From: a virus | Lineage: Duplodnaviria > Caudoviricetes | IMG/VR virus record: IMGVR_UViG_3300031992_000038 | Location: 32,001 to 96,000 of that record | Length of the DNA stretch: 64,000 bases | Direction: 5' to 3' (one strand) | Shown: positions 1-64,000 of the stretch, in pieces | Position numbering within the stretch: position 1 is the stretch's first letter | Layout of the letters: every line of letters begins with the position of its first letter | Notes under the pieces: model-generated | Databases searched by the model: none | What the model was told of the DNA's origin: nothing | The model's input: only the letters and a program-made list of their open reading frames with translations | Made by a program: the position numbers and the translations under genes

Positions 1-2
1 TC

Positions 3-155
3 GAGAACGACGACATAGACTTTGCTATGGTGATTGAGCAACTGTGGGAGGACCTGCAGCTTGCATGCGAACAAATCAAGGCCACAATGGTCAGGAGTGA
101 TTTCTATGCGGACAGTTTTAATCTTACCAAATGGGACAGCAAAACAGACAGATAA
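3..155 (+). CDS. 3' end of hypothetical protein (truncated by window)
   Basis: Open frame ENDDIDFAMVIEQLWEDLQLACEQ...KTDR ending TAA at 153-155. Confidence 0.6.
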   Translation, partial: ENDDIDFAMVIEQLWEDLQLACEQIKATMVRSDFYADSFNLTKWDSKTDR

Positions 156-160
156 ACATC

Positions 161-634
161 ATGGAACAATCAACAAGGAAACCACTTTCAAGAGAAGATG
201 AGAAACTCCTCTACATCGACCTGTCAGCGAGACTGCCGTACGGAGTTCGCTTTATCACGACTGGTTCGGACTTCCCGTTCAGACTTGAATGGTTCGACGA
301 CCGCCGACGCGCAAACGGAACGGTAAGACTTGAACATGTGATTCCTATCCTTCGCCCGATGTCTTCAATGACCCCGGAAGAACGAGAAGACTTCTGGAAA
401 AATGTACTCGATATTGATTGGCGTGAATTGGAATTTGACGAAGAACCAGATGAAGTGCCATTCCCTTTTACGGAAAATGATTGCGGATTTTATCTAGACA
501 ATCTTTATTTAACCGACTTGTTTGCCGTAATTGATTGGCTCAATGAACATCACTTTGACTGGCGAGGGCTTATTCCTAAAGGCATCGCATTGAGTACTGA
601 GGAATTTAAGTTCAACCCATATAAAAATCAGTAA
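161..634 (+). CDS. hypothetical phage protein
   Basis: ORF; ATG 161 preferred because the upstream gene stops at 155; motifs DLSARLPYG, PILRPMSSMT, DWLNEHHFDWRGLIPKGIA. Confidence 0.75.
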   Translation: MEQSTRKPLSREDEKLLYIDLSARLPYGVRFITTGSDFPFRLEWFDDRRRANGTVRLEHVIPILRPMSSMTPEEREDFWKNVLDIDWRELEFDEEPDEVPFPFTENDCGFYLDNLYLTDLFAVIDWLNEHHFDWRGLIPKGIALSTEEFKFNPYKNQ

Positions 635-637
635 TTT

Positions 638-1426
638 ATGGGCGCAATAGATAAAATCTATCTCAAGAAAGACGACTACTTGGCATTCAAAGAGTGGTGC
701 AAAAACCAACCGCCACTTCATGACAAGTACGGAAAGGAGATGCATATCACCGACTACTTGTGGAACATAGATGACGACGCATGGGGTGACGGAGACAATA
801 CCCGCCCTGTGATGGGCGCACCATATTATGTCGATGCATACATCATCCGCAACTGCCCAATTGAAGGCGTTCAGGAGGAACTGCAACTCCACTATGGATA
901 TTGGTCACAGGAACGAATCCGTGACTTTTATGAAAGTGTAAAGAATTATAACCCCGATAAAGACGGATCCCCATACTGGGCCAAACTTGCGGATTTCATC
1001 TTCAATGATGACGGCACAATGTCTATTAAAGGACTAGAAAAATCATCTTATGAAGAAATTCTTCATGGAGAATTGTATGCCTCACCATATCGTACCGGTT
1101 TGGAATATGGTTCTCATTTCAGACTGATTAAGTCCCCGAACGGAAAGAGAACAATTCCGTTCAATAGACCGGCAAAAGGAATGTGGTGGGTAACTGTTGA
1201 AAATACAAATGACCAATATGATTCCATGTGGTACACTGAAGGTACTGACACCTGGGATTTCACGGACGAGTTTGTGGTTGGATGCGGTATCTCAAACATC
1301 GCTTACGTGAAGACTATTACAGCTCTCGCAAGGAAAATCAGAAAGTGGAAACTCCCCATCGGAACAAAAGTAATTGCTACTGGAAGATATGTTGGTGAGG
1401 AATATGAATTCGTTGTGAAAAAATAA
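638..1426 (+). CDS. hypothetical protein
   Basis: 262-aa ORF in a co-directional cluster. Confidence 0.75.
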   Translation: MGAIDKIYLKKDDYLAFKEWCKNQPPLHDKYGKEMHITDYLWNIDDDAWGDGDNTRPVMGAPYYVDAYIIRNCPIEGVQEELQLHYGYWSQERIRDFYESVKNYNPDKDGSPYWAKLADFIFNDDGTMSIKGLEKSSYEEILHGELYASPYRTGLEYGSHFRLIKSPNGKRTIPFNRPAKGMWWVTVENTNDQYDSMWYTEGTDTWDFTDEFVVGCGISNIAYVKTITALARKIRKWKLPIGTKVIATGRYVGEEYEFVVKK

Positions 1427-1485
1427 AAAACATTCTCGAAGAATATAAATTCCACTGTCTTAATATATGCTCAAACGAAGCTGAA

Positions 1486-1584
1486 ATGTTTGATTGGCTC
1501 AACAAAAAGATGTTCGGCTACAGAGGTTTGATTCCTAAAGGAATCGCATTGAGTACTGAAGAATTTAACCCGTATAACGCATAA
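1486..1584 (+). pseudogene. C-terminal remnant of a paralog of 161..634
   Basis: FDWLNKKMFGYRGLIPKGIALSTEEFNPYNA matches IDWLNEHHFDWRGLIPKGIALSTEEFKFNPY; the DNA is also near-identical. Confidence 0.75.
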
Positions 1585-1598
1585 CGATTAAAAGAAGA

Positions 1599-2417
1599 AT
1601 GAACGAAGGGAAATCATACATAAACAGGATTTACAACGAGGACTGCCTCGCCACGATCGAACGCCTTGCTGAAAACCGTGTCCGTGTGGACGGCGTGATG
1701 ACATCACCGCCATACAACATGACACCGCGGAAGGGCGGTTATGCCGATACCGGAAGATATGACTCGTACAACGATTGGTTGCCGGAGGGCACCTACATAG
1801 AATGGACTGTCAATGTATTCAACCAACTAAACACGATACTTCGCGCCAACCGTGTTATCCTGTACAATTTCTCCTACTCCATAGAGAACCCTGCGCTACC
1901 GTATAGACTCGTATACGCCATAACGGAGGAAACACCGTTCGACCTGATAGACACCATCATATGGAAGAAAAAGTCGGGACTCCCATTTCCAGCAAACGGC
2001 AAGAGGCTGTCACGCAATTGGGAGTACGTGTTCGTGTTCGCACGAAAAACCGAGACGAACACCTACGAAAACAACCGCAAGGTGAAATCCGTCAGCGAGA
2101 AGACCGGACAGAAATACTACGAGGTGACATACAACTTCGTCGAGGCGGCAAACAACGACGGAAAGACGCCGATAAACCAGGCAACCTACTCCACAGACCT
2201 GTGTCTGAAACTCTTCAGCACATACTTCAAGCCCGGATGGGTCATATACGACCCGTTCTCCGGAACCGGCACAACGGCGGTGGCGTCAAAAATATACGGG
2301 TGCGACTATATAGGAAGCGAGATAAGCAAGGCGCAGTGCGATCACGCAGAGGAACGGATTTCAAATCTTCGTGACAACTTGAACGAGCAAAAGGATATGG
2401 CCAACCGAAGAGTTTAA
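1599..2417 (+). CDS. DNA methyltransferase, N4-C/N6-A (beta class)
   Basis: Catalytic TSPPY precedes SAM-binding DPFSGTGTT; GSEIS. Confidence 0.9.
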   Translation: MNEGKSYINRIYNEDCLATIERLAENRVRVDGVMTSPPYNMTPRKGGYADTGRYDSYNDWLPEGTYIEWTVNVFNQLNTILRANRVILYNFSYSIENPALPYRLVYAITEETPFDLIDTIIWKKKSGLPFPANGKRLSRNWEYVFVFARKTETNTYENNRKVKSVSEKTGQKYYEVTYNFVEAANNDGKTPINQATYSTDLCLKLFSTYFKPGWVIYDPFSGTGTTAVASKIYGCDYIGSEISKAQCDHAEERISNLRDNLNEQKDMANRRV

Positions 2418-2435
2418 CCCCTACAATAGAAAGCA

Positions 2436-2675
2436 ATGAAAAAGATTATCCTATTGGCAGTTGCAATCTTGATGATGGTGGGGTGTGCTGAAGAAAGTAC
2501 TCAACCAATAGAGTCGCTTGAAATGCGCACATATATTGTTGACTCATGCGAATACGTTGGCAAGCATATTGGTAGTCGATGGGGCATACTTGCCCACAAG
2601 GGTAACTGCCGATATTGCGCAGAGCGCAGAAAGCAAGAACTTGAGGCATTGGCCGAACAACTAAAAGGGAAGTAA
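2436..2675 (+). CDS. putative lipoprotein
   Basis: Signal MKKIILLAVAILMMVG-C; HKGNCxxC motif. Confidence 0.7.
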   Translation: MKKIILLAVAILMMVGCAEESTQPIESLEMRTYIVDSCEYVGKHIGSRWGILAHKGNCRYCAERRKQELEALAEQLKGK

Positions 2676-2678
2676 GAT

Positions 2679-2951
2679 ATGGAAGCATGGAAAATGACAG
2701 GTGACCTGTATGACGATGTGAAGATAGTTCACGAGGCTATCTGTGGTCTTCATTCAATGGTCGAAACTCTCGAAAAAGAGTGCATGGTGCGTGATAAGGG
2801 TAAGGTCGCCACTGAGTTGTTTATACACATTAACGATGTAAAACGTGAGATGGAGAAGGTGGTTTCTGAAAGCGAAAGAATAATGCGACGAGCTGACATT
2901 GACCGGTTTGGACCTTTAAGCAAATATATAAGGCCCTATTTGGCATTTTAA
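2679..2951 (+). CDS. hypothetical protein
   Basis: ORF in operon-like cluster. Confidence 0.65.
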   Translation: MEAWKMTGDLYDDVKIVHEAICGLHSMVETLEKECMVRDKGKVATELFIHINDVKREMEKVVSESERIMRRADIDRFGPLSKYIRPYLAF

Positions 2952-2962
2952 AAAACGACATT

Positions 2963-3193
2963 ATGGAAGCACCGGAGAAGATTTATATTCACCCCGATAT
3001 AGGTGGTAGAGAATTTTTGCGTCCTTGGTTACATAGACCAGCAAACAACGAAAGTGTTGAGTACACCCGTACTGATGCTTTTATCGAGAAGGCGTGTAAA
3101 TGGTTGGAAAGTTTATATGCACCTGATGGTTCTATTGCTCCATGTCATGTGCATATAATTGAAGATTTCAAAAAATATATGGAAGGAGAGTAA
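2963..3193 (+). CDS. hypothetical phage protein
   Basis: APEKIYI...EYTRTDAFIEKACKWL. Confidence 0.7.
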   Translation: MEAPEKIYIHPDIGGREFLRPWLHRPANNESVEYTRTDAFIEKACKWLESLYAPDGSIAPCHVHIIEDFKKYMEGE

Positions 3194-3196
3194 GAT

Positions 3197-3541
3197 ATGG
3201 CAACAATTAAAAGTTACACCTCGTTAGAGCAGTCCAAGAAACTGGCAGAGATATTGCCGGTTGAGAGTGCGGACATGAGATATGCGCCTTTCGGTGACAC
3301 ACATCCGTGGTTTTGGCATGGTCACTTACTTGAGAAAGGGGCAATCCCATGTTGGAGTCTTGCTGCATTGCTTGGTATTTTGTCTTTTCCGGCATTACGC
3401 TATGATATAGAAGATGGTGAGGGTGGATGGATTGTAAGTTGCGAAAAGGATGATAAAGGGTATCTTTCATATTATAGGGACAACCCCGTTGATACATGTT
3501 ATGACATGATTATCAAGTTACACGAGCAAAAAGTATTGTAA
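3197..3541 (+). CDS. hypothetical phage protein (paralog of 28856..29311)
   Basis: SADMRY...PCWSLAALL resembles TADMKW...PAWSWDCLF. Confidence 0.7.
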   Translation: MATIKSYTSLEQSKKLAEILPVESADMRYAPFGDTHPWFWHGHLLEKGAIPCWSLAALLGILSFPALRYDIEDGEGGWIVSCEKDDKGYLSYYRDNPVDTCYDMIIKLHEQKVL

Positions 3542-3543
3542 TT

Positions 3544-4263
3544 ATGGACTACAAAGAAAAGTATGAACAAGGTCTTGAATGTATTCAAGAGATACTGTGT
3601 GGTGCCGGTGACTCAATCAAGACATCTATATTAAGAAAAAGATTACAACCTTTCTTCCCAGAACTCCAAGAGTCAGAAGACGAGAGGATAAGGAAAGCAC
3701 TCATTGAATATTTTGAAGAACAATGTGATATGAGTGATTGGAACGGTGTTTATGGCTATCAAGTTCTTGCTTGGCTTGAAAAGCAAGGCATACAACCAAC
3801 CGACAAAGTTGAATCAAAGTTCAAGGTTAGGGATTGGATTACTAATGGACATTATACTCGTTTAATTGTTGGAGTTAATTCAAGGCATTATCAATTTAAG
3901 AATGGGGATGCTAAGTACATAGATGATATAGACAAAAATTATCACCTTTGGTCAATCGCTGACGCAAAAGACGGTGATGTACTTGTCGCTTCCGATGGTT
4001 CAATCTTTCTTTTTGCAGGCGTTGATGATTGTGCTTGTAAGTATTATGTCGCACTTACAACCGACAACTATGTTAAAATCAATTATGTTAAAATCAATAA
4101 AGAAGTAGATAGTGGATATTGGGAAACGTCAAAAGCAGTCCATCCAGCCACCAAAGAGCAACGAGACCTGCTTTTTTCAAAAATAAAAGAAGTTGGCTAT
4201 GCTTGGGATGATGAGAAGAAAAAACTGTCATATATAAAGTCAATAAAACGACTAACGAACTAA
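3544..4263 (+). CDS. modular phage protein (FPEL-ESED/WLEKQG family)
   Basis: FPELQESEDERIRKALI, WLEKQG, WSIADAKDGDVL, HPATKEQRDLLF shared with 5189 and/or 6497. Confidence 0.75.
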   Translation: MDYKEKYEQGLECIQEILCGAGDSIKTSILRKRLQPFFPELQESEDERIRKALIEYFEEQCDMSDWNGVYGYQVLAWLEKQGIQPTDKVESKFKVRDWITNGHYTRLIVGVNSRHYQFKNGDAKYIDDIDKNYHLWSIADAKDGDVLVASDGSIFLFAGVDDCACKYYVALTTDNYVKINYVKINKEVDSGYWETSKAVHPATKEQRDLLFSKIKEVGYAWDDEKKKLSYIKSIKRLTN

Positions 4264-4277
4264 GCAAAGTTAATAAC

Positions 4278-4898
4278 ATGGGTTTTAGAATTAGTTTATA
4301 TTGCGTGCCAAAAGAAATCATCCATAAGTATGAAAATTTCACAGAGGATGATTATCGCGCAGATAAAGATGGCATTATGTTCAATGAACTCCAAAAAGAA
4401 TGCGTCAAGTATGACACATTGACTAATATCATTGTCAGGGACTATGAAGATAAGTTTTCGTCCCGACTGTTTAAGAATGAACTTGCCATTGAGGATGATA
4501 TGTATTTTGGCACAATATCCAAAGAACAACTTTTGAACATCATAAAAGAAGTACGGACTAACTATATCATAAAATGGCTCAACGGGAGACGTGTTGATAG
4601 TAAAGGCAAATTGGGTGATGTGTGGTTAAACCCACCATCGTATTTGTGTAAAGATGGCGGATGGACCGCCGAAGAAGCAATGAAGGCTAATCAAGGTGAA
4701 TGGAACCTTAAAGCCAATAGATGGATTTATGACTGGTGGGATGGCGAGAAGAGACATTATCTTAACATAGATATAGATATGGACAATAAATGGATTGTTT
4801 CTGGCTCAGATTCGTATGAATATCTAATATTTGATCTAATCCACATATTAAAAATTTTTGACTGGGAAAATGATACATTGGTTTGTATCGGTGGTTAA
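4278..4898 (+). CDS. hypothetical protein
   Basis: 206-aa ORF. Confidence 0.7.
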   Translation: MGFRISLYCVPKEIIHKYENFTEDDYRADKDGIMFNELQKECVKYDTLTNIIVRDYEDKFSSRLFKNELAIEDDMYFGTISKEQLLNIIKEVRTNYIIKWLNGRRVDSKGKLGDVWLNPPSYLCKDGGWTAEEAMKANQGEWNLKANRWIYDWWDGEKRHYLNIDIDMDNKWIVSGSDSYEYLIFDLIHILKIFDWENDTLVCIGG

Positions 4899-4921
4899 AA
4901 CTGTAGCATACAAAGGCAAAA

Positions 4922-5167
4922 ATGATTGACGAGAAATGCAAAACATGCACAGAATTAATAGTTCCTTACTTTGGACTATACGATAGGCCGCAACCAAAGT
5001 TGCCAGAAGAATTGAAAGTCGGTACATGCAAATGCAATATGGACCTCAGTGACCGAATGGAAGAAGGATACTATGGATGGTGCCACCCAGATCTATGCAA
5101 AGGGTCCGGACACCCGTATTATTTTGTTTATCACGGAAAAAACATCGATATTGTGTTTAACAATTAA
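4922..5167 (+). CDS. Cys-rich hypothetical protein
   Basis: CKTC, CKC, CHPDLC. Confidence 0.6.
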   Translation: MIDEKCKTCTELIVPYFGLYDRPQPKLPEELKVGTCKCNMDLSDRMEEGYYGWCHPDLCKGSGHPYYFVYHGKNIDIVFNN

Positions 5168-5188
5168 CAAGAAAAACGTTACATTCAT

Positions 5189-5968
5189 ATGGACTACGAA
5201 AAGAAATACAAAGATGCGCTTGATAGAGCAAAGGAAAAATATAGTGCATGCTCCGCACCGGCGCTTCTCGAATACATTTTCCCCGAACTCAAGGAGAGTG
5301 AGGGTGAAAGAATAGTAAAATGTTTGCTCAACTACTTCAATCATGTCCGTTATAATGGACTTGACCTAAAAGGTACAGATGTTGATGAAGTTATTGCCTG
5401 GCTTGAAAAGCAAGGCGAACAGAAACCTATTGACTATAATGAGGAATTAAAGAAATGTCGAGAAAATCCTTTATATTTCTTTGATAAATATGTGTCTGTA
5501 AAGCTCAAAAACCAAAAGCCAACTTGGGGTAAAGAGGATGAGAAGATAAGGAAAGAACTTATCACACATTTCAGAAATACAAGATGTGTAACAGAAGAAG
5601 GAGGTGAAACAATAGCAAAATGGATTGCTTGGCTTGAAAAGCAGAAAAATACCACAGACAAAGAGTACGTGTTTAGACCGTTGGCAGGTGACACCATCGA
5701 AAAAGCGGCGGAGCGAGCGGTTGAATTGGACGGTAAAGTTGTTCTGGCGTTCAATGGCGCTTACATACCGGTAGGTGATAAAACAAAAGATGAAATTGTC
5801 GCAGAATATCGCAATTGGGTTAAAAAGCAAGGCAAGCAACATTCTCATGTTGATATTGACAAGATGGTTGATGAATTTGCCGATACTGAAGTCGAGGGCT
5901 ATGGCCTTCCGAGTATGATTGAGGTAGATGCATATCGTAGGGACATTGAAGATGCGCTCGAAAAATAA
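5189..5968 (+). CDS. modular phage protein (WLEKQ family)
   Basis: Two ERI/EKIRK...IAWLEKQ units. Confidence 0.75.
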   Translation: MDYEKKYKDALDRAKEKYSACSAPALLEYIFPELKESEGERIVKCLLNYFNHVRYNGLDLKGTDVDEVIAWLEKQGEQKPIDYNEELKKCRENPLYFFDKYVSVKLKNQKPTWGKEDEKIRKELITHFRNTRCVTEEGGETIAKWIAWLEKQKNTTDKEYVFRPLAGDTIEKAAERAVELDGKVVLAFNGAYIPVGDKTKDEIVAEYRNWVKKQGKQHSHVDIDKMVDEFADTEVEGYGLPSMIEVDAYRRDIEDALEK

Positions 5969-6015
5969 CGTGAGCGTGAATGTCGTAGTTGTTGAACGAA
6001 TAAAAGATTGAGATT

Positions 6016-6219
6016 ATGACACAGGAAGAATTATATCAACAATATCTTGATGAGGTGAGTTCATTTGAAAGATATGGCAGCAAAAATGTTCTTACGTTTG
6101 ACGAGTGGAAATGGATTAAATCCACAATAGAGAATACTCGACCGGTATGTGAATCTGAACTAAATTCATACAAAGAATTATTGGGTCACACAACTCAAGA
6201 TATTGATACGTTAGAATAA
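6016..6219 (+). CDS. hypothetical protein
   Basis: Short ORF in cluster. Confidence 0.55.
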   Translation: MTQEELYQQYLDEVSSFERYGSKNVLTFDEWKWIKSTIENTRPVCESELNSYKELLGHTTQDIDTLE

Positions 6220-6237
6220 GAAAAATTTTGAAACAAC

Positions 6238-6492
6238 ATGAAAGTTTGGTTAACTCTTGAAAAGGACCATTTTGGTACCGATAAAGTAATGTTGTGGTTC
6301 GATAAGCCGCAAAAGGTATATGATAAATTTCTTGGGAGAGAAACCTGGACTTTGGGGGAATACGCACATTTTTACTACCCGCTCTTGACATTAAAAGATG
6401 TCAACTATCTGGTAACTGAAGAGAACTCACCGCTTGAAATATATCTTCCGTTCATGCGTGAATTTGTTGTCGATCAAACCAAGTTAATTTGA
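6238..6492 (+). CDS. hypothetical protein
   Basis: Short ORF in cluster. Confidence 0.6.
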   Translation: MKVWLTLEKDHFGTDKVMLWFDKPQKVYDKFLGRETWTLGEYAHFYYPLLTLKDVNYLVTEENSPLEIYLPFMREFVVDQTKLI

Positions 6493-6496
6493 AATT

Positions 6497-7411
6497 ATGA
6501 AAGAACTTACTATAGAACAAAAAGCAAAAGCCTATGACGAGGCTTTAGAACGGGCGAAGAAATTGCAAGAAACTTGCGACAGTACGGCAGTAGTAGGATG
6601 GTGTGAGTATATCTTACCAGAACTCAAAGAGAAAGAGAGCGAGGACGATAGAACGAGAAAAGCAATACTTACAGGACTTATTGACTGTAGAGACGCCCCA
6701 GATTTGGGGTGGAGCGATTTCGGCGGTGTTAATATTGATGAGTGTATCGCTTGGATTGAGAAGCAAGGCGAACAAACTCATGCCGCACTTGACCAACCGG
6801 AAGTGACTAAGACAGGCGACCAAGAACTTGAACCAATGTTTAATGAAGGTGATTGGGTGGTATATGACCACAGACCTTACCAAGTCGTAGAACTTCCAAA
6901 AGAAGGCTATATTAATTTAGGTTTAAGAAGAAATGGAAAAGTCGAATTTGCACCCTCCCCTTATTGCAGACATTGGTCTATACAAGACGCAGAGGACGGC
7001 GATGTGCTGGCATCTGAGTTAACCGACTTCATATTTCTTTTCAGAGGTATTAAGGACAACAAAATTGATTTTTATTGTTCCTACGACACCAGACTCGAAT
7101 GGCCCGAGCCCGAACCTGATGATAGATTCGTCATCAAGGATACCAACCTGTATTATGGAAGGGTAGAAAAATCACAAGACATCCATCCCGCCACCAAAGG
7201 ACAACGAGACCTGCTTTTTGAAAAGATGAAGGAAGAGGGTTATGAATGGGATGGGGAAAAGAAAGAGTTGAAGAAGATTAAGCCCAAGAAACTTGATCCA
7301 GACAAGGTGATCGAGTGGCTGCGTAAAAACACCTGCACGGGTTGTTGGGATAGGGCTGATACAGCGATATCACAACGTATTGACAGATTCAAAAAAGATT
7401 TCAGACTATAA
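6497..7411 (+). CDS. modular phage protein (WLEKQ family)
   Basis: KAKAYDEALERAK, ESEDDRTRKAI, WIEKQGEQ, WSIQDAEDGDVL, HPATKGQRDLLF. Confidence 0.75.
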   Translation: MKELTIEQKAKAYDEALERAKKLQETCDSTAVVGWCEYILPELKEKESEDDRTRKAILTGLIDCRDAPDLGWSDFGGVNIDECIAWIEKQGEQTHAALDQPEVTKTGDQELEPMFNEGDWVVYDHRPYQVVELPKEGYINLGLRRNGKVEFAPSPYCRHWSIQDAEDGDVLASELTDFIFLFRGIKDNKIDFYCSYDTRLEWPEPEPDDRFVIKDTNLYYGRVEKSQDIHPATKGQRDLLFEKMKEEGYEWDGEKKELKKIKPKKLDPDKVIEWLRKNTCTGCWDRADTAISQRIDRFKKDFRL

Positions 7412-7444
7412 TAACTGAAGATTACTACAAAACGACAGAATAAA

Positions 7445-8131
7445 ATGGGAACTTCTAAACAGTCACAAAAGGAAATTGGTATAGAGTCAGCCATTCTCCG
7501 CCTAAGGGAACTGCATGACTTGATCAAGGAACATCCATACTGGATGGCCTTCAAGTTCCATATGTTCAAACGTGAGATATATCCAATGTATGAAGAAGTG
7601 TTTGAATTATATTCTTATCTAAGATTCAATAAAGAATATAAAGATTCTGACTCTCCGTGGTTTGCCACAATGTCAACCATTTATCATGATTTTCATTCAA
7701 TGCTCGGAATCCTAATTTACAACCCCAGAATTTTTGAAACGCCGGTTGAGGATACTGACTTGTTCAAACAGTATTACCTTCCGATGTTGCAGAATTTTCT
7801 TCAGATTCTACACTTCTTCGTCGAGGGCATGAATGCGCCGGAAAACATGGTGATGTACATGCCGGACAAGGTCCATAACCCAAAAACCATGCACAAGTAC
7901 ATGCCGGTGTATCACGAGAATTGGAAAGATGAATCAGGATATAACTTTTGGTTTGACGGATATTATAAGTGGAGAGCATTAAAATGCATTAAGAAAGATG
8001 ACGTCAACAAAGCAATCGAAAAATTCAAAAAATTAACGCATGAGACAACAAGTGCGTCTTTAAAAGAATTTTATCAACACGCAATAATGGACATCGAAAA
8101 CGGAACGGCATTGGTACATAAAATCATTTAG
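7445..8131 (+). CDS. hypothetical protein
   Basis: 228-aa ORF. Confidence 0.7.
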   Translation: MGTSKQSQKEIGIESAILRLRELHDLIKEHPYWMAFKFHMFKREIYPMYEEVFELYSYLRFNKEYKDSDSPWFATMSTIYHDFHSMLGILIYNPRIFETPVEDTDLFKQYYLPMLQNFLQILHFFVEGMNAPENMVMYMPDKVHNPKTMHKYMPVYHENWKDESGYNFWFDGYYKWRALKCIKKDDVNKAIEKFKKLTHETTSASLKEFYQHAIMDIENGTALVHKII

Positions 8132-8152
8132 TAACACCATACAAAGTTGAAG

Positions 8153-8470
8153 ATGGACAAGATTCTTGACCTACCGCTCAAGAAAGAGTTGCACGAATTG
8201 ATTGGTCCAACCAAGGAGGATATTGCAATGCTTTATGAGAACGAGTCTAGGGAACTACTGAATGAGGCGGCCGCGGCCGACAACAGCGGCTCGTTCGAGA
8301 CCGTCGTATTCCCCATCATCCGCAGGGTATTCTCGAAACTGCCTGCAAACGACTTGGCGAATGCGCATCTCATAGAAGAGTTTCCAACGACCTTTCCTAC
8401 CCATGAATGGGCTGAGGTCATCGGCAACATCCATGATAATCCCGAACTACTAGAAAGTGACACAAACTGA
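8153..8470 (+). CDS. chimeric protein: major-capsid-protein N-terminal fragment plus YopX-like C-terminus
   Basis: IAMLYENESRELLNEA...SGSFETVVFPIIRRVFSKL resembles gp23-like MCPs of huge phages; EVIGNIHDNPELLE is the YopX C-terminal motif. Confidence 0.65.
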   Translation: MDKILDLPLKKELHELIGPTKEDIAMLYENESRELLNEAAAADNSGSFETVVFPIIRRVFSKLPANDLANAHLIEEFPTTFPTHEWAEVIGNIHDNPELLESDTN

Positions 8471-8594
8471 AGGCAAGTGTATGACAATGGACAAGGAGAA
8501 CGGAACGTCATTGGTACGCAAAATCATTTAGGAACGCCACACGGAGCACGAAAAAGTCAAGAAAAATTTTGTTAAGGATTTTTAACACCGAAAA

Positions 8595-8626
8595 TTTGCC
8601 CCGACCGGTTATTATGCTTACCTTCC
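8595..8626 (+). promoter_or_regulatory. Bacteroidota-type sigma70 promoter
   Basis: TTTG-N20-TACCTTCC with upstream TTAAC boxes. Confidence 0.65.
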
Positions 8627-8669
8627 CACCATAAGCAAAAAGTTAAACCATTCAGACAAAATTCATAAG

Positions 8670-11111
8670 ATGACTAAAATCTCCAAATTCCACGAGCTAA
8701 TCAAGAACGCCCACATCGAGAAGGACGTCGAGAGCGTATACACCCAGGGCATCACCATGTATTTCCCTGAGGCTGATATTGAACACCCGTTCGCGTGCGA
8801 CAGTTTCATCGACACGAAGACTGACAACGGCAAGATGCTCAAGCTCATCATCGAGTACAAGTTCGATGAGGACTTCTCGACCCGAACCGCACGCTCAAAG
8901 GTCATCGCACAGGTGCTTTATTACATGAAGCGCTTCGAGCAGAACGGCATGATTCTTCCCAACGTTGTCATGGTCGGCGACGTGAACGAGTGCTTCGTGT
9001 TCCACAGCAACGACATCATCAAATACCTCGACGAGGACATCGACTGGACAATCGCCCCGTCAGAGGCCCATCACCGCAACCCAGACCTTGTCATGAAGCT
9101 GAACGACGACGAGAACGTCAACCCGTTCATATTCCGCATTGACGAGCATTTCTCGTTCAAGAGCGTTGTAGAGCGCATCAAACAACTCGCCGACAACATC
9201 CAGCGGTACGTGCACGTGACCGAGCACAACATCGCCACCATATTCGAGTACTTCTGCGACAGGGTAATCAAGGACCGCAAGAAGATTCAGGCGAACGACC
9301 TCGTCGCCGTGTTCATGGGAGTGATAACGAAGGGGGAGAACTACTACAAGCACCCTAACAAGAAGAACACGCTCGTCACGCCGTTCGGGAACATCAGCAT
9401 CAACTCGGACGGGTACGACTCGTTCTTCTCGTACTTCAACCGCAACTACACGCCGCAGGAGAAGAACCGATTCGCCGAGATTTCGGACCGACTGATTGAG
9501 GATACGAACCGCAGAAACAAAGGGGAGTTCTACACTCCGACCTTGTTCGTGGACTATGCCCATAAGATGATTGCCGAGCAGTTCGGAGAGGACTGGAAGG
9601 AGAAGTACGTGGTGTGGGACAATAGCGCAGGAAGCAAGAATCTCACCCGTGACTACTACTTCAAGGAACTGTATTCGTCAACGCTCGAACAGGCCGAACT
9701 TGACATCTCATCACAATATAATAAGGAGGCGACGTCATTCCAGTTCGACTTCCTCAACGACCCGTTGGAGAAACTTCCGCAGGGGCTGAAGGACGCGCTT
9801 GAACAGGACAAGCCCATCATCTTCTTCATGAATCCGCCTTATGCTACAGCAGCAAGTGGAAAGGGAAAAGATGGGAAAACAAACGTTTCAAATACAATTG
9901 TTTATGATACAATGATTGATGATTGTGGAAGGTGCAGCCAGAATCTTTATGCACAGTTCATCTACCGTATCATGATGATTAAGCGTAAATATAATTTGAC
10001 AGACTGTCACATAGCTATGTTCACCAAAACCTTGCATTTGACAGGTAGTAGTTGGAAGAAATTTAGGGATGAATTCTTCAAAGATTTCAATTATATCAAT
10101 GGATGCATGTTCAATGCTTCTCACTTTGCTGACTGTTCTGATAAATGGGGCATTTCATTTGCTATATGGAAATCAAATATGCCAAACAGCATTGATAATT
10201 TCACACATATTCTAATTGATAGCAAAGACGGTGAAATTGTTAATGTTGGCGAAAAAACATTATACAATATGGACAGCCAACAATCCGCAAGCGATTGGGT
10301 AAGAGAGGGGATAAAGGGGATTGAAAAAGAATTAAGACCACACCTTTCAAGCGCAATAACGATTTCGGAGAAACAAAATCAAACGCTAGCGAAAAATGCG
10401 TTAGGAAGTCTAATGTCGTTATCAAATAATGTATATGAAAACGCACAAGGCGTTGGTTTGTCTTCAACAATTCAAACAAAAGGCAGCGCATGCATTTCAA
10501 TATCTATTCTTCCGACGAATTTCACCCGTTGCACCTCTCTGTTCGCGGCCCGCAAGTTAGTAGTCGGTAACTGGATTAACGACAAGGACGAGTACATGGC
10601 ACCGAACACGGAGCACGAGAAGTGGCAGGAGTTCGAGAGTGACAGTGTTGTCTATTCGCTGTTCAACACCTCTTCCAATCAGTCTTCTCTCCGCAATGTG
10701 GAGTACAAGGGCAAGTCATGGGACATCAAGAACGAATTTTTCTGGATGTCCAAGGACGTGATGATGGCATTGGCCGAGGAGTTCTCCAACGACTACTGCT
10801 ACAACGACGCCCGCGTGTCAGACGAGCGATATGTGTACAAACTCCTTCAGGGAATGGAGTTGAGCAAGGAGGCGCGTGACGTCCTGCTGAAGGCAACGCA
10901 GATTGTCGCCAAGTCGTTCCCTTACCGACAGATGTTCAACGAGGAGCATCCAGAGTATCAGGTAATTAACTGGGATTGCGGATGGTACCAGGTCAAGGCG
11001 ATTGCAAAGGAATACCTGAAGGATGACCTTGAGGAGTTCAAAGCGCTCTACAAGAAACTCTCGGAGAAGATGCTCCCGATGGTGTATGAACTAGGGTTCT
11101 TGAGAAAGTAA
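8670..11111 (+). CDS. fused restriction endonuclease-N6-adenine methyltransferase (type IIG-like)
   Basis: N-terminal D...IEYK...Q-x-x-Y nuclease motif; GEFYTP, WDNSAGSKNL (motif I), NPPY (motif IV); C-terminal specificity region. Confidence 0.8.
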   Translation: MTKISKFHELIKNAHIEKDVESVYTQGITMYFPEADIEHPFACDSFIDTKTDNGKMLKLIIEYKFDEDFSTRTARSKVIAQVLYYMKRFEQNGMILPNVVMVGDVNECFVFHSNDIIKYLDEDIDWTIAPSEAHHRNPDLVMKLNDDENVNPFIFRIDEHFSFKSVVERIKQLADNIQRYVHVTEHNIATIFEYFCDRVIKDRKKIQANDLVAVFMGVITKGENYYKHPNKKNTLVTPFGNISINSDGYDSFFSYFNRNYTPQEKNRFAEISDRLIEDTNRRNKGEFYTPTLFVDYAHKMIAEQFGEDWKEKYVVWDNSAGSKNLTRDYYFKELYSSTLEQAELDISSQYNKEATSFQFDFLNDPLEKLPQGLKDALEQDKPIIFFMNPPYATAASGKGKDGKTNVSNTIVYDTMIDDCGRCSQNLYAQFIYRIMMIKRKYNLTDCHIAMFTKTLHLTGSSWKKFRDEFFKDFNYINGCMFNASHFADCSDKWGISFAIWKSNMPNSIDNFTHILIDSKDGEIVNVGEKTLYNMDSQQSASDWVREGIKGIEKELRPHLSSAITISEKQNQTLAKNALGSLMSLSNNVYENAQGVGLSSTIQTKGSACISISILPTNFTRCTSLFAARKLVVGNWINDKDEYMAPNTEHEKWQEFESDSVVYSLFNTSSNQSSLRNVEYKGKSWDIKNEFFWMSKDVMMALAEEFSNDYCYNDARVSDERYVYKLLQGMELSKEARDVLLKATQIVAKSFPYRQMFNEEHPEYQVINWDCGWYQVKAIAKEYLKDDLEEFKALYKKLSEKMLPMVYELGFLRK

Positions 11112-11141
11112 GGAATATATTGCTTAATCGTTTATAATTTC

Positions 11142-11600
11142 ATGGAAATAAAGTTCAAGACGAAAGATGAGATAGAAAGCATTGCTCTTCACGAGTTGAG
11201 AAAGTCGCCAAACAAGAAACTGCTCAGCAACACGAACGTGGACTGTTTCATAAGCGGGTGGAATGCCGCGTCGAACGACATCAGGTCACAGATGACCGCG
11301 GAGAAACTGAAAGAGTTCAGGGAGTATCTGAAGGAACTGTCGGAGTACTGCGACGAGAGAATGAGACGTCAGAACGAAGACCTCGGTTACAGCGGTTATA
11401 TGTACACGGTTCCCAGCGACGCGCAGTTGATATTTGAACTGTGGAAACGTGTCGGTGAAGCCTGTGAGACGATAAGCGCGAACCTCGAGAACGTCAAAAT
11501 GAGCCGCGGCGAGTATTACGACAAGGTGAAAGGATGCGGGGATGAATCCACTACACCTTTGCTATGCCGGATTCATGGGAGACAGATGAAAGCATTTTAA
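11142..11600 (+). CDS. hypothetical protein
   Basis: 152-aa ORF. Confidence 0.65.
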   Translation: MEIKFKTKDEIESIALHELRKSPNKKLLSNTNVDCFISGWNAASNDIRSQMTAEKLKEFREYLKELSEYCDERMRRQNEDLGYSGYMYTVPSDAQLIFELWKRVGEACETISANLENVKMSRGEYYDKVKGCGDESTTPLLCRIHGRQMKAF

Positions 11601-11680
11601 CCATTTTTAACGAAATAAAATTGTTCATCTCAGAAACTTTGTGTACCTTCCACAATCAGAAAACAAAATGTTTTGTCATT

Positions 11681-12139
11681 ATGGACAGATTCAAAGCAAT
11701 ACAGGACGAGATTATCAGCAAGTACCGCGTGAACATTGACGCCAATTCCACGTGCCGGACACGGACGCATGCCCACGTGAGGGAGCGCAGGGTGTGCAAA
11801 TGGGTGCGGAAGAACAGTTTCGAGAGCACGTTCACGCTCCTTCATGAGGTTGGTCACATAGAGACGAAAAAGTCCTCGATGCGCCGTTCCGAGAGCGAGT
11901 ATTATGCGACGTGTTGGGCGTTGGATAGATGCCGCGAATACGGTCTGCAGGTGCCGGAGAAGACCCTCCACGTGTATCAGCGGTACATCCTTCAGGAAGT
12001 CGCGAGAGGCAAACGCAGGGGCGGGTGCGGATACGGAGAGTTGAACATTTACAAGTATTACGGCATTGACAAGACAATCAAGCAGTTCGTAGGCGAGCTG
12101 GAACCGGCGTGGGCGAGATGCATAGCGCCGTGGATTTAG
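11681..12139 (+). CDS. putative zinc metallopeptidase (HExxH)
   Basis: LLHEVGH followed by ESEYYA; upstream promoter-like TTG-N-TACCTTCC supports the 11681 start. Confidence 0.7.
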   Translation: MDRFKAIQDEIISKYRVNIDANSTCRTRTHAHVRERRVCKWVRKNSFESTFTLLHEVGHIETKKSSMRRSESEYYATCWALDRCREYGLQVPEKTLHVYQRYILQEVARGKRRGGCGYGELNIYKYYGIDKTIKQFVGELEPAWARCIAPWI

Positions 12140-12203
12140 CTGTTAAGTTTTTGGATTGAGGTTTCTTTCGGGTTATATTCTTATTTAAGACTAAATAAAG
12201 ATT

Positions 12204-15200
12204 ATGAAAAAATTTGCAAACCTCCAGAAGGAGGTAAAGACTGTCAAATTTGGGCTTAAGCCAATTGGAATGACAGAAAAGTTCATCAAGGATAGAGGTC
12301 TCCTTGACGCGCAGTATTCAATCAACGACAGACTGGAAGAGGCGAAACTGGTCCTTGACCGTGTATATCTCGATGTCCTCAGCCGAAGTATGTCGTCCAT
12401 TGACCCGAAAATCGCTGACGGGTTGTATGACGTGTGGCTGAAAGACCAGAAAAAGTTCACTAACAGCAATGAGTTCAATTCCGCTAAAGATACATTTGTT
12501 GGCAAAATTAAAGGATATATTAGAGAACTAATTAAAACCGAGAAAGAAAATTATGACTTTAATGTCAATAATATCCTAAACGATATAGACACCTTCTGCG
12601 GTGGGGATGATGTCTTAAAGAGCGAACTACACAGCATTAAGAATGACTTTAGCGGACGTTCAGCTTATTTCACGGAATATTGCACCAGCAAAAACCCTGC
12701 ATTGTTCGGAACCGAAACAAATTCTTCCTCATATCGTGTCTTTAATGAGAACCTTGTGACATTCTTCAAGAATGTGAAAGCGTTCCGCTCAATCAGTCCT
12801 GATCAAATGACGACGGTTCTTAAATTTGTTGATGGTCTCGATGAAATCATGGTACCGGATAATGGTTTGAAGTATATTCTGCAATCAGACATTGACGTGT
12901 ATAATAAGGTGATTGCTGAATACGCTTCTGCGCGACAGGAACTCCAAAGCAAGGACAAGGGGTTGAGCCTTCCGAAACTTGAGAAACTCGCGAAGCAGAT
13001 TCTTTCTGAGGCCGAGAAGAAATTCCAGCCAATCGAGAGTGACGAGGAGGTGTTTTCGTTCCTGGACGAGAACATCGAAGACCTTACGTCCGCAATATTG
13101 AAACTGAAAGAGTTGTTCAGTGGGATTGGTTCGATTTATGACAAGGAGAAAATCCTGATTGCAAAGAAGGTGAAGGCTAAAAAGGATGAATTCTCCATGA
13201 TTTCGAACGCCTGCATGCATAGTTGGGACGGAATAAAGAACCTAATCATAGAGAACTGGAAGGCTGAAAATCCTAAGGGTAAGGAAAACGTAAAGGACAA
13301 GAAAGCAAACAAATTCTACAAGCAGTTAAGCAATATTTCATTGCTTGAACTTGAAAAAATCACGAACAGTGATGCGGCAACATCTTATCTGATCGGACTA
13401 GGCGAGAAGAACGACAGAGAACTTCAGGAGGCTGACCTTGCTTCACTCGCCATAAACGCTTACAACGTGTTCAAGGAAGAACACGAGAAGGGTCTTGACA
13501 AGAGACTCAAGAACATTGATAACTCAAAGAACATAAACGCATTCTTTGACACGCTGATTAGACTGAAGGACTTCATCTCCCAGATATATGTCGGAGAGGG
13601 CATAGATGACACCTGCGAGTTCTATCAGGAACTTCTTCCTGCGAAATGCAAACTCGAGGAGGTTGTCAGTGAGTGGGTAAGAATCCGAAGTTACCTCACC
13701 AAGAAGGACTACATTCAGAACGAACTGCGTGTCTATTTCGGATTGAACGCGAATTTGATGGGTGGGTGGACACACAAAGAGAATGGTGAGTTTCCAAAAC
13801 GTTCAATTATGTTCAAGGGTGTCGGGGACGATTATTATGTCGGAATTCTTGCTGGGGTTTCCAGTGCCAAAAAGATTTTAAATGGAGAAATAGGTGACGG
13901 AAGATTCCGATATCTTGACATAACAAATTATGACAAAAAGAATATCGAAAGACTTGTTCAAACTTTTTGTGGTGGCAAGAAACCAGATGAAGATGGCCTT
14001 ATTAAAGTCCTCACAAGCAAAGAATGGGCACAAAAGTACCCAAAGTTAGTTTTGGAGAAAACCGATGGGTTCAGCAGTACAGACGAAATCTATAAATCAC
14101 TTTGCCATCAAGAAATGAGATGGGTTGCATGTTCACGCGAAGCCGTAGACACGATGGTTGAGAGTGGTGATTTGTATCTCTTCAAACTTTCTTGTCGGGA
14201 TTTCAGCAAGCATTCAAAAGGTAATCCACAACTGTACACTATGTACCTGCGTGCGCTGTTAAGTGACGACAATCCGATTGGAAGATATTTCATCAATGGT
14301 AACGGAAAAATCACTTTCAGACCGAGGACAGTTGTCGACAATACAAATATTGGTGATTTCGCCATCCACAGGGCAAATTTCCCCATTGATAACAAGCGGA
14401 ACATTGAAGGCGGTGAGAAAAGTGCCACGTATCCATATGACATTGAGAAGAACAAGCGTTTCAAGTCGGATTCATGGTTCATCAGTTTACCGTTATCCGT
14501 GAACGAAGGCAAGAAAATCACCCAAAAGGAAATCAATGACCTTGTCAACGGCATGATTTCAACCGGTGAGATTAAGCACGTCATCGGTATTGACCGCGGC
14601 GAAAGGAACCTTGTCACCGTATCTATCGTGAACAAGGACACAATGGAAATCGTTGAGCAAAGAAGTCTGAACATCATCGGCAACACAGACTATAACAAAC
14701 TCATGGATGAGATGAGCGAGAACGTTAAGGATGATAGGAACAATTTGCGATTGGAAAGTTCGATGAGAAACATGTCCGAAGGTTATGTCAGCCATGCCGT
14801 GAATGAAATAGTACAACTTGTCAGGAAATACAATGCAGTAATCGCGATGGAAAACCTGGACAATCTTGGGCGCGGTAAAATCATCAAGAACATCTACACG
14901 AAGTTCGAGAACCAGTTATTGGACAAACTGTCGTTCATGGTGTTCAAGGATGTTGACAAGAACGACATTGGTGGCGTATACAATCCGCTCACGATGGCAA
15001 TAAAGAAGACGGACCAAACTAAATATGAAAAAACGTTGTCGCAGAACGGTATTGTTTTTTCGGTATTGCCTCAATACACATCAAGCATCGACCCTGTAAC
15101 TGGTTTTGCGAATGTGCTTGACATGCAGAATGTGAAGACTATTGACTCGATCAAGAAGTTCTTCTACTCATTCGACTATATACGCTATGACAAGGAACAT

Positions 15201-15824
15201 GACCATTTCGTGTTTGGCGCCGACTGGAAGAAATTCAAACTAAAGAACAGTGTAAAGGTGAATGAATTGAACAGGACCGAATGGACACTTGTGTCAAGTG
15301 GAATAAGGATCAGGTACAAAAAGACAAAGAACAGTTCGCACCGAACCATTGAGGAGCATGACCCTACTGAGGAACTCAAGAGAGCCATCGGAAGGTCTGG
15401 AAACAATTTCATGGAATGCGGAAACATCAAGAACATAATCATGAACCAGGACTCACATGACATCCTTGACGAATTCCTTGATGCGGTAAAACTGATTCTG
15501 CAGATGAGAAACAGCAAAGGGGAAGAGGACTACATCCTGTCACCGGCGCTAGACGAAAACGGAAAGCAGTTTGACTCACGTGAGCGTCATGGACAAACAA
15601 TGCCGAAAGACGGTGATACGAATGGCGCTTACAATATCGCAAGACGGGCCGTTATGCTCATCAGGAATGGTGATGACAATAAATATGACAGCAATGTGCA
15701 CTGGTTGAATTTTGCGCAAACCGAAGGAAGAATGCAAACCTTAGGTAATGTGCAAAGTACAAATTTTGACAACGAGTTCAAAACTAATGAGTTATGTTAT
15801 TCCGCATCGAAAAGGGTGGGGTAA
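12204..15824 (+). CDS. cas12a: type V-A CRISPR effector Cas12a (Cpf1), divergent
   Basis: N-terminus KTVKFGLKPIG; RuvC-I IGIDRGERNL, RuvC-II IAMENL, RuvC-III PKDGDTNGAYNIARR; YTSSIDPVTGF, ILQMRNS, DYILSP; directly upstream of a Cas12a-type array. Confidence 0.93.
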   Translation: MKKFANLQKEVKTVKFGLKPIGMTEKFIKDRGLLDAQYSINDRLEEAKLVLDRVYLDVLSRSMSSIDPKIADGLYDVWLKDQKKFTNSNEFNSAKDTFVGKIKGYIRELIKTEKENYDFNVNNILNDIDTFCGGDDVLKSELHSIKNDFSGRSAYFTEYCTSKNPALFGTETNSSSYRVFNENLVTFFKNVKAFRSISPDQMTTVLKFVDGLDEIMVPDNGLKYILQSDIDVYNKVIAEYASARQELQSKDKGLSLPKLEKLAKQILSEAEKKFQPIESDEEVFSFLDENIEDLTSAILKLKELFSGIGSIYDKEKILIAKKVKAKKDEFSMISNACMHSWDGIKNLIIENWKAENPKGKENVKDKKANKFYKQLSNISLLELEKITNSDAATSYLIGLGEKNDRELQEADLASLAINAYNVFKEEHEKGLDKRLKNIDNSKNINAFFDTLIRLKDFISQIYVGEGIDDTCEFYQELLPAKCKLEEVVSEWVRIRSYLTKKDYIQNELRVYFGLNANLMGGWTHKENGEFPKRSIMFKGVGDDYYVGILAGVSSAKKILNGEIGDGRFRYLDITNYDKKNIERLVQTFCGGKKPDEDGLIKVLTSKEWAQKYPKLVLEKTDGFSSTDEIYKSLCHQEMRWVACSREAVDTMVESGDLYLFKLSCRDFSKHSKGNPQLYTMYLRALLSDDNPIGRYFINGNGKITFRPRTVVDNTNIGDFAIHRANFPIDNKRNIEGGEKSATYPYDIEKNKRFKSDSWFISLPLSVNEGKKITQKEINDLVNGMISTGEIKHVIGIDRGERNLVTVSIVNKDTMEIVEQRSLNIIGNTDYNKLMDEMSENVKDDRNNLRLESSMRNMSEGYVSHAVNEIVQLVRKYNAVIAMENLDNLGRGKIIKNIYTKFENQLLDKLSFMVFKDVDKNDIGGVYNPLTMAIKKTDQTKYEKTLSQNGIVFSVLPQYTSSIDPVTGFANVLDMQNVKTIDSIKKFFYSFDYIRYDKEHDHFVFGADWKKFKLKNSVKVNELNRTEWTLVSSGIRIRYKKTKNSSHRTIEEHDPTEELKRAIGRSGNNFMECGNIKNIIMNQDSHDILDEFLDAVKLILQMRNSKGEEDYILSPALDENGKQFDSRERHGQTMPKDGDTNGAYNIARRAVMLIRNGDDNKYDSNVHWLNFAQTEGRMQTLGNVQSTNFDNEFKTNELCYSASKRVG

Positions 15825-15895
15825 ACAACTAAAAAGAAGAAAAGACCAAAGCCGCTCATTTCCAATGGGTTGGATTAAAAACTTGGGCGGATAGG
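15825..15895 (+). promoter_or_regulatory. short CRISPR leader
   Basis: Lies between the cas12a stop and repeat 1; degenerate repeats are at the opposite end; TCCAA-TGGG-TTGGA hairpin. Confidence 0.55.
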
Positions 15896-16597
15896 GTCTA
15901 TCAAAGATAAGAAATACCTACTTGTGTAGGTTTTTATGGACACAATGTCCGACTCTGCGGTCTATCAAAGATAAGAAATACCTACTTGTGTAGGTGGAGT
16001 GGTGCAGACAGATGTCCGATAAAGTCTATCAAAGATAAGAAATACCTACTTGTGTAGGTTATATAAAACCATGAAAAAATGAAGTAGTCTATCAAAGATA
16101 AGAAATACCTACTTGTGTAGGTCTTGATTGAGACGATGTCCGACTCTGCGGTCTATCAAAGATAAGAAATACCTACTTGTGTAGGTTAATCAGTTGGGCG
16201 GAGAAATTAAGCGCGTCTATCAAAGATAAGAAATACCTACTTGTGTAGGTGACATCTCACTTCCATGCTCCTTCAAAGTCTATCAAAGATAAGAAATACC
16301 TACTTGTGTAGGTCGGTTGTCAAACTTGATTCCTGTCTTCGTCTATCAAAGATAAAAAATACCTACTTGTGTAGGTTAAGGAGGGCTTACAGGCTATTGG
16401 GATGGTCTATCAAAGATAAGAAATACCTACTTGTGTAGGTAGGTTATTAGTTATTTTCAGCGTTTTCGTCTATTAAACATAAGAAATATCTACTTGTGTA
16501 GGTATTGGGACTTGACAAACTTACAATTCTTCGTCTATTAAAAATAAGAAATACTTACTTGTGTAGGTACAATTGGACACCAAGTCTATTAAAGATA
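15896..16597 (+). CRISPR. CRISPR array: 11 full 36-nt repeats plus a truncated 12th; 11 spacers
   Basis: Repeat GTCTATCAAAGATAAGAAATACCTACTTGTGTAGGT at 15896, 15960, 16024, 16087, 16151, 16215, 16278, 16341, 16405, 16468, 16533 (last two degenerate), partial at 16584; spacers 27-29 nt, last one 15 nt. Confidence 0.98.
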
Positions 16598-16762
16598 TTA
16601 ATCTGAAATTCATACTTCCTCAAGAAGTAAAAAACTTCTAACTGATTATTTGATATGGAAAACAATAACGGTTGGTCGCTTAACCGGGACGCCTGAAAAG
16701 GCGACACATTGGTGTTAGATGGCAAAACTTGACACAATAATTGGTACAAAACATTAAATAAT

Positions 16763-17146
16763 ATGGACCACACTATTACAATGTACACATGGGAGGTCGT
16801 TCTTTTCCTGTTTCTATACCTCGCGCTTTTCTTCTATGTCATATGGTCAAAGTCAAAAAGACAGTTGAACCCGGACATGTTTGATCGTGAAGGTGAAGTC
16901 AAACCGGTTGTTTTCAAGATAGTGAAGGCGGAAATGTCCGCAACGACGAAGTGTGAGGACGGTCCGCCAGTCCACCGCATGCTATGTAAGTACACCGCGG
17001 TCAACAGTTTTTTCAGAAAGCCGGGACTCAAAGACTACGAGTGCGACTTCTACGTGTTCTACGACGTCGCTGGCAAGTACAATATCGGCGATACGCTCAA
17101 ATTGGACAGTGTGTCGAAGGAATGCGACAATGTTAAACAAAACTAA
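16763..17146 (+). CDS. membrane-anchored hypothetical protein
   Basis: N-terminal hydrophobic helix VVLFLFLYLALFFYVIW. Confidence 0.65.
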   Translation: MDHTITMYTWEVVLFLFLYLALFFYVIWSKSKRQLNPDMFDREGEVKPVVFKIVKAEMSATTKCEDGPPVHRMLCKYTAVNSFFRKPGLKDYECDFYVFYDVAGKYNIGDTLKLDSVSKECDNVKQN

Positions 17147-17149
17147 AGA

Positions 17150-17181
17150 CTTGCCGATGTAAGATTTTTTTCCTATCTTTG
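17150..17181 (+). promoter_or_regulatory. Bacteroidota-type promoter
   Basis: CTTG-N20-TATCTTTG. Confidence 0.7.
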
Positions 17182-17220
17182 CTCTCGTTGTCCAAAAAAC
17201 GATAATAAGGAGAATAAGAC

Positions 17221-17463
17221 ATGGCACTAAAATTAAGAAAAGATTCTGATTTCTATACACGAGTGATGAACGTCATCCAAGCAATGGAAGAAAATAATGT
17301 TAGGATTGAATGTGTTGATGGCGAATTTCGTATTTCTGATACAACTGAAGGGGCATCAGAACGACTTCAAGACATGATTCTGCATGATGGTGAGAATGAA
17401 CCTGTTCGAGTATTACCTTCAGATTTTGACACTGAATACACATTAAAAGTTTTTGATTCTTAA
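17221..17463 (+). CDS. hypothetical protein
   Basis: ORF downstream of promoter. Confidence 0.65.
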   Translation: MALKLRKDSDFYTRVMNVIQAMEENNVRIECVDGEFRISDTTEGASERLQDMILHDGENEPVRVLPSDFDTEYTLKVFDS

Positions 17464-17486
17464 TTGGTTTAAAAGCGCAGACAAGA

Positions 17487-17521
17487 AAATCCGCCGATTG
17501 CGAAAAGCGTCGGCGGATTTG
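17487..17521. terminator. bidirectional intrinsic terminator
   Basis: AAATCCGCCGA...TCGGCGGATTT between convergent genes. Confidence 0.7.
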
Positions 17522-17566
17522 TGCATCTATAGGTCACGGCCTCAAATGACCGGGCGGTCTGACGTG

Positions 17567-18058
17567 TCAACGTTTGTACTTCGCCTTGGCGTCATATATG
17601 CAATTGTCCAGCTCGCTGTAGAACTGTCCGCTAAGGTACTGCAGTCGCTTCTCGTACTCGTACTCTTCGTAGTGGTCATAGAACTCTTCTTCCGGAACCT
17701 TGTCGTATATTTCGTTCTCGTTGCTCGCCGGCATCACCTCGTCAAGGTCGAAATCGAGAGTGAATGCGGTGCTTTTAAGGCCACATATGACGGTGTCGCG
17801 CAGGAACTCATCGCCGCCTGCGGCGTTGATCGCATTCAGCACCTTTTCCATCTGTTGCTGCTCGATTTGCAAGTAGCGGAGCGCTGACGGGTTGTGCAGT
17901 TTTTCGTCCGCCTGTGACACCAGTTCCGCGAACTCGTTGTATATATTCTCCAGCGGTGCCGTGTCGACACTTGACGATGACTCGTTCAGTGCACGCCTAA
18001 CGCTTTCCGAGACAATTCTTCTTATATAGTTTCTGGTGATGTTTGCTTTTCTTGCCAT
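17567..18058 (-). CDS. putative internal head protein
   Basis: N-terminal IRRIVSESVRRALNES motif; CTATTTAT upstream. Confidence 0.6.
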   Translation of the reverse strand: MARKANITRNYIRRIVSESVRRALNESSSSVDTAPLENIYNEFAELVSQADEKLHNPSALRYLQIEQQQMEKVLNAINAAGGDEFLRDTVICGLKSTAFTLDFDLDEVMPASNENEIYDKVPEEEFYDHYEEYEYEKRLQYLSGQFYSELDNCIYDAKAKYKR

Positions 18059-18155
18059 ATCATTCTTTGTTTGTCTTGACATAAATAGCGGACTATCTGT
18101 GGATTTTCTTTATGTGTCATGTGCAGTTGCCAAACCTAATGCGATACACCGAAGG

Positions 18156-19250
18156 TCAAATGTTAAAAGCAGCGAACGCCCTCACGCGAACGTCGCCATA
18201 GACATTACTCTTATCGCTGTATGCCACGCTACCAAGGCTGTTGAGCTCCCACGCATGGATTGTATCGTTCTCTGTCGAAGACCAACACCAATATCCCAAA
18301 GAATCGCAGTCCTTCGTGTAGTCGCCGAACTGAACGGCCGAGGATCCGAGCGCATCGAGCGACTCGTTAATCTTCTTGGCCCTTGTGTACAGGTATCCGA
18401 GTTCTCCGATTGCGGGCAGGTACCAATCACCTTGAGAGGTACCGATTGTGCTGAACAGGTGGCACGCGAAAGCGGCTGGATAGTTCGCCGTATTGTTAGC
18501 GAACGCGCCGCTTGAATAGGTGTCCTTGATTGCGGACAGGTTGACGAGCACTTCGGTGTTCGCCTTGCCGTCCATGTCGGCGAGAGCTTGCCCTGCCGTG
18601 ATGTATGCCGGATTCTGAGAACCGTCCGAGGTGTATGGGGAAATGACAAGTTCGCTGTCCGATACGACGTGAGTATATTGCTTGCTAATTGTCCTCCACC
18701 AAGCAGTCTCGGTGTCGTCCGTGTTGTCTTGGGTGGTCATGTCATACGTGCCGTCACCTATGATTGTTATTTGGGTCATTCCCTTGTACAGGTCGCTCGG
18801 GAAGTAACCGTTCATGTTCGTTCCACCTGTGGTCTTGATTGTGGTGTAGTTCGTCAAACCATCGACATGTGTTCCTTTCACACCCCAAAACAGGTTCGTG
18901 CCGTTGGTCGCTGCGTTATCGTTGCCTGTACCGAGCGTGCCAGTCTGCGGTGTCTTGTACGACATGTTGCACAACGACATGCCCCTGCATTTTCCGTCAG
19001 GCATGTGTGATGCAGGAATCACGACCACCGCAACGGGTGTGCCGAGTGACGAGTTCCATTCATCCTTGCTTGTGGATTTCAGTGCCGTTCCATCATAGTA
19101 GATTATGTCACCGGCTTTGGGCTTTGGCTTGTTGTATGTCACCTCGTCTGTAGCGTCGATCAACGCAGTCCATGGCTCACCGTATTCCTGCCCATTATAG
19201 ACCGCGTCATGCTCCGCCTTTGTTCCAAATAAATGTAGATATTGTTCCAT
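18156..19250 (-). CDS. fibre/adhesin-like protein with N-terminal anchor and C-type-lectin-like (DUF1566/Lcl-type) C-terminus
   Basis: WYLPAIGELGYLY, WCWSSTE, RVRAFAAF; paralog of 26374 and 62901. Confidence 0.7.
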   Translation of the reverse strand: MEQYLHLFGTKAEHDAVYNGQEYGEPWTALIDATDEVTYNKPKPKAGDIIYYDGTALKSTSKDEWNSSLGTPVAVVVIPASHMPDGKCRGMSLCNMSYKTPQTGTLGTGNDNAATNGTNLFWGVKGTHVDGLTNYTTIKTTGGTNMNGYFPSDLYKGMTQITIIGDGTYDMTTQDNTDDTETAWWRTISKQYTHVVSDSELVISPYTSDGSQNPAYITAGQALADMDGKANTEVLVNLSAIKDTYSSGAFANNTANYPAAFACHLFSTIGTSQGDWYLPAIGELGYLYTRAKKINESLDALGSSAVQFGDYTKDCDSLGYWCWSSTENDTIHAWELNSLGSVAYSDKSNVYGDVRVRAFAAFNI

Positions 19251-19381
19251 GTGTTAAAAACAGTGTTTTTTTTGCTATAAATATCTGAACATATTAGGAA
19301 TTTTGGTAATGCCGGACCAAAGTCATGACGACACAGTAGGGCGGGAAAAAACCGTTGCATAAACCTCAATGTTTCTGTGCA

Positions 19382-19389
19382 CTATTTAT
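19382..19389 (+). promoter_or_regulatory. putative phage late promoter motif (C/A)TATTTAT (representative copy)
   Basis: On the sense strand shortly before structural-type genes at 18081, 19277, 19382, 24854, 27526, 36431, 36494, 37229, 40252. Confidence 0.6.
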
Positions 19390-19410
19390 CAACAAAAGGA
19401 TGAAATCATT

Positions 19411-19752
19411 ATGAGAAGAGTAGTCATAACAGAGTCGCAGTACGCCGCTTATTGTGGGTTGAGCGAGGCCGACGGCAAACTTAAGATTGACGTGGACAAA
19501 GCGGTCAAAGACATTCCGAACAGCGGAACAATGAACGCGTCACAGAAACTCAACACAGTGGCGACCAAACTCGGCAACCCGAGCGGTGTGGACTACGTCA
19601 CCGGTTCGGAGACCGGGACGCAAGACAGTTCGTCAACGTCCGGAACGGTGAACGACAGTGTGATACGCAAGTCAGACATCGACAAGGCGATGCGCGAGGC
19701 GCTGAAAAGAAACTCAAGACTTTACACGGTAAAAGACTTTCTCGCAAGATGA
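19411..19752 (+). CDS. hypothetical virion-associated protein
   Basis: MRRVVITESQY start; follows CTATTTAT. Confidence 0.65.
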   Translation: MRRVVITESQYAAYCGLSEADGKLKIDVDKAVKDIPNSGTMNASQKLNTVATKLGNPSGVDYVTGSETGTQDSSSTSGTVNDSVIRKSDIDKAMREALKRNSRLYTVKDFLAR

Positions 19753-20864
19753 ACAGAGGATTCACACAGACAATACCGACGGCGGTGTCTGAATCAATAC
19801 TTGACGCGATAAGGTCAGGCGACACGTCGCTGATGGACAACCCGGCAGTGCCGGTCATCGGCGGAGAGAGCATACTCGTCAGACTGGTCGCCGAAAAGGT
19901 CGGAAAGTTAGGCGATTGTTCCGACGTCGCCGGCATGCACAACAGACTGTCCGAACTGATCACGGAGTGCATGGGACGCGAACGGGACAACCGTCCGGCG
20001 CTCGAGTCGCTGTGCGCTGATGTCGTCCTCGACATGCTTCAGGTGCCTGACGACATGGTCACGCTTGACGTGAAACTGACCGAGAACATCGATGACTCCT
20101 CGCAGAGGCTTCTGCCCGAGTCGGACGACGAATATGAGTACGACAGCCTGTCCGACATGTCGGACATGGAGGACGAGATAGCGCGCCGCCGCATGATGAA
20201 CGCCATAGTGACAGGAGCGTCCGTCGCTCTTTCGTCAAACGTAAAATCGTACGTGCAGAACGTGTTCGACATAGACCCGTATCTTCCGTCACTGTACAAG
20301 GAGATAATGGAGCTGAACGAGAAACTGCTTTATCTTGACGGGGATGTCAGTGATGAAGGCGGAAGCACAAAAGGCGCCGTTGTGGACGTCAGTCTCGGTT
20401 CGCCGGACAAGACAGTCGTGGTCAAGGCGCGGGGCGTGATATTCCCGATGCTGCTGGCCGAGACCATCAAGGGCGTCCTCGAGATAGCGTCTTCCCACGG
20501 ACTTCCGGACGACATGCGCCGGGCGGAGCACATCATGAAGTGCGCCGACTACAGTTCGTCGGAGGTGTGGGACATGCGTCTCGGAACCATCATATGGGAC
20601 AGGATATACGGACAGACACCGGACGTGGATCCGAGTTATCTGATACTTGCCCTCGCCGAGATGGGCACCGCTGAATTCACCGGCGCCGTTAAAGAGATGA
20701 TAGCGTGCACGCGCGAGGGAAAGCGCATCGCCGATTCGATATGTGAAGACATCCGCTACGAGTTGGAGCAGGACGACTTTGACGCCCACATGCACGACAT
20801 GGCGGACAAGTACCGCATGGACGACAGCGAAGACCCTGACGACGACATGCTAAGAGGATGGTAA
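19749..20864 (+). CDS. hypothetical protein upstream of terminase
   Basis: 371-aa acidic ORF, ATGA overlap with the upstream gene. Confidence 0.75.
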   Translation: MNRGFTQTIPTAVSESILDAIRSGDTSLMDNPAVPVIGGESILVRLVAEKVGKLGDCSDVAGMHNRLSELITECMGRERDNRPALESLCADVVLDMLQVPDDMVTLDVKLTENIDDSSQRLLPESDDEYEYDSLSDMSDMEDEIARRRMMNAIVTGASVALSSNVKSYVQNVFDIDPYLPSLYKEIMELNEKLLYLDGDVSDEGGSTKGAVVDVSLGSPDKTVVVKARGVIFPMLLAETIKGVLEIASSHGLPDDMRRAEHIMKCADYSSSEVWDMRLGTIIWDRIYGQTPDVDPSYLILALAEMGTAEFTGAVKEMIACTREGKRIADSICEDIRYELEQDDFDAHMHDMADKYRMDDSEDPDDDMLRGW

Positions 20865-20879
20865 CAAAATTCATTTAGG

Positions 20880-22745
20880 ATGAGCAAACAAGAAGAATAT
20901 CTGAAGTGTTACCAAGACAAGACACGGATATACTTTATAGAACACTACCTGTCCACATACAACGCTGACGACAGGAAGGAGACCCCGTTCATTCTATTCC
21001 CGAGGCAGAAGGAGTTCCTCCGCAGTCTCGCCACCAACCAGAACACGATAGCAATCAAGCACAGGCAGGCCGGAATCACGACAGTGTCAAGCGCCTGGAT
21101 AACCGGACAGTGCGTGTTCGCGAACAAGAAGTCGCCGGAGACAGTGCTGTGCATAGGGAACAGTCTTGACATATCACAGCAGCTGCTTGACAAAATGGGC
21201 ACGTTCATCGACCAAGTCCCGAGGTGGATGTGGGGCGGCGACTATTACTCGCCGGACCCGAACAGCCCGAAGAACTCCAAGTCCATATTCAAGACGAGGA
21301 ACCAGAAGATGATAGAACTCGTCAACGGATGCAAACTGTACGCACGCTCGTCAGGACCGCACGCCGCGCGAGGAATCTCGGCCGTGTCAATACTGATATT
21401 CGACGAGGCGGCGTTCATACAGGACGGTCCTGCGGTCTATGCCCAGGCCGTCGCAGCGCAGTCGTCAGTCGGCGAATCGTCTAGATGCATCATGGTGTCG
21501 ACACCAAACGGCAAGGACCAATTGTACTACAAGACATACGCCAATGCGATCAGCGGCGAGAACAACTACCATCCAGTCGAGTTCAAGTGGTTCCAGGACC
21601 CGAGGTACAACCGCAACCTCAAATGGTACAAGCTAGACAGTTCGACCGGCGAGATGAAGTGGGACATCGACCAAGTGGTGAACCGCCGCGGCGACATCGT
21701 CTATGATGAGGAAAGATGGCGCTCGCTTGAGCGGGACGGATGGACTCCGACTTCTCCGTGGTTTGAGGGGATGTGCAAGACACTCAACAATGACGAAATG
21801 CGCATAGCGCAGGAGCTGCTCGTGTCATTCCTCGGTTCTTCGGACAACGTTCTCCAACCTGAAGTGATTGACTTCCACCGCACGGCAAACGTCGTCGACA
21901 TCACAGACGACTGGCCGCTGCGAGATCCCCTTATAAAGGAGACGTGGATATGGAAAGACCCGGTTCCGTCGCACCGATACATCGTGGCGTGCGACGCGTC
22001 GACCGGTTCGTCCGAGGACCGCACGGCGATAGAAGTGATAGACATAGACGCCAAAGACGACCGCGGCGTTCCTTATTTCGACCAAGTGCTCGAATACTAC
22101 GGGAAAATGACGGGCGACGAGATAGGGGAGATGCTGTACAATTACGGGAGGGCGTACAATGACGCGCTGATCATCGTCGACTGCATCGGAGGGTACGGTG
22201 ACGCCGCGATACTCACGCTCATGAACCTCGGTTACACGAACCTGTACTACGACGAGCCGCAACTGAAGACATATGTGGCAATGAACCAATACTCTCCGTC
22301 CGCGCAGTCAGACACGCTCCCCGGTTTCAGGTCGAACAACCTGCGCATACAGATGCTGAGCAATTTCGTCACACTTCTCAAGACCAACGCGCTCAGAATA
22401 CGCAGCCGCCGCGTGATCACCGAACTCGAGACATGGGTGTGGAAGAACGGGCGTCCGGACCATATGGACGGCGCGCATGACGACAGCATAACGTGCCTGG
22501 CAATGGGCGGCTTCATCATACAGTTCTACCTCATGAAGAACGAGGAGAGCAAAAGACGCGACGCCGCAATCGTGAAGTCGTGGTGCGTCAACAACTCATA
22601 CGAGCGGCGCGAGACGCAGGCCAGCAACGGAACGGCGAACAATCACCCGATGCCGATATATTCGTCGCGCAGCATGGAGATGGACCGCCAGCGGAGGCTG
22701 CAGGCGATGCTCATGATAGGCGGATTCGGCAGGAAAAAGCGTTGA
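20880..22745 (+). CDS. terL: terminase large subunit (T4 gp17-like)
   Basis: KHRQAGITT (Walker A variant), ILIFDEAAF (Walker B), VSTPNG, IAQEL, YIVACD, HDDSI nuclease motif; adjacent to portal. Confidence 0.93.
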   Translation: MSKQEEYLKCYQDKTRIYFIEHYLSTYNADDRKETPFILFPRQKEFLRSLATNQNTIAIKHRQAGITTVSSAWITGQCVFANKKSPETVLCIGNSLDISQQLLDKMGTFIDQVPRWMWGGDYYSPDPNSPKNSKSIFKTRNQKMIELVNGCKLYARSSGPHAARGISAVSILIFDEAAFIQDGPAVYAQAVAAQSSVGESSRCIMVSTPNGKDQLYYKTYANAISGENNYHPVEFKWFQDPRYNRNLKWYKLDSSTGEMKWDIDQVVNRRGDIVYDEERWRSLERDGWTPTSPWFEGMCKTLNNDEMRIAQELLVSFLGSSDNVLQPEVIDFHRTANVVDITDDWPLRDPLIKETWIWKDPVPSHRYIVACDASTGSSEDRTAIEVIDIDAKDDRGVPYFDQVLEYYGKMTGDEIGEMLYNYGRAYNDALIIVDCIGGYGDAAILTLMNLGYTNLYYDEPQLKTYVAMNQYSPSAQSDTLPGFRSNNLRIQMLSNFVTLLKTNALRIRSRRVITELETWVWKNGRPDHMDGAHDDSITCLAMGGFIIQFYLMKNEESKRRDAAIVKSWCVNNSYERRETQASNGTANNHPMPIYSSRSMEMDRQRRLQAMLMIGGFGRKKR

Positions 22746-22791
22746 CTAAGGCAGAACAATTCGGCATTTTTACTAAAACAGCGAGAACAAA

Positions 22792-24843
22792 ATGGCAAAA
22801 CCGACAATTTTTCAAAGACTGACCAACATATTCTCGGACTCCCCCAAGACATCGAAGACTGTCAACAGGTACGGCATCGACGCCAACGACATACTGTTCA
22901 GGACGACCGACAAGGACGAGTTCGACTCAAAGAAACTTGAGTACAGACAGCAGAACTTGCTGGCGAGACAGTGGAGGCGCGCCCAGTACGACGTGGCCAA
23001 CAGACAAGTGGCCGGGCTGAACGAGGTGAAACTCATGTACCGCGACGCCGACCTTATGGACACATTCCCCGAGATCGGGGCGGCGCTTGACATCGTGTCG
23101 GAAGAGGCGTGCACGATAAAGAACAGCGGATACATGGTGAACGTGACCTCGAAGTCCGACCGCGTGGCGTCCATACTGAGGGACCTGCTCGTCAACAGGC
23201 TGTCAATACACACGACACTTCCGATGGTGTGCCGCAGCATGTGCAAGTACGGCAACACATACATGCTCCTCAACACGGACATGGACAACGGCGTGATGGG
23301 ATGGAAACAGTTGCCGGTCTATGAGATGGAAAGGTACGAGAACGGCATGCTCAACGCATACGCATCACCCGGAATAAGCATGTCGGCGATAAACCCTGAC
23401 AAGTCAACGTCGACCAAGTTCGTGTGGGTCGGGAACAACGAGTTCATCGCCTACCAGAACTGGCAGGTCGCCCACTTCAGGCTTCTGTACGACTCGCTGT
23501 ACCTACCGTACGGCATGTCATATCTCGCAAAGGCGAGGAGGCATTTCCGCATGCTGTCAATGATGGAGGACATGATGCTCATATACCGCCTCGAGAGGTC
23601 GGTCGAGAGAAGGGTGTTCAAGATAAACGTCGGAACTATCGACGACGCGGACGTTCCGGCATACGTGCAGCAGATAGCGGACAACTTCAAGAGGACACCG
23701 GTGATCGACCCTATGACCGGTCAGATTGACCTGCGAAAGGGCGTCATGTCGCAGATGGACGACTATTTCATCCCTGTCAGGGACCCGAACGAGCCGAACC
23801 CGATCGAGACACTGGCGGCGGCGCAGAACATGAACGCGATGGACGACATCAAGTTCGTTCAGAACAAAGTCATGACAGCGCTCCGAGTGCCAAAGTCGTT
23901 CCTGAACTTCGAGGAGGAGAAGGGTGACGGAAAAAACCTGTCGATGCTTGACGTGAGGTTCACGAGGACAGTGAACAGAATACAGCAGGCGCTTCTCATG
24001 GAACTCAACAAGATATGCATCATACACCTGTACCTGCTCGGTTTCGTCGACGACCTCACGAACTTCACACTCACTATGAACAACCCGTCCTCACAGGCCG
24101 AGATGCTTGAATTCGAGAACCTCGCCAAGAAGATAACCACGGCAAAGGACGCCGTGTCGGACGCTGGAAACGGAATACCGGTCTACTCGCTCGCAAGGGC
24201 GTGGAGGGAAATTCTCGGATGGTCAGACAAGGAAATCGAGGAGAACCTCGACAACCTGCGCCTCGAGAAAGCGCTCGCGGCGGAACTCGAGAACACGAGC
24301 GACATCATCAAGAGGACAAGGATATTCGACAAGATAGACAACGTGTACGGCGAACCCGGCGCAGAATACGGACAGTCGTCCGGCGGACAGGGTGACGAAG
24401 GTCCCGGCGGCGGAGGCCCCGGCGGAGGAGGATTCGGCGGCGGCATGGGTTCGTTCGATTTCGCTGACGAAGAAGGCGACATGTCAGGCATGGGAGAAGA
24501 AGGCGACATGGGAATGGACATGGCGGCCGGCGAGGATATCGGCGGAGAAGGCGGCGAAGAGACGAATGGCGGGCCTGAGGCCGCTCCACCGCAAGAGTCG
24601 ATATCGCGCATGATGGACCGGGCGCTCAAACAGTCGCTCAACGAGCAGGAACGCATCAAGAACGAACTGATTGAGAAGAGCCGACGGTACACACAGATGC
24701 TCAAGGAACGAAAGAGCGGAACGCGCATGACCAACGAACCGTCGACAAGCGAACCAACATTGTCGGACAAGACATTCCTCGTCAACGAGGAACTGAACGC
24801 CGTGTCGCAGGAACTCAAGAAGATAATCAACCCCACCAAGTAG
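22792..24843 (+). CDS. portal protein (T4 gp20-like)
   Basis: MMEDMMLIYRLERSVERRVFKINVG, DDYFIPVRD, ALRVPKSFL; long Gly/acidic C-terminal tail. Confidence 0.92.
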   Translation: MAKPTIFQRLTNIFSDSPKTSKTVNRYGIDANDILFRTTDKDEFDSKKLEYRQQNLLARQWRRAQYDVANRQVAGLNEVKLMYRDADLMDTFPEIGAALDIVSEEACTIKNSGYMVNVTSKSDRVASILRDLLVNRLSIHTTLPMVCRSMCKYGNTYMLLNTDMDNGVMGWKQLPVYEMERYENGMLNAYASPGISMSAINPDKSTSTKFVWVGNNEFIAYQNWQVAHFRLLYDSLYLPYGMSYLAKARRHFRMLSMMEDMMLIYRLERSVERRVFKINVGTIDDADVPAYVQQIADNFKRTPVIDPMTGQIDLRKGVMSQMDDYFIPVRDPNEPNPIETLAAAQNMNAMDDIKFVQNKVMTALRVPKSFLNFEEEKGDGKNLSMLDVRFTRTVNRIQQALLMELNKICIIHLYLLGFVDDLTNFTLTMNNPSSQAEMLEFENLAKKITTAKDAVSDAGNGIPVYSLARAWREILGWSDKEIEENLDNLRLEKALAAELENTSDIIKRTRIFDKIDNVYGEPGAEYGQSSGGQGDEGPGGGGPGGGGFGGGMGSFDFADEEGDMSGMGEEGDMGMDMAAGEDIGGEGGEETNGGPEAAPPQESISRMMDRALKQSLNEQERIKNELIEKSRRYTQMLKERKSGTRMTNEPSTSEPTLSDKTFLVNEELNAVSQELKKIINPTK

Positions 24844-24887
24844 ACACAGCAAAATATTTATTGATTGCAAACAAAAAACGAACATCA

Positions 24888-25775
24888 ATGACAGACTACA
24901 CTGAAATATTCGAGAAGGCCGGCGAGATGATGGACAAGGCACGCAAACTGTACGGAGAAGGAAACATCACCGGCGGAAACAAGGCCCGAGAGGAGGCCAA
25001 CCGGATGTACGAGTCGGCCGAACGATACGCAAACTCAGACGACGGGAAGCTTACCGCGCTTTACGGCGAGAACCGAAACTTCGGGATAGTGATGCGCGTG
25101 CTGCGCGAAAACGTCAGCAACGGAAACATCGGGGACAAGCACATCAGGAAACTGATACGGGAGTCACTCGGCGCAATCAAGTCAGACCCGGCGCTCAAGG
25201 CCGAGGCCGCCATGTACATGGCGCTCACCGAGTCATCGGACGTGAAGGACAGCGCGGCATACGTGGAGAGAGCGCTCTCGCTTACCGACGGTTTCAGGGC
25301 GCGCGAACTGCGAGAGGCGAACGAACGACTGATAAGGATACTTCAGGAGAACAGGGCGGACGAGTACGTAAACATCCCGGACCGAGACATCGAGATGTAC
25401 GACATAATCGAGTCCGCCATGCTGACACGCAAAGACCCGTCGCGCATCAACGAGTACATCGAAGACCGAGGCAAACTGGCCGAGGCGCTGATCACTGACG
25501 ACGAGGAGAACGGACTGACTGACGACGAGGAGAAACTGATCGAAGACGTCCTCGGCGACGGAGGAAACACGGAGGAAATCTACAACGGAACGAAGGAAGA
25601 AGCGCTCGAGTCCGTCAAGAGGGTATCCGAGCAATCCGGACAGGACGCTGAAACACGCGACAAGCTCAACTCAATCTACGAGGACATCATATCCAAGGAG
25701 TTCCGTCCGGGTTTTGACGCCCTCAAGGACATCGCCGAATTCGTCGAGATAAAAAATGTCATCGACGGACAATAA
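24888..25775 (+). CDS. hypothetical head-morphogenesis-region protein
   Basis: Helical acidic ORF after portal; ATATTTAT upstream. Confidence 0.7.
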   Translation: MTDYTEIFEKAGEMMDKARKLYGEGNITGGNKAREEANRMYESAERYANSDDGKLTALYGENRNFGIVMRVLRENVSNGNIGDKHIRKLIRESLGAIKSDPALKAEAAMYMALTESSDVKDSAAYVERALSLTDGFRARELREANERLIRILQENRADEYVNIPDRDIEMYDIIESAMLTRKDPSRINEYIEDRGKLAEALITDDEENGLTDDEEKLIEDVLGDGGNTEEIYNGTKEEALESVKRVSEQSGQDAETRDKLNSIYEDIISKEFRPGFDALKDIAEFVEIKNVIDGQ

Positions 25776-25798
25776 CAACACACATCAAACAACTGACC

Positions 25799-26266
25799 AT
25801 GACAATAACCGTAGACCGCAAATACAAGATGTCCACATACACCATATCGAACCTGTTCATAGACGGGGAATGGTTCTGCAACGTGGTGGAGGACAAAGAC
25901 AGGGGACTCAAGCAGTCCATGAAACCTGACGAGATAAAGAAAATCAAGAAAAAGGACGTGACAGCAATACCCGCCGGAACGTACAACGTGACGATCAATG
26001 TTCCGTCACCGAAATTCTCGACAAAAGCGTTCTACAAGACACACGCCAACGGAGGCAGAGTGCCGAGGATTCTCGACGTGCCCGGTTTCGACGGCATACT
26101 GATACACTGCGGAAGCAACGCCACACACAGTTCAGGTTGCCTCATCGTAGGGTACAACAAGATAAAAGGAGGTGTCACTGACTCACAGACCGTTTTCAAG
26201 GCGTTGTACAAGAAGATGTTAGAAGCAGCAAATAAGGGCGAAAAAATAACCATCAAGATAGGTTAA
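25799..26266 (+). CDS. DUF5675 family protein (putative cell-wall enzyme)
   Basis: TAIPAGTY, GILIHCGSN, SSGCLIVG. Confidence 0.8.
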   Translation: MTITVDRKYKMSTYTISNLFIDGEWFCNVVEDKDRGLKQSMKPDEIKKIKKKDVTAIPAGTYNVTINVPSPKFSTKAFYKTHANGGRVPRILDVPGFDGILIHCGSNATHSSGCLIVGYNKIKGGVTDSQTVFKALYKKMLEAANKGEKITIKIG

Positions 26267-26287
26267 AGGGTCTATACAACTTAACGA

Positions 26288-26328
26288 GGAAAATCCACCG
26301 ACGGTTCGCACTATCGGTGGATTTCCTT
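26288..26328. terminator. bidirectional intrinsic terminator
   Basis: AAATCCACCGA...TCGGTGGATTT between convergent genes. Confidence 0.7.
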
Positions 26329-26373
26329 TATGTATTATGTGCATTTTTCAAAACTAAGGAGACACGCAGAATG

Positions 26374-27501
26374 TCAAATGTCAAAAGCCGCGAACGCTCT
26401 CACGCGAAGGCGTTGATTGCCAAAGTCTTCGCCCTTAAGTCTATTGAACACGTTGCCATTGAGTTCGAGGCTCCACGCGGCTTCTGCATCGCACTCTGAG
26501 GAAGACCAACACGCAAGCCCCAAAGAATTGCTGTCATTCGTGAGGTCTCCGAACTGAACGGCTGAGTCACCAAGAGCAGTGAGCGACTCGTTTATCTTCT
26601 TAACTCTTGTGTACAGGTAACCCAATTCTCCGAGCGCTGGCAGGTACCATTGATTTTGCTCTGTCCCAATTGTGCTGAACAGGTGGCACGCGAACGCTGC
26701 GGGATAGTTCGCCGCATCGTTAGCGAATGCGCCGCTTGAATAGGTGTCCTTGATTGCTGACAGGTTGACAAGCACTTCTGTGTTCGCCTTGCCGTCCATG
26801 TCTGCTAGCGCCTGGCCCGCTGTGAGGTACGATGGGTTCTGAGAGCCGTCTGAAGCATAGGGGGAGATGGCGAATGGTGGCTCGTATGGACCATCCCATG
26901 GGTCTTCGCCCTCACCGATTTCAGACCACCAAGAGGTCTCGGTGTCCACCGTGTTGTCAATGACGGTTATGGGATATGTGCCATTACCGATTATCTCAAT
27001 CGTCGACATGCCCTTGTATAGGTCGCTCGGGAAGTGCCGATTACCTCTTGATGTCTGCCCGTCACTGAACATTAAGCTTTGGTAATTCGTCAGTCCTGCG
27101 ACATCCGTACCTCCCACACCCCACCTAAAGTTCGTGCCGTTGGTCACTGCGTTATCGTTGCCTGTTCCGAGCGTTCCTTCCTGCGGTGTGACATACGACA
27201 TGTTGCACAGAGACATGCCCCTACACTTTCCGTCAGGCATGTGCGACGCGGGGATAACAACCACCGCCACAGGCGTTCCGAGAGAAGCGTTCCATTCATC
27301 CTTGCTTGTCGCATTCAGCGTTCCGTTGCTCTCAGCATAGATGATTGAACCCGGAATGTTCTTGTAATCAATGACGGCCACCTTGTTGTATGTCACCGTG
27401 GTATCCGCGGTGATGTAGCCGACCCAAGGTTCATTGTACCCTTCGCCGTTATAGACAGCGTCATGGGCGGATTTTGTATCAAATAAATGCAAATAAGCCA
27501 T
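26374..27501 (-). CDS. fibre/adhesin-like protein, paralog of 18156..19250
   Basis: YLHLFDTKSAHDAVYNG anchor; WYLPALGEL, CWSSSE, RVRAFAAF. Confidence 0.7.
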   Translation of the reverse strand: MAYLHLFDTKSAHDAVYNGEGYNEPWVGYITADTTVTYNKVAVIDYKNIPGSIIYAESNGTLNATSKDEWNASLGTPVAVVVIPASHMPDGKCRGMSLCNMSYVTPQEGTLGTGNDNAVTNGTNFRWGVGGTDVAGLTNYQSLMFSDGQTSRGNRHFPSDLYKGMSTIEIIGNGTYPITVIDNTVDTETSWWSEIGEGEDPWDGPYEPPFAISPYASDGSQNPSYLTAGQALADMDGKANTEVLVNLSAIKDTYSSGAFANDAANYPAAFACHLFSTIGTEQNQWYLPALGELGYLYTRVKKINESLTALGDSAVQFGDLTNDSNSLGLACWSSSECDAEAAWSLELNGNVFNRLKGEDFGNQRLRVRAFAAFDI

Positions 27502-27609
27502 TTCTTAAGTAATGTTTGTCTTTACATAAATAGCAGTACCATTTTCAGTAACCAACGAAACGGTCGAAACTAAGACTCCCCTGTTTTAATGAATTTTAAC
27601 ATTAAAAAA

Positions 27610-27640
27610 TTTGTTTCATCCGTAAATTTTACTATCTTTG
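27610..27640 (+). promoter_or_regulatory. Bacteroidota consensus promoter
   Basis: TTTG-N19-TATCTTTG, exact consensus. Confidence 0.75.
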
Positions 27641-27644
27641 CGGC

Positions 27645-27950
27645 ATGAAAGAGAAGAAGATATTATTCATCACCGACCGCCACCAAAACTGTTGGATATG
27701 CGAACTGAACAGCGTGAAGTCCGGACTTATACTTACCGACGCCGACTACTCCGTGTCCACCGGTGTGATGACGCTGCATGACCCTCCTCAGGCGATTGAG
27801 AACGAGTCAAACGCCAACGTCAGGGAGGCGACCGAACAGGAAAGGACGATGTTCTTGAGAATAAAGGACAGCAATGCTGTCATTGAGCGAGACGAGTCAA
27901 CCGGAAAGGAGAACAACGAAAAGACTGAAACGAATGGACAAGACAAATGA
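27645..27950 (+). CDS. hypothetical protein
   Basis: ORF directly after promoter. Confidence 0.6.
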   Translation: MKEKKILFITDRHQNCWICELNSVKSGLILTDADYSVSTGVMTLHDPPQAIENESNANVREATEQERTMFLRIKDSNAVIERDESTGKENNEKTETNGQDK

Positions 27951-28809
27951 CATCATAGGGGCGTGCTACCCCGGCGGGTACATACGCCAATGCGACTGTG
28001 CCGACCTGATGGACAGCATGATAGAACGCGGGGACAAGGTCGACCTCATCGTCACGTCACCGCCGTATGACGATCTGAGGACATACGGAGACGTCGCGAT
28101 ATGGAACTTCGACAAGTTCATGGACCGCGCATTGAAGATGGGTGATGTGCTCAATGACGGAGGAGTGCTTGTGTGGGTCGTCGGAGACGCCACCGTGAAG
28201 GGCGGGGAGACAGGCACGTCATTCAGGCAGGCGCTGTTCTTCATGGACGCCGTCGGGTTGAAACTGCACGACACAATGATATACGAGAAGAACTCGTCCA
28301 CATTCCCGGCGAAAAGGACGGGCAACCGATACACGCAGATTTTCGAATACATGTTCGTTTTTGTGAAGGGGAAAAAACCGCGTGTGGCCAATCTGATATG
28401 TGACAAGGCCAACAAATGGGCCGGGCACACGTCTTGGGGCGACCAGATCATATATGAGGTGGACGGCACCCGCAGCAACCTCGGCAAGACCAAACCGGTG
28501 CCGGACTTCAGTCCGCGCACAAACATATGGAAGTACACCGTCGGGTTCAACGGGAGGAAGGGGCATCCGGCACAATTCCCGGACCGGCTCGCCCTTGACC
28601 ATATACTAACGTGGACGAACGAGGGGGACACCGTTTTCGACCCGTTCCTCGGAAGCGGGACAACGGCAATCGCCGCCATCAGGAGCGGCCGCAGGTTTAT
28701 CGGGAGCGAGACAAACCCCGAATATTTCGAGATATGCAAGAAGTACATCAGTGCCGAATATGACAAGATGAAAACGGATTCTGACGCGAATACAGTTAAA
28801 AACTGTTAA
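27934..28809 (+). CDS. DNA methyltransferase, N4-C/N6-A (beta class)
   Basis: VTSPPY, HPAQFP, DPFLGSGTT. Confidence 0.92.
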   Translation: MDKTNDIIGACYPGGYIRQCDCADLMDSMIERGDKVDLIVTSPPYDDLRTYGDVAIWNFDKFMDRALKMGDVLNDGGVLVWVVGDATVKGGETGTSFRQALFFMDAVGLKLHDTMIYEKNSSTFPAKRTGNRYTQIFEYMFVFVKGKKPRVANLICDKANKWAGHTSWGDQIIYEVDGTRSNLGKTKPVPDFSPRTNIWKYTVGFNGRKGHPAQFPDRLALDHILTWTNEGDTVFDPFLGSGTTAIAAIRSGRRFIGSETNPEYFEICKKYISAEYDKMKTDSDANTVKNC

Positions 28810-28813
28810 TGTA

Positions 28814-28845
28814 CTTGCACAATTCATATTTTTTTATTACCTTTG
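28814..28845 (+). promoter_or_regulatory. Bacteroidota-type promoter
   Basis: CTTG-N20-TACCTTTG with upstream GTTAA boxes. Confidence 0.7.
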
Positions 28846-28855
28846 CGAATAAACT

Positions 28856-29311
28856 ATGAAATATAAAGCGATGAACAGAAGACTTGGTACAACAATCAGC
28901 ACGAGCCGTGCGCTCATCGAGGCCGGTGTCGACGCACAGACTGCCGACATGAAGTGGTCGGTTGTTGACGGCGAGTGGGACCTGGCTCCGCTACATCACG
29001 TGTTCAACGTGAAGTCGGAGTCATACAAGAGCGGCAAGGCATATCCGGCGTGGTCATGGGACTGTCTCTTCTCCATGCTGCCGACCGCAATAACGATAAA
29101 GAACAAGAACGGCAACCTCTGCAACTGCAGACTGTCTGTCGTGCGCAACGGCACTGAGATAGTCGAGCACAGGTACATGCCGATACAGCAGACAGACCCT
29201 GACGAGTTCTGTGAGAAGACATGTTCCCATCCCATTCCTGTCGAGTCTGCCGCAGAGATGGTAATTTGGTTACACAAACGTGCGGATGAAGATACAGACG
29301 GCAGAAAATAA
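28856..29311 (+). CDS. hypothetical phage protein
   Basis: Paralog of 3197..3541. Confidence 0.7.
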   Translation: MKYKAMNRRLGTTISTSRALIEAGVDAQTADMKWSVVDGEWDLAPLHHVFNVKSESYKSGKAYPAWSWDCLFSMLPTAITIKNKNGNLCNCRLSVVRNGTEIVEHRYMPIQQTDPDEFCEKTCSHPIPVESAAEMVIWLHKRADEDTDGRK

Positions 29312-29446
29312 CAACGGAAAGTTTGTCGCACGCTTCAAACCGTGCGCGGTGTGCAAATGGCGAACAATCATGACGCCAGATCACACGCAGGCGATGGAGT
29401 TTGACACTGCCGAAGACGCACGAATACACATAAAACAAACATATAC

Positions 29447-30211
29447 ATGGAAAAGGTTAATAAGAAACTTAATGCAAAAAATAAAATAGTATGCGAATTG
29501 AACTCCAAGTTCTATGTGTTCGGGCTGGGCGGAACACCTGCCGGCGAGAAGTACGCGTACAGTGCATACAAAGTAAACGAAAACAACAACAAAGAGTATT
29601 ATTTCTCCATTGAAAGCGTAAACAGTGACAAGACTGTCACATTCAACGGAAAGAAATACTCCGACACCGGGTCATTGATCAAGGCCGTTGACGAATACAA
29701 CTCGTCATTAAAGTATCCGATCGCCACTTACGACCCAATGCTCTCTGACCATTGGAGGATGGAGGAACGGGTGCTGTCCTATCTGAAGGACACTGTCGGT
29801 TTCAAGGCACATTCTGACGGTGAGTACGGGTACAGCGACTACGTGCTCGAGACGTCGAACGGGAACAGATTCATGACACTCGGATTGTCACGCACGAGCG
29901 ACAAAGACACCATCCGCGTGTCGTTGGACGGAAAGACCAGCATGATATTCGAGATTACCGACGAGGACTCCGCAATCAGGACAATAAACGTGTTCCTTAT
30001 GTCTTCATGCGCAAGCGCAATCAAAATGGCGACAGACGTGAGCGGTTCGCTTTTTGAGGGATTCGCAATGGACGACAACATCAAGGAGTTCGACGGGTCA
30101 ATTCGATGCTTCCTCGACGGCGGATACGACCCGAGGGAAAAAGTGCTCAAACAACTTGAGGATGCGGCGGAGGCAATCCGTGAAAGTCTAAAACGGGAGT
30201 CTGAACGATGA
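29447..30211 (+). CDS. hypothetical protein
   Basis: 254-aa ORF. Confidence 0.7.
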   Translation: MEKVNKKLNAKNKIVCELNSKFYVFGLGGTPAGEKYAYSAYKVNENNNKEYYFSIESVNSDKTVTFNGKKYSDTGSLIKAVDEYNSSLKYPIATYDPMLSDHWRMEERVLSYLKDTVGFKAHSDGEYGYSDYVLETSNGNRFMTLGLSRTSDKDTIRVSLDGKTSMIFEITDEDSAIRTINVFLMSSCASAIKMATDVSGSLFEGFAMDDNIKEFDGSIRCFLDGGYDPREKVLKQLEDAAEAIRESLKRESER

Positions 30212-30579
30212 GCGGAGGGGCGTACGATTACATACAATGCCGTCTTGACGAGGTTGTCGGTCGTATGGTCAAGGAGATATCGCTGTTCGGAAAGACGCTT
30301 ACGCAGCAAGACTATGACCGTCTTGACGAATCCGACAAATGGTGGCATGAGGTGGGAGAACCGCTCGGAAACATAACGTCGGAGGAAGCGCTCAAACGCT
30401 TCCGCGAGTGCGCCGAGATAGTGGCGAAGGCCCGAATAGCGATTGAACGCGCCGACTACCTTGTGAGCGGTGATGACAGTGACGATTCTTTCGTCAAACG
30501 ATATGACGAGGAAATGGACGCCCTCGGCAAGTCCATGGCGGACGGTTCGTTCTTCAACCCCGAAAAGTATTTCGACTGA
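30208..30579 (+). CDS. hypothetical phage protein
   Basis: MSGGAYDY...RADYLVSGDDSDDSF. Confidence 0.75.
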   Translation: MSGGAYDYIQCRLDEVVGRMVKEISLFGKTLTQQDYDRLDESDKWWHEVGEPLGNITSEEALKRFRECAEIVAKARIAIERADYLVSGDDSDDSFVKRYDEEMDALGKSMADGSFFNPEKYFD

Positions 30580-30653
30580 TAAAAGTTTTTTTGCACTTTT
30601 TATTTTCCCGTGTTCATAAAATTTTGTATCTTTGTGGAAAATTTGTAGCAAAC

Positions 30654-31463
30654 ATGGAGAAATACATCAAGACAAACCTGAGGTGGCCGGGCGGAAAATC
30701 CCGTATGATGAAGATACTGAAGAATTATCTGCCGGAACGCATCGACAAATACTATGAGACATTTGTCGGTGGAGGGAGCGTAATGCTGTACATAACGCAG
30801 GCTTACCGTCCGTCGGTGAACATCGCCAATGACATAGACGAGTCCCTCATCAACTATTACAGATCCATCAAGGAAGACCCGTCCGGGGTGATGGAGAAGT
30901 GCATGAGCATAAAGGAGAAGTACGGTCCTGACGAGTTCAAAGAAGTGTTCCGAACCCTCGACAGAAACACCGCACACGGTTTTTTCATCTACAACAAGTC
31001 GTCTTTCTCCGGTATCGGCAGGAATTTCTCCCGTCTGGCGTACATAAGGAATTTCAGCGTTCAGTCAATAAACAAGATTTCTGACGTGTCCGGTGTGATA
31101 CAGGACGTGGATTTCATATGCGCAGACTATCAGGACATCGGAGACCTCGACGGGTTTTTCATATACATGGATCCGCCATATTACGAGAACAGCAGCAAAG
31201 GACTCTACGGCGAGCACGGAAACCTGCACAAGGGGTTCGACCATGACAGGATGTTCGAATGGGTGGAACGGATGTCAAAGAGGAACAAAATCATGATAAG
31301 CTACGACAATTCAGAATATGTCAGGTCAATGTACAAGGGCTATCACATACACGACTTCGACTTCGTGTACTCAATGACAAACACCGGCGGGAACCTGTGC
31401 AAGACAGGAAAAGAAATCGTCATAACAAACTATGATGTCAGAAACAATGAGACTCTTCAATAA
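30654..31463 (+). CDS. Dam-like (D12 class) DNA adenine methyltransferase
   Basis: RWPGGKS, ETFVGGGS, YMDPPYY, FDH, EIVITNY. Confidence 0.92.
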   Translation: MEKYIKTNLRWPGGKSRMMKILKNYLPERIDKYYETFVGGGSVMLYITQAYRPSVNIANDIDESLINYYRSIKEDPSGVMEKCMSIKEKYGPDEFKEVFRTLDRNTAHGFFIYNKSSFSGIGRNFSRLAYIRNFSVQSINKISDVSGVIQDVDFICADYQDIGDLDGFFIYMDPPYYENSSKGLYGEHGNLHKGFDHDRMFEWVERMSKRNKIMISYDNSEYVRSMYKGYHIHDFDFVYSMTNTGGNLCKTGKEIVITNYDVRNNETLQ

Positions 31464-31674
31464 AACGGCGCTCAGAACCTCAGTGGCAGCGGTGGCGGTA
31501 GCGGCCGCGGCACTGCTGACGTCATGCGAGCGCGGAAGCAGTAACGGATACACCGTTGTGCACAGGACGGCGTACTGGGACTGTCTGAAACTGAACGACA
31601 GCACCATACTCTGCATACCAACTGCCGAGATGGGAGACAGCGGAATGTCGCCTACATTGCTGATAGTGAAATAA
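31447..31674 (+). CDS. putative lipoprotein
   Basis: AAAALLTS-C lipobox. Confidence 0.55.
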   Translation: MRLFNKTALRTSVAAVAVAAAALLTSCERGSSNGYTVVHRTAYWDCLKLNDSTILCIPTAEMGDSGMSPTLLIVK

Positions 31675-31696
31675 CAGACAAAACAAGATACGGAAA

Positions 31697-32152
31697 ATGA
31701 TATATGTCGGATATCAGGGAATAGGAAAGTCCACATTGTGCCGAAAACACGGCGAATGCGTCGATCTGGAAAGCTCAGTCTTTTTCGTGGACGGAAAAAG
31801 ACATCCGGAATGGTACAAGGTATATGCCCGCATGGCGGAGCACCTGTCCGCACAGGGGAAGACCGTGTTCACTTCGTCACACAAACAGGTCCGCCAGTAC
31901 ATGAACGACAGCGGCATAGCATTCACGGCGGTCACGCCGGCGCCAAGTCTCAAGGACGCATGGACGGAGAAACTGCGCGTCAGATACGAGTCAAGCGGCA
32001 GCGAAAAGGATTACAAGGCGTGGAAGAACTGCGATGAGATGTTCGAACAGAACATACAGGACATGATGAGCGAGAAGAACGTGACAGTCATAGAGTCAGA
32101 GGACTATGACCTCGGGGAACTGCTTGGAATCACTAAAAACGGGCAGAAATGA
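31697..32152 (+). CDS. P-loop NTPase/kinase-like protein
   Basis: GYQGIGKST, DLESS. Confidence 0.8.
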   Translation: MIYVGYQGIGKSTLCRKHGECVDLESSVFFVDGKRHPEWYKVYARMAEHLSAQGKTVFTSSHKQVRQYMNDSGIAFTAVTPAPSLKDAWTEKLRVRYESSGSEKDYKAWKNCDEMFEQNIQDMMSEKNVTVIESEDYDLGELLGITKNGQK

Positions 32153-32430
32153 AACTTAAGACAGCATACAGGACACAGGTCGCATTCGGCGTCTTCCTTC
32201 TCGCCGTCAAGACGCCGTTGTACATAGTGTTCGTTCCATTCGTTCTGATTGCCATGGCATACGACAAGATCAAGGAATGGTTCGAATGGGCGTACTGGAG
32301 CGTCGGAAACCGTCTGCTCAAGTCATCAGACGAAGCCAAGGACGGAGGCATCATCAAGAACAAAAGCATGATAAGACAGTATACGGCGGCCGACGCTTAT
32401 CTCAGATTACGTAAAGAACAATTATTATGA
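32149..32430 (+). CDS. small membrane protein
   Basis: Hydrophobic N-terminal half. Confidence 0.6.
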   Translation: MKLKTAYRTQVAFGVFLLAVKTPLYIVFVPFVLIAMAYDKIKEWFEWAYWSVGNRLLKSSDEAKDGGIIKNKSMIRQYTAADAYLRLRKEQLL

Positions 32431-32915
32431 CTATGGTAAAAGATGGGGCAGAAATTGACAACTTTGTCAAGCAAGTGAACAAAAAGACATCCGCGGTGGA
32501 ACGGCTTTTCAAGAGCCGTAAACGCATCGCCAACGAACTTGAGGAAATGTTCCATGACCAGCTGATCCACATGGTGAACAGTTACGTGAAATTCAAACGC
32601 TACGAAACCGACGAAAACGACACATATGCGAAAATAACCGGCATTGACGTAGGCGCAAACTACGCATCCAGCCCGACATTCCATGTCAACATACGGTTCA
32701 CGGCAATGAATACGTTTGGCGGGTCTAACGCCCTGTTCTACGCGGAACACGGGGCAAAGACATTCATGTTCCTGAACGGAGAATTCACCAAAGAATCATA
32801 TGACAACATGACCACATTCTTCACTACAATCACCGAGGATGAGTTCAAGAATAATGCATACGAAATGTTCGAGAAGAAACTTAACGAAGAAATACTAACC
32901 GACGTGCCGACATGA
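32427..32915 (+). CDS. hypothetical protein
   Basis: ATGA-coupled ORF. Confidence 0.65.
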   Translation: MTMVKDGAEIDNFVKQVNKKTSAVERLFKSRKRIANELEEMFHDQLIHMVNSYVKFKRYETDENDTYAKITGIDVGANYASSPTFHVNIRFTAMNTFGGSNALFYAEHGAKTFMFLNGEFTKESYDNMTTFFTTITEDEFKNNAYEMFEKKLNEEILTDVPT

Positions 32916-33160
32916 AACAACCGAACAACGAACACACTGCTGACGCACTGATCAAGAATGCGTGCGAGATGTGCGAGAACTACTCGACAAGTGACAAATG
33001 CGAGGACAGATACGGATGCCCGGTGTACAACCTGTACCTTATGGCGGCCAACCGTCATGACAGCAACGGACACGGAGGTTCATGGGGCACGCTGCCGACA
33101 CCTCCATCAGAACATGGGCAGTGGGGGACACTTCCGACACCGCCACCCGGAATATGTTGA
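32912..33160 (+). CDS. Cys-rich hypothetical protein
   Basis: CxxC...C...CP; duplicated WGTLPTPP. Confidence 0.55.
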   Translation: MKQPNNEHTADALIKNACEMCENYSTSDKCEDRYGCPVYNLYLMAANRHDSNGHGGSWGTLPTPPSEHGQWGTLPTPPPGIC

Positions 33161-33182
33161 CACAAGAAAACACAATGAGACA

Positions 33183-33419
33183 ATGAGCGACAGTACAATC
33201 GAAATGATTATCACGTGCGTGTTTGTCGTGGGTATCGTGTGGATCACACTGCACTACATAACCAAAATGAGCAGCGACGACACCACTGAGTACATGATGA
33301 AAGACGACGACCGGCACCGCGACCCCTACATATGGTGGAGAGAGGAGAGACAGTACGGCAACAAAACAAAGACTGACAATGACCGAGACGACAAAGACAC
33401 TGCAGATATACGTCAGTGA
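33183..33419 (+). CDS. small membrane protein
   Basis: Single TM helix IITCVFVVGIVWITL. Confidence 0.5.
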   Translation: MSDSTIEMIITCVFVVGIVWITLHYITKMSSDDTTEYMMKDDDRHRDPYIWWREERQYGNKTKTDNDRDDKDTADIRQ

Positions 33420-33873
33420 CGACGGAATGGAATTCATGGACAAGGAGAAATGCCTACAGCACGAGTCGAGGACGGCCGAGATGAGGGATAAGATGAGGTT
33501 CTTCAGGGTGTTTCATTCGCCGGATCTGAACGAGACAGGCAACATGACCCGCTCATTCATCCTTGTCGTATATTCCGCGTACGGCGTGTTTGAAACTATC
33601 GCCGAGAAATACGTCACAGACGTACTTGGCATACCTGCGTTAGGACCGTCCGTGATGGGATACGGCGTACAGCGGCACTTCTACATCCAAAAATGCAGTG
33701 ACGGTTATGACGAAGTGCGGTCCGAAATCGCCGACGGGCATGAAGTGACCGTGCTATGCCCGTGGAAAAAGAACGAACTCATATTCGGACTTCTCGACCC
33801 TGACGGAAGGGACACCAGAGTCAACGACAAAGTGATACTGTTCGACTACATGAAGGAATGGGGATACAAATGA
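33379..33873 (+). CDS. hypothetical protein
   Basis: YVSDDGMEF...CLQHE. Confidence 0.7.
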   Translation: MTETTKTLQIYVSDDGMEFMDKEKCLQHESRTAEMRDKMRFFRVFHSPDLNETGNMTRSFILVVYSAYGVFETIAEKYVTDVLGIPALGPSVMGYGVQRHFYIQKCSDGYDEVRSEIADGHEVTVLCPWKKNELIFGLLDPDGRDTRVNDKVILFDYMKEWGYK

Positions 33874-34130
33874 TGAATTACGACGCCACATTCACTTGGA
33901 TAGACGTCTCCGACGGACTTCCTCCGCGGCAGGAGTTCGTTGACGAGAACGGGAACAAAAGGCTGTCTGACGCGTCCGTCATTGTGATGGCGACAGACGG
34001 CAAGCATCATTACATCACGGCATACGACTACATGTTCGAACAGTGGTGGGCTGAATTTGACTCACTTGTCGACGGAATGAAGATAACGCACTGGGGATAC
34101 CTGCCCGAACTGCCCGGTGAGGCACAATAA
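33870..34130 (+). CDS. DUF551-like protein
   Basis: WIDVSDGLP...ITHWGYLPELP. Confidence 0.7.
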   Translation: MMNYDATFTWIDVSDGLPPRQEFVDENGNKRLSDASVIVMATDGKHHYITAYDYMFEQWWAEFDSLVDGMKITHWGYLPELPGEAQ

Positions 34131-34155
34131 ACATCCAACAAAAACAAACCAAGAA

Positions 34156-34809
34156 ATGTCAACAAGAGCAACAATCAAAATCACAGAAGGAGACACGGCG
34201 CGATGGCTGTACCACCACAGCGACGGATATCCCGACTGGCTGGGACGAGAACTCGACGACACACTGAAAACCGAGAGCGCATGGACACTGCCGTCAATAT
34301 TCACGCGGCTGACAGAGGACGAACAGTACGAGCCCACAGGCGGAATACATGGGGACGAGGAATACGCATATCTCATAGACTGCGACAACAGGACATTGAA
34401 AGGGTATGCCATATACGAGTTCGGAAGCGGGGCGTCGGCCGATTGGACGAACGAGGTGATGCGCAGAGACTACAACACAGCGGCGGCACAACCGAAGACG
34501 TTCGCGCTGGCCGACTGCTTCATCTGCGAGCACTGCCGCAAAACATGCGCCGGGAACTGCTTCGAGCAACTGTCGAAAATCCAAAGAGGGGAATGGAAAC
34601 CCGGCGACAAGGACTACGAGGACAACAAAGACCTTATCGGAAGGAAACAGATAATCAAATGCCTCGGACCTTACTGCGACAGACCGTGCGGACTGCAGAT
34701 GGACAAATTCACGCCATATGACAAGAACGACGGGGTAAGACCGCTGACGGACGCGATAAAATACCTCGGCAACAAGGTGAACGAACTGATCGCTGAACTG
34801 AACAAATAA
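34156..34809 (+). CDS. phage protein (MSTR...YHHSDGYP family) with Cys-rich C-terminus
   Basis: MSTRATI, LYHHSDGYP, HGDEEYAY. Confidence 0.7.
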   Translation: MSTRATIKITEGDTARWLYHHSDGYPDWLGRELDDTLKTESAWTLPSIFTRLTEDEQYEPTGGIHGDEEYAYLIDCDNRTLKGYAIYEFGSGASADWTNEVMRRDYNTAAAQPKTFALADCFICEHCRKTCAGNCFEQLSKIQRGEWKPGDKDYEDNKDLIGRKQIIKCLGPYCDRPCGLQMDKFTPYDKNDGVRPLTDAIKYLGNKVNELIAELNK

Positions 34810-34817
34810 ACACAGAC

Positions 34818-35060
34818 ATGCAAGAGAAAAAGGAAAAGAACCTGTATATGGTGACAACAAGGAGAGGATGGCGTTTCTATGTGGTCGCCGAGACATTCAC
34901 CGGCGCGGCGAATGCCGTGAAGCACCGCCTTGACGAGGCGGACTATGGATACTACGTGGACCGGGAGGTGAGAAGCGTCGAACTGATACGGTCTCAACGG
35001 TTCTTCGGGGACAAGCAGATGTTCTCCGGCGACGACGAGATAAACTTCTTCATCTGCTGA
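34818..35060 (+). CDS. hypothetical protein
   Basis: ORF before terminator. Confidence 0.6.
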   Translation: MQEKKEKNLYMVTTRRGWRFYVVAETFTGAANAVKHRLDEADYGYYVDREVRSVELIRSQRFFGDKQMFSGDDEINFFIC

Positions 35061-35075
35061 CATCAGCACAAAAAG

Positions 35076-35112
35076 AACCCGGACGACTCACAATGTTTCC
35101 GTCCGGGGTTTT
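35076..35112. terminator. intrinsic terminator
   Basis: CCCGGACG...CGTCCGGG followed by T-run; convergent genes. Confidence 0.65.
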
Positions 35113-35147
35113 GTCGTTTCCCATAACGCCGACAGTGTCAATTGACT

Positions 35148-35714
35148 TCAATCATCTGCTCTATATATCGGCAGCGAGTACATGGAACCGTCACTCCAAC
35201 GGGTAAGTTGCCAGTAGGAGAAAACCCTGCCGCTGTCAACAGTCCCGTTATAGTAGTCGGATATCGGGACACCGTCCACCTTTGCCCCAACGCTGTCACA
35301 AGTCACCGTAACTATGTCGGCACATTTCGCGAGTTCAGTAAGGGTGATATTGCTACCGTCCAACGACTGAATGACATAATCTAACGCCGTTACAGAAATG
35401 GATTCTTCGGATGGCTGAACGACAACTGAAGACATATTCGTCGTCGAAGGCAAAATGAAGTATCTTCCATCGCCGGGATAAAAATGCGTAGTTTCACAGT
35501 CCTCATCGACTACCGGTATAAACGAATGGATGATGATACTACCCGGTCTATCCGGTCTTTGTACCGCTGAAAAACCGGACTCACACACAAAAACTTCAAC
35601 GTCAGGCATGTGACCCGCCGCACACGTTATCACGACTGCCGTGTCGTGGAAATATTCCGGCGCCCGACGTATCACGTCACTGCTGATGCATCCGTCATGA
35701 CCTTTCTTTCTCAT
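35148..35714 (-). CDS. hypothetical protein
   Basis: 188-aa ORF. Confidence 0.55.
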   Translation of the reverse strand: MRKKGHDGCISSDVIRRAPEYFHDTAVVITCAAGHMPDVEVFVCESGFSAVQRPDRPGSIIIHSFIPVVDEDCETTHFYPGDGRYFILPSTTNMSSVVVQPSEESISVTALDYVIQSLDGSNITLTELAKCADIVTVTCDSVGAKVDGVPISDYYNGTVDSGRVFSYWQLTRWSDGSMYSLPIYRADD

Positions 35715-35743
35715 ATCAAACCTTTAGTTTCTAAACATTTATA

Positions 35744-36391
35744 TCAATTGTTCGGTTTCATCATAGTTCCCTTTATTTGATTAATCTCGAACGCGCCTCC
35801 GCTGTAAACGATTCTATATTTTGACTCTGACACATACATTAGCGGAGTTTCCGTCACAGTCCTCGGTATCTCGCTGACGTCCACACCGTTCAGTGTGGTG
35901 AAAAATATCTTTTGTACCTCCTGCCCCTTTTGCTTATAGACACCGTTGCTCTCCTCATACCACGTCTTCTCGACAGGTATTATCGCAAAACCGTCCACAA
36001 GCAACGACTCGCCAACCGTCAGCGAACTTCCGTCAGCGGACAAGGTCACAGCGCCGTCCGGTATGGGAACATCACCGCCGACAGAACTGAACTGATCGTA
36101 CTTGTTCTGACGGACGAGACTGTAGTCGTGCGGACGGTACCCGAGCAGTGTCGTGTTGTACCTCTCGGTGATAGGGTTGATAGTCACCGTCAATTCGTTC
36201 TTGATGCAGTCGTTGCACCAGTTGTCGATGTCGTAGAGCATGGCGAACGACAGCTCCGGCTTGTTGTAGGTCATCACCCCCGAGTCCACCTGAATCGCCA
36301 CCCAAGGCTCGCGGTAGGATGAATCGTCGTCATATATTGCGTCGTGACTCGCGGAGTCAGCGTATCTGTGCAGGAATTCAGTGTATCCCAT
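35744..36391 (-). CDS. anchor-domain fibre-like protein
   Basis: FLHRY..SASHDAIY...YREPWV...MTYNKP N-terminus shared with 18156, 26374, 40364. Confidence 0.7.
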   Translation of the reverse strand: MGYTEFLHRYADSASHDAIYDDDSSYREPWVAIQVDSGVMTYNKPELSFAMLYDIDNWCNDCIKNELTVTINPITERYNTTLLGYRPHDYSLVRQNKYDQFSSVGGDVPIPDGAVTLSADGSSLTVGESLLVDGFAIIPVEKTWYEESNGVYKQKGQEVQKIFFTTLNGVDVSEIPRTVTETPLMYVSESKYRIVYSGGAFEINQIKGTMMKPNN

Positions 36392-36518
36392 TGGTTGTCA
36401 CAAAAATTTTTTGATTTATTGTTTACAAATATAAATAGGGAACTATAAATATAGGCCCTTGAAAAACACATCTGCCGATTTTGGCGGTGAAGTCTATTTA
36501 TGCGTATACGCAAGAGAC

Positions 36519-37199
36519 ATGAAGCATAAAAGACAGTTGAGGAAGCTCGTTGATGAGTGTGTAGATAGATGCTTGAGAAAATATTTGGACGAAAGCATTA
36601 AAACCCACGATGATGAGTTTAATATCTATGAGAAACTTGAAGAACTTGACATTTCCTATGACTTCATCAATGACAGGGAAAACATATTGGAAATACGGAC
36701 ACCGGACAACAGCACAAAGGCAAAGGTAAGGCAACTGCTCAATCTCTATGGATGGAAGGAGATAAAGGATAACGGATGGTCGGTTTGCGCCGAAAGGATA
36801 TACGGTGATATATGGAATAATTTCTATGACACTGAAGCAGAAGAAGACGACGAGTACCCTTATGGCGTCGGCATCTATTACCACATAACGCCATCCTACA
36901 AAGTGCCAAAGATATTGAGGCAAGGACTTACTGTGAGAGAGGGAAACAAACTTGGATACGCAAGAGGTGAGAGAATATACCTGTTGTCGTACCCGGGACA
37001 AGAGTTTGCTTACCATCTGTTCAGAGACCGCAAAGGAAAAACCGAAGTGACCATCCTGCTTGTCGACATCAGAAAATACCTCGGAAAGCAAATAAACATA
37101 TATCACGACGATTTCACAAGCGACGACGGGGCTGTCTACACTTATGACTATATTCCGCCCCAATGCATAAAGGTTTACGAAACCTTTGAAATATCATAG
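36519..37199 (+). CDS. putative ADP-ribosyltransferase/Tpt1-like fold protein with capsid-targeting-like N-terminus
   Basis: YYHIT...ILRQGL...IYL...LLVDI...YIPPQCI pattern; LRKLVDECV..LDES start. Confidence 0.6.
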   Translation: MKHKRQLRKLVDECVDRCLRKYLDESIKTHDDEFNIYEKLEELDISYDFINDRENILEIRTPDNSTKAKVRQLLNLYGWKEIKDNGWSVCAERIYGDIWNNFYDTEAEEDDEYPYGVGIYYHITPSYKVPKILRQGLTVREGNKLGYARGERIYLLSYPGQEFAYHLFRDRKGKTEVTILLVDIRKYLGKQINIYHDDFTSDDGAVYTYDYIPPQCIKVYETFEIS

Positions 37200-37253
37200 A
37201 CCTCGTGCCGACAAGTATATCATTGCCTCTATTTATGGATATACGCAAGAAAC

Positions 37254-37853
37254 ATGAAACGTAAAATACAGTTGACAGAAGGCGAACTCAGGGAGATGGT
37301 GAGGGAAAGCGTTGAACGCGTCCTCAATGAGATTGATCAGACGAAGTGGGGCCTTTGGGCGGCTCAGCAAAGAGAACAGCAAAGAATCGGGAAAAGACCG
37401 CTGTCCGCTGCGTCAAAGAGAGTCTTTGACAGAGACTATGCTGGACGCTCCAATATCGCAAAGACACGCTTTTTTGACGACAAGATAGACGACGACCTGC
37501 TTTCAGCGGAAAAAGAATTCAGCAAAAAGCACTTCGATGAGGATCCAAGCAGCGCCGGACGCGTCAGTACAAAGTTCTCCCCGGACTTGATGACAAGCAC
37601 CGGAGGCGTCAATGTCCACCAGAGAGCAAACTATATGGGCGGGAAACTGCAAAGAAACCGCGACTACTACATCAACCCGTACAACCGCGAAGAATGGGGT
37701 TCTGCGGACGGCACGAAGGGGTATGACAGCCTTGGTCCGGGAATGTCCGTGAGAAGGAGGAACACACTGCCGATGAGCGACGACGCGCGCAGACAGCTGA
37801 ACGGCGCACTGGATGACCTGTCAGACTACTACGAAAAGGGTCTGGATTATTAA
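37254..37853 (+). CDS. putative internal head protein
   Basis: IQLTEGELREMVRESVERVLNE. Confidence 0.65.
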   Translation: MKRKIQLTEGELREMVRESVERVLNEIDQTKWGLWAAQQREQQRIGKRPLSAASKRVFDRDYAGRSNIAKTRFFDDKIDDDLLSAEKEFSKKHFDEDPSSAGRVSTKFSPDLMTSTGGVNVHQRANYMGGKLQRNRDYYINPYNREEWGSADGTKGYDSLGPGMSVRRRNTLPMSDDARRQLNGALDDLSDYYEKGLDY

Positions 37854-37890
37854 CGGACATATACGCCCAAAAAACAACACTTGACCGGAC

Positions 37891-39432
37891 ATGAAATATC
37901 TGAAGAAATACACGGACACGAAAGACGCGGAGCAAGGCGTATACAACCAGTTCAGGCCGATGGTCGCGCACAACAAGTACGGCAGCACCGACACCGTAGT
38001 GTACGGCGAGAAGGACATGCTCGAATACAAGGTAGACATACCGGCCGACGGAACATACTGCGTCGTGCCGGAACCGATGCGGGACAACACGGCGACCTAT
38101 TCGCAGATGTTCAACCTCTTCCCCGGCATGATGACCCAACTCTTGATGCAGTGCGGAGACGCGTCAGACATAACATCCAAGATACAGAACGGAACATGGA
38201 AGGACGAGCATCTGAAAGACTACGGAGAACTCACCGACCATCAGCTGATAAACGCGCTCAAGACATCCGACGGACGGGCAAAATACCTCAAGAGCGGATG
38301 GGAGCAAAGCGACGAGTTCCGCTCGCTCAAGGTGTTCTATGACACGCCGGCGGTCTACACCGCTTTCGCGAAATGGTGCGTCAGACCGACAATGAGACTC
38401 TTCTTCCAACGGACGTTCCTGCGCATACTAAACGGCTCGAAGAACGAGACAATACAGTCATCCATACAGAACATCGAAGGCGTGTACGTTCCCGTCTATA
38501 ACACCGAAGATGGCATGTACTGGGCATTCGACGTCGACGAGGCAAACAGGACGGTGACAGTCACAATACCTTCACTGCAAGACTACAAGTCCGGAATATC
38601 CTCCATTGACCCGCTCACTGCAGCAATAAGATCCGCCTTCCAGTGGGACACAAACCCCATCGTCGACCACGTGTCGTTCGACACAATACGCGAGTTCTTC
38701 AAGATGCCGAGGTCATTCGACTCGGCCGGACTCAACATTGACGACGACATGTCATACCGGCTCGCGTGCATGGCCTTCTGTGTCATAGGATTGGGGACAG
38801 TCGGAATATTCCAATGCACACTGGGATACTACTCGGAATACATGAGGCACAAGGGAATAACAAACGAGGAACTCGCCGCAGGGGTAACCGCGCAGGAGAA
38901 CGTCGTGAACGCGCTCATGAGAGTGTGTAAACTCGAAGGGGCGAAGTATTGCGCAGACGGCGCGTTCGGACTTATCGCTTCAGGAGGACTGAGACGTCAG
39001 ATGGGACAGCGAACCTACCCGTCAAGCCCCGTGCGGCAGATAAAGATCGACGGGCAAAACACAGACAGCACCGACGGGAACGTGTCCTTGACCGCGGGCG
39101 AGCACACCGTGACGCTCACGTCTGACAGGATGCTGACCGGTGGAGGCAAATGGACGTTCGGCGCATCCGAAGACGGGACAGGACTCGGAGTGGGCGAATA
39201 CATCACGGAACTCGGCACAACGATGGCGTCCACGTCGATAGGAAACCTCACGCTTCCGAACTGCAAGAAGATAAACATCGCCAAGAACGTGGAAGACGTG
39301 TACGAAAACGCATCCATCACCGCGCACGAGGACTGCGTGTTCGAAGTGGACAGCAAGAACAGACAACTCACGACGAACGGGAAGACACTCTTCAACAAGG
39401 AAGGAACAGCGCTGATCACACTTCAGCACTGA
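37891..39432 (+). CDS. large hypothetical protein, C-terminus resembling a BspA/LRR cap
   Basis: 513 aa; FEVDSKN...NGKTLFNKEGTALI. Confidence 0.65.
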   Translation: MKYLKKYTDTKDAEQGVYNQFRPMVAHNKYGSTDTVVYGEKDMLEYKVDIPADGTYCVVPEPMRDNTATYSQMFNLFPGMMTQLLMQCGDASDITSKIQNGTWKDEHLKDYGELTDHQLINALKTSDGRAKYLKSGWEQSDEFRSLKVFYDTPAVYTAFAKWCVRPTMRLFFQRTFLRILNGSKNETIQSSIQNIEGVYVPVYNTEDGMYWAFDVDEANRTVTVTIPSLQDYKSGISSIDPLTAAIRSAFQWDTNPIVDHVSFDTIREFFKMPRSFDSAGLNIDDDMSYRLACMAFCVIGLGTVGIFQCTLGYYSEYMRHKGITNEELAAGVTAQENVVNALMRVCKLEGAKYCADGAFGLIASGGLRRQMGQRTYPSSPVRQIKIDGQNTDSTDGNVSLTAGEHTVTLTSDRMLTGGGKWTFGASEDGTGLGVGEYITELGTTMASTSIGNLTLPNCKKINIAKNVEDVYENASITAHEDCVFEVDSKNRQLTTNGKTLFNKEGTALITLQH

Positions 39433-39464
39433 CAAAGGAAAACACACACAAACGCATACAGAGA

Positions 39465-39504
39465 AAGGGCGGCGCACGGACAATAGAATCCGGCACCGCC
39501 CTTA
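39465..39504. terminator. terminator between convergent genes
   Basis: AAGGGCGG...CCGCCCTT. Confidence 0.6.
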
Positions 39505-39525
39505 CTTAATGCACGGTAAGAAAAA

Positions 39526-40188
39526 TCAAAGACCCGGAGTGTCGTCCCAGCTGCCGCCGCGCCCGCGGAGACGACGGCGCTCCAAACTGCGGATGCCGTC
39601 CTTGACAGCGTCAGACACCGCCTTGCCGGCTGTTTTCAGTCCCTTGCCGGCCGCCTTCAGACCCTTTCGCCCGTAATGATATCCGATACCCGCGCCAAGA
39701 CCGGCGGCACGGCCTACCTTGCCGCGCCAAGACGTGTCCACCGGGCGGCCGTCGTTGCCGAGCGACGACATGCCGTTTCCGTCCTCGTCGTACACTGCGG
39801 AATAACTTCCTGAACCGCTCTCAAGCCTGTCCGGCCTGTCAGTGCCCGTCCTCACATAGTTCGCCATGTCTTTCAACGAAGCGTCCATGTCAATGTCGTC
39901 GTTGTTCGAACTGCGCACAATGTCGCGGAACTTGTTCCATCCCTGACCCTCGGACAACGCCTCGTTCACCGCACGGGAAACCACACCGCGCAGCGCTGAC
40001 TCGTCTTTCCTCTTGTCACCGCGCCTCGGCAGACGCTTGCGCACCTCACCGGCAGCACGGCGGAAACTCTCCCTGTCAGGACGCATATCCTCGGGATACT
40101 CCATGTCCGCCTCAGACAGACACCCGCGCACAGCGCGCTCGACCATAGAACGGAGATCCGACTCCGTCAACCTGTATACTCTCGCCAT
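39526..40188 (-). CDS. putative internal head protein
   Basis: RLTESDLRSMVERAVRGCLSE and a second ESALRGVVSRAVNEALSE. Confidence 0.65.
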   Translation of the reverse strand: MARVYRLTESDLRSMVERAVRGCLSEADMEYPEDMRPDRESFRRAAGEVRKRLPRRGDKRKDESALRGVVSRAVNEALSEGQGWNKFRDIVRSSNNDDIDMDASLKDMANYVRTGTDRPDRLESGSGSYSAVYDEDGNGMSSLGNDGRPVDTSWRGKVGRAAGLGAGIGYHYGRKGLKAAGKGLKTAGKAVSDAVKDGIRSLERRRLRGRGGSWDDTPGL

Positions 40189-40363
40189 TGTAACACAAAA
40201 TTTGCCAAAAAATTATGCACACGTACAGACACAAACCGCACGCCGCAACAAATAAATAGCAACAAACGAACATGACAAAACAAATGGCGCCGCAAGACAT
40301 CGCGGCACCAAAGAAAGACAATATATGTGTGTGGAACATTTGGTTTTTTATCCTCCATTACTC

Positions 40364-41746
40364 TCAGCCGGCCGTCTCTTCAGGCGGCTCGTCCGGAATG
40401 GGTGTGTCGCCCGGATCTGACGGAACGGACGGTTCAACAGCGACGGGGAACGACAGAGACCAATTGCCATCCCGGAACCGTATGTAGACACAGTTGGACT
40501 CACGCTCCGCATCATACGCCTCCGTGTCGCACAGAACGTTGTTGACATACAGATACGTGCACAAGGTGCTGAACGGGACGTCGTCAAACTCAGTGCCGCT
40601 CAAATCATAGTACACGGCTATCTCAGCGTCAGAACGCACCGGCTCATTGAGATACAGACGGATGACGGCCGACGACATGGAATAGTCGAGCGAATCCCCC
40701 TCATTCTTAGGTATCACAGTACCCGGACCCGCAGACTCACCACCGCGGACTTCCACATCATCCGCCTTCCTTGAAGCGACCACCACGGACGGCGACTGCT
40801 GCACAACAGGAAGGTTGTACAAGTCAAAGGCGCTGCCGCTAAACGGACATACATAAGCCGTGGAACACTCTTCATCCACGCCGAAATCATCACACCACAT
40901 CATCGGACCGTTCCGGTTCGACCCGTACAGGTCGGACAAATACCATTCACCGTGCACGAAAGTGCCTGACAACTGCCACTGACGGATGAACATGTCAGGG
41001 ATGACAGAACGGACACGGGCAGGAAGACGCTTCGGAGGAAGAGGAGCTTCGCTCTCGGACGGACAATACTCGAACAACGGACGGTAAAGCAAAGGGCGAG
41101 AAGTGCCGTCAGAAGTGCCCGGATTGATCAGATGATAGACACCGCCCTTACGGACCAACAAGAGACGGAGGCCGTTCTCGTTGAACAAGTAGTGACCGGG
41201 CACATTGATGCTCACAAACGGGCCGGAAATGACATAAGACGAACCCGGACCGTCATCCGTGATGTAACTGTTCAAGTCGGCAAGCTGCGTGCCCTCGTTA
41301 AGCGCAACCACAAAGTCGACATCGGAAACCAAAACGTCATCAAAAGACAGAATACCGTCGCCAAAAACACCAAACTGATGCACCTCCTCACGAATGTCAG
41401 GAACCGACTCGTCGAGCGTCGCGCCATCGTCGAACATCCTCACAGTGCCGCGCACAGGGTCGCAATTCATCATACGGTCAAGACCGCCCGGCATGTAATA
41501 CGGCCCAACAGTGTAAAAGGAAGCATCCTCATAAAAATCGAAGAAGAACCACATGTCACTGCCGTAAAGCGACATGTCAGACAATATGGACATATCCAAC
41601 GGATAAGACACATTGTAACTCACAGAACCGTCAGAACCGTCTACAACACCGACCCAAGGCTCGTAATAGTCAGGACCGCCGGCCACATACGCAGCGTCAT
41701 GCGCCGACTTAGTGGAAAACTCGCGCAAATGCTCAATATAAGACAT
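40364..41746 (-). CDS. anchor-domain fibre-like protein
   Basis: HLREFSTKSAHDAAY...YYEPWVG...VSYN. Confidence 0.7.
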   Translation of the reverse strand: MSYIEHLREFSTKSAHDAAYVAGGPDYYEPWVGVVDGSDGSVSYNVSYPLDMSILSDMSLYGSDMWFFFDFYEDASFYTVGPYYMPGGLDRMMNCDPVRGTVRMFDDGATLDESVPDIREEVHQFGVFGDGILSFDDVLVSDVDFVVALNEGTQLADLNSYITDDGPGSSYVISGPFVSINVPGHYLFNENGLRLLLVRKGGVYHLINPGTSDGTSRPLLYRPLFEYCPSESEAPLPPKRLPARVRSVIPDMFIRQWQLSGTFVHGEWYLSDLYGSNRNGPMMWCDDFGVDEECSTAYVCPFSGSAFDLYNLPVVQQSPSVVVASRKADDVEVRGGESAGPGTVIPKNEGDSLDYSMSSAVIRLYLNEPVRSDAEIAVYYDLSGTEFDDVPFSTLCTYLYVNNVLCDTEAYDAERESNCVYIRFRDGNWSLSFPVAVEPSVPSDPGDTPIPDEPPEETAG

Positions 41747-41929
41747 AAATGAATTTCACAATATCACACGTTATTCCTTTACCGCGCACGGTCAACAAGA
41801 TGACCGCACACAACTAAAATTAAATATCACACAATACGCCGTAAATGTTGCGATTAGCACAAATTACAAACAATAAAACCCATTTTGGTAAAACGTGTTA
41901 CCGAAATGGATAGGCATACCCTGGAATCG

Positions 41930-42260
41930 CATTTTTTCCGGAAAAAAATTTTTTCAGAAGGCACATTGCGCAGAAAAAACAGACCGAAAAGGAAAACGGA
42001 GCGAAAACACCGGATGGGATACCGGACACGGGGATTTTTCCGGAAAATTTTTTTAGGCGGGCGAACGGACACGGGGATGGAGCGCGAGGGGGAAGAGCGG
42101 GGGAGGTAAACGGGGGATGGGAAGATGGGGAGGTAAAAATTTTTTCTGCGGGTCAGATGGCGAACCGTGCCCCCTACCCCGCCGACTGTTAAACTTTGTT
42201 AACGGAGTGGGGGGTTACGTAGGGGGGTCTACGGGGGGAGGGGTACATACCCACCCCCTA
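41930..42260. other. G-rich, palindrome-rich non-coding junction (candidate origin or genome end)
   Basis: TTTTTTCCGGAAAAAA, TTTTCCGGAAAA, multiple G4-5 runs, CCCCTAC...GTAGGGG. Confidence 0.45.
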
Positions 42261-42587
42261 TGCCCCCACCCCTATTTTCACATCATCAGGGTTGCCGTCG
42301 CAGTCGCACCATAGGTGGCAAAACTCGTGCCCCTTAATGGGTTCGTAATAGATCATTTCACCAAGTTCAAGGTAACTGTCCTCAAACACGTCAACGAGGA
42401 TAAACCCACCGACACTGAGCGGCACACGAAAGGTGTAAATCATTGTCACCCCTTGCAGTACACCGTTAATTTCATTGGGTTGGCGGTCAACGAGGGTCAC
42501 CTCGTACGTATTAAGTAGACTCTCAAGGGTTTGACCTTTGAGACTGTTGTAAGCGTCCTTAATTGCTTTTTTGAAGATGTTGTCCAT
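42258..42587 (-). CDS. cassette gene, hypothetical
   Basis: Downstream of inverted repeat element 42638-42830. Confidence 0.65.
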   Translation of the reverse strand: MDNIFKKAIKDAYNSLKGQTLESLLNTYEVTLVDRQPNEINGVLQGVTMIYTFRVPLSVGGFILVDVFEDSYLELGEMIYYEPIKGHEFCHLWCDCDGNPDDVKIGVGA

Positions 42588-42855
42588 AATCCTTATTTTA
42601 TATTGTTCAACTTCTGTTCCTTAATCACAACACTTAAAGGTAAGCATTTTATTTGAATTGACCAAATATAAAGTGTTAAAAATATGTTAAAAGTGTAAGT
42701 GTTAAAAATGTTAATTAACTTGCGTATGTGCGGAAAAAAACTTACCTTTCAGTGCCGATAGGGGGAGAGGCTTACCCTTGCGTGTGGGCAAAAAAAGTGG
42801 GCGCAACCATATCGGTGTGCGCCCTCTCTATCGGTGTGCGGTGCGGCGGTGCTTC

Positions 42856-43287
42856 TCAGTCTTCATTTTCCGCCTCTTCGTACTCCATATCGGCGACTAT
42901 GCTCTGAATTTCGTATTTGATACCGAATGTGCCGAATGCAGTGTAGTACCAATCTAAGCACCATTCTTGGAACTTTGCGAGGTCTTCCTCGCTTATTGTG
43001 GCATTGTCAATGCTCTCTATCACGTCATCGAACTTGCCAAAGGGCTCGACCTCGCTTCTTACAAAGTCCTTAATGTAGTCCCAATCCTCTCGGATATTCG
43101 CAAAATTGCCAATCATTCTTGTATTCTTGAGGTGGACGTACTTTCTCATATCGTCAACGATTGACTCCGCCCTAAAGTAGGCAAAATCCTCTGCAATGCT
43201 CTCCCACTGCTGATAGTCATCGGCAAGTGCGTCTTTGCACACATTGAGTACGCTCTCATAGACGTTGTCCTTATTCAAAAATTCCAT
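42856..43287 (-). CDS. cassette gene, acidic hypothetical
   Basis: 143-aa ORF behind element. Confidence 0.7.
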   Translation of the reverse strand: MEFLNKDNVYESVLNVCKDALADDYQQWESIAEDFAYFRAESIVDDMRKYVHLKNTRMIGNFANIREDWDYIKDFVRSEVEPFGKFDDVIESIDNATISEEDLAKFQEWCLDWYYTAFGTFGIKYEIQSIVADMEYEEAENED

Positions 43288-43569
43288 ATCCTTTTATTTA
43301 AGGGGTTAAACTTGTTGGGAGTGTCAATTCCCTTAACTTGACAACTGAAAGGTAAGTATAATATTTGGATTACGCAAGGACTTTAACACAATTAACACAT
43401 TGATTGATGAAATGTTAAAAACGTTAAAACACTTGTGTATGTGCTGAAAAATGCTTACCTTCAAGTGTCGCAAGACGGGGAGGCTTACCCTCCCGATAGT
43501 CGTTTGTGGGCGACAAAGACCACACCCACCCATAGGGGCGAGCGTGGTGCGGTGCGTTGTTCGGTGGTG

Positions 43570-43845
43570 TTATTTTACATCCACCTTGATATATTTGAAC
43601 TTGAACCCCTTTGGCAGTGTTGTCGTTCCCTCGGGGAGACGTCCGCCCATCAGTTGCGCAATGTAGGCGGTGTCACCCTTCTTTAGGTGCACCTCAATTC
43701 GGTTGCAGTCCACTCCGAGGACAGCGGCGGTGTCTTTGTGTCCGACCGCTGAGACAAGTCCGCTTGGAAGTTTGTCAACCTCGGTGAAAGTCACTTGTGC
43801 GGGGGTGTCAATCATTTGGAGCGAGAAAGCATTCAGAAGATACAT
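43570..43845 (-). CDS. acrIII-1: DUF1874 / AcrIII-1 family cA4 ring nuclease (anti-CRISPR)
   Basis: YLLNAFSLQM, SAVGHKDTA, NRIEVHLKKGD, RLPEG match the STIV B116/DUF1874 signature, including the catalytic GH. Confidence 0.85.
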   Translation of the reverse strand: MYLLNAFSLQMIDTPAQVTFTEVDKLPSGLVSAVGHKDTAAVLGVDCNRIEVHLKKGDTAYIAQLMGGRLPEGTTTLPKGFKFKYIKVDVK

Positions 43846-44112
43846 AATATACAATTTATAGATTAAACTTTTTGGGGTTGTCAATCCCTTAACTTGACAA
43901 ACGGAAGGTAAGTATAAAATCTGAATTGCACAAGCAAATTAACGTTTTTAACAGTTCTGTAGCAAGTATGTTAAAAGTGTTAAAGTTCTTGCAAGGTTTG
44001 GAAAAAATGCTTACCTTCAAGTGCCACCGCACGGGGAGGCTTACCTTTTCGTGTGGGCAAAAAAAGTGGGCGCAAACCCCTATCGGTGTGCGCCCCTATC
44101 GGTGGTCTATTG

Positions 44113-44349
44113 TTATCGGATGCGCATCACGTGCACACCATTGTAGTCAAAATCGGTGATTGTTTGACCTACTTGCAGAGCGTTGATACGCTTGAAATCG
44201 TCTTGGTCAAGACCCATGCGGTCTGCTTCCTCTTCTGTTGAGAATGATTGTACTACTGCTTCCTCGGTGCACGCCCAATCCAATCCGCCCTCGACTATTG
44301 CGAGGAATGTTTTTTGACCTTGCTTTGTCTTAATTCTCAGTTCTTCCAT
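44113..44349 (-). CDS. cassette gene, hypothetical
   Basis: 78-aa ORF behind promoter at ~44378-44410. Confidence 0.65.
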   Translation of the reverse strand: MEELRIKTKQGQKTFLAIVEGGLDWACTEEAVVQSFSTEEEADRMGLDQDDFKRINALQVGQTITDFDYNGVHVMRIR

Positions 44350-45048
44350 AATACATTATCTTTAATTGTTACACCCGTAAGGTAAGCAAAATAATCGGAA
44401 CTGACAAATTTTTCGGCAATTATTTTTACCACATTAAGATTTTTTAATAATTGTGTTAAAGTATTGTTAAAAGTGTGTATGGGTATTGCACAATCCAAAA
44501 AATTTACTTACCTTTCGGTACAATCATTAAGATAAGGTTTGTGAATTTTTGTGTGTATTATAGTAATACCGCACTTGTCCGAGAGGGATAGGTGCGGTAG
44601 TTTTTTGTTTCGGTGCGGTCTGCTGCGATGGGTAAGCCTTCCCGTCTTGCGACACTGAAAGGTAAGGAAAATTCCCCATATACGCAAGAGTTTTAACGTT
44701 TTTAACACTTCATCGTTTAATGTGTTAATTGTGTTAAAGTGCTTGCACAATCCAAATATTATGCTTACCTTTCGATACAATCGTTAAGATAAGGTTTGTG
44801 AACTTATATGTGTTCTTTCCGCACACGTCCGCGATGGATAGGTGCGGTTCTTTTTTTGTCTTGGTGCGGTTTGCGATGGGTAAGCCTCCCCGTCTTGCGA
44901 CACTTGAAGGTAAGGAAAATTCCCCATATACACAAGGCTTTTAACACTTTTAACATTTGCACTTTAACAATGTTAAAGATGTTAATTTGCTTGCATAATC
45001 CAAATAAAAGACTTACCTTTCGGTTGTAATCATTAAAGGAAAAAAGAT

Positions 45049-45309
45049 ATGAAAAAGAACATTTATCTTGTAGTGCATTCGTCATACCTTGACAGTCTCT
45101 ACACCGAGGTGACAATCCACACTGACTATGAGAAGGCAGTTCGCGCATTCGAGACCGACATCGAGGACATCAAAGAGTCTACCGATGGAGAAGAAGAGGA
45201 TGAGTACTATCGCCTTTGTGAATATCCCGATGGGCGGAAGAAGTTCAATTTTTTCGACCCATTCAGCAACCACGAATATCGGGTTTCGCTTGAAATCCGT
45301 GAATTGTGA
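45049..45309 (+). CDS. cassette gene, acidic hypothetical
   Basis: Behind element 44879. Confidence 0.7.
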   Translation: MKKNIYLVVHSSYLDSLYTEVTIHTDYEKAVRAFETDIEDIKESTDGEEEDEYYRLCEYPDGRKKFNFFDPFSNHEYRVSLEIREL

Positions 45310-45360
45310 GAACGGAGGCGGGTGTCTTGCGGCATCCGCCCATTTATCATTAAGATTGAT

Positions 45361-45636
45361 ATGAAAGAGAAGTTTAATGCTGAAGAATATTACAACAATG
45401 AAATGTGCTTTTATAATGGGGGAGCATTTGTCAGCCTCGAGGAAGTACAACAAATCATTGACTATTGTATCAGTATCGGATACAATAAGGTATCTTCAGA
45501 CCAAGAATATTACCAAGTAAAACTGATGGGTAGCAATAAGGACGATATATTATATTTCCAAACAAAGCACGACCCATGGAATGATGATTGTCTGTCGTGG
45601 CATTGGGATTATGGCAGCAGAAGATGGAGCGAATAA
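45361..45636 (+). CDS. cassette gene, hypothetical
   Basis: ORF. Confidence 0.6.
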   Translation: MKEKFNAEEYYNNEMCFYNGGAFVSLEEVQQIIDYCISIGYNKVSSDQEYYQVKLMGSNKDDILYFQTKHDPWNDDCLSWHWDYGSRRWSE

Positions 45637-45967
45637 TGCGTCTTTATTGGGAACATACTACCGCACCCAACCGAGAGGTATATCCCGGTAGGGTGTGGCA
45701 GTACTCAAATGGGTACAATGGTGGGTGTCTTGTGGCATCCGCTTTTTTTTTTTGCGACCTTTCGCAAGGATAAGCCTCCCCTTGCTGCGCAATGGAAGGT
45801 AAGTGTTTTTTCTGACGTGTGCAAGGCTTTTAACGTTTTTAACACTTCATTCGCAAATATGTTAAAAGTGTTAATTTGCTTGCGTGTTTCAAATATTATG
45901 CTTACCTTTCGTTTGTCAAGTTAAGGGAATGACAACCCAAGAGTTTAACCATTTAAATAATAAGGAT

Positions 45968-46708
45968 ATGATTATTTCGGATACAAAGAACATTGCCAAC
46001 AAAGTGAAGGAACTCAAGCGTGATTGCCGTCCAAGTTACGGTCTTCGTTTCACCATCGTGGGCGAAGAGACCTTCAATGAGTTCGCCAAGCACTTTGGCA
46101 ACGTGAAAGAACCATACGTACATTATTCGATGCCCAAGGCCGTTGCTATGGCTGAGAAGTCCAAGGCGACCGAGGCAAAGATGGTTACCGCCTACCGCAT
46201 GGAGATGTACAAAGGCACAGATGGGGAGTGCAGTGCGGACGGCACAAAGTTTATGGCAATAGCATATAAGGGCGAGTATTATCAGATTATCCCTAACGGC
46301 AACGCAAGCAGCAGCCGTTTCAGCATCTTCCCCCTTGAAGACAACCGCGAGTATTATCAGAAGGGAGTAGACCGCAACGAGGGGCATCCCAACCTTATCG
46401 GTGCGCTCACCGACAAAAAGATGTCCGAGTGGGCGGAACACATCCGCAAGTATCAAGCGGAGTACGATGCGAAGGTAGAGAAGAATGCAGCAGAGACCAA
46501 CGCAGTAATATCTGCATTCAAGAGCGAGGCTGCCGCCGCCGATTGTGTTTCTGAGTTCGGCAAGAATTGTGGGACGATTGAGCGCAATGGCGTGCGCATC
46601 AAATACCAAGTGAGAGAGGACGGCCGTGTTTCGGTGGAAATGTGCTTGACCAAGTTCCCACGCACGACTGAAGAGAAATTGGCATACTTTGCCGCTCTGA
46701 CGAGATAA
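45968..46708 (+). CDS. cassette gene, paralog of 59345..60085
   Basis: PNLIGALTDKKMSEW vs PNNVGSMTAKKMTAW. Confidence 0.75.
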   Translation: MIISDTKNIANKVKELKRDCRPSYGLRFTIVGEETFNEFAKHFGNVKEPYVHYSMPKAVAMAEKSKATEAKMVTAYRMEMYKGTDGECSADGTKFMAIAYKGEYYQIIPNGNASSSRFSIFPLEDNREYYQKGVDRNEGHPNLIGALTDKKMSEWAEHIRKYQAEYDAKVEKNAAETNAVISAFKSEAAAADCVSEFGKNCGTIERNGVRIKYQVREDGRVSVEMCLTKFPRTTEEKLAYFAALTR

Positions 46709-47060
46709 ATCCTACCATATCCTTATATTCGGTGGACATCGCTTGTTCGGTGTCCGCCTATTTTGCGTTAGTTCGCTTTTGGAACAATTTTTAGAATTTT
46801 CCCTATGGGGATTTTTCTGAATGCCGCCAAATCAGTTCCGTTTTGGAACAATTTTAGCGAGGGTAAGCCTTCCCGTCTTGCGACATTTGAAGGTAAGCAT
46901 TTCCGGTGACATACGCAAGAGTTTTAACGTTTTTAACATTTCATCGTTTAACATGTTAATTGTGTTAAAGTCCTTGCACATTCCAAACATTATGCTTACC
47001 TTTCAGATGTCAAGTTAAGGGGGTGACCCCGCAAGTTAAACCATCTAATTTTATACGGAT

Positions 47061-47420
47061 ATGAGCGAGAAGATTGATGTAAGAACGAACAAGTGTGGAG
47101 AGAACACCACGCACATCTCTTTCAGTGTGGACTACAACAAAGGCGGCAGCAACGTATTTAGCGGTCGCAACGAGAGCAAAGGGGTTTTTGTGTACGTCAC
47201 CCTGTGCGAAATCGTTGACAAAGGCGACTATGTTTCACGTGCCTTTGAACCCTTCGACAAGCGCAATTTCAAGTTTTGCGTTATGCCGCTCGCACGCAAC
47301 TCGCAGAAGAAGGTTGACGCAGTTCGTGACGTTGTTCGTGCCAATGCGGAGAAGATTGCCGCACTTGTTGAGGAAGGCGACAAGCAACGTGTTATCGACT
47401 TTGTCAAGGGTCTAATTTGA
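47061..47420 (+). CDS. cassette gene, hypothetical
   Basis: YNKGGSNVFSG...KGVFV. Confidence 0.7.
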   Translation: MSEKIDVRTNKCGENTTHISFSVDYNKGGSNVFSGRNESKGVFVYVTLCEIVDKGDYVSRAFEPFDKRNFKFCVMPLARNSQKKVDAVRDVVRANAEKIAALVEEGDKQRVIDFVKGLI

Positions 47421-47693
47421 ACCACCAACCAACACCAACCGATAGGGGCGCACACCGATAGGGTTGCGCCCATTTCTTTTGCCCTTGCGCGAGGGTAAGC
47501 CTCCCCGTCTTGCGACACTTGAAGGTAAGTAAATTTTCCCATATACACAAGTCTTTTAACGTTTTTAACATTTGCACTTTAACAATGTTAAAGATGTTAA
47601 TTTACTTGTGTGTCTCAAATATTATGCTTACCTTTCAATCGTCAAGTTAAGGGGAGTGACACCCCACCGAGTTTAACCTATAATAGCAATGAT

Positions 47694-48083
47694 ATGAAGA
47701 TTTTTCATTTGGTTTTGCCCACCACGGGCGAGTTTACGAAGGGCAATGTTGACACAGTGACCGCAACCGAATTGGTTGACAAGTACGACCGATGGCTTGG
47801 GGACAAGGTTAGTGATGTGCTTGCTCTTGGGATTGGGCAAAGTCTCACTTATGATGGTGTGATTATCATCTGCGTGAGTGACAAAGTTGAAACCCACAAG
47901 AAGACCTACCGCTTTGATGTGACCTATACTGCAGGGGTTGTCGTTGAGGTAGAGGCGTGCAACATCAAGGAGGCGAAAGAACTCGCCAAAAAGAAAGCGG
48001 AGCGTAATTTGACACTGACACACGAAAACGAGACCACAACAGATGTGTGGGTCGTTGATGTGACTGAGAGAGAGTTTGATTAA
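47694..48083 (+). CDS. cassette gene, two-module protein
   Basis: N-terminal ~65 aa nearly identical to 48349. Confidence 0.7.
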   Translation: MKIFHLVLPTTGEFTKGNVDTVTATELVDKYDRWLGDKVSDVLALGIGQSLTYDGVIIICVSDKVETHKKTYRFDVTYTAGVVVEVEACNIKEAKELAKKKAERNLTLTHENETTTDVWVVDVTEREFD

Positions 48084-48348
48084 CCGCACACCCATAGACA
48101 GGGCGAGTGCCACACACGGCACCGCCCATTTCTTTTGCCCTTGCGTTGGGTAAGCCTCCCCGTCTTGCGACACTGAAAGGTAAGGAAAATTTCCCACATA
48201 CGCAAGAGTTTTAACGTTTTTAACATTTGTGCTTTAACAACGTTAAAGATGTTAATTTGCTTGTGTAATTCAAATAAATTACCTACCTTCCAATCGTCAA
48301 GTTAAGGGAATGACAAACCCACCGAGTTTAACCTATAATAGCAATAAG

Positions 48349-48798
48349 ATGAAAACATTTCATTTGGTTCTCCCGACCACGGGCAATTTTACGAAGGGCA
48401 ACATTGACACAGTGACCGAGAGCGAATTGGTTGATAAGTACGATCGATGGCTTGGGGACAAGGTTAGTGATGTGCTTGCCCTTGGGATTGGGCAAAGTCT
48501 AATCTACGATAGTGTGATTATCATCTGCGTGAGCGGAAAAGTCGGTTATAAATGGTCGTGCAAGTGCTCTGATGGTGGTTACACGGATGAGAGCGATAAG
48601 GTCTACAAGACCGAGACAGAGGCATACAACGCAATGCGCGATGCCGCACTGACCAAAATGAAGTGGAACACCGAGCGAGACGAGGAGGTGAGTGAGTTCG
48701 GTTGTGTGACCTATGAGGTCATCTTCAGACCGAACGAAATCATTCACAAGTCCTTCAGCGGCACATACACGTACCGCGTTGAACCTTCGACCTATTGA
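48349..48798 (+). CDS. cassette gene, two-module protein
   Basis: Same N-module as 47694, unrelated C-module. Confidence 0.7.
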   Translation: MKTFHLVLPTTGNFTKGNIDTVTESELVDKYDRWLGDKVSDVLALGIGQSLIYDSVIIICVSGKVGYKWSCKCSDGGYTDESDKVYKTETEAYNAMRDAALTKMKWNTERDEEVSEFGCVTYEVIFRPNEIIHKSFSGTYTYRVEPSTY

Positions 48799-49030
48799 CT
48801 TTCGTCAACACCGCAAGGTGGGCGAGTACCACACACGGCACCGCCCATTTCTTTTGCCCTTGCGCGAGGATAAGCTCCCCCTTGCTGCGCAATGGAAGGT
48901 AAGCATTTTTCTTGACGTGTGCAAGCCTTTTAACGTTTTTAACACTTCTGTAGCAAGTATGTTAAAAGTGTTAATTTGTTTGCGTGTCTCAGTTTTTTTG
49001 CCTACCTTCTGAATATAATCTTCAAGGTAT

Positions 49031-49624
49031 ATGAAAACATACAACACAAAAAAGGAAATTGCCGATGCGGTGCTGCGGTTCGGCACGTATGGCAAATTAT
49101 ACGCAAAATCCGTTTACAACAAGTGGAACGCGTGGGTGAAAGGTGTGTACTACGACAAGCAGTCCGACACCATTTGGGTGGACGTTTACGTGCAAGGTGA
49201 CGACACCGATACGGACGCAAGCGTACGTTATGAGTCGTTTGTGTCCGATGGCGACTATTGCGGTTCGGATGAAGGCATTAGGTATCGTCTTAGTCAAGCG
49301 GTGCGAGAGGAATTTCTGAAGGGTCTTTATGACACGATAGAGCGTCTCAAGGGCGAGACAGACGAGGATAGGCGCAAGAAAGAACTGCGGTCGTGGAAGT
49401 ATACCAACCCTGTGGTTGATCGCTTGTACGACACCATCGGCTTACGGCACAAGCAGTATTTCATGCACAAGTGCCCCGAGTACACTCGCTACTGCGAGGC
49501 CAAACGCGTCCTATCCAAATACATAGAAGACCACATTGACCAAATCGCCAAGTTGGACGAGACCCAAGTCAGTGAGTTGTATTGGTCGGTAATTTGGGAC
49601 GCATATTTGGCGGCAAAGGGGTGA
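49031..49624 (+). CDS. cassette gene, hypothetical
   Basis: Behind element 48869. Confidence 0.7.
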   Translation: MKTYNTKKEIADAVLRFGTYGKLYAKSVYNKWNAWVKGVYYDKQSDTIWVDVYVQGDDTDTDASVRYESFVSDGDYCGSDEGIRYRLSQAVREEFLKGLYDTIERLKGETDEDRRKKELRSWKYTNPVVDRLYDTIGLRHKQYFMHKCPEYTRYCEAKRVLSKYIEDHIDQIAKLDETQVSELYWSVIWDAYLAAKG

Positions 49625-50162
49625 TGGGTTTTTAACTTGACAATGCGGGCGCACACCGAACAAGGGTTGCGCCCATTTTTTGCGACCTTGCGCGAGGGTA
49701 AGCCTTCCCGTCTTGCGACACTGAAAGGTAAGCAAAATTCTTCACATACACAAGAACTTTAACACTTTTAACACTCACACTTTTAACACATTTTTAACAT
49801 TAAAAATTTGGTCAATCCAAAAAGTTTTCTTACCTTACAGATGTTGAGAGAGGGATACAACCTCAAAGGGCAAGGATGAAACCTTGGAGTATATTTTCCA
49901 TCGCGCCCTATTGTGTAATCTTTAATGTTTCTTTTTTTGTAACATTTTTTTAACACTTAAAATTTGCACATGTCAGATTTTTTTCTTACCTTCAAGTGCC
50001 ACCGCACGGGGAGGCTTACCTTGCACAGACGGAAAAAGATTTACATCATTAACATTCTTTAACGGAAAATATTTGGCCGTCCCAAATATTATGCTTACCT
50101 TTCAATCGTCAAGTTAAGGGGGCGACACCCCCACAAGTTAAACCTATTAAAATAATAAGGAT

Positions 50163-50726
50163 ATGGCAACACCAAATTACCACAAGGCTATGACAAAGCA
50201 ATACCACGTCATCGAGAGCGAGGATGTGAATGTGTACGACTTGTATGAGCAAATCATGGAATGTGACGGCTTCGAGCAGTCAAACGTCCACCGCACCCGT
50301 CGGGGAGACGTTGTTCTCGGCGAGAAGGAGACTGTAGCACGCTACGGCAAGCGATGCACCTTTGACCTTACACTGACAATGCTTGTATCGGTCAACTCGG
50401 GGTACTACTTCGGGGCAAACGTGGACTACGAACTATATGCGCACATTGACGGGGGCAGTGATTTCATCCTGTCATCCTTCGACACCATCGAGGACGCGGT
50501 TGACGCCCTGATGGAGGAGGCATTCGACAACGCCGACTACGATTATGTGTGGTTCAACAAGGGTCTTCAGAAGACCCACGAGGAGAGCATCCGCAAGATG
50601 TACACCGAAGCCATCGAGAAGGCGATGGAAGAAGGCGAGAAAATCTGCGAGAGCATGGCTGACACGCATCTGCGCTGCATCGGGGTGTTCAGCAACGGCG
50701 AGGCGGTCTACGAGGTTGCAGGCTGA
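50163..50726 (+). CDS. cassette gene, hypothetical
   Basis: SGYYFGAN...FSNGEAVY. Confidence 0.7.
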   Translation: MATPNYHKAMTKQYHVIESEDVNVYDLYEQIMECDGFEQSNVHRTRRGDVVLGEKETVARYGKRCTFDLTLTMLVSVNSGYYFGANVDYELYAHIDGGSDFILSSFDTIEDAVDALMEEAFDNADYDYVWFNKGLQKTHEESIRKMYTEAIEKAMEEGEKICESMADTHLRCIGVFSNGEAVYEVAG

Positions 50727-50881
50727 CGACAAAGCATCGGGGGCGCACACCGCACCGGATGCGCCCCTACATTATACTAAAAGTACTCAAATGAGTACAA
50801 CATTAACAATTATTAACACGCAAGGTATTGCACATGTCAGAAATTTTGCTTACCTTTGCCACATAACAATTTCAAAAGATT

Positions 50882-51394
50882 ATGCTAAAAGAAACAAATG
50901 CGAAAATCAAGCATGGCGCCGTCATTGATATGTGCGCTACCGGTGCCCACGGCGCAAGCCTGAGAGACCGAAAGAACCTGTCTTCAGTGACCTTGAAGAT
51001 GGATGGCGGGCGCACGATGTCGTTCAAGGCCATCCGCCACATGGACGGAGAGCATGACCGCCTTGGCGAGACTGAGATACTTTTTGAGGACTCGGGCCGA
51101 GAGGTGTTCTGCGGAACGCTGACCGAACTTGAGAGCCGTCTCTACAACGTCCGCTATCAATATGAGGGCGAGATATACAACCGCGAGGAGTTTGAGGATG
51201 TGATCAGGGAACTGCTATGCAGCGGTGACCTGTTCTACAACGACACCCCATTGTTGGACGTTGGTGACGTGATAGACGTGGCTGAGAGGGAGCGCAAGTG
51301 CTATTTGCAGCATTACGTTGGCGGTCTTGGCGAATGCGCCTACCCTGCAAACCTTTTTGTCAAGGTGGTGACGCTTGACCGCAAGACACGATAA
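50882..51394 (+). CDS. cassette gene, hypothetical
   Basis: Behind promoter ATTG-N20-TACCTTTG (50827-50858). Confidence 0.65.
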   Translation: MLKETNAKIKHGAVIDMCATGAHGASLRDRKNLSSVTLKMDGGRTMSFKAIRHMDGEHDRLGETEILFEDSGREVFCGTLTELESRLYNVRYQYEGEIYNREEFEDVIRELLCSGDLFYNDTPLLDVGDVIDVAERERKCYLQHYVGGLGECAYPANLFVKVVTLDRKTR

Positions 51395-51681
51395 CGATAA
51401 GAGGATTTTTGTGTGTTTTTCATGGCGCCGCGCCCGTCCGCGATGGATAGGTGCGGTTTTCTTTTGCCCTTGCGCAAGGGTAAGCCTCCCCCTTGCTGCG
51501 CAATGGAAGGTAAGCATTTCAGATGACATGTGCAAGGCTTTTAACACTTTTAACCTTTGTGCTTTAACAATGTTAAAGATGTTAATTTGCTTGCACAACC
51601 CAAAAAGTTTACTTACCTTTCGTTTGTCAAGTTAAGGGAATGACACCCCACTAAGTTCAACAATCTAAATCAAGGAAATAT

Positions 51682-51984
51682 ATGTTTGTTCCTAAGAAGG
51701 CAGCCCCTGAGGTTGAGAAATACAAGAAAACAATGTTGCGCGGATGCGCGTTCAGAGTTGACTCGGGTCACGATTTCATGGATGTGATTGAGCGGCGAGA
51801 CATCAACAAATGTGACGCAAAGTATGGTGTAGGTCGAGGCGATTTCAGACGTGTGGAGAAGTACACAGACCAATTCACGCAAGCTGTAGAAGAACTGAAA
51901 CAAGAAGGGTACATCGTCAAGAAAGTTCCTTGCGATTGCAGTCCTGCGTGCCAATACCACGCAAATCTGTATTACCTTGCGTAA
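51682..51984 (+). CDS. cassette gene, hypothetical
   Basis: Behind element 51479. Confidence 0.65.
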   Translation: MFVPKKAAPEVEKYKKTMLRGCAFRVDSGHDFMDVIERRDINKCDAKYGVGRGDFRRVEKYTDQFTQAVEELKQEGYIVKKVPCDCSPACQYHANLYYLA

Positions 51985-52329
51985 AACGGCACATAACGGC
52001 ATCAGACGTTAGGATGGTATAACTAATCGCCTTGGCGGGAAAACGCTCTCACAAGCAAAATGTGGGGCATTTTCCCGCTATCTGCGTCCAAATATGCACA
52101 CGGATTTATTTTGCGCCCTTGCGCGATGGGTAAGCCTCTCCGTCTTGCGACACTTGAAGGTAAGGAATTTTCCTGACATGTGCAAGGCTTTTAACGTTTT
52201 TAACATTTCAACCATCGATATGTTAATTGTGTTAAAGTGCTTGCACAATCCAAACATTATGCTTACCTTTCAATCGTCAAGTTAAGGGGATGACAACCCC
52301 ATCAAGTTCAACCATCTAAAAGCAAGAAT

Positions 52330-53016
52330 ATGTCAGCACCAATTAAGACAAAGGGTACCTGCGAGCCGCAGGTAAGTGAGAAAATCTATAACGCAGTTGT
52401 AAGCGCGATTGCGCGCCGCGACGAGGGTGTGTCATCCGTCAAGGTGGACGTGAACCTTGTCGGCCACGGCCTCCGTCCGTTTGGCGACTACGGACAAGGG
52501 GCATACATCGACTTTTCGGTGTCGGTTGAAGGGAAAAAGTTTGACGGACTTGGACGCGTGGAGTTGGCGGAGACCGCACGCAAACTGAATGGCATCAAGT
52601 CGGCATCGGTTGACGTGGAGAGCAAGGGTCTCTACTTCAGTTACGGGAACTTTGCCCCCGACATGGAGTTCCCGAGCGTGTTCCGAACATTCGGCAAGCC
52701 ATGCAAGCAGTTCAAGGAACTGCAAAAACTTGCCGCCCGCAAGGGTCTCACAATTGACGTGAAAGACCTCTACAAAGTGCGCTTGTTCGGCAAGCGCGGT
52801 GTGTATGACGAGAGCGGGGAGCGCGACTACACCGCCTACAATCCGAGACGTTGCGAGAGCATCATCAGCGGCATCAAGGCATGGGGGCGCAAGCGAGTAA
52901 CGCTCAAGGTGGAGACAGTGGACGATGTCGATGACCTTGAATACTCAATCCGCTACGAGACGGAGTGCTACGGCTCGCGGTTGAAGACCATCCACGTTGA
53001 GCGCAAGACCGCATAG
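52330..53016 (+). CDS. cassette gene, hypothetical
   Basis: Behind element 52129. Confidence 0.7.
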   Translation: MSAPIKTKGTCEPQVSEKIYNAVVSAIARRDEGVSSVKVDVNLVGHGLRPFGDYGQGAYIDFSVSVEGKKFDGLGRVELAETARKLNGIKSASVDVESKGLYFSYGNFAPDMEFPSVFRTFGKPCKQFKELQKLAARKGLTIDVKDLYKVRLFGKRGVYDESGERDYTAYNPRRCESIISGIKAWGRKRVTLKVETVDDVDDLEYSIRYETECYGSRLKTIHVERKTA

Positions 53017-53141
53017 GGTAGTACTCAAATGGGTACAACTGGCGGGTGCAATATCCCGCCCACACTTAAACATTTTTTAACACTAAAAATTTGGTTAATT
53101 CAATTATTTTACTTACCTTTGTATTGTAAATCATTAAGGAT

Positions 53142-53420
53142 ATGTTAAACTACAACAAAATCATCGACAACGAGAACTTCATCACAGCTATCAGCAACAT
53201 CTACGGCCGTTGGTTGGACGAGCAGATGTATGAGAGCGGTGACGACTACAGAGACGTCCTTGTCTCCTTGCTGAAAAAGTACAATGGCGAGGACATTGAC
53301 ATTACAAATGTCAAGTTCCGCAAAAGGCCATTCGGCATCAAGTTCACCACCCCATGCGACAACAAAGTGTGGCAACTGAAAGTCACAATGCACACCATAG
53401 GCATTCAAAGAATAGGGTAA
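53142..53420 (+). CDS. cassette gene, hypothetical
   Basis: YGRWLDE..YE...DY, KRPFG. Confidence 0.7.
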   Translation: MLNYNKIIDNENFITAISNIYGRWLDEQMYESGDDYRDVLVSLLKKYNGEDIDITNVKFRKRPFGIKFTTPCDNKVWQLKVTMHTIGIQRIG

Positions 53421-53700
53421 GCACGATTTGACTATGGGATTGATGACCGCGCCCGTCCGTGATGGATAGGTGCGGTTCTTCTTTCACCGCTGACACAAAG
53501 GTAAGCCTCCCCTTGCTGCGCAATGGAAGGTAAGCATTTTTCTGCGCATGTGCAAGTCTTTTAACGTTTTTAACATTCAATATTTCAATATGTTAAAAGT
53601 GTTAATTTGCTTGGCCAATCCAAATATTATGCTTACCTTACGGATGTCAAGTTAAGGGGGCGACACCCCCGCAAGTTCAACCATCTAATTGTAACGAACA

Positions 53701-54006
53701 ATGAAAGAGAAATTCAATGACTTATCGCTAAAGGTGACTATGGCGAGCCTCGCCCTAAAAGCCAAAGTGTACGAAGAACTTGAACGCCGCGGGGTGGCGG
53801 TGCCCGTCCGTGACGATGACGGAAATCCGTTGCGGTGGACCTATTACCATGAAGGGGATGCGGACATAATAACAATCACTGACGTTTGCGCCAATGGCGG
53901 TCAGATTATGGTCGGCTTTGAGACTTCGGACGGGACACCGACAGAACTCCCGATTTGGGATTTCATTGACGGGATTGATATAATTGACTATATCCAATGG
54001 GATTAA
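53701..54006 (+). CDS. cassette gene, hypothetical
   Basis: Behind element 53500. Confidence 0.65.
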   Translation: MKEKFNDLSLKVTMASLALKAKVYEELERRGVAVPVRDDDGNPLRWTYYHEGDADIITITDVCANGGQIMVGFETSDGTPTELPIWDFIDGIDIIDYIQWD

Positions 54007-54019
54007 AAACGTAAAAGGT

Positions 54020-54598
54020 ATGTACACGATTAAACACAACAACAAGATTAAATACAACGATAAGGAAGGCTCGGTCGGAGAAAACGGCTTGTTTGCCACA
54101 ATGGAAGAGGCATGCGCCGAGTTGGAGAAAATGGAGGACCGCCTTATCGCAGAGTTCGGCGAAACCCCATACGACTGCTCAGAGGACAGGGACGATGATG
54201 AGCGCCTGACTTGGTTCATCCTGCTCAACAACAAGACGCACTCCTCATGCGAGGCGTGGGTGGACGTTGACGAGCAGACCAAACACGCGGAGAACGTCAA
54301 CTATCTGAACCATTGCATCGGTATCATGTACAACGGGGAAACCGATAGCGGCACGGAACTTGAGGCATACACGCCTGCAGGCGAGGACATGATTATCAAC
54401 CTTGATAAACTGACACGGGCTGAGTTCCTTTCGTGGGTAGACGATTTTGACATCAACGAACGCGTCGTGATGTGGTGGCCTAACGGACACAAAGCAGAGG
54501 GGCAAGGGGTGCCGTTCAACAACATCATGGAGCATTACTTGGACTACCAAAAGTTCCTCAACACAATGCGCCAAATCGCAGAGGGAATGCCGTATTAG
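54020..54598 (+). CDS. cassette gene, hypothetical
   Basis: ELEAYTPAGED. Confidence 0.65.
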   Translation: MYTIKHNNKIKYNDKEGSVGENGLFATMEEACAELEKMEDRLIAEFGETPYDCSEDRDDDERLTWFILLNNKTHSSCEAWVDVDEQTKHAENVNYLNHCIGIMYNGETDSGTELEAYTPAGEDMIINLDKLTRAEFLSWVDDFDINERVVMWWPNGHKAEGQGVPFNNIMEHYLDYQKFLNTMRQIAEGMPY

Positions 54599-54848
54599 GA
54601 AAAGCAATTCTATCGTAGTTCCGTGTGCGCTCGCCCACAACAGGGTGGGCGCATACATTTTATCCGCACCGCCGGCGCGAGGGTAAGCCTCCCCGTCTTG
54701 CGACACTTGAAGGTAAGCATTTTCCTCTACGCGTGCAAGGCTTTTAACACTTTTAACACTTCTGTAGCGTATATGTTAAAAACGTTAATTTGCTTGTGTA
54801 ATTCAGATATTATGCTTACCTTTCGTATGTAATCATTAAGGATATGGC

Positions 54849-55019
54849 ATGAAAAAGAAAAAAGACAACACTAACATCATCACCGCAATTTTTTGGTGGT
54901 TCGGTGTATTGGTCGGAATACCGGCCGCAGCGTTAAGCGCGTTCAAGTTGGACGCCGGTGGATTTCTCATCTTTGCACTGCTTTCAGTGCCGTGTATATA
55001 TACTTCGTTTAACCATTAA
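54849..55019 (+). CDS. 56-aa two-TM membrane protein (not in ORF track)
   Basis: MKKKKDNTNIITAIFWWFGVLVGIPAAALSAFKLDAGGFLIFALLSVPCIYTSFNH directly behind an element promoter. Confidence 0.55.
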   Translation: MKKKKDNTNIITAIFWWFGVLVGIPAAALSAFKLDAGGFLIFALLSVPCIYTSFNH

Positions 55020-55032
55020 AAAGCAAATGATT

Positions 55033-55437
55033 ATGGGACAGTTTTCGTGGTTCACGCAAGACACACACCACCGCATCCAAAACGGGCACAAGTTCCGTGT
55101 GGTCATGGCGGACAACAATGGCAACAAGTACGTAGAGGATTGTTATGAAGGCTATGGAGTCTTCGGCGGCAAGGACTATTATGCACTGCTCGCCGAGATG
55201 AACGGCCACACGCTCGCAGAGTTCAACGGAGACGAGGAAGCGTTGCGTCTCAAGGGCATTGAACTTGCGTTTGACGGGCACCCAGAGGGGAACAACCCCA
55301 ACGTGCTGCATCCTTCGCTCACCGAGAGCGGGGACTACATGGACGGAACGCCGCCCGAGATTGACCCAAATCAGGGGTTCGATGACTTTTGGCTGAGACC
55401 CTATGAGGGCAACGAGGAGGACGAGGAATACTTGTAA
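55033..55437 (+). CDS. cassette gene, phage protein
   Basis: MGQFSW...YEGYGVFGGKDYYALLAEMN. Confidence 0.75.
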   Translation: MGQFSWFTQDTHHRIQNGHKFRVVMADNNGNKYVEDCYEGYGVFGGKDYYALLAEMNGHTLAEFNGDEEALRLKGIELAFDGHPEGNNPNVLHPSLTESGDYMDGTPPEIDPNQGFDDFWLRPYEGNEEDEEYL

Positions 55438-55663
55438 TAACTTGACAATGCGGGCGGATGCCACACACGGCACCGCCCATTTCTTTTGCCCAAACGCAAG
55501 GGTAAGCCTTCCCGTCTTGCGACACTTGAAGGTAAGGAAAAATCCCCACATGCGCAAGTGTTTTAACGTTTTTAACATTTCATCAAACAATGTGTTAATT
55601 GTGTTAAAGTGCTTGTATAATTCAGATATTATGCTTACCTTTCGGATGTAATCATTAAAGATA

Positions 55664-55918
55664 ATGTATATGGACTACCAACAAATAAACGAGATGCTCA
55701 TGGACGCGTGCCGAGAGCAAATAAAAAAGTTCGATGGCGAGTTAAACCTAACGTCCAACAACTACGGGTTCTGCACCGCGTGGTTGGAAGACGATGAAGT
55801 GTGGTGGGACAAGGACTTAGACCACATGGATAGCGAGATGAGCGAGACTACAGAACTCTCCGCTCTGTTGGACACAATCTTAAAGACCGAAAAGGAACTT
55901 GAGGATGAAAAGCAATAG
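55664..55918 (+). CDS. cassette gene, acidic hypothetical
   Basis: Behind element 55501. Confidence 0.65.
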   Translation: MYMDYQQINEMLMDACREQIKKFDGELNLTSNNYGFCTAWLEDDEVWWDKDLDHMDSEMSETTELSALLDTILKTEKELEDEKQ

Positions 55919-56096
55919 GACATACGAAACAGGCTATTCAATGGGATACGATTGGGTGGCCTATGAGGGCGGCAACCCATCACGCGTTGTGTCCGAACTG
56001 CGGGCGAGGGGCGCATCCCCAAGACAACAATGGGGTGTGGCATTTATGCAAGGCGCAAGGGATGCCGCGCAGGGACTGCCAAGGAAATACAACTAA
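55905..56096 (+). CDS. hypothetical protein
   Basis: Short coupled ORF. Confidence 0.5.
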   Translation: MKSNRTYETGYSMGYDWVAYEGGNPSRVVSELRARGASPRQQWGVAFMQGARDAAQGLPRKYN

Positions 56097-56384
56097 ACCA
56101 CGCGACATAGGGATAAATCATGCGTAATTTATAGTTTTGGCCGCCGCACTTGTCCGAGAGGGATAGGTGCGGTTCTTCTTTCACCGCCGGCACGAGGGTA
56201 AGCCTCCCCGTCTTGCGACACTTGAAGGTAAGCATTTTCTGTGACATGCGCAAGTCTTTTAACGTTTTTAACACTTCTGTAGTGTATATGTTAAAGATGT
56301 TAATTTGCTTGCACAAACCGGAACTTTTACTTACCTTTCGTTCAGAAATCAAGGGATAATCCCAAGATATGAAAAGCGTCTGTC

Positions 56385-56588
56385 ATGATTATAATAACAT
56401 TTAGGATAGAAGAAGCGGGAACCTTCGATAAGGTCGCGGTTCATTGCGCTGACAACATCGAGGCGCGATGCGTCATTGGGTATGTCATTGGGTTACGCAA
56501 GGTGTCTAACGTCCGAATGAACCGATGCGGACGATGCGCAAAGGGGACCAAGCATTACACGAAGGACGAGTTCTTCAGTCGTTACTAA
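56385..56588 (+). CDS. cassette gene, hypothetical
   Basis: Behind element 56197. Confidence 0.55.
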   Translation: MIIITFRIEEAGTFDKVAVHCADNIEARCVIGYVIGLRKVSNVRMNRCGRCAKGTKHYTKDEFFSRY

Positions 56589-56667
56589 GTGTTAAAAGTG
56601 TTAATTTGCTTGCACAATCCAAATATTATGCTTACCTTTCGTATGTAATCATTAAAGGAAAAATATT

Positions 56668-56865
56668 ATGAGAGTAACAAACATCCTATGGGACACTGAC
56701 GGGGAGAGCGTTGACCTCCCAACCGAGGTCGATATTATTGACAACATCGACGAGGACGAGGTGGCCGACTACCTGTCGGACGAGTACGGATATTTGGTGG
56801 AAAGTTTTTTTCTGCCGGAGAAAGAGACTGAGTTTTACGACAATCTGGACAACTGGATTGGATGA
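56668..56865 (+). CDS. small acidic phage protein
   Basis: NILWDTDG...ADYLSDEYGYLVESF. Confidence 0.7.
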   Translation: MRVTNILWDTDGESVDLPTEVDIIDNIDEDEVADYLSDEYGYLVESFFLPEKETEFYDNLDNWIG

Positions 56866-56898
56866 GAGATAATTGTTAAACCACAAAAAATCCCAACA

Positions 56899-57306
56899 AT
56901 GGAAATGGAAAAAGAACTCAAAATCAACGGCTATCCCGCCTATCAGGCAACCGCCGAGAACATTATGGCCGCATACGAGGCCGCCGAGAGTGAGACCGAG
57001 AAGGCTGAAATCGCCAAGTACTACATGGAGAGCCGACTCAAGTATGAGGTGTGCCGCAAAGACGAGACCAAGGACGAGAACTTCGGCCGCAAGTTCGAAG
57101 ACTTTGTAAACGGCCCTATGTGCGACCCACGCAAGGTGGCCGACCGAATGGCCCGTGCGCACCGCTACCTCGTTCAGAAGATGTTCGAGGTCTGCTACGA
57201 GTTCATCCGCATCCTCGCAGAGCATTTCGACAAAGGATGGTACGACCCGCGAGACGAATGGGCATGCAAGACCTCCAAGAAGATTTGGGAGACCATCAAC
57301 GGCTGA
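56899..57306 (+). CDS. hypothetical phage protein
   Basis: HRYLVQ...YDPRDEWAC. Confidence 0.7.
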   Translation: MEMEKELKINGYPAYQATAENIMAAYEAAESETEKAEIAKYYMESRLKYEVCRKDETKDENFGRKFEDFVNGPMCDPRKVADRMARAHRYLVQKMFEVCYEFIRILAEHFDKGWYDPRDEWACKTSKKIWETING

Positions 57307-57636
57307 CAATATCCTTTTTAACTTGACTGACGTGACAGAGCGGAACCGGCAATGGCCGGTCCGCCCTGTCGGGACAGGAGCGGAACCGAAACGAGCGGTC
57401 TGCCCTGTCCCACTTTTTTGTGCCCTTGCGCGATGGGTAAGCCTCTCCGTCTTGCGACACTTGAAGGTAAGGAATTTTCCTGACATGTGCAAGGCTTTTA
57501 ACGTTTTTAACATCTCTATGTTGAATATGTTAAAAGTGTTAATTTGCTTGGCCAATCCAAATAAATTACCTACCTTCCCATTGTCAAGTTAAGGGAGTGA
57601 CACCCCGCAAAGTTCAACCCTCTATATAGTCAAGTT

Positions 57637-57822
57637 ATGGAGAACGAAAAGAAAAAAGAATTTATCATAAATTTCCGTTGCTCGGCGGTCATCGAGGCCG
57701 AGAGCGGTCGTGAGGCGATGGAGATTTTTCAGAACATGGACCTCCGCCTGCCGGAGAACGTGGAGTTCACCGAATATATCAATGTCTTGGACACGAACAC
57801 CTTTGAGGAGGTTGAGGTATGA
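57637..57822 (+). CDS. cassette gene, hypothetical
   Basis: IEAES..EA motif. Confidence 0.6.
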   Translation: MENEKKKEFIINFRCSAVIEAESGREAMEIFQNMDLRLPENVEFTEYINVLDTNTFEEVEV

Positions 57823-58178
57823 ACTACGACTACACATTTGAACAGGAGTACAAGGACGACAAGCGCAAAGAGAGTTTTCTGTTCTTCTCGTTGGGTATCG
57901 TTCAGGTGCCCTACTACAATAACTCCTACGGCTACCGCACCTACCGGTTCCCACGAACATACAGGGGAGACCGAATGGTGATTGAGTTCACCGAATACCT
58001 CAGGGAGAAGGGTCGCGGGTATGAACTGAACTACATATTCTGTCCCGAGTGGGAGCAGCAGGTCGCAGACACAGGCCCTCTTCCACCCAAACCGGAAAAG
58101 CGCAGTCTGTTCTCACGGATAGCGGGCCTTTTCAAGCGAGAGAAGGAGGTCCCATTGCAGACCACACGGAAGATTTGA
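57819..58178 (+). CDS. hypothetical protein
   Basis: ATGA-coupled ORF. Confidence 0.6.
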   Translation: MNYDYTFEQEYKDDKRKESFLFFSLGIVQVPYYNNSYGYRTYRFPRTYRGDRMVIEFTEYLREKGRGYELNYIFCPEWEQQVADTGPLPPKPEKRSLFSRIAGLFKREKEVPLQTTRKI

Positions 58179-58433
58179 GCATACGGGCGGTTGACACATG
58201 TCACCGCCCATTTCATTCACCCTTTCGCAAGGGTAAGCCTCCCCGTGCGGTGGCACTTGAAGGTAAGGAATTTTCCTGACATGTGCAAGGCTTTTAACGT
58301 TTTTAACATTTGCACTTTAATAATGTTAAAAGTGTTAATTTGCTTGCATAGTTCAAATTTTATGCTTACCTTTCGTTTGTCAAGTTAAGGGAATTGACAC
58401 TCCCACAAAGTTCAACCATCTAAAATCAAGGAT

Positions 58434-59057
58434 ATGGAAACGAAGAAAATATTCAAGTTGGTGTCTGTGACCATTAAGGACGGCGCAACAAAGTCGAACT
58501 CTCAGGTCTTTGCAAGTCGGCAAGAAGCCGAGGAGCGAATTGACGTGGAGAAAGCCATAGTGAACCGCCGAGGAGACTACATTGTAACGGAAGACATGGC
58601 CATGTCACCCGACCGCGAGACCATCCACATTTGGAAAATCGTTGAAGAGGAGATTGAAATGGGGTATTACCCCGTGTCGTATGTGACCCGCGGTGTCGTG
58701 TTGGTCAAGGCAATTGACGAGTATGATGCCTACGACAAAGTGGGTCAATACCGCATCGCGCCGAACCTGCCCGACAACTTTGACGGCACCGTTATCGAAC
58801 TAACTGTAGAATATGACAGTAGTGACAAAAATGCGGCTGATGACGTCATAAAGGATTGGGGCACGTGCTGCGACCTTGACGAGTGCAATAGTGCCTATGA
58901 ACTCGGCGGCATCAAAACCACCATCCACGACTATGAGGATGACGACAGGAACCATAGTAAGTATTACACAGACTTCGATGAGTGGTGGACATCACTCACG
59001 CCAGAGAAGCGGCGCAACATCTTCGCCACCATCAACAAATGGAACTATATTGTATAG
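58434..59057 (+). CDS. cassette gene, hypothetical
   Basis: Behind element 58232. Confidence 0.7.
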   Translation: METKKIFKLVSVTIKDGATKSNSQVFASRQEAEERIDVEKAIVNRRGDYIVTEDMAMSPDRETIHIWKIVEEEIEMGYYPVSYVTRGVVLVKAIDEYDAYDKVGQYRIAPNLPDNFDGTVIELTVEYDSSDKNAADDVIKDWGTCCDLDECNSAYELGGIKTTIHDYEDDDRNHSKYYTDFDEWWTSLTPEKRRNIFATINKWNYIV

Positions 59058-59344
59058 TTCCATCAACAAATGGAAATAGCGACAACCGCATACAGGGCGA
59101 GTGCCACACACGGCACCGCCCGTTTCATTTGCCCACACACAAAGGTAAGCCTCCCCTTGCTGCGCAATGGAAGGTAAGCAAAATTCTCCACATGTGCAAG
59201 CCTTTTAACACTTTTAACACTTCATACATCAATATGTTAAAAAGGTTAATTTGCTTGCACAACCCAGATAAAAGGCTTACCTTTCAATCGTCAAGTTAAG
59301 GGGAGTGACACCCCCGCAAGTCCAACCATCTAAACGATGCAAGT

Positions 59345-60085
59345 ATGATACATTTCGCAAGCAAAACAGAATTCATCGAAATGACCCGTGCCGCCGAGGC
59401 CGAGGCGAGAACCTCCACATTTGCCGCCAAGAAGGGGTATGTGGATGACCTGAACGTCTTGTCTCAGGTTTTCGGTGAGACCACGAATCCGATACTCCCA
59501 TACTTTAGCAGTGAAATTGAGAAATTCATGGGGAAGGCCAAGGACGTTGAGTTCGTGAACTACTATGAGTTCACGATATATGCGGACATATTCAGAAATG
59601 ACGGGCATGCACGTCCCGGCACACTCAGTGCAAAAACCGCCATCAAGTGGAATGGTGCGTTGTACGACATATTCCCCGCCGACAATAACGGAAAGACGTT
59701 TGAGTTCGCCATCGCAGGCGATGAGCGAAAGTACCGCCGCTTGCCGGACGGGTACTACACCAACCTCGTCAAGCCCAACAATGTGGGTTCTATGACCGCC
59801 AAGAAGATGACCGCATGGGCGAGTTATCTGACTGACAAAGCAGGTGTCTATGACAAGACGATGAACGAGAGAGACCTTAAGGTGAAGCGGTTCGTGTGCC
59901 GCTTGCGCGAGCAGTTCGGCGACCTTCCATCAATCGGAGAGCGCAGCGGAAAGGTGGTGATGAATAACCTGAAATTGGAGTACCGCGCCGACACTGACGG
60001 GATTTTGTCCGCCACATTGGGCATCGTCAAAAATCCGTACATTGCGGAAGAATGCCTTGACACGTTCATTTCAATGGTCAAGTAG
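59345..60085 (+). CDS. cassette gene, paralog of 45968..46708
   Basis: Shared C-terminal motifs. Confidence 0.75.
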   Translation: MIHFASKTEFIEMTRAAEAEARTSTFAAKKGYVDDLNVLSQVFGETTNPILPYFSSEIEKFMGKAKDVEFVNYYEFTIYADIFRNDGHARPGTLSAKTAIKWNGALYDIFPADNNGKTFEFAIAGDERKYRRLPDGYYTNLVKPNNVGSMTAKKMTAWASYLTDKAGVYDKTMNERDLKVKRFVCRLREQFGDLPSIGERSGKVVMNNLKLEYRADTDGILSATLGIVKNPYIAEECLDTFISMVK

Positions 60086-60364
60086 AGACACACGCGGCGA
60101 GCAAAGCAGAGAACGGGCGGATTCCACACACACGGCACCGCCCATTTCTTTTGCCCAAACGCAAGGGTAAGCCTTCCCGTCTTGCGACACTGAAAGGTAA
60201 GCAAATTTCCCAACATACGCAAGGCTTTTAACACTTTTAACATTCAATATTTTAAAATGTTAAAAATGTTAATTTGCTTGGCCAATCCAAATAAATTACC
60301 TACCTTCCCATCGTCAAGTTAAGGGAATGACACCCCACAAGTTAAACCATCTAAATCTACGGAT

Positions 60365-60823
60365 ATGATTAATATGGATTATTGCAAATTTGAAAACACC
60401 TACAATGCCATTGATGAGTGTCTGACGGCACTCCAAGAGCAGAAAGAGGTGCGCGAGGGCGAACTCGAATATGCCCACAAGATTGCCGACCAACTCGACA
60501 CATTCAAGGGCGAGTTGGAGCGTTACGAATCAGTTATGCGCAAGGGAGGGTACCGTTACATATCGGCCGACCCGCATGGGTTTGTTGAGTTGTCAATGAA
60601 CCGAGAAATGGCCACTACGGCCTATCATTTCGGTCAGTGTGACGAAGACGCAATGGCGGTGGCTCAGGAACCCTACATGCAAGGTCAGTTTGCCCAAGTG
60701 AACGATGAACGCCTCAAGAACTCGCTTGAATCGTGCGGAATATCAACCGAGGGAACGAGGGAAGAGTTAGAGACACGATGCGTGTTCATGGCCGCAGGAA
60801 TGTGGTGCGATGAATATCTATAA
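60365..60823 (+). CDS. cassette gene, hypothetical
   Basis: NMDYCKFENT. Confidence 0.7.
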   Translation: MINMDYCKFENTYNAIDECLTALQEQKEVREGELEYAHKIADQLDTFKGELERYESVMRKGGYRYISADPHGFVELSMNREMATTAYHFGQCDEDAMAVAQEPYMQGQFAQVNDERLKNSLESCGISTEGTREELETRCVFMAAGMWCDEYL

Positions 60824-60835
60824 ATGTGATGCGCT

Positions 60836-61015
60836 ATGTTCTACATTTGGCAAGATGAGATCGAAGACCTTCAGTCGTATATCAGCATGGCACAGAACAT
60901 GATAGAGCGTGAACGCTCTCTGGGGCATGACGTGTCAAACCTGATTGAGGACATCAAGCAGTGGAAACGTGAAATCGTAGTGATACAAGAACACAACAAG
61001 CCCATGTTCTTTTAA
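60836..61015 (+). CDS. 59-aa hypothetical protein (not in ORF track)
   Basis: MFYIWQDEIEDLQ...KPMFF, followed by a terminator. Confidence 0.5.
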   Translation: MFYIWQDEIEDLQSYISMAQNMIERERSLGHDVSNLIEDIKQWKREIVVIQEHNKPMFF

Positions 61016-61284
61016 AAAGGCATTGGGCAACATAGGACGGGCGGGGATTAAGTTTCCCGCCCGTTTCATTTTCTTGTCCGCAAGGGTAAGCCTCCCCGTC
61101 TTGCGACACTGAAAGGTAAGAAAAAATCCACACATGCGCAAGGCTTTTAACACTTTTAACATTTCACATTTCGATATGTTAAAAATGTTAATTTGCTTGG
61201 CCAATCCAAATAAAATGCTTACCTTTCAATCGTCAAGTTAAGGGAATGACACCCCATAAAGTTCAATCCATAAAATGAAATAAT

Positions 61285-61443
61285 ATGGCAGCAATGAAAT
61301 GGTGGAAGGTAGAGGTAAAGCGGTATGGCAAGCCCGTACAGGTGTACGAACTCCACACGCGCAGCACGAAGGGCGCGATTGTCCGCGAGGAATGCCTTAA
61401 GGCTCCGGACGTGGAGTATTACTATTTGACCAAGTTGGATTAA
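61285..61443 (+). CDS. 52-aa cassette gene (not in ORF track)
   Basis: MAAMKWWKVEVKRYG... directly behind an element leader. Confidence 0.55.
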   Translation: MAAMKWWKVEVKRYGKPVQVYELHTRSTKGAIVREECLKAPDVEYYYLTKLD

Positions 61444-61557
61444 CAGATTTTTAACACTAAAAATTTGGCCAATCCAAAAAAATTACTTACCTTTCAATCG
61501 TCAAGTTAAGGGAATTGACACTCCCGCAAAGTTCAACCATCTAAATGTAAAACGACA

Positions 61558-62016
61558 ATGAACGTGTTTAAAATTCAGTACGAACAAATTATCGGTGGCG
61601 ACCTCATGGTACAGAAGGAGGAATTCTATGAGTGTGTCGAGGACGCGGCCGACCGAATGAAGGAACTTTCGGAATGCAAGTGGTTCAAGGACATCAAGTC
61701 CATTCCACAATCTGATTGCGAGATTTCCGCCAACAACAAAGGTCAGATTACTCTGATTGAGGTCTCAAACGGATGGTCCACGAACCGCTTCACCGCATAC
61801 ATGAGCGCGGAGCAGGTCACGCCAAAGAAGAAGCGTCAGTGCGTTGCACTCCACTTCACGGTCTTCATGGACGTTCCAAACGTAGTCGGCGAGACCGATG
61901 ATGAGGCTGAGCGGAACGCGATGGAAATGGTGAAAGATGACATCGATGCCATCCACGAGATTGCGAAAAAGCACGGCGGCGGATGCCTCCTCAAAGTCAC
62001 TGAATTCCACGACTGA
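61558..62016 (+). CDS. cassette gene, hypothetical
   Basis: Behind half element and conserved leader. Confidence 0.7.
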   Translation: MNVFKIQYEQIIGGDLMVQKEEFYECVEDAADRMKELSECKWFKDIKSIPQSDCEISANNKGQITLIEVSNGWSTNRFTAYMSAEQVTPKKKRQCVALHFTVFMDVPNVVGETDDEAERNAMEMVKDDIDAIHEIAKKHGGGCLLKVTEFHD

Positions 62017-62093
62017 GCAGTACTCAAATGAGTACAAATAAACAATAACAAACCACACGGGCGGGGCAACCCGCCCGATAAAAAGACTACGAT

Positions 62094-62375
62094 ATGACAC
62101 AGATTCTATTAATGACAAACGACAACACCAAGCAGACGCTTGCGGCCAATATCCCCAACGGCGAACTCGATTTCTTTGAGCGCCTGTCAACCCTCGGCGG
62201 CTTCCTGAGATTCCACATTTCGGTTTACGGGATCGACACCAACCTCACATACCACGCCGATTACGGCACATTCGTCACCAAGGGCGAGTGCATCGCATGG
62301 CTCAGCAAAAACGTGTTCGGCGGAACACTGACGACCAAATGTTTCAACGACCTCAAAAAGACACTGATGCGATGA
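62094..62375 (+). CDS. hypothetical protein
   Basis: ORF. Confidence 0.6.
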   Translation: MTQILLMTNDNTKQTLAANIPNGELDFFERLSTLGGFLRFHISVYGIDTNLTYHADYGTFVTKGECIAWLSKNVFGGTLTTKCFNDLKKTLMR

Positions 62376-62620
62376 GCAGGCACATACAATACCAATGCAA
62401 CTGCGCCGGCGTGAGCATCGAGGAATGGAACGGCCTGATGAAGGGGGCGAGACCCTGCTCATACAAAAACCTGTGCAGACTTATCAAGCGAGACGAGCCA
62501 GACATGTATGAGGACCTCATGTTGGACTACTACAACCCCTATGCAGACCAATGCAAGCAGACTAAGACACATTACATACTCGTCAGTTCAATGACGGAGT
62601 ATTTCTTCAAGAAGATATAA
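62372..62620 (+). CDS. hypothetical phage protein
   Basis: YYNPY...TKTHYILVSSMTEYFF. Confidence 0.65.
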   Translation: MSRHIQYQCNCAGVSIEEWNGLMKGARPCSYKNLCRLIKRDEPDMYEDLMLDYYNPYADQCKQTKTHYILVSSMTEYFFKKI

Positions 62621-62900
62621 TCGTTTGCGTTTTTAGATGGTGTGTGGCGGAATGGTAACGAATCCATCCGCCACGCTTTTTTCGTCCTCACCGCAAAGGT
62701 AAGCCTCCCCGTGCGGTGGCACTTGAAGGTAAGAAATTTCCGTGAAATGCGCAAGTTAATTAACACTTTTAACATTTCAACTTTTAACAAATTTTTAACA
62801 CAATATATTTGACCATTCCAAATAAAATGCTTACCTTTCAATCGTCAAGTTAATGGGAGTGACACCCCCGAAAGTTCAACCATCTAAAAGCAGAACAACA

Positions 62901-63866
62901 ATGAAAGCAAAACCAAAAGTCGGTGACATCATCTACTATGACGGAAACAAACTGAAGGCCACAAGCAAGAAGAAATGGAGCGCGTCGCTCGGCACACCCG
63001 TGGCGGTGGTGGTTATCCCTGCCTCCCACATGCCTGACGGAAAGTGCAGGGGAATGTCGCTGTGCAACATGTCGTACAAGACACCGCAGACGGGCACGCT
63101 CGGAACGGGCAACGACAACGCTGAGGCCAACGGCACGAATCTGATGTGGGGCGTTCACGGAACGGATGTCTCGGGTCTGACGAACTACGGCAACATCATG
63201 TCCACAAAAGGAATAACAATGCTCGATTTCGGTCTCTTTCCGAGCGACCTGTTCAAGGGCGTGATAACAATGCTCGATTTCGTGAAGAGACCGGGTGTCC
63301 TGTTCGATGGAATGGACACCCAAAACAATGAGGACGACACCGAGACCGCTTGGATGAAGACAAGAGAAGCACGCGCAATCTCCCCCTACGCCTCTGACGG
63401 CTCACAGAACCCAGCGTACATCACCGCGGGTCAGGCCCTCGCCGACATGGACGGCAAGGCGAACACAAAGGTTATTGCCAACCTCTCCGCAATCAAGGAC
63501 ACCTATTCGGGTGGAGCGTTCGAGAACATTGAGGAGAACTACCCCGCAGCGTTCGCTTGCACCCTTTTCAGCACACGCGGAACCTCTCAAGGTGATTGGT
63601 ACCTCCCAGCAATGGGTGAGTTGGGCTATCTGTACACGCGTATCAAGAGAATCAACGAGTCTCTCGCCGCACTCGGCACATCAGCCGTTCAGTTCGGCGA
63701 CCAAACGAAGGACCTCTCTTCTTTGGGCTCTTGGTGTTGGTCTTCGACAAAGTGCTATAGTTACGCATCATACGGACTAACCTACTATGGCGGTTTTTTC
63801 GGCGGCGGTAGGGAACTCAACGAAGATGACTACCGAGTGAGGGCATTCGCTGCATTTGACTTATAA
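62901..63866 (+). CDS. anchor-less paralog of the C-type-lectin-like fibre proteins
   Basis: Near-identical core to 18156..19250 but starts at KPKVGDIIYYDG; behind element 62698. Confidence 0.75.
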   Translation: MKAKPKVGDIIYYDGNKLKATSKKKWSASLGTPVAVVVIPASHMPDGKCRGMSLCNMSYKTPQTGTLGTGNDNAEANGTNLMWGVHGTDVSGLTNYGNIMSTKGITMLDFGLFPSDLFKGVITMLDFVKRPGVLFDGMDTQNNEDDTETAWMKTREARAISPYASDGSQNPAYITAGQALADMDGKANTKVIANLSAIKDTYSGGAFENIEENYPAAFACTLFSTRGTSQGDWYLPAMGELGYLYTRIKRINESLAALGTSAVQFGDQTKDLSSLGSWCWSSTKCYSYASYGLTYYGGFFGGGRELNEDDYRVRAFAAFDL

Positions 63867-64000
63867 TGTGTTCCGCGACCTATTGGGCGAGTGCCACACA
63901 CGGCACCGCCCATTTCATTCGCCCTTGCGCGTGGATAAGCCTCCCCGTCTTGCGACATTGGAAGGTAAGAATTTTTCCTGACATGCGCAAGTTAATTAAC

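Follow-up and report, generated by a model that had tools for sequence, protein, structure and literature searches.

A very divergent phage Cas12a with its own CRISPR array, a probable effector-only type V-A module of a huge sheep and cattle gut phage

We analyzed a window of 64,000 nt from an IMG/VR virus record (115,873 nt, 32% of the genome by CheckV) and found on its plus strand a full-length, genuine and very divergent Cas12a gene, followed by a leader and a CRISPR array. The gene and the parts of its product discussed below are:

12204..15824, + strand, cas12a gene (P0001), 1206 aa, identified with TIGR04330, PADLOC, Pfam and AF2/Foldseek
13767..14180, + strand, compact WED-II / PI / WED-III segment (residues 522–659), from alignment and a fragment model
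14367..14450, + strand, pre-crRNA processing residues H722, K731 and K749, in conserved alignment columns
14592..14594, + strand, RuvC-I aspartate D797 (IGIDRGERN), invariant in a 62-row and at least 90% conserved in a 93-row Cas12a alignment
14850..14897, + strand, RuvC-II E883 and shortened lid (ENLDN^LGRGKIIKNIY), with a 9-nt in-frame deletion after codon N887
15615..15617, + strand, RuvC-III aspartate D1138 (DGDTNGAYNIA), conserved as D797
15723..15821, + strand, C-terminal extension (residues about 1174–1206), beyond the ends of the profile and PDB alignments

P0001 scored 557.2 bits against the equivalog model TIGR04330 (curated cut-off 300) and 639 bits against the PADLOC Cas12a profile, and Pfam matched RuvC_1 (PF18516), NUC (PF18510) and REC1 domains; the Pfam search gave no match between P0001 and the REC2 model PF21918, which the homologue P0005 does match. 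An AF2 model of P0001 (pLDDT 82.9) aligned over its full length with the LbCas12a–crRNA structure in Foldseek (TM 0.76–0.77, E 1e-60 to 1e-63) and predicts a bilobed REC/NUC fold with WED, REC1, REC2, PI, RuvC, BH and Nuc domains. Domain order and fold (TM 0.76) resemble those of LbCas12a, Lb2Cas12a, FnCas12a, AsCas12a and ReChb (5ID6, 5XUS, 8H9D, 5NG6, 5B43, 8QWD), at an identity to solved Cas12a structures of about 22–27%. The nearest relatives, P0002 and P0003, are 85–88% identical and lie on two short contigs, and the identity of P0001 to any protein outside this three-member clade does not exceed about 33%. The initial annotation had called the gene a divergent phage Cas12a, and the TIGR04330 score, the low identity to characterized enzymes and beyond the clade, and the phage contig bear this out; structure prediction, which it had proposed as a check, returned an LbCas12a-like fold with a PI segment that can be aligned to As, Lb and FnCas12a. 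These results add a deeply branching lineage to Cas12a, one that extends a known kind of system without introducing a new mechanism.

We scored conservation of functional residues in the two Cas12a alignments of 62 and 93 rows. The RuvC-II glutamate E883 (MEN) and the Nuc arginine R1102 are invariant in the former and at least 90% conserved in the latter, as is K731, and H722 and K749 are invariant in both. The spacing of nine residues from H722 to K731, together with the lysine of IEKNKRF, fits the H843/K852/K869 pattern of FnCas12a. Each motif quoted in the initial annotation thus falls in conserved columns, with IGID corresponding to D797, MEN to E883, DGD to D1138, HRANFPIDNK to H722 and K731, and IEKNKRF to K749. 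Judged from sequence, the RuvC triad and the pre-crRNA RNase residues of P0001 are intact, and the triad, the Nuc arginine and the WED RNase residues are shared with known Cas12a.

P0001 differs from known Cas12a in a compact PI domain that lacks the LPK motif, a three-residue lid deletion and a disordered tail of about 27 residues, and the initial annotation had noted a shortened PI region, a shortened lid and a C-terminal extension from the sequence. The segment from W522 to L659 spans 138 aa, about 28 aa under the median of 168 among 93 Cas12a (range 136–269). The Pfam PI model PF22222 did not match P0001 and does match P0005, and neither the canonical LPK nor the GWxxxK motif is conserved in the alignment. 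In a fragment model of the PI region (pLDDT 83.5), 186–193 of 201 residues align to solved PI regions with Z 11–13, with counterparts at residues 514–741 of the Lb, 591–827 of the Fn and 523–784 of the As enzyme. Residues K580, K581 and R585 lie on the equivalent helix of this region and are candidate PAM readers. At the C terminus, family-profile and PDB alignments stop at residues 1172–1174, and the tail past W1167 measures 40 aa in P0001, P0002 and P0003 against 6–14 in most other Cas12a and up to 32 in a few. This leaves about 27 extra residues, shared by the clade and close to the roughly 30 first estimated; in P0001 they are predicted to be disordered, with AF2 pLDDT below 50 from residue 1179.

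The lid from E883 to Y898 is 16 residues long in P0001, compared to 19 in 87 of 93 Cas12a, 18 in two and 20 in three. P0001 is the sole sequence of the 93 with a gap at the lid phenylalanine column (F in 89/93), and the deletion takes out the equivalents of FnCas12a F1012 and K1013. The same short-lid allele, with no gap, occurs on contigs from a DNA run (X3) and two RNA-library runs (X4 and X5) and in the related locus L001, and it is identical in assemblies from at least three studies. Parts of the cas12a gene also appear, without sequence difference, on RNA-library contigs, and DNA carry-over could explain these. Since alanine mutants of F1012/K1013 in FnCas12a show sharply reduced target-strand cleavage (PMC10874386), altered target-strand cleavage by P0001 is plausible by analogy, and full double-strand cutting is not assured because the deletion removes the equivalents of these residues. 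Altered trans-cleavage, put forward in the initial annotation, is a possibility. The allele offers a test case from nature for a motif recently linked to cutting of the target strand.

Downstream of the gene, where the initial annotation mentions no array, the remainder of the module consists of:

15825..15895, + strand, leader between cas12a and the array, nearly identical by eye in relatives L001, L002 and L003
15896..16568, + strand, CRISPR array with 11 repeats of 36 nt and 10 spacers of 27–29 nt
15932..15959, + strand, spacer 1, matching the serine integrase gene of contig G001 with 1 mismatch, 5′ flank TTTC
16060..16086, + strand, spacer 3, matching the G001 major head gene at its start-codon region with 1 mismatch, 5′ flank TTTA
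16187..16214, + strand, spacer 5, matching an unknown ORF of contig G002 with 1 mismatch, 5′ flank TTTA

Eight of the 11 repeats are identical; leader-proximal repeats are identical and distal ones degenerate, and a decayed partial repeat begins at about 16584, past the array end. The degenerate repeats at the far end therefore place the leader side at 15825..15895, and this polarity agrees with the cas12a strand. The repeat 3′ end is predicted to form a 6-bp hairpin, ACCUAC-UUGU-GUAGGU, and the CCUGC..GCAGG handle of the L003 repeat is a compensatory change that keeps the hairpin. The 36-nt repeat with a 3′ hairpin handle, the 27–29-nt spacers and the 5′-TTTV PAM read from natural targets are like those of known type V-A systems, and the handle stem differs, ACCUAC/GUAGGU here as opposed to UCUAC/GUAGAU in known Cas12a. 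A search of 185,579 species genomes with the handle pattern returned 24 single chance matches and no bacterial array. Among the relatives, the L002 array has decayed to one repeat and a fragment, and L001/X1 carries two spacers against 10 in the window. We discounted the latter difference as a sign of spacer gain, as a Logan contig may have its 36-nt repeats merged into fewer copies, and the X1 spacer region is without cover.

Targets were identified for three of 10 spacers, each with one mismatch, on two small phage or viral contigs: G001 is a 25-kb DTR phage contig and G002 a 33.6-kb viral contig. The spacer 3 mismatch falls in the seed, and the spacer 1 target was found only with a codon-degenerate pattern. 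Spacers 1 and 4 match each other, and apart from this pair no spacer self-match was found at up to five mismatches. An exact search with the merged spacer 1/4 pattern gave no match in viral, genome or metagenome collections, and the spacer 4 allele was not found in them. Likewise, no viral contig matched the first 23 nt of spacer 2, 6 or 7, no metagenome contig matched a degenerate spacer 2 pattern, and the whole array gave chance matches only against isolate phage genomes. The TTTV frequency in the target contigs is about 0.008, and three TTTV flanks out of three would arise by chance with a probability of about 5e-7. The natural targets point to a 5′ T-rich PAM for P0001, TTTV on the non-target strand. 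Canonical TTTV thus appears to be kept although the PI segment is some 28 residues below the usual length and the customary lysine motifs are missing, a combination that helps the understanding and engineering of PAM reading. A relaxed PAM that includes TTTV is also compatible with the three sites.

The surrounding sequence is that of a phage. A large terminase and a T4-type portal are encoded 5–7 kb downstream, and records also place the same Cas12a protein on a contig of 330,287 nt. The initial annotation found no cas1, cas2 or cas4 in the window, and this holds for all 115,873 nt of the record, which cover about 32% of the genome and in which a six-frame search with PF01867, PF09827 and PF01930 gave no match to Cas1, Cas2 or Cas4; in huge-phage CRISPR systems the adaptation module is typically absent (PMC7162821). 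Adaptation genes could lie in the rest of the phage genome, about two thirds. Neighboring ORFs matched no Pfam, PHROG or PADLOC family save for a weak PglZ match, probably due to chance. A tblastn search of isolate phage genomes with P0001 gave no match, and no close relatives were found in IMG/VR with the single protein query.

Together, these data support a reading in which cas12a, leader and array form an effector-only type V-A CRISPR-Cas module, a discrete cassette used against smaller phages by a huge phage that inhabits the gut of sheep and cattle and of which the contig is a fragment; we give this reading as a whole a probability of about 0.8. In such a system the phage would transcribe the array from the leader, and Cas12a would process its pre-crRNA itself, with H722, K731 and K749 making the cut upstream of the repeat hairpin. 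The crRNA-loaded enzyme would locate protospacers with a 5′-TTTV flank in smaller phages, some of them temperate, that co-infect the cell or already reside in it, and its single RuvC site (D797/E883/D1138) would cut these targets and remove competitors for the same host, to the presumed benefit of the carrier. New spacers would come from adaptation proteins elsewhere, in the host, which the initial annotation had considered the probable source, or in the remaining two thirds of the phage genome.

Of the alternatives to this reading, those that concern the enzyme turn on the lid and the PI domain. It is possible, though not the reading we favor, that the window allele is a cleavage-impaired Cas12a that largely nicks the non-target strand, or binds without cutting, and would act as a nickase or as a blocker of transcription or replication. 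The deletion is unique among 93 Cas12a and removes a near-invariant phenylalanine, P0002 and P0003 retain the full lid, and in FnCas12a F1012A alone nearly abolishes target-strand cleavage, with a further contribution of K1013 (PMC10874386); however, the RuvC triad is intact, and the allele is identical in assemblies of at least three studies and accompanies the longest array of the clade, as one would expect of a working system, although a nickase too might serve a purpose. We regard as doubtful a further proposal, that a wild phage population keeps a lid-truncated Cas12a devoid of the Phe-Lys pair needed for target-strand traversal, possibly to nick or block rival phages in a programmable way, and that PI remodeling with loss of the LPK lysine possibly provides escape from AcrVA5-type acetyltransferases, which are known from Bacteroidota phages of the sheep rumen (PMC10799925). 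The initial annotation had also expected an altered PAM from the compact PI domain; despite the shorter segment, the unmatched PF22222 and the loss of LPK and GWxxxK conservation, this is unlikely and was not borne out, as all three identified protospacers carry canonical TTTV flanks and the predicted PI fold superposes on solved Cas12a structures.

The remaining alternatives concern the use of the module. Spacers aimed at the host, for example at host defense or prophage-borne immunity genes, in place of rival phages are quite improbable: phage spacers against the host are known (PMC7162821) and two targets lie on the serine-integrase contig, so that the target may sit in the host as a prophage, but a BLAST comparison of the array with 401 Bacteroidales genomes yielded chance-level matches only, and the targets that were identified lie on viral contigs, in genes for phage structure and integration. 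Least of all do we credit a decaying relic acquired from a bacterium and out of use. The lack of adaptation genes on the 115,873-nt record, the decayed L002 array and the deletion of a key lid motif would suit a relic, yet the reading frame of 1206 aa is uninterrupted and retains every functional residue, the clade shows purifying conservation at 85–88% identity, eight of 11 repeats are identical, spacers differ from extant phages by no more than one mismatch, and cas12a is represented among RNA-library contigs.

The preferred reading, an effector-only module used against smaller phages, has precedents in part. Huge-phage CRISPR systems without Cas1, Cas2 or Cas4 and aimed at other phages are already described (PMC7162821), and the present module resembles them in large-phage carriage, absence of these genes, a compact array and spacers against other phages; the phage types given by Al-Shayeb et al. 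2020 are II, V-I, V-U, V-F and Cas-phi, with V-A absent (PMC7162821), and in contrast to those systems the effector here is a full-size Cas12a. The locus is a clear natural example of a giant gut phage with a full-size type V-A effector, apparently directed against smaller phages. The canonical type V-A order of cas12a-cas4-cas1-cas2-array differs in that no cas4-cas1-cas2 adjoin the gene here, and effector-only V-A loci, with Cas12a but no integrases, are documented as ‘subtype VIII’ (PMC12375029). Other IMG/VR viral Cas12a (L046–L051) also lie on viral records but are only 25–30% identical to P0001; no Cas1 was found in any of the five of these records that were searched whole. The three PI segments that could be measured among them are of normal length, 167–169 aa, and we rejected the idea that a compact PI accompanies phage carriage. 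As an editing tool P0001 offers little obvious gain, a modest one at most, because its size (1206 aa against 1228 aa in LbCas12a) and PAM match existing enzymes.

The metagenomic V-A families Cas12a-M11 and Cas12a-M61 have a rare CCUGC[N4]GCAGG handle (PMC7757703). In PADLOC, P0001 scored 506 bits against M11 and 191 bits against M61, both below the general Cas12a profile, and a motif look-up of clade-specific peptides and the repeat gave no match in the supplementary sequence files of PMC7757703; we do not assign P0001 to either family on these comparisons. The relative L003 carries the exact CCUGC-N4-GCAGG handle of M11 and M61, and the window carries the related CCUAC-N4-GUAGG.

Within the known class of phage-borne CRISPR systems that lack adaptation genes, the window system is a new and deeply divergent member; its Cas12a is predicted most likely to interfere with rival phages in the ordinary Cas12a manner. 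The locus also holds a CRISPR array that was missing from the initial annotation:

12204–15824, + strand: cas12a gene, 1206 aa (TIGR04330, PADLOC, Pfam, PDB, AlphaFold2)
15896–16568, + strand: CRISPR array, 11 repeats of 36 nt and 10 spacers of 27–29 nt, directly after the 71-nt leader that separates it from cas12a
20880–22745: large terminase, just downstream of cas12a and the array
22792–24843: T4-type portal, just downstream of cas12a and the array

The cas12a product matches TIGR04330, the Cas12a equivalog model, at 557 bits (cut-off 300) and the PADLOC Cas12a profile at 639 bits, contains Pfam RuvC_1 and NUC domains and, weakly, REC1, and retrieves only Cas12a chains from the PDB by sequence (ReChb, Lb2, Lb, Mb, Fn and As). 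An AlphaFold2 model of residues 1–1200, built from a 93-sequence alignment (mean pLDDT 82.9, pTM 0.73), matches LbCas12a in Foldseek over the full length (E ~1e-60 to 1e-63) with TM scores up to 0.77 against binary-complex states. Conservation was judged in two Cas12a alignments of 62 and 93 sequences. Residues H722 (HRANFPIDNK) and K749 (IEKNKRF) are invariant in both, and D797 (IGID), E883 (MEN), D1138 (DGD), K731 (HRANFPIDNK) and Nuc R1102 are invariant in the 62 rows and at least 90% conserved in the 93, placing every RuvC acidic and pre-crRNA processing-like residue named in the initial annotation in a conserved column.

Close relatives are confined to two short metagenomic contigs encoding proteins 88% and 85% identical to the window Cas12a, and the rest of 5.8 billion clustered proteins lie at ~30% identity. 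HMMER, run in full over 1.84 billion cluster representatives, added one sister, P0121, at 33–35%. A quick maximum-likelihood tree gives full support to a group made up of the three-member clade and P0121, set on a long stem, with a path of ~2.3 substitutions per site to the next sequences; as the tree is unrooted, we claim for this divergent Cas12a a deep branch and nothing further.

Shortening of the PAM-interacting (PI) region had led to the proposal of an altered PAM. The W522–L659 segment is indeed short, at 138 residues against a median of 168 (range 136–269) across 93 Cas12a, and is likewise short in P0121 and in the unrelated pair P0173/P0268. The Pfam PI model, which matches a typical homologue, finds no match in the window Cas12a, and the LPK lysine and GWxxxK motifs are not conserved there. 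A separate model of residues 500–700 (pLDDT 83.5) still aligns over 186–193 of 201 residues to Lb 514–741, Fn 591–827 and As 523–784 (Z 11–13), and the PI domain therefore appears in the predicted structure to be compacted, not lost.

Natural targets of the array bear directly on the PAM. Spacers 1 and 4 (16123–16150) represent the same coding site of a phage serine integrase (reverse frame AESDIVSIK), with synonymous differences between them, and their codon-degenerate pattern identified one 25-kb viral contig with terminal repeats, G001; the spacer-1 allele alone was found in public contigs. Three spacers have assigned protospacers:

15932–15959: spacer 1, serine integrase gene of G001, one mismatch
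Spacer 3: start-codon region of the G001 major head gene, one mismatch
Spacer 5: a second viral contig (G002, 33.6 kb), one mismatch

The four bases 5′ of these protospacers are TTTC, TTTA and TTTA, and the 3′ flanks have nothing in common. TTTV occupies ~0.8% of positions in the target contigs, so three of three would arise by chance at ~5e-7. All three natural targets thus carry the canonical Cas12a PAM, which leaves the altered-PAM inference unsupported, although a relaxed PAM of which TTTV is part would also fit the three sites examined. The contig of the phage itself contains no match to any spacer. The array, phage targets and PAM widen the original observation of a divergent phage Cas12a lacking adaptation genes, which stands; the interpretation first placed on it holds in part.

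The single feature that could alter how the enzyme works is the lid after RuvC-II, also flagged initially as shortened. Lid E883–Y898 has 16 residues, compared with 19 in 87 of 93 Cas12a, through a clean 9-nt in-frame deletion that removes the equivalents of FnCas12a G1011-F1012-K1013. At the Phe column, 89 of 93 sequences have F and the window protein is the only one with a gap; its closest relatives retain NFK. Contigs from two more studies, RNA libraries among them, carry the deletion allele gap-free. In FnCas12a, the single substitution F1012A is enough to remove almost all target-strand cleavage, and K1013 contributes too (PMC10874386). The C-terminal extension also holds: the window clade has 40 residues past conserved W1167, against 6–14 in most other Cas12a and 24–32 in a few, and the tail is predicted to be disordered in the AlphaFold2 model.

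The first nine repeats are identical except for a one-base difference in the eighth, and the final two are degenerate and followed by a decayed partial repeat, an order that puts the leader next to cas12a and transcription on the + strand. The repeat 3′ end, ...AAAUACCUAC-UUGU-GUAGGU, is predicted to fold into a 6-bp hairpin whose closing pairs are altered on both sides relative to the usual Cas12a handle, UCUAC-N4-GUAGAU. A further compensatory change occurs in the 85%-identical relative (L003; CCUGC-UUUU-GCAGG), a motif described as rare, in the Cas12a-M11 and -M61 families (PMC7757703), whereas the more distant P0121 has the canonical AAUUUCUAC handle start. A sheep-gut assembly from another sample (L001 7979–8146; run X1, joint 15894 to 16404) has a nucleotide-identical cas12a, but of the window's spacers its array keeps just the two oldest, through either real, fast array turnover or repeat collapse during assembly. 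In the 88%-identical relative (L002 4140–4260), decay of the array has left a single full repeat, a short piece resembling a spacer and a truncated repeat.

Similarity between window 12195–15995 and L002 436–4179 and L003 920–4699 extends from 2–9 nt upstream of the cas12a start codon into the first repeats and no further, and the flanks are unrelated; cas12a, leader and array thus behave as one mobile cassette. An identical protein is recorded on a 330,287-nt contig. The sequence occurs in runs from sheep gut metagenomes and one unspecified gut metagenome, and bovine gut runs contain small shares of it. Two sheep-gut metatranscriptome libraries yield contigs that match several cas12a pieces at 100% identity, only a hint of expression because RNA-library contigs may be DNA carry-over.

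Six-frame HMM searches of the entire 115,873-nt IMG/VR virus record (window, bases 32001–96000; CheckV completeness 32%) detected positive controls and no Cas1, Cas2 or Cas4, extending their reported absence beyond the window. Huge-phage CRISPR systems lack these genes as a rule (PMC7162821), and effector-only Cas12a loci are already described (PMC12375029). Six more IMG/VR virus records (L046–L051) encode distant Cas12a at 25–30% identity, including 251-kb and 441-kb records with terminal repeats; whole-record searches of five of these, four rated complete, found no Cas1. No bacterial array with the window's handle was found among 185,579 species genomes. Spacers may be acquired via host machinery; the record covers about one-third of the phage genome.

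The unrelated compact-PI P0173 gene (L053 8001–11675) shares its neighbourhood with genes for DnaB helicase, DNA polymerase III alpha, NAD ligase and DHH proteins; cas1/2/4 are absent from the vicinity, and the surroundings resemble a large-phage replication module. Upstream of the window cas12a, PADLOC matches of a 191-aa ORF (11564–12139, +) to PglZ are weak (E ~5e-4, 16 bits) and probably due to chance. An 813-aa ORF (8670–11111, +), separated from cas12a by two small ORFs and also present in L001, has no Pfam, PHROG or PADLOC match; in the ESM Atlas the clusters closest to it are viral proteins labelled 'adenine-specific DNA methyltransferase family', a lead only.

Follow-up and report, generated by a model that had tools for sequence, protein, structure and literature searches.

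Two spacers of a phage-borne Cas12a array match two alleles of one silently recoded integrase site in a temperate siphophage

The CRISPR array of a huge-phage fragment with a stand-alone cas12a gene contains two spacers, spacers 1 and 4, that match two alleles of a single site in the serine integrase gene of a temperate siphophage. On the sequence evidence, it is probable that the two spacers represent independent acquisitions from two alleles of this site, and that Cas12a selects for change there. The alleles differ by a dense patch of silent substitutions over the protospacer and its PAM, and a third lineage of the target phage has lost the site by deletion. Sequences, matches, PAMs, patch statistics and the deletion allele were read directly from the DNA.

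The window, i.e. the whole stretch of 64,000 nucleotides that was analysed, comprises bases 32001-96000 of a 115,873-bp IMG/VR virus record (IMGVR_UViG_3300031992_000038), whose CheckV completeness of ~32% indicates a fragment of a huge phage. The features discussed here are collected in Table 1. The protein encoded next to the array has Pfam matches above cut-off to RuvC_1 (7e-52), NUC (6e-37) and REC1 (2e-10) of Cas12a, and in phmmer searches it matches the solved Cas12a structures (Lb2, Lb, Fn and As) at E values of 1e-103 to 1e-74. The REC lobe, the tripartite RuvC and the Nuc domain of a type V-A effector are present in a single large protein, and by its domains, repeat and PAM the effector is a predicted member of type V-A. 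It shares with LbCas12a, Lb2Cas12a, FnCas12a and AsCas12a the domain set, the size, a 36-nt repeat with a 3' hairpin and a 5' T-rich PAM. Unlike in those type V-A systems, no adaptation module lies nearby, the repeat stem begins with a C-G rather than a U-A pair, and one of the cognate targets is preceded by TCTC. The cas4-cas1-cas2 genes that accompany the effector in complete type V-A loci are absent from the 115.9-kb record, in which no match to PF01867, PF09827 or PF01930 was found for cas1, cas2 or cas4 at E<=1 and which represents ~32% of the genome. A search of IMG/VR gave no further record with the array repeat and no close relative of the Cas12a, and the isolated phages in GenBank include no close relative of the huge phage or of the 25-kb target phage.

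Table 1. Positions in the window of the features discussed, with the protospacer matches of the spacers (L numbers denote contigs)
Feature	Position	Strand	Remarks
cas12a, stand-alone type V-A effector (predicted)	12204..15824	+	1206 aa; Pfam and phmmer
Putative leader	15825..15895	+	71 nt separating the end of cas12a from the first repeat; near-identical in two sister loci
CRISPR array	15896..16568	+	11 repeats of 36 nt, 10 spacers of 27-29 nt
Spacer 1, leader-proximal	15932..15959	+	integrase allele A, 27/28, mismatch at position 25, PAM TTTC; L003, L009, L010, L022
Spacer 3	16060..16086	+	same 25-kb phage, RBS/start of the major head gene, 26/27, PAM TTTA
Spacer 4	16123..16150	+	integrase allele B, 27/28, mismatch at position 19, upstream TCTC; L011-L018
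Spacer 5	16187..16214	+	related 33.6-kb viral contig L023, 27/28, PAM TTTA
Array end	16569..16605	+	15-nt stub, then a truncated, degenerate 12th repeat
T4-type large terminase	20880-22745		

Substitutions are present in repeats 8, 10 and 11 of the array, and the commonest spacer length is 28 nt (5 of 10 spacers). The 3' hairpin of the repeat, CCUAC-UUGU-GUAGG, is predicted to fold with a 6-bp stem and adjoins the 5' end of each spacer. In the sister locus L021 the stem covaries to CCUGC/GCAGG by a compensatory exchange of A-U for G-C, and both the window repeat and the sister repeat have the type V-A form of ~36 nt with the 3' hairpin directly 5' of the spacer. From this placement of the hairpin it follows that the crRNA has the sequence of the + strand and that each spacer has its PAM-proximal end on the 5' side. 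The 71-nt stretch in front of the first repeat is almost unchanged in two sister loci, whose Cas12a proteins are 88% and 85% identical to that of the window and whose spacers are different. Since this stretch is kept in the sisters and the mutated repeats stand at the far end of the array, the leader is placed on the cas12a side; spacer 1 is probably the newest spacer. The sister arrays (L021:4612-4701 and L020:4143-4215) retain the leader, are very short and carry other spacers, and the array of L020 ends in the same manner as that of the window, with a stub of 19 nt.

In a 330-kb contig with an identical Cas12a (SRR9006729), cas12a is separated from the following gene by 448 nt, compared with 939 nt here (window 15825-16763); the difference of ~490 nt implies an array that is about 7-8 units shorter, or a collapsed assembly. 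These loci are relevant to the origin of the spacers. The array might record the immune history of a host, in which case a bacterial type V-A system would have acquired the spacers and the array or parts of it would have moved into the phage by recombination. The lack of cas1, cas2 and cas4 in the 115.9 kb is in line with such a transfer, as is the observation that huge-phage arrays often resemble host arrays (PMC7162821). However, the sister phage loci keep the leader and differ in their spacers, and the gap in the contig with identical Cas12a is shorter, which argues that arrays turn over while they reside in phage genomes. The 115.9 kb, moreover, cover only 32% of the phage genome. A host origin, which concerns only the acquirer and is compatible with either reading of the recoded patch described below, is considered somewhat doubtful.

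Spacers 1 and 4 have equal length and boundaries and are identical at 23 of 28 bases. The sequence-only reading of this DNA had stated that they differ only at positions 1, 4, 7, 10 and 13, that both reverse complements translate to AESDIVSIK and that the five differences are PAM-proximal, and all of this was confirmed, including the coordinates: AESDIVSIK is the frame that the natural target gene really uses, and a Cas12a-type hairpin lies directly 5' of each spacer. The chance of an identity of at least 23 of 28 bases in any of the 45 spacer pairs is ~1.6e-8, and the chance that all five differences share one codon phase is ~1.2%. The last 15 nt are identical between the two spacers, and these shared 15 nt are absent elsewhere in the window and in the 115.9-kb record. 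Two outcomes had been named as fatal to the idea of one protospacer with two variants, namely that the spacers map to unrelated loci or that only one variant exists in nature. Neither outcome was observed: the two spacers point to a single site in one gene, and each variant has a natural counterpart.

The identical boundaries and the common 3' 15 nt could also point to a spacer that was duplicated within the array and then changed, either by recombining, independently of Cas1, with target DNA that had escaped or through point mutations, and such a route would suit a 115.9-kb record in which adaptation genes were not found. Five point mutations that are all silent and reproduce a natural allele are, however, not credible, and the homology for recombination would be one-sided and 15 nt long, with the repeat unrelated to the PAM flank. 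Moreover, the two copies are separated by spacers 2 and 3, nothing indicates a tandem duplication, and the identical boundaries are explained by a common PAM together with the commonest spacer length. Duplication followed by change is therefore regarded as extremely improbable. Recombinational updating of a spacer without Cas1, one of two routes proposed in the sequence-only reading, is not supported, as both spacers persist and PAM-side homology that could drive the exchange is lacking; the other, repeated acquisition at one PAM, fits the data.

The target of spacers 1 and 4 is the antisense strand of nt 99-126, coding for AESDIVSIK, in the gene of a 539-aa large serine integrase. Its domains PF00239, PF07508 and PF13408 (Resolvase, Recombinase and zinc-ribbon), together with its location on a phage contig, identify it as a large serine recombinase of the phage integrase type, and it matches PHROG 95 (integrase) at 1e-53. 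AESDIVSIK is only moderately conserved among homologues, and the description of the target as a conserved gene had been too strong. Allele A was found by a degenerate scan for all codings of AESDIVSIK, which yielded a single true protospacer, on a contig that is present in both IMG/VR and ENA. Five further back-translation matches on genome and metagenome contigs (L004-L008) were dismissed as chance hits in unrelated or non-coding sequence. Allele B is a second 539-aa member of the integrase 90% cluster, found on seven Logan contigs, with the representative on an eighth, from eight runs; all eight contigs match spacer 4 at 27 of 28 positions and have TCTC at the place of the PAM. A search for shorter integrase fragments gave no more alleles of the site. 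Self-targeting was rejected, as the phage record contains no integrase homologue and has no similarity to the target phage apart from the spacer.

The integrase is carried by a temperate siphophage of ~25 kb, represented by three assemblies of 24.9-25.0 kb with genes for head, protease, tape-measure and tail proteins, TerS/TerL, portal and integrase. Spacer 3 is directed against the same phage and spacer 5 against a related contig, which shares 73-84% identity with the 25-kb phage in their common region, and at least 4 of the 10 spacers match this one temperate siphophage family. Between them, the runs SRR873599, SRR9006729, SRR30832672, SRR28623936 and the SRR29188xxx series contain the huge phage and the 25-kb phage. 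For spacers 2, 6 and 7, IMG/VR contains no sequence with an exact match of 22 nt. The T-rich PAM of the TTTV type was read at three of the four recovered protospacers, TTTC for spacer 1 and TTTA for spacers 3 and 5, in each case from sequence only. The TCTC of allele B is non-canonical and may be either an escape change or the mark of an allele that was never efficiently targeted. The target phage family also encodes repeat-rich proteins (phrog_35892 / phrog_18805; L023:388-1566 and L003:12820-14312) that give many cross-matches at 70-84% nucleotide identity between these two contigs. Among the Logan contigs of lineages B and C, six independent ones (L012-L016 and L019) end at one and the same base, their position 1, 237 nt upstream of the integrase start, and the allele A assemblies continue past this base into tail genes. 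The shared end suggests a branch in the assembly graph, possibly attP or a prophage junction ~340 bp from the protospacer.

Alleles A and B of the integrase gene differ at 66 of 1620 nt (96% identity), with 53 of the differences at third codon positions, and the two proteins are identical at 528 of 539 residues (98%; 11 differ). Ten silent third-position differences are gathered in a patch of 37 nt (nt 102-138; sites 102, 108, 114, 117, 120, 123, 126, 129, 132 and 138), in which 10 of 13 consecutive codons differ, and the alleles are identical over the adjoining 80 nt of one flank and 40 nt of the opposite one. The patch spans the protospacer, PAM position -3 and two sites just past it (within 8 nt); the change from A to B at PAM position -3 is GAA to GAG in the gene and hence TTTC to TCTC on the spacer strand. 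When the 53 third-position differences were placed randomly, 10 of them never fell within 37 nt in 100,000 trials (p<1e-5), and the hypergeometric p for the window of the patch is 8e-9. After removal of the five differences that are implied by the spacers, 5 of the 8 remaining codons are still different, where the background is 8% (p=1.6e-4). Protospacer and PAM thus show the excess of substitutions over the flanks that is expected as a signature of escape. A DGR-type mechanism was rejected, because the ten changes mix transitions and transversions, from and to all bases.

The patch is the densest cluster of differences in the 5.2-kb alignment of A and B, with the exception of a non-homologous intergenic block. 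This block lies upstream of a gene for a 464-aa protein (L012:5222-5382 compared with L009:6290-6450), and the A/B relationship is mosaic there. Other short tracts in the alignment comprise clusters of 7-8 differences in 40 nt, with 8 in 40 nt at two places, and such mosaic tracts show that a patch of this kind can arise without CRISPR. Accordingly, two co-circulating alleles might have been sampled at an acquisition hot spot, the site being taken twice through a strong preference of adaptation (PAM and Cas4-type preferences, or local DNA ends), with the patch as an ordinary recombination tract from a diverged relative and no causal link between the two. Independent re-acquisition of one protospacer is known from laboratory adaptation (PMC5071653), and the fully replaced intergenic block and the clusters of 7-8 differences attest to mosaicism elsewhere. 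On the other hand, the borders of the patch agree with those of protospacer and PAM within a few bases, no patch in coding sequence is denser, the extra changes of the living alleles fall inside the same 32 nt, PAM included, the deletion allele takes out the same site, and the hot spot itself is an assumption. Sampling of unselected alleles at a hot spot is judged unlikely, and selection by Cas12a on a site acquired twice is preferred. The sequence-only reading had portrayed the pair as the record of an arms race with a competitor that recoded its gene. This portrayal is borne out as far as the silent patch over protospacer and PAM is concerned, and the competitor is a temperate siphophage and the gene its serine integrase, whereas Cas12a as the cause of the recoding and the order of events belong to the interpretation given further below.

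The codon usage of the patch provides a clue to the polarity of the change. In allele B the patch consists of codons that the gene prefers (ATC, AAG, GAG; GC3 75%), in allele A of rare codons (ATA, TCC, AAA, GAA) that are 4.1-4.5 log-likelihood units less likely under the codon usage of the gene. This fits with A as the derived allele and spacer 1 as the newer spacer, a polarity with B older that rests on codon usage and on assumed insertion at the leader end; the outgroup integrase P0002, at 64% protein identity, is too distant for the changes to be polarised. The living allele A departs from the shared part of the spacers at position 25 and the living allele B at position 19 and also at PAM position -3, and four alleles of one 32-nt site can therefore be distinguished, two preserved as spacers and two living. 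Given the common 3' half of the spacers and one further change in each living allele, spacers 1 and 4 look like older alleles, intermediate between the living ones. A 12-nt sequence of the B-type patch, CGTCTCAATCAA (the reverse complement of spacer 4 positions 2-13), recurs in frame in the same gene of both alleles, at integrase nt 936-947 (L012:1173-1184 and L003:1096-1107), where it codes for VSIN. This second copy may have served as a donor for ectopic conversion, or it may be coincidental, owing to the preferred codons.

A third lineage, C, is represented by a contig (L019:238-783, Logan SRR28623936) that is 93-96% identical to B. Its integrase gene carries an in-frame deletion of 1074 nt, which leaves a remnant of 181 aa and removes protospacer and PAM. 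The deletion lies between two 10-nt copies of GGCAGAGCGT, at gene nt 81-90 and 1155-1164. The 10-nt microhomology is shorter than the k-mer of the assembler, which we take to be 31 for the Logan contig, and an assembly artefact is thus unlikely. Cas12a cuts at the PAM-distal end of the protospacer, and the left edge of the deletion is 8 nt from this end, a closeness with p~0.07 in a single contig. An integrase is not needed for lytic growth. On non-essential regions of lambda, Cas12a selects microhomology deletions of this kind (PMC10132644).

The following course is our inference as regards whether Cas12a is active, what caused the patch, in which order events took place and who made the acquisitions. 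The huge phage would express Cas12a and crRNAs while infecting, and Cas12a would cut the DNA of resident or co-infecting siphophages at the integrase and head genes. It is probable that the targeted siphophages reside in the same host as prophages or enter it as co-infecting competitors, and cutting would remove the competitor. Against the other allele, each crRNA is mismatched at six positions, five of which fall within the PAM-proximal positions 1-13. With these mismatches, each allele would need a spacer of its own, and by established Cas12a seed rules cross-targeting of both alleles by one spacer is unlikely. Removal of competitors has been proposed for huge-phage CRISPR systems in general (PMC7162821). 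Cas12a tolerates single mismatches and escape from it needs several changes (PMC10132644), and because the site is coding, changes would pile up at silent third positions. They would arise stepwise, a route that the tolerance of single mismatches makes possible, or by import of a short recombination tract. The PAM change to TCTC in allele B and the deletion allele without the site would be further outcomes.

The array would have met a B-type allele first and an A-type allele later, as spacer 4 is leader-distal and spacer 1 leader-proximal, and this order of meeting is the most likely one. Among ~408 TTTV sites, the same site would be taken twice by chance in ~0.7-1.5% of cases, so that some bias must act. 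The bias might stem from a hot spot of uptake, from selection for sites that are effective, or from a link between uptake and interference, and the uptake itself could proceed by host machinery in trans, by exchange with host arrays, or by genes in the missing two thirds of the genome. That re-acquisition at the same PAM reflects an interference-linked ('priming-like') or site-directed uptake without Cas1, Cas2 and Cas4 of the phage's own appears improbable.

Andersson and Banfield 2008 and studies of S. thermophilus phages reportedly describe target change at the scale of a spacer length, short recombination blocks and arrays that record successive variants. The present case resembles them in the localised change of the target and in the successive variants in the array, but theirs are host arrays with their own adaptation genes. 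To our knowledge, an array with two spacers for a single PAM site, of which both alleles could be recovered, is a tidier case than those usually reported. CRISPR systems directed against other phages, with Cas1, Cas2 and Cas4 missing, have been described from huge phages, in which the lack of the adaptation module is usual (Al-Shayeb et al. 2020, PMC7162821). The system described here shares with them the phage-borne effector, the compact array and the missing Cas1/Cas2/Cas4, and differs in its Cas12a, in the allelic spacer pair for one site and in the recovery of the target alleles. As in the escape of lambda from Cas12a (Schelling et al. 2023, PMC10132644), several mutations, PAM-distal ones included, and microhomology deletions are observed; unlike there, the population is natural, the change is far denser (10 silent changes in 37 nt) and the CRISPR system is carried by another phage. 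The type I-F system of Vibrio phage ICP1 reportedly acts against PLE (Seed et al. 2013, cited in PMC7162821), and is likewise a phage CRISPR system directed against a rival integrative element in the host, but it is a complete class 1 system with adaptation genes, in contrast to the lone class 2 effector found here.

The components of this example are all known, namely phage-borne CRISPR against phages, change concentrated at protospacers, and escape from Cas12a by multiple mutations and deletion. New is the instance: an allelic spacer pair in one array, both living alleles together with a deletion allele, and an unusually dense and sharply bounded silent recoding. It represents a compact natural example of what is usually seen only in laboratory evolution, comprising four successive protospacer alleles, a PAM change, a microhomology deletion allele and dense silent recoding, the last of which agrees with the prediction from the mismatch tolerance of Cas12a. 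A huge phage that aims at least 4 of its 10 spacers at one temperate phage family, including the integrase and head genes, provides direct sequence evidence of CRISPR conflict of phage against phage. The finding also raises the question of how an array without adaptation genes samples one site twice. If directed re-acquisition were true, a huge phage could renew its record of a rival at a site of choice, either through host machinery acting in trans or by some other route.

What the first reader, a model, noticed from the sequence alone, without database searches (positions are those of the whole stretch)
42258..64000. Cassette array: about 35 small genes separated by 25 copies of a composite ~200-bp element
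Seen: the unit is ORF(s), terminator, small hairpin, core GGTAAGCCTCCCC-hairpin-GAAGGTAAG, N, CAAG, TTAAC boxes, GTTAA boxes, TTG-N20-TACCTTTC, conserved leader, ATG. Units diverge from ~44.4 kb (leftward to 42.3 kb, rightward past the window end). Empty units, duplicated units, an inverted core and a captured structural paralog are all present, and one cargo is an anti-CRISPR. Known analogues: PeSL promoter-stem-loop cassettes of T4-type phages, host-takeover modules of SPO1/T5, and integron arrays; none that I know has this mirror-promoter plus hairpin design. Inference: an integron-like, recombination-shuffled platform of early anti-defence genes. This is the best candidate for an undescribed system in the window, and the unknown cargo genes are candidate new defence inhibitors.
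Basis: partly seen in the sequence, partly recalled or inferred. Interest (0 to 1): 0.92.

Follow-up and report, generated by a model that had tools for sequence, protein, structure and literature searches.

The report
Phage early-gene cassette array, two-faced promoters
A large rumen phage keeps about 50 small, mostly unknown early genes in a 29-kb row of self-contained promoter-gene-terminator units, a Bacteroidota counterpart of the known T4 "PeSL" shuffling regions, whose unusual extra is a conserved second promoter facing backwards out of almost every unit.

Summary

**What is there**
- The array runs from window 42.26 kb to about 71.3 kb, 7.3 kb past the window end.
- 71 of the genome's 82 TTG-N19-21-TACCTT sites lie in it, against about 3 expected by chance.
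- Each unit has a terminator, then an outward "L" promoter arm with a 30-nt core (short hairpin plus GGGGAGGCTTACC), then phased TTAAC boxes.
- A gene-facing "R" promoter and a leader follow. The two -7 boxes lie 112 bp apart in 23 of 29 pairs.
- The promoter geometry is the canonical Bacteroidota -33/-7 type. The likely host is a rumen Muribaculaceae.

**What it is not**
- No integrase or resolvase was found, there is no attC-like site, and every cassette has its own promoter. It is not integron-like.

**What it is**
- The closest known kind is the PeSL regions of T4-type phages. This scan has already noted many PeSL-like arrays in other phages.
- Recombination is supported. The elements are mosaics.
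- An 88%-identical lineage differs by five gene-scale events; three of them have a breakpoint inside the module.
- One strain carries a converted R arm and a hybrid-element junction.
- Strains 98% identical are collinear.

**What is new**
- The outward promoter boxes are identical at 144 of 144 orthologous sites, while their spacers drift neutrally.
- The core hairpin shows a compensatory change.

**Cargo**
- One gene belongs to the AcrIII-1 family. 45 of 49 cargo genes have no Pfam family.

The parts
42258..64000 (.). Cassette array, in-window part. The array continues to about window coordinate 71345, which is genome 74.2-103.3 kb.
   Evidence: 71 of 82 genome-wide TTG-N19-21-TACCTT sites lie here. 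Maps.
42258..44385 (-). Leftward arm with four cassettes. Genes: 42258-42587 (109 aa), 42856-43287 (143 aa), 43570-43845 (91 aa, AcrIII-1 family), 44113-44349 (78 aa).
   Evidence: R arms on the minus strand at 42637, 43349, 43905, 44379. Codon-usage scores 0.22-0.51.
42637..42778 (-). Paired element (R -7 box 42637-42644, L -7 box 42741-42748, 111 bp apart). Core hairpin of type CC-GATA-GG.
43349..43491 (-). Paired element, 112-bp spacing. Core hairpin GTC-GCAA-GAC.
43570..43845 (-). Cargo gene of the DUF1874 / STIV B116 / AcrIII-1 (viral ring nuclease) family.
   Evidence: Pfam PF08960, E 1.4e-8. PDB sequence hits 2x4i, 2j85 and 6scf, with the NAFS and GH motifs aligned.
43905..44047 (-). 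Paired element, 112-bp spacing. Core hairpin GTGC-CACC-GCAC.
44379..44514 (.). Divergence point: two gene-facing R promoters back to back, with -7 box ends at 44379 (-) and 44514 (+).
44486..44958 (+). Two empty units (promoter, about 50 nt, terminator) that are tandem copies of each other, 82% alike.
   Evidence: Terminators at 44567-44599 and 44819-44863.
44629..44771 (+). Paired element, L/R spacing 112 bp.
44877..45019 (+). Paired element, 112 bp. The short leader serves genes 45049-45309 and 45361-45636.
45766..45908 (+). Paired element, 112 bp. Core TTGC-GCA-GCAA. Gene 45968-46708 (246 aa) is a distant paralog of 59345-60085.
46860..47002 (+). Paired element, 112 bp. Gene 47061-47420.
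47467..47887 (+). Duplicated unit, copy 1 (element plus the first ~64 codons of gene 47694-48083). Copy 2 is 48123-48542 (gene 48349-48798). The C-terminal halves are unrelated.
   Evidence: 87% identity over 422 nt
48147..48289 (+). Paired element, 112 bp.
48866..49008 (+). Paired element, 112 bp. Gene 49031-49624.
49695..49836 (+). Paired element, 111 bp. Its R arm drives the sRNA-like unit.
49841..49914 (+). Non-coding cargo: a structured sRNA-like unit of about 75 nt, copy 1 of 3 in this genome.
   Evidence: Consensus of three hairpins with G-C/A-U and G-C/G-U changes. Model R1 finds 3 copies here and 6 in a distant relative. No Rfam match.
49947..50022 (+). Inverted L arm and core, pointing the same way as the genes. 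R-only promoter 50101 and gene 50163-50726 follow.
50821..50856 (+). R-only internal promoter with the canonical -7 box TACCTTTG. Gene 50882-51394.
51477..51619 (+). Paired element, 112 bp. Gene 51682-51984.
52127..52269 (+). Paired element, 112 bp. Gene 52330-53016. R-only promoter 53119 and gene 53142-53420 follow.
53497..53639 (+). Paired element, 112 bp. Genes 53701-54006 and 54020-54598. Its core hairpin shows a T-A to G-C compensatory change in lineage B. Its R arm is the donor of the conversion tract seen in L090.
54680..54822 (+). Paired element, 112 bp. Genes 54849-55019 and 55027-55437.
55499..55641 (+). Paired element, 112 bp. Genes 55664-55918 (absent in lineage B) and 55905-56096.
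56195..56337 (+). Paired element, 112 bp. Gene 56385-56588. Then R-only promoter 56638 with genes 56668-56865 (absent in lineage B) and 56899-57306.
57434..57576 (+). Paired element, 112 bp. Genes 57637-57822 and 57819-58178.
58230..58372 (+). Paired element, 112 bp. Gene 58434-59057.
59141..59283 (+). Paired element, 112 bp. Gene 59345-60085.
60115..60364 (+). Worked example of one full module:
- terminator hairpin 60115-60143 with T-tract 60144-60152
- core 60164-60193
- L -7 box 60194-60201
- L -33 box 60220-60223
- TTAAC/GTTAA boxes 60224-60276
- R -33 box 60277-60280
- R -7 box 60299-60306
- leader 60307-60364
- ATG at 60365
61083..61225 (+). Paired element, 112 bp. Gene 61285-61443, which lineage B replaces with an sRNA-like unit. 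Then R-only promoter 61493 and gene 61558-62016.
62696..62837 (+). Paired element, 111 bp.
62853..63866 (+). Cargo gene that is a paralog of three genes outside the array (window 18156-19250, 26374-27501, and genome 25271-26338). The array copy lacks their first ~47 residues.
   Evidence: 60% identity over 330 aa. phrog_4245.
63932..64000 (+). Start of the next paired element (L -7 box end at 63962; its R arm at 64085 lies outside the window, 123 bp away).

Best explanation
This is the hyperplastic early-gene region of a large phage with T4-type head genes. The phage probably infects rumen Bacteroidales, likely Muribaculaceae.

**How a cassette works.** Each small gene or mini-operon is an autonomous expression cassette. 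An intrinsic terminator ends the previous unit. A host-type Bacteroidota promoter follows: a TTTTAAC/GTTAA A-tract box, TTG at -33, a 20-nt spacer and TACCTT at -7. A conserved leader then starts the next gene.

**How the array changes.** Because about 40 copies of this roughly 200-bp module are alike, ordinary homologous recombination and gene conversion between them reshuffle the region. Illegitimate joins at gene borders add to this. Genes are duplicated, converted, deleted and swapped, as in the PeSL regions of T4-type phages. No dedicated integrase is involved.

**What is specific to this lineage.** Almost every module also carries a second, outward-facing promoter of the same design, 112 bp from the first. 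It is followed by a 30-nt core made of a short hairpin and GGGGAGGCTTACC.

**Shown versus inferred.** The outward arm is under purifying selection exactly at its -33 and -7 boxes, so I infer that it binds RNA polymerase. Its most likely role is to insulate or tune neighbouring cassettes: blocking read-through from the upstream unit, making a short antisense RNA, or aiding the forward promoter through divergent supercoiling. That last step is inference only. Shown are the anatomy, the promoter geometry, the selection on the boxes and the recombination footprints. Inferred are the early timing, promoter activity and the role of the outward arm.
For: **Anatomy and statistics**
- Searches give the map and counts.
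- The spacer is 20 nt in 68 of 69 arms. L/R spacing is 112 bp in 23 pairs, 111 in 5 and 123 in 1.

**Phage type**
- Portal_T4, E 4.9e-78, and a large terminase. Prohead protease S77.

**Host-type promoter**
- The Bacteroidota consensus is -33 TTTG / -7 TAnnTTTG, with 4-5 nt to the start site (PMC6847099).
- An IS1595 transposase in the phage is 96% identical to one in a rumen Sodaliphilus MAG.
- That genome has 326 consensus promoter matches against 31 in the reversed control. Many of them use TACCTTTG.
- A distant relative's homologous array uses TTTTAAC-TTTG-N20-TACCTTTG and the same GTCAA...GTTAAGGGAATGACACCCC leader.

**Early timing**
- The late-like motif TATTTAT[AT] occurs 17 times in the genome and never in the array.

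**Genes are real and face the R arms**
- Codon scores. Identity between lineages is 92.5%, 94.5% and 80.2% at codon positions 1, 2 and 3.

**Outward arm is functional**
- Across 12 orthologous elements at 88% overall identity, the L boxes are identical at 144 of 144 sites. The L spacer is 76% identical (p = 6e-13). The core is 93% identical.
- The hairpin keeps pairing through a T-A to G-C double change, an A-to-G change that gives a wobble pair only on the L-sense strand, and one whole-type switch.

**Recombination**
- Among 28 elements, neighbouring-site incompatibility is 0.552 against 0.702 +/- 0.009 in permutations, and it rises with distance.
- Lineage B differs by 5 gene-scale events over about 13 kb. 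Three have a breakpoint in the leader or the R -7 box.
- One 30-nt core unit fewer in a 98%-identical strain.
- In L090 the R arm after the 246-aa gene has been converted to the version found 6.7 kb upstream. A hybrid element there joins the 60.1-kb cassette to the 53.7-kb cassette.
- Only 3 of 49 cargo genes have homologs in the relative's array, and one of those lies on the opposite arm.
Against: - No transcript data could be obtained, so promoter activity, timing and start sites are unproven.
- The -7 boxes lack the near-invariant G at -5: only 2 of 39 R arms and none of the L arms have it. A phage factor or an altered specificity may therefore be needed.
- The core hairpin straddles the predicted start site. 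The compensatory pair lies about 3 nt upstream of it, so a simple 5'-terminal RNA hairpin does not fit well.
- No terminator follows the outward promoter on its own strand, so the fate of its transcript is unclear.
- Concerted evolution among copies could add to the apparent conservation of the boxes.
- Strains 98% identical show no cassette change over about 16.6 kb.
- Two of the five lineage differences have breakpoints outside the module.
- The L090 junction could be an assembly walk through an exact repeat of about 62 nt.
- The genome record is only about 32% complete, so the absence of a recombinase is not proven.
Confidence: 0.7

Rival explanations
1. Integron-like platform. A site-specific recombinase recognises the folded core or palindrome as an attC-like site and excises and inserts cassettes as circles.
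For: The core conserves structure rather than sequence, with four hairpin types. The module is a large imperfect palindrome. The L090 junction has the form expected of a circle or a tandem duplication.
Against: No tyrosine or serine recombinase in the 116 kb held. Each cassette has its own promoter and terminator. The palindrome arms match only at the promoter boxes. Crossovers map to stretches of sequence identity in the R arm and leader, not to the core. The hairpins have only 3-4 bp.
Confidence: 0.05
2. The outward arm is not a productive promoter. It is a docking or operator site, for example one that parks RNA polymerase as a roadblock or sink, or binds a phage regulator that switches the early cassettes off together.
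For: The L -7 boxes deviate from the host consensus at two near-invariant positions (TACCTTCA in 15 of 30). A second CTTACC box lies 29-30 nt downstream and is sometimes repeated 2-3 times. The hairpin lies at the start site. No terminator and no coding cargo lie downstream.
Against: Conservation falls exactly on the two promoter boxes, with a neutral spacer of fixed 20-nt length. That is the signature of polymerase recognition. Upstream boxes mirror those of the working R arms.
Confidence: 0.15
3. The outward arms make about 30 copies of a short trans-acting RNA beginning near the hairpin and GGGGAGGCUUACC, which acts on a host or defence target.
For: The core is 93% conserved between lineages against about 78% for neutral sites. 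G-U-compatible changes occur only on the L-sense strand. The high copy number would give a high dose.
Against: There is no defined 3' end. Sequence beyond the 30-nt core evolves neutrally at 79%. There is no Rfam match. The arm is absent from the relative's array. The stem's 5' half lies at or before the predicted start.
Confidence: 0.08
4. The roughly 200-bp module is a selfish palindromic repeat (MITE-like) that has spread through the region. Its resemblance to a promoter is incidental.
For: Inverted arms, many copies, mosaic structure.
Against: No target-site duplications. The position relative to stop codons and ATGs is fixed. The geometry is that of a promoter. Single R-type promoters of the same design serve genes outside the array and in a distant relative. 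The boxes are conserved in orthologs.
Confidence: 0.02

Closest known systems
PeSL (promoter-early stem-loop) cassettes in the hyperplastic regions of T4-type phages RB49/phi1, PST and nt-1 (PMC2839356, PMC4122927)
   Same: - Tens of copies of a composite terminator plus strong host-type early promoter, with an AT-rich upstream region.
- Placed in front of small ORFan genes in a plastic region of a phage with T4-type head genes.
- Relatives differ by gene gain, loss and replacement at these motifs through homologous recombination.
   Different: - The host promoter type is Bacteroidota -33/-7, not sigma-70.
- The module is longer, about 200 bp.
- It carries a second outward promoter at a fixed 112 bp, plus a 30-nt core with a covarying hairpin and a conserved 55-nt leader. 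None of these is described for PeSLs.
- Mini-circles are not shown here.
- Some breakpoints lie outside the module.
Integron gene-cassette arrays (intI, attI/attC, Pc promoter)
   Same: A row of small, mostly co-oriented accessory genes separated by repeated elements whose short hairpin conserves structure more than sequence. Cargo turnover is high.
   Different: No integrase was found and there is no attC architecture. Each cassette has its own promoter and terminator. Exchanges map to regions of sequence identity.
Host-takeover / pre-early gene modules of SPO1 and T5, and similar early cassette arrays noted in this scan in other phages
   Same: A dense series of strong early promoters and terminators around small genes of unknown or anti-host function, at one place in the genome.
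   Different: Those modules are not built on one repeated 200-bp two-faced module. This comparison rests on my own knowledge and on unchecked scan notes.
The homologous array in a distant relative, IMG/VR contig of 124.9 kb (locus L093; portal 63% identical)
   Same: The same TTTTAAC box, TTTG, N20, TACCTTT promoter, the same GTCAA...GTTAAGGGAATGACACCCC leader, the same multicopy sRNA-like unit, the same GTACTCAAATGAGTA palindrome, divergent arms and a DUF932 gene.
   Different: It uses the canonical G at -5, has no systematic outward arm or 30-nt core, and shares only 3 of 49 cargo genes.

Membership tests
PeSL-type regulatory cassette region | Lies in a phage with T4-type core genes | tested here: met
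   Portal_T4 E 4.9e-78 and a T4-type large terminase N-domain. Prohead protease S77. Formal taxonomy was not established.
PeSL-type regulatory cassette region | Repeated motif containing a host-consensus early promoter with an AT-rich upstream region | tested here: inconclusive
   The geometry TTG-N20-TACCTT matches the Bacteroidota consensus, and phased TTTTAAC boxes lie upstream. G at -5 is missing and activity has not been measured.
PeSL-type regulatory cassette region | Stem-loop acting as terminator or attenuator next to the promoter | tested here: met
   GC-rich hairpin plus T-tract upstream of the core in the paired elements, in five recurring terminator types. This is sequence-level evidence only.
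PeSL-type regulatory cassette region | Concentrated in a plastic region in front of ORFans | tested here: met
   71 of 82 sites lie in 25% of the genome. 45 of 49 cargo genes have no Pfam family.
PeSL-type regulatory cassette region | Differences between related phages have breakpoints in the motif | tested here: inconclusive
   Three of 5 gene-scale events, one R-arm conversion and one hybrid-element junction lie in the module. Two of the 5 do not. Strains 98% identical are collinear.
PeSL-type regulatory cassette region | Mini-circles formed by exchange between nearby motifs | not testable with these tools
The L090 junction is compatible with a circle but is ambiguous.
Integron | IntI tyrosine recombinase next to the array | tested here: not met
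   PF00589 and PF00239 give no match in the 115,873 bp held. The record is about 32% complete.
Integron | Promoterless cassettes read from one Pc promoter, each ending in an attC site | tested here: not met
   39 gene-facing promoters and terminators at most cassette ends. No attC-like R/L box structure is present.
Bacteroidota sigma-A (sigma-ABfr) promoter | -33 TTTG and -7 TAnnTTTG about 20 nt apart | tested here: inconclusive
   TTG, the 20-nt spacer, TA at -12/-11 and TT at -8/-7 are all met in 68 of 69 arms. G at -5 is present in only 2 of 39 R arms and 0 of 30 L arms. T at -6 is replaced by C in 23 of 30 L arms (consensus).
AcrIII-1 / DUF1874 viral ring nuclease | Sequence membership in PF08960, with the conserved His-containing motif | tested here: met
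   PF08960 E 1.4e-8. Aligns to 2x4i, 2j85 and 6scf, including NAFS..M and GH..T. Enzyme activity and anti-CRISPR effect are not testable here.

The most novel reading that the evidence does not exclude
The outward promoter with its 30-nt core is a new kind of cassette insulator or regulator. A polymerase-binding site at a fixed 112 bp from each early promoter has an initial region (hairpin plus a second CTTACC box) that holds or pauses polymerase, or yields a multicopy short RNA. The result is that about 30 neighbouring early genes are controlled and insulated together. It arose in this lineage only. Alongside it, the array carries a conserved, multicopy, structured small RNA family that has not been described.
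Probability: 0.3. Interest if true: 0.75.

Novelty: new variant of a known kind. Interest (0 to 1): 0.58.

Why it matters
- It extends the PeSL idea to large Bacteroidota phages of the rumen, where almost nothing is known about transcription. In PeSL regions, repeated promoter-terminator modules both express accessory genes and act as seams for shuffling them.
- It supplies a clean set of about 70 aligned natural promoters with a neutral spacer and selected boxes.
- It supplies about 45 early ORFans next to an AcrIII-1-family gene. These are reasonable candidates for counter-defence screens.
- The conserved outward promoter and core give a concrete, testable case of divergent promoter pairs used systematically in a phage.
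- The multicopy small RNA shared with a distant relative may be a new phage RNA family.

Tried and rejected
**Searches that found nothing useful**
- Exact-pattern scans of IMG/VR for the core and the leader found nothing.
- The metagenome scan found only one 1.2-kb near-identical contig.
- Phage GenBank megablast found nothing.
- Relatives with 60-66% portal identity: five records lack the motif, and 120 kb of one relative has no highly repeated word.
- Rfam found nothing at the gathering threshold or at E <= 1 over the array. No tRNA genes were found.
- Sigma-70 region 2 (PF04542), integrase and resolvase families are all absent from the held genome.
- Four exact-protein look-ups found nothing.
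- The flanking 460-aa protein has no homolog besides itself.
- Model R1 gave no match in the candidate host genome, although only 150 of 970 candidates were scored.

**Steps that could not be run**
The planned read-level test for junctions and the RNA test for start sites were therefore not run.

**Readings checked and dropped**
- The leader as a structured RNA: only an invariant GGG/CCC stem and no covariation. Its conservation is in the primary sequence.
- An apparent 100-nt insertion in L048 is a scaffold gap of N with overlap.
- Long antisense ORFs, for example 56686-57555 (-), are not coding by codon usage.
- The duplicated cassette is not a clean cassette duplication, because similarity ends inside the ORF.
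- A link between the -7 variant and the G-run variant of the core, which would extend the hairpin, was looked at by eye and is weak.

Full report
**Setting.** The window is bases 32001-96000 of a single 115,873-bp virus record that CheckV rates as about 32% complete.
- The record encodes a T4-type portal (Pfam Portal_T4, E 4.9e-78), a large terminase and a prohead protease S77.
- It also encodes several methyltransferases and a Cas12a with an 11-repeat CRISPR array.
- An IS1595 transposase in the phage is 96% identical to one in a rumen Sodaliphilus (Muribaculaceae) MAG. All the closer hits are rumen Bacteroidales.
- The portal's nearest relatives in IMG/VR are 60-74% identical, have 28-44% G+C, and come from contigs of up to 355 kb.

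- Repeat families of 18-21 copies fill the region.
- The motif TTG-N19-21-TACCTT occurs 82 times in the genome. 71 of those lie between genome 74.2 and 103.2 kb, against a mean of 3 in shuffles.
- The array therefore spans window 42258 to about 71345. The window holds exactly 25 outward cores and 36 genes. The whole array holds 30-32 outward arms, 39 gene-facing arms and about 49 genes.
- Codon usage puts all real genes on the strand faced by the R arms. Long antisense ORFs score at or below 0.1 and are spurious.

**Anatomy of one module** (worked example 60115-60364). The order is:
1. Terminator hairpin and T-tract.
2. A variable short hairpin.
3. The core, which on the outward strand reads CTTACCTT, 5 nt, a 3-4-bp hairpin, then GGGGAGGCTTACC.
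4. The outward -33 box.
5. Two TTTTAAC boxes, a 12-14-nt centre and two GTTAA boxes.
6. The gene-facing -33 box, a 20-nt spacer and CTTACCTTTC.
7. A leader, then the ATG.

Further points on the anatomy:
- The spacer is 20 nt in 68 of 69 arms. The two -7 boxes are 112 bp apart in 23 pairs, 111 in 5 and 123 in 1.
- Leaders come in three forms. The long form (GTCAAGTTAAGGG..TGACA..CCC..AAGTTnAACCATCTAAA) has 21 copies. There is also a short form (GTAATCATTAAGG) and an sRNA-like unit.
- R-only half-modules serve as internal promoters.

**The promoters are of host type.**
- The Bacteroidota consensus is -33 TTTG and -7 TAnnTTTG, with 4-5 nt to the start site (PMC6847099). The phage boxes have that geometry.
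- The candidate host genome has 326 consensus matches against 31 for the reversed control. TACCTTTG is a frequent -7 version there.
- A distant relative (L093) has a homologous array. Its promoters read TTTTAAC, TTTG, N20, TACCTTTG, followed by GTCAA. One of them carries the same long leader.
- Single promoters of this design also serve genes outside the array.
- A T4-late-like word, TATTTAT[AT], occurs 17 times in the genome and never in the array.
- I infer that the array is read early by host RNA polymerase.
- One caveat: the phage boxes almost never have the G at -5, which is near-invariant in the host.

**The outward arm is selected.** Contigs of a second lineage (L085, L086, L087; about 88% identical) gave 12 orthologous modules.

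| Region | Identity between lineages |
|---|---|
| Outward -33 and -7 boxes | 144 of 144 sites |
| Outward spacer | 76% |
| Gene-facing boxes | 141 of 144 sites |
| Core | 93% |
| Codon position 3 (neutral proxy) | 80% |

- The outward boxes differ from their spacer with p = 6e-13. The core differs from codon position 3 with p = 5e-9.
- Conserved boxes around a freely drifting spacer of fixed length are what a promoter looks like.
- The core hairpin exists in four sequence types: GTC-GCAA-GAC, GTGC-CACC-GCAC, TTGC-GCA-GCAA and CC-GATA-GG.
- Between lineages the hairpin shows one T-A to G-C double change, one A-to-G change that gives a wobble pair only on the outward strand, and one switch of type that keeps a hairpin.
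- The stem begins about 3 nt before the predicted start, so it may act in DNA or at a shifted start. I could not settle this.
- The outward arm has no coding cargo and no terminator on its own strand.
- It is absent from the relative's array, so it is an innovation of this lineage.

**Recombination.**
- Terminator type, hairpin type, centre type and leader type occur in nearly all combinations.
- A homoplasy test on 184 informative columns gives neighbouring-site incompatibility of 0.552 against 0.702 +/- 0.009 in permutations. It rises from 0.50 within 10 nt to 0.73-0.76 beyond 60 nt.
- Contigs 98% identical from other samples are collinear over about 16.6 kb, apart from one 30-nt core unit.
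- Lineage B differs over about 13 kb by five gene-scale events:

| Event | Breakpoints |
|---|---|
| 84-aa gene (55662-55901) present only here | left edge in the short leader |
| 65-aa gene (56659-56870) present only here | left edge in the short leader |
| 52-aa gene with its leader replaced by an sRNA-like unit | between an R -7 box and the next R arm's boxes |
| 90-aa gene extra in lineage B | stop codon-terminator junction |
| 59-aa gene present only here | stop codon-terminator junction |

- In contig L090 (96% identical), the R arm after the 246-aa gene is identical to the R arm of the module 6.7 kb upstream. That is a conversion tract.
- The same contig runs from the 60.1-kb cassette through a hybrid module into the 53.7-kb cassette, then on through a second copy that is 99.8% identical.
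- That is the form expected of unequal exchange, giving a tandem duplication or a circle. An assembly walk through the exact repeat of about 62 nt cannot be excluded.
- Only 3 of 49 cargo genes have homologs in the relative's array, and DUF932 sits on the opposite arm there.

**Why it is not an integron.** No tyrosine or serine recombinase was found in the DNA held. There is no attC-like architecture. Each cassette has a promoter and a terminator. Crossovers lie in stretches of identity.

**Cargo.**
- Pfam names four of the 49 cargo genes: DUF932 (also TIGR03299), DUF2958, STIV_B116-like/DUF1874, and a weak HetE-N hit.
- The DUF1874 gene aligns with SIRV1 and STIV proteins and with the solved AcrIII-1, including the His motif.
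- 'Anti-defence platform' is therefore plausible but rests on one gene.

**Comparison with what is known.**
- The PeSL papers describe about 50 copies per genome of a strong early promoter with an AT-rich upstream region and a stem-loop. These lie in hyperplastic regions before ORFans and mediate indels, replacements and mini-circles (PMC2839356; PMC4122927).
- The present array matches that description at sequence level and partly in its comparative behaviour.
- This scan's earlier notes list many PeSL-like arrays in other phages. They include a ~319-kb Bacteroidota phage and one giant phage with a backward-facing promoter.
- The class is therefore not new. What is new is the systematic, selected, fixed-distance outward promoter with its core.

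**Verdict.** This is a new variant of a known kind, of moderate interest.

Noticed in passing
window 49841-49914; also L001 4740-4813 and 7889-7966 (window coordinates 67740-67813 and 70889-70966); L093 4209-4278 and five weaker sites: A structured sRNA-like unit of about 75 nt (three hairpins, with compensatory and wobble changes), driven directly by R-type promoters. There are three copies here and a fourth in lineage B. Six matches cluster in the homologous array of a relative with only 63% portal identity (best E 5e-9). It has no Rfam family and may be a new phage RNA family.
   Followed up: partly
window 45701-45715, 50783-50797, 53021-53035, 62020-62034; L093 four copies: The palindrome GTACTCAAATG(A/G)GTA lies just after stop codons where no terminator or L arm follows. 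There are 6 matches against 0.24 expected by chance, and it is conserved in the distant relative's array. It may be a processing or attenuation site.
   Followed up: partly
window 12204-15824 and 15896-16573: A phage-encoded Cas12a (RuvC_1, NUC and REC1 domains), followed by a CRISPR array of 11 repeats of 36 nt.
   Followed up: partly
window 18156-19250 (-), 26374-27501 (-), 62853-63866 (+); genome 25271-26338: A four-member paralog family (59-67% identity, phrog_4245). The array copy lacks the first ~47 residues, an N-terminal segment the other three share with several unrelated proteins of this genome.
   Followed up: partly
genome 11312-12304 (L002, minus strand): An IS1595-family transposase, 96% identical to one in a rumen Sodaliphilus MAG. 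This is the best host lead for the phage.
   Followed up: yes
window 47694-48083 and 48349-48798: Two neighbouring cargo proteins share an N-terminal domain of 64 residues, about 85% identical, joined to unrelated C-terminal halves. This is domain swapping inside cassettes.
   Followed up: partly
L090 2700-3010 and 9326-9640: A metagenome contig carries two 2.9-kb copies (99.8% identical) of the 57.4-60.3 kb segment. A hybrid module joins the 60.1-kb cassette to the 53.7-kb cassette. This is either a tandem duplication or circle, or an assembly walk.
   Followed up: partly
genome-wide, e.g. window 19283 (-), 24855 (+), 36437-36451 (-): The word TATTTAT[AT], like the T4 late promoter, lies upstream of several non-array genes. 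It occurs 17 times in the genome and never in the array.
   Followed up: partly
window 66176-66246 (outside the window; L001 3176-3246): Three tandem copies of the 30-nt core unit here, against two in a 98%-identical strain. The core's copy number varies.
   Followed up: yes
window 24001-26000: An unusually high AT skew (0.40) in a 55% G+C stretch that covers the end of the portal gene and the next gene.
   Followed up: no

Follow-up and report, generated by a model that had tools for sequence, protein, structure and literature searches.

The DNA analysed here, referred to as the window, is the whole stretch of 64,000 nucleotides that covers bases 32001-96000 of a single viral record of 115,873 bp. 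CheckV estimates a completeness of about 32% for this 116-kb record and of 32-44% for related records of 125-160 kb, and the former value makes a jumbo phage of about 350 kb probable. Two thirds of the genome thus lie outside the record, and at this completeness the lack of a gene from it says little. The phage is uncultured; it encodes a T4-type portal (PF07230, 4.9e-78) and a T4-type TerL N-domain, and its largest open reading frames specify 1,206 and 956 aa. The longer product is a Cas12a-like protein (12204-15824, plus strand; Pfam RuvC_1, NUC and REC1). This is a large phage of the rumen type, and the promoters of the gene array described below are of the Bacteroidetes type.

Small early genes are organized as an array of cassettes on both strands at 42258-64000, which runs about 7 kb past the window end to about 103 kb of the genome. 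Genes and cassettes flip their orientation at about 44.4 kb, pointing leftward on its left and rightward on its right. Altogether 31 cassettes are found within about 30 kb, in a plastic region of small ORFan genes. Ten of the cargo proteins have either no PHROG match or unnamed ones only, a homologue search with the 460-aa protein flanking the array returned only this protein itself, a blastn comparison of 7.9 kb of the array with GenBank phages gave no match, and three of five exact-protein look-ups were without a match. According to the gene table of strain contig L163, a 91-aa gene at 43570-43845 (minus strand) carries PF08960; as this is the AcrIII-1 ring-nuclease family (STIV_B116-like/DUF1874), the array contains anti-defence cargo.

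Each cassette is an intergenic unit of about 200 bp, and a short segment that we call the core is always one part of it. Read along the genes, the order is the intrinsic, GC-rich terminator of the preceding gene with its T-run, a CCC..GGG palindrome, the core (on the opposite strand), an outward-facing promoter arm, a set of boxes, the gene-facing promoter arm, the leader, and the start codon. In the cassette used here as an example, the gene-facing arm CTTG-N20-TACCTTTC at 43349-43378 (minus strand) stands upstream of the leader and of the gene at 42856-43287 (minus strand), and the leader GTCAAGTTAAGGG starts at the predicted +1. An AT-rich spacer at 43379-43431 contains the TTAAC and the GTTAA box twice each, such that either arm is preceded by one pair of boxes. 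Beyond it the outward, or mirror, arm CTTG-N20-TACCTTCA at 43432-43461 (plus strand) reads into the core at 43454-43489 (plus strand), which the 91-aa gene mentioned above faces from the other side.

The initial annotation had described these elements as pseudo-palindromes with CTTG-N20-TACCTT on both arms, of which the arm facing away from the open reading frame reads into the core, and both points hold up in numbers. The motif CTTG-N(18-22)-TACCTT matches the window at 47 places, compared with 0.45 +/- 0.64 in shuffled sequences, and most of these matches (at least 20) are opposite-strand pairs offset by exactly 83 nt. Orphan cores do not occur in the record: each of the 31 follows directly downstream of a promoter-like arm. 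While 28 of the 31 core-bearing arms stand back to back with a gene promoter, three promoter and core units share the gene direction; two of these form a tandem with a normal promoter that lies about 110 nt further downstream, and the third is the second copy of a tandem core. Since the core follows a promoter arm in every orientation, it is tied to the arm and not to the terminator or to gene direction. Strong intrinsic terminators are confined to the gene strand, where they immediately precede the promoter modules. Could the 113-nt pseudo-palindrome instead form one long hairpin? We rejected this option: apart from the boxes, CTTG and CTTACCTT the arms do not match, the consensus of their spacers differs, and two protein-read promoters fit this better than a folded element.

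The core, CTTACCTT..GGAGGCTTACC, occurs in 25 copies in the window and, with a loose pattern, in 31 copies in the 115,873-bp record. In the example it is the 36-base sequence CTTACCTTCAAGTGTCGCAAGACGGGGAGGCTTACC, with an outer stem formed by 43458-43462 and 43479-43483, an inner stem-loop at 43466-43477, a GCTTACC repeat at 43483-43489, and a predicted +1 at 43467/43468. The window holds the four variants read initially, in identical numbers. The example belongs to the commonest one, GTC-GCAA-GAC (15 copies), whose other copies all lie on the minus strand at 44631-44666 (with GGGAAGG as 3' arm), 44879-44914 (with a different arm and 5' flank in strain L163), 46862-46897, 47494-47529, 48149-48184, 49697-49732, 52129-52164 (three arm and core alleles among strains), 54682-54717, 55501-55536, 56197-56232, 57436-57471, 60166-60201, 61085-61120 and 63934-63969. 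TTGC-GCA-GCAA is found five times, again on the minus strand, at 45769-45803, 48869-48903, 51479-51514, 53500-53534 and 59144-59178. The four copies of GTGC-CACC-GCAC lie at 44010-44045 (plus), 49985-50020 (plus; a forward, tandem promoter and core unit 109 nt upstream of the normal gene promoter), 58232-58267 (minus) and 62698-62733 (minus), and the single CC-GATA-GG at 42741-42776 (plus). Beyond the window the record adds GTGC-TGCC-GCAC, TTGC-GCA-GCGA, a second CC-GATA-GG and a tandem double core.

Two of these outlying arrangements deserve a description. At 3308-3475 of L161 (genome 97308-97475) a symmetric module bears a core on both arms (GTGC-TGCC-GCAC and TTGC-GCA-GCGA), with an ordinary gene promoter 108 nt further on. 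At 4182-4247 of the same stretch (genome 98182-98247, minus strand) the 30-nt core unit is duplicated in tandem, in the order promoter, core, core, which suggests slippage or unequal exchange between CTTACC repeats.

On the gene side, the cassettes continue into either a leader with a conserved GTCAAGTTAAGGGAATGACACCCC..AAGTTCAACC or an alternative short leader. The conserved form is present at 47635-47700 (plus) and at about 25 other sites, for example 43290-43348 (minus) and 58373-58433 (plus), and once in the related phage L146, at about 7030 on the minus strand. It can form GTCA/TGAC and GGG(G/A)..(C/T)CCC stems and is a candidate pseudoknot; its second stem varies in length and exchanges GGGG..CCCC for GGGA..TCCC. 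The core itself might be regarded as a decayed gene leader, an idea that we discarded when local alignment scored no better than shuffles (P = 0.19-0.75). A small open reading frame behind the core was likewise rejected: the ATG in AAAGAAATGGGCGG stems from the terminator T-run and is unconserved, being GTG, ACG or absent elsewhere.

A few units of the array are devoid of a recognizable gene. Two tandem 'empty' units at 44486-44610 and 44743-44860 (plus strand) run from a full promoter over about 85 nt to a strong terminator and hold no plausible open reading frame; they are candidates for small RNAs or for cassettes whose gene has been lost. At 49808-49900 (plus strand) and at genome 99707-99800 and 102856-102950 a promoter is followed by a non-coding motif (..GGGCAAGGATGAAACCTTGGAGTATA..), and a similar motif also stands behind promoters in the related phages L111, L146 and L149. 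To judge by this recurrence it may be a conserved phage small RNA; it has no Rfam match at the gathering score.

Is the outward arm a promoter at all? Bacteroidetes sigma-A promoters are of a distinct type, with TTG at -33 and TAnnTTTG at -7 (PMC9723704), and the cassette promoters match this type as TTG-N19/20-TAnnTTTG. The 30 outward arms compared all share the GTTAAAA box, CTTG and CTTACCTT without a single change, in contrast to many variable positions in the spacer, and the alleles found in other strains likewise keep box, CTTG and CTTACCTT over a varying spacer. When arms were scored with a weight matrix built from 50 gene promoters of related phages, with the hexamers masked, outward arms reached -12 and gene arms +14 against a background of -59 +/- 17. 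A spacer of the outward type also occurs in the promoter ahead of a real gene at 50828. This promoter-type conservation, together with the likeness to gene promoters of relatives, indicates that the outward arm most probably works as a promoter. Part of the invariance of its motifs could be due to gene conversion between copies and not to selection on each copy.

The likely position of transcription initiation places the core in a new light. In Flavobacterium the sigma-A -7 box spans -12 to -5 (PMC9723704), and our predicted +1 positions are transferred from there to the host of this phage. For the gene-facing arm the predicted +1 is the G of GTCAAG, exactly where conservation of the leader begins after four variable bases, and this coincidence supports the transfer. 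For the outward arm the same rule puts +1 at core base 15, or at base 14, which is a purine; both lie within the 5' half of the inner stem, and the 5' half of the outer stem, CCTTC, is the -10 box itself. With +1 inside the hairpin, an outward RNA could hold at most 2-3 bp of the inner stem and not the whole hairpin. The -10 box is then repeated exactly (GCTTACC) 30 nt downstream, at about +19 to +24 from the predicted start. We dismissed the idea that this second GCTTACC belongs to a full second promoter, as there is no consistent TTG 19-21 nt upstream of it.

How real is the hairpin? RNAfold predicts -5.0 to -12.4 kcal/mol for the outward strand of the 18 distinct cores and 0 to -7.3 kcal/mol for the opposite strand, and one shared G-U pair accounts for much of this difference; DNA parameters yield only modest values of -0.8 to -5.7 kcal/mol. 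Shuffling the variable insert between fixed arms gave P = 0.27, 0.058, 0.053 and 0.39 for four independent variants, and the insert alone gave P = 0.05, 0.31, 0.05 and 0.15, which combine by Fisher's method to about 0.04 and 0.02, respectively. Three of the five loops are of the G..A kind (GCAA, GCA and GATA) and all five are closed by C-G, a loop pattern whose chance occurrence we estimate at about 0.002. Loops of this kind, G..A with a C-G closing pair, mark mini-hairpins of unusual stability, an effect stronger in DNA than in RNA (PMC4496689). The variants differ by few substitutions that shift the register of the stem. Column-wise covariation is insignificant: double changes affect two of nine pairs, 5 of 500 shuffles reach the observed score, which is within the stated false-positive range of the tool, and the RNAalifold consensus energy is only -0.59 kcal/mol.

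The initial annotation had called the hairpin covarying, with an outer stem that pairs better on the outward strand through G-U and with extra-stable loops in three variants. The strand preference is seen in all 18 distinct sequences and the three loops are as described. The hairpin is also kept across distinct variants, if weakly so by the combined shuffle statistics, but the covariation of paired columns did not reach significance. Taken together, these sequence comparisons are suggestive, not decisive, of some constraint on a small outward-strand hairpin.

The array is not static. Strain contigs about 98% identical to the phage were obtained from exact-protein look-ups and from a scan of ENA metagenome assemblies. 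One of them, L163, is without window positions 48263-48820, that is, one gene (48310-48798, encoding 162 aa) plus half a cassette on each side, so that the cassettes holding the cores at 48149-48184 and 48869-48903 are the left and right partners of the event. Its junction lies inside a 47-nt terminator stretch common to both flanking cassettes, and a crossover in a shared terminator is what would be expected of homologous and not of site-specific recombination. At 8 of the 17 orthologous loci covered by strain contigs the arms and/or cores differ between identical flanks. The locus 58232-58267 even has three alleles, GTGC-CACC-GCAC here, GTGC-TGCC-GCAC in L170 and GTC-GCAA-GAC in L156, with the change confined to about 13 nt. 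A cassette indel and swapped arms and cores are recombination of the type known from the promoter-early stem-loop cassettes (PeSLs) of T4-type phages.

More distant relatives were found via the portal, at 60-66% identity. They have an early array of the same type, with dozens of TTG-N20-TACCTTTG promoters, each after GTTAA or TTAAC boxes, and in those examined outward arms and cores are absent from this promoter array. A covariance model built from the copies and run over 265 kb of DNA from this phage and its relatives recovered no others than the copies of the phage itself. Scans of IMG/VR for the core returned nothing with a strict pattern and single chance matches only with a loose one, an IMG/VR scan for paired arms recovered nothing but ordinary divergent promoters of unrelated contigs, and the metagenome scan for the core yielded one true match, in the near-identical strain contig L156. 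The outward promoter with its start-site hairpin is a lineage-specific addition to a shared early array.

These observations can be joined into one picture. We give about an even chance to the reading that the core is the start-site segment of a second, outward-facing early promoter and that its hairpin acts as a promoter-level control. The cassettes would provide each small early gene with its own host sigma-A promoter and terminator and would serve as homology patches across which genes are inserted, deleted and exchanged and arms and cores swapped. The outward arm would bind host RNA polymerase and fire toward the preceding terminator, and the hairpin and the GCTTACC repeat would act on the polymerase at or just after the start, possibly by sigma-dependent holding or pausing, or by a supercoil-dependent occlusion of the promoter. 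Polymerase might then be bound, paused or supercoil-gated just beyond each terminator. The outward promoter would in this case be an insulator or an antisense brake between neighbouring cassettes rather than a free source of small RNA. The role of the hairpin and the -10 repeat in polymerase control is our best guess from the arrangement of these parts. The signature of stable single-stranded mini-hairpins in the loops is used only loosely by this explanation. Firing of the outward promoters would subject every early gene to convergent transcription, a seemingly costly arrangement.

The alternative that survives best, if still an unlikely one, is that the unit is a passenger: an inverted duplicate of an early promoter with its downstream stub, functionless, spread by recombination between cassettes and with a largely accidental hairpin. 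Relatives that make do with the same promoter array but have neither outward arm nor core would fit such an origin, as would the restriction of both in our IMG/VR and metagenome scans to a single near-identical strain contig. Recombination and gene conversion between cassettes are frequent, and the hairpin is retained only marginally against shuffles, with insignificant column covariation. What speaks against a mere passenger is the pattern of divergence: the spacer has diverged, yet CTTG, CTTACCTT, the boxes and GCTTACC are unchanged in 30-31 copies and in the strain alleles, which is the signature of selection and not of drift with homogenisation. Nor is the run of C-G-closed loops, three of five of the G..A kind, easily put down to chance.

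We consider it rather improbable, although the initial annotation also offered this option, that the hairpin is recognized by a protein as single-stranded or extruded DNA, be it a virion polymerase of the N4 type, a recombinase of the attC type, a primase or a replication factor. The idea draws on the C-G-closed loops GCA, GCAA and GATA and on the G-T pairs, which are confined to the outward strand; this stable strand is the template strand for transcription in the gene direction. In N4 a C:G closing pair and a loop with 5'G and 3'A let a template-strand hairpin extrude and persist (PMC4496689), and in N4 numbering TTGC-GCA-GCAA supplies -8G, -9C, -10G, -12A and +1C. The gene for a suitable polymerase or recombinase may also be encoded elsewhere in the genome, given that the record is about 32% complete. 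On the other hand, the N4 purine at -11 is replaced by C, the commonest variant has a 4-nt loop on a 3-4 bp stem, and the energies with DNA parameters are weak. The integrase profile PF00589 had no match in the 116 kb while its controls were positive, the profile PF00940 for single-subunit RNA polymerases had none in a search whose controls were silent as well, and the large open reading frames are without a polymerase match. The only crossover that was mapped falls into the terminator, outside both core and boxes. Such a DNA hairpin would furthermore leave the conserved -33/-7 motifs of the outward arm unexplained, and it would have to account for a core that always accompanies a promoter arm, whatever its orientation to the genes.

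A third possibility, and the one put forward initially, is that about 25 loci produce a short structured RNA, acting in trans or as a cis-antisense RNA on the 3' end of the preceding mRNA. The promoter-like outward arm speaks for this, as does the sequence after the core (palindrome, A-run, reverse terminator), which is common to the cassettes. Trimming could yield a stable species from an RNA of about 95 nt that ends at the reverse-terminator hairpin, and lambda oop and P22 sar offer precedents. However, the predicted +1 within the hairpin would leave the RNA with little of it, and the outward strand has no terminator beyond the core, only the palindrome, then an A-run and the reversed gene terminator without a T-run. 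The predicted 118-nt outward transcript folds no better than shuffles (z = -0.49), Rfam 15 has no family at the gathering score over the window, with matches for one cassette at chance level 30-80 bits below threshold, and the covariation is not significant. A small-RNA reading of the core is thus not supported and is the least probable of the alternatives; as judged from these predictions, the core is probably a piece of promoter-level control instead of a small-RNA gene.

Returning to promoter-level control, a bolder form of it would hold that each early cassette has an active backward promoter whose start hairpin and -10 repeat park the polymerase or switch it by supercoiling. This is a speculative claim that we think unlikely. 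If true, host-type promoter parts would have been assembled into an insulator or antisense shut-off that is built in across the genome and serves about 30 early genes, and this would be the first sigma-dependent pause device described for a Bacteroidetes polymerase; to our knowledge, sigma-dependent pausing is undocumented for Bacteroidetes sigma-A.

In the huge Bacteroidota phages of gut and rumen, small accessory and anti-defence genes stand in long rows, and how these are expressed and reshuffled is poorly known. In this array portable promoter and terminator cassettes also act as recombination sites, and both uses can be seen in natural strain variants. If the outward promoter is active, early genes would be bracketed by convergent promoters, an unusual form of insulation or timing, and the cassettes would offer compact, testable natural parts for Bacteroides synthetic biology.

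Several known systems invite comparison. As in integrons with their attC sites, single-gene cassettes stand in a row with imperfect palindromes bearing TTAAC...GTTAA boxes. In contrast to integrons, the 116 kb of this incomplete record hold no tyrosine recombinase by the control-positive PF00589 search, relatives carry the boxes in one orientation only, upstream of ordinary promoters, and the one junction found does not fall at a palindrome core site as an attC-type boundary would, but in the terminator, upstream of core, arms and boxes.

The promoters of the N4 virion RNA polymerase are similar in being small C:G-closed hairpins with a 5'G..3'A loop, on one strand and before early genes (PMC4496689). 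N4 has three such promoters with stems of 5-7 bp, a 3-nt loop and a purine at -11, read by a giant virion polymerase (PMC4496689). Here there are 31 copies, mostly with 4-nt loops and inner stems of 3-4 bp, inside a host-type promoter. The N4 combination of a 5-7 bp stem, a C:G closing pair and a 3-nt G-R-A loop is not seen: a 3-nt loop is present in 6 of the 31 copies and has C at its centre. A virion polymerase gene (about 3,500 aa) is not seen in this partial record, which lacks two thirds of the genome.

Lambda oop and P22 sar are phage cis-antisense RNAs transcribed from single loci as defined short RNAs with their own terminators. The outward promoters resemble theirs in that each lies behind a gene and is directed at its 3' end, but they occur in 28 convergent copies that lack a terminator.

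A functional parallel for the preferred reading, in which the core controls the polymerase, might be the sigma-dependent pause. As in such pause elements, a -10-like sequence stands on the non-template strand of the initially transcribed region, oriented like a promoter -10 box. The best-studied elements, as at lambda PR', lie at +1 to +15 (PMC9191641), whereas the repeat lies at about +19 to +24 here, no Q-like factor or downstream target is evident, and the sigma factor is a Bacteroidetes sigma-A; the analogy is a functional one only.

The cassettes as a whole come closest to the PeSLs, in which strong early promoters of T4-type phages are combined with stem-loops, flank ORFans and mediate insertions and deletions by homologous recombination (Arbiol et al. 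2010, PMC2839356; Comeau et al. 2014, PMC4122927). In both, intergenic cassettes of about 100-200 bp recur in clusters amid small ORFan genes; each joins a strong early promoter of the host type, preceded by an AT-rich region, to stem-loops or terminators, and the indel endpoints of close relatives lie within the cassettes. Stem-loops of PeSLs may overlap the -10 box and contain G-T pairs (PMC2839356); the core hairpin shares this overlap with one PeSL subclass, since CCTTC of the -10 box forms its outer 5' arm, and the phage has a T4-type portal as well. What sets the array apart is a second complete promoter placed backwards at a fixed offset of 83 nt and followed by a 30-nt core that ends in a -10 repeat, promoters of the Bacteroidetes -33/-7 type, and a long, conserved and structured leader in place of a Shine-Dalgarno region. 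On this comparison the array most likely consists of expression and recombination cassettes of the PeSL type, and the principle established for T4-type coliphages would operate in a Bacteroidetes-type phage too.
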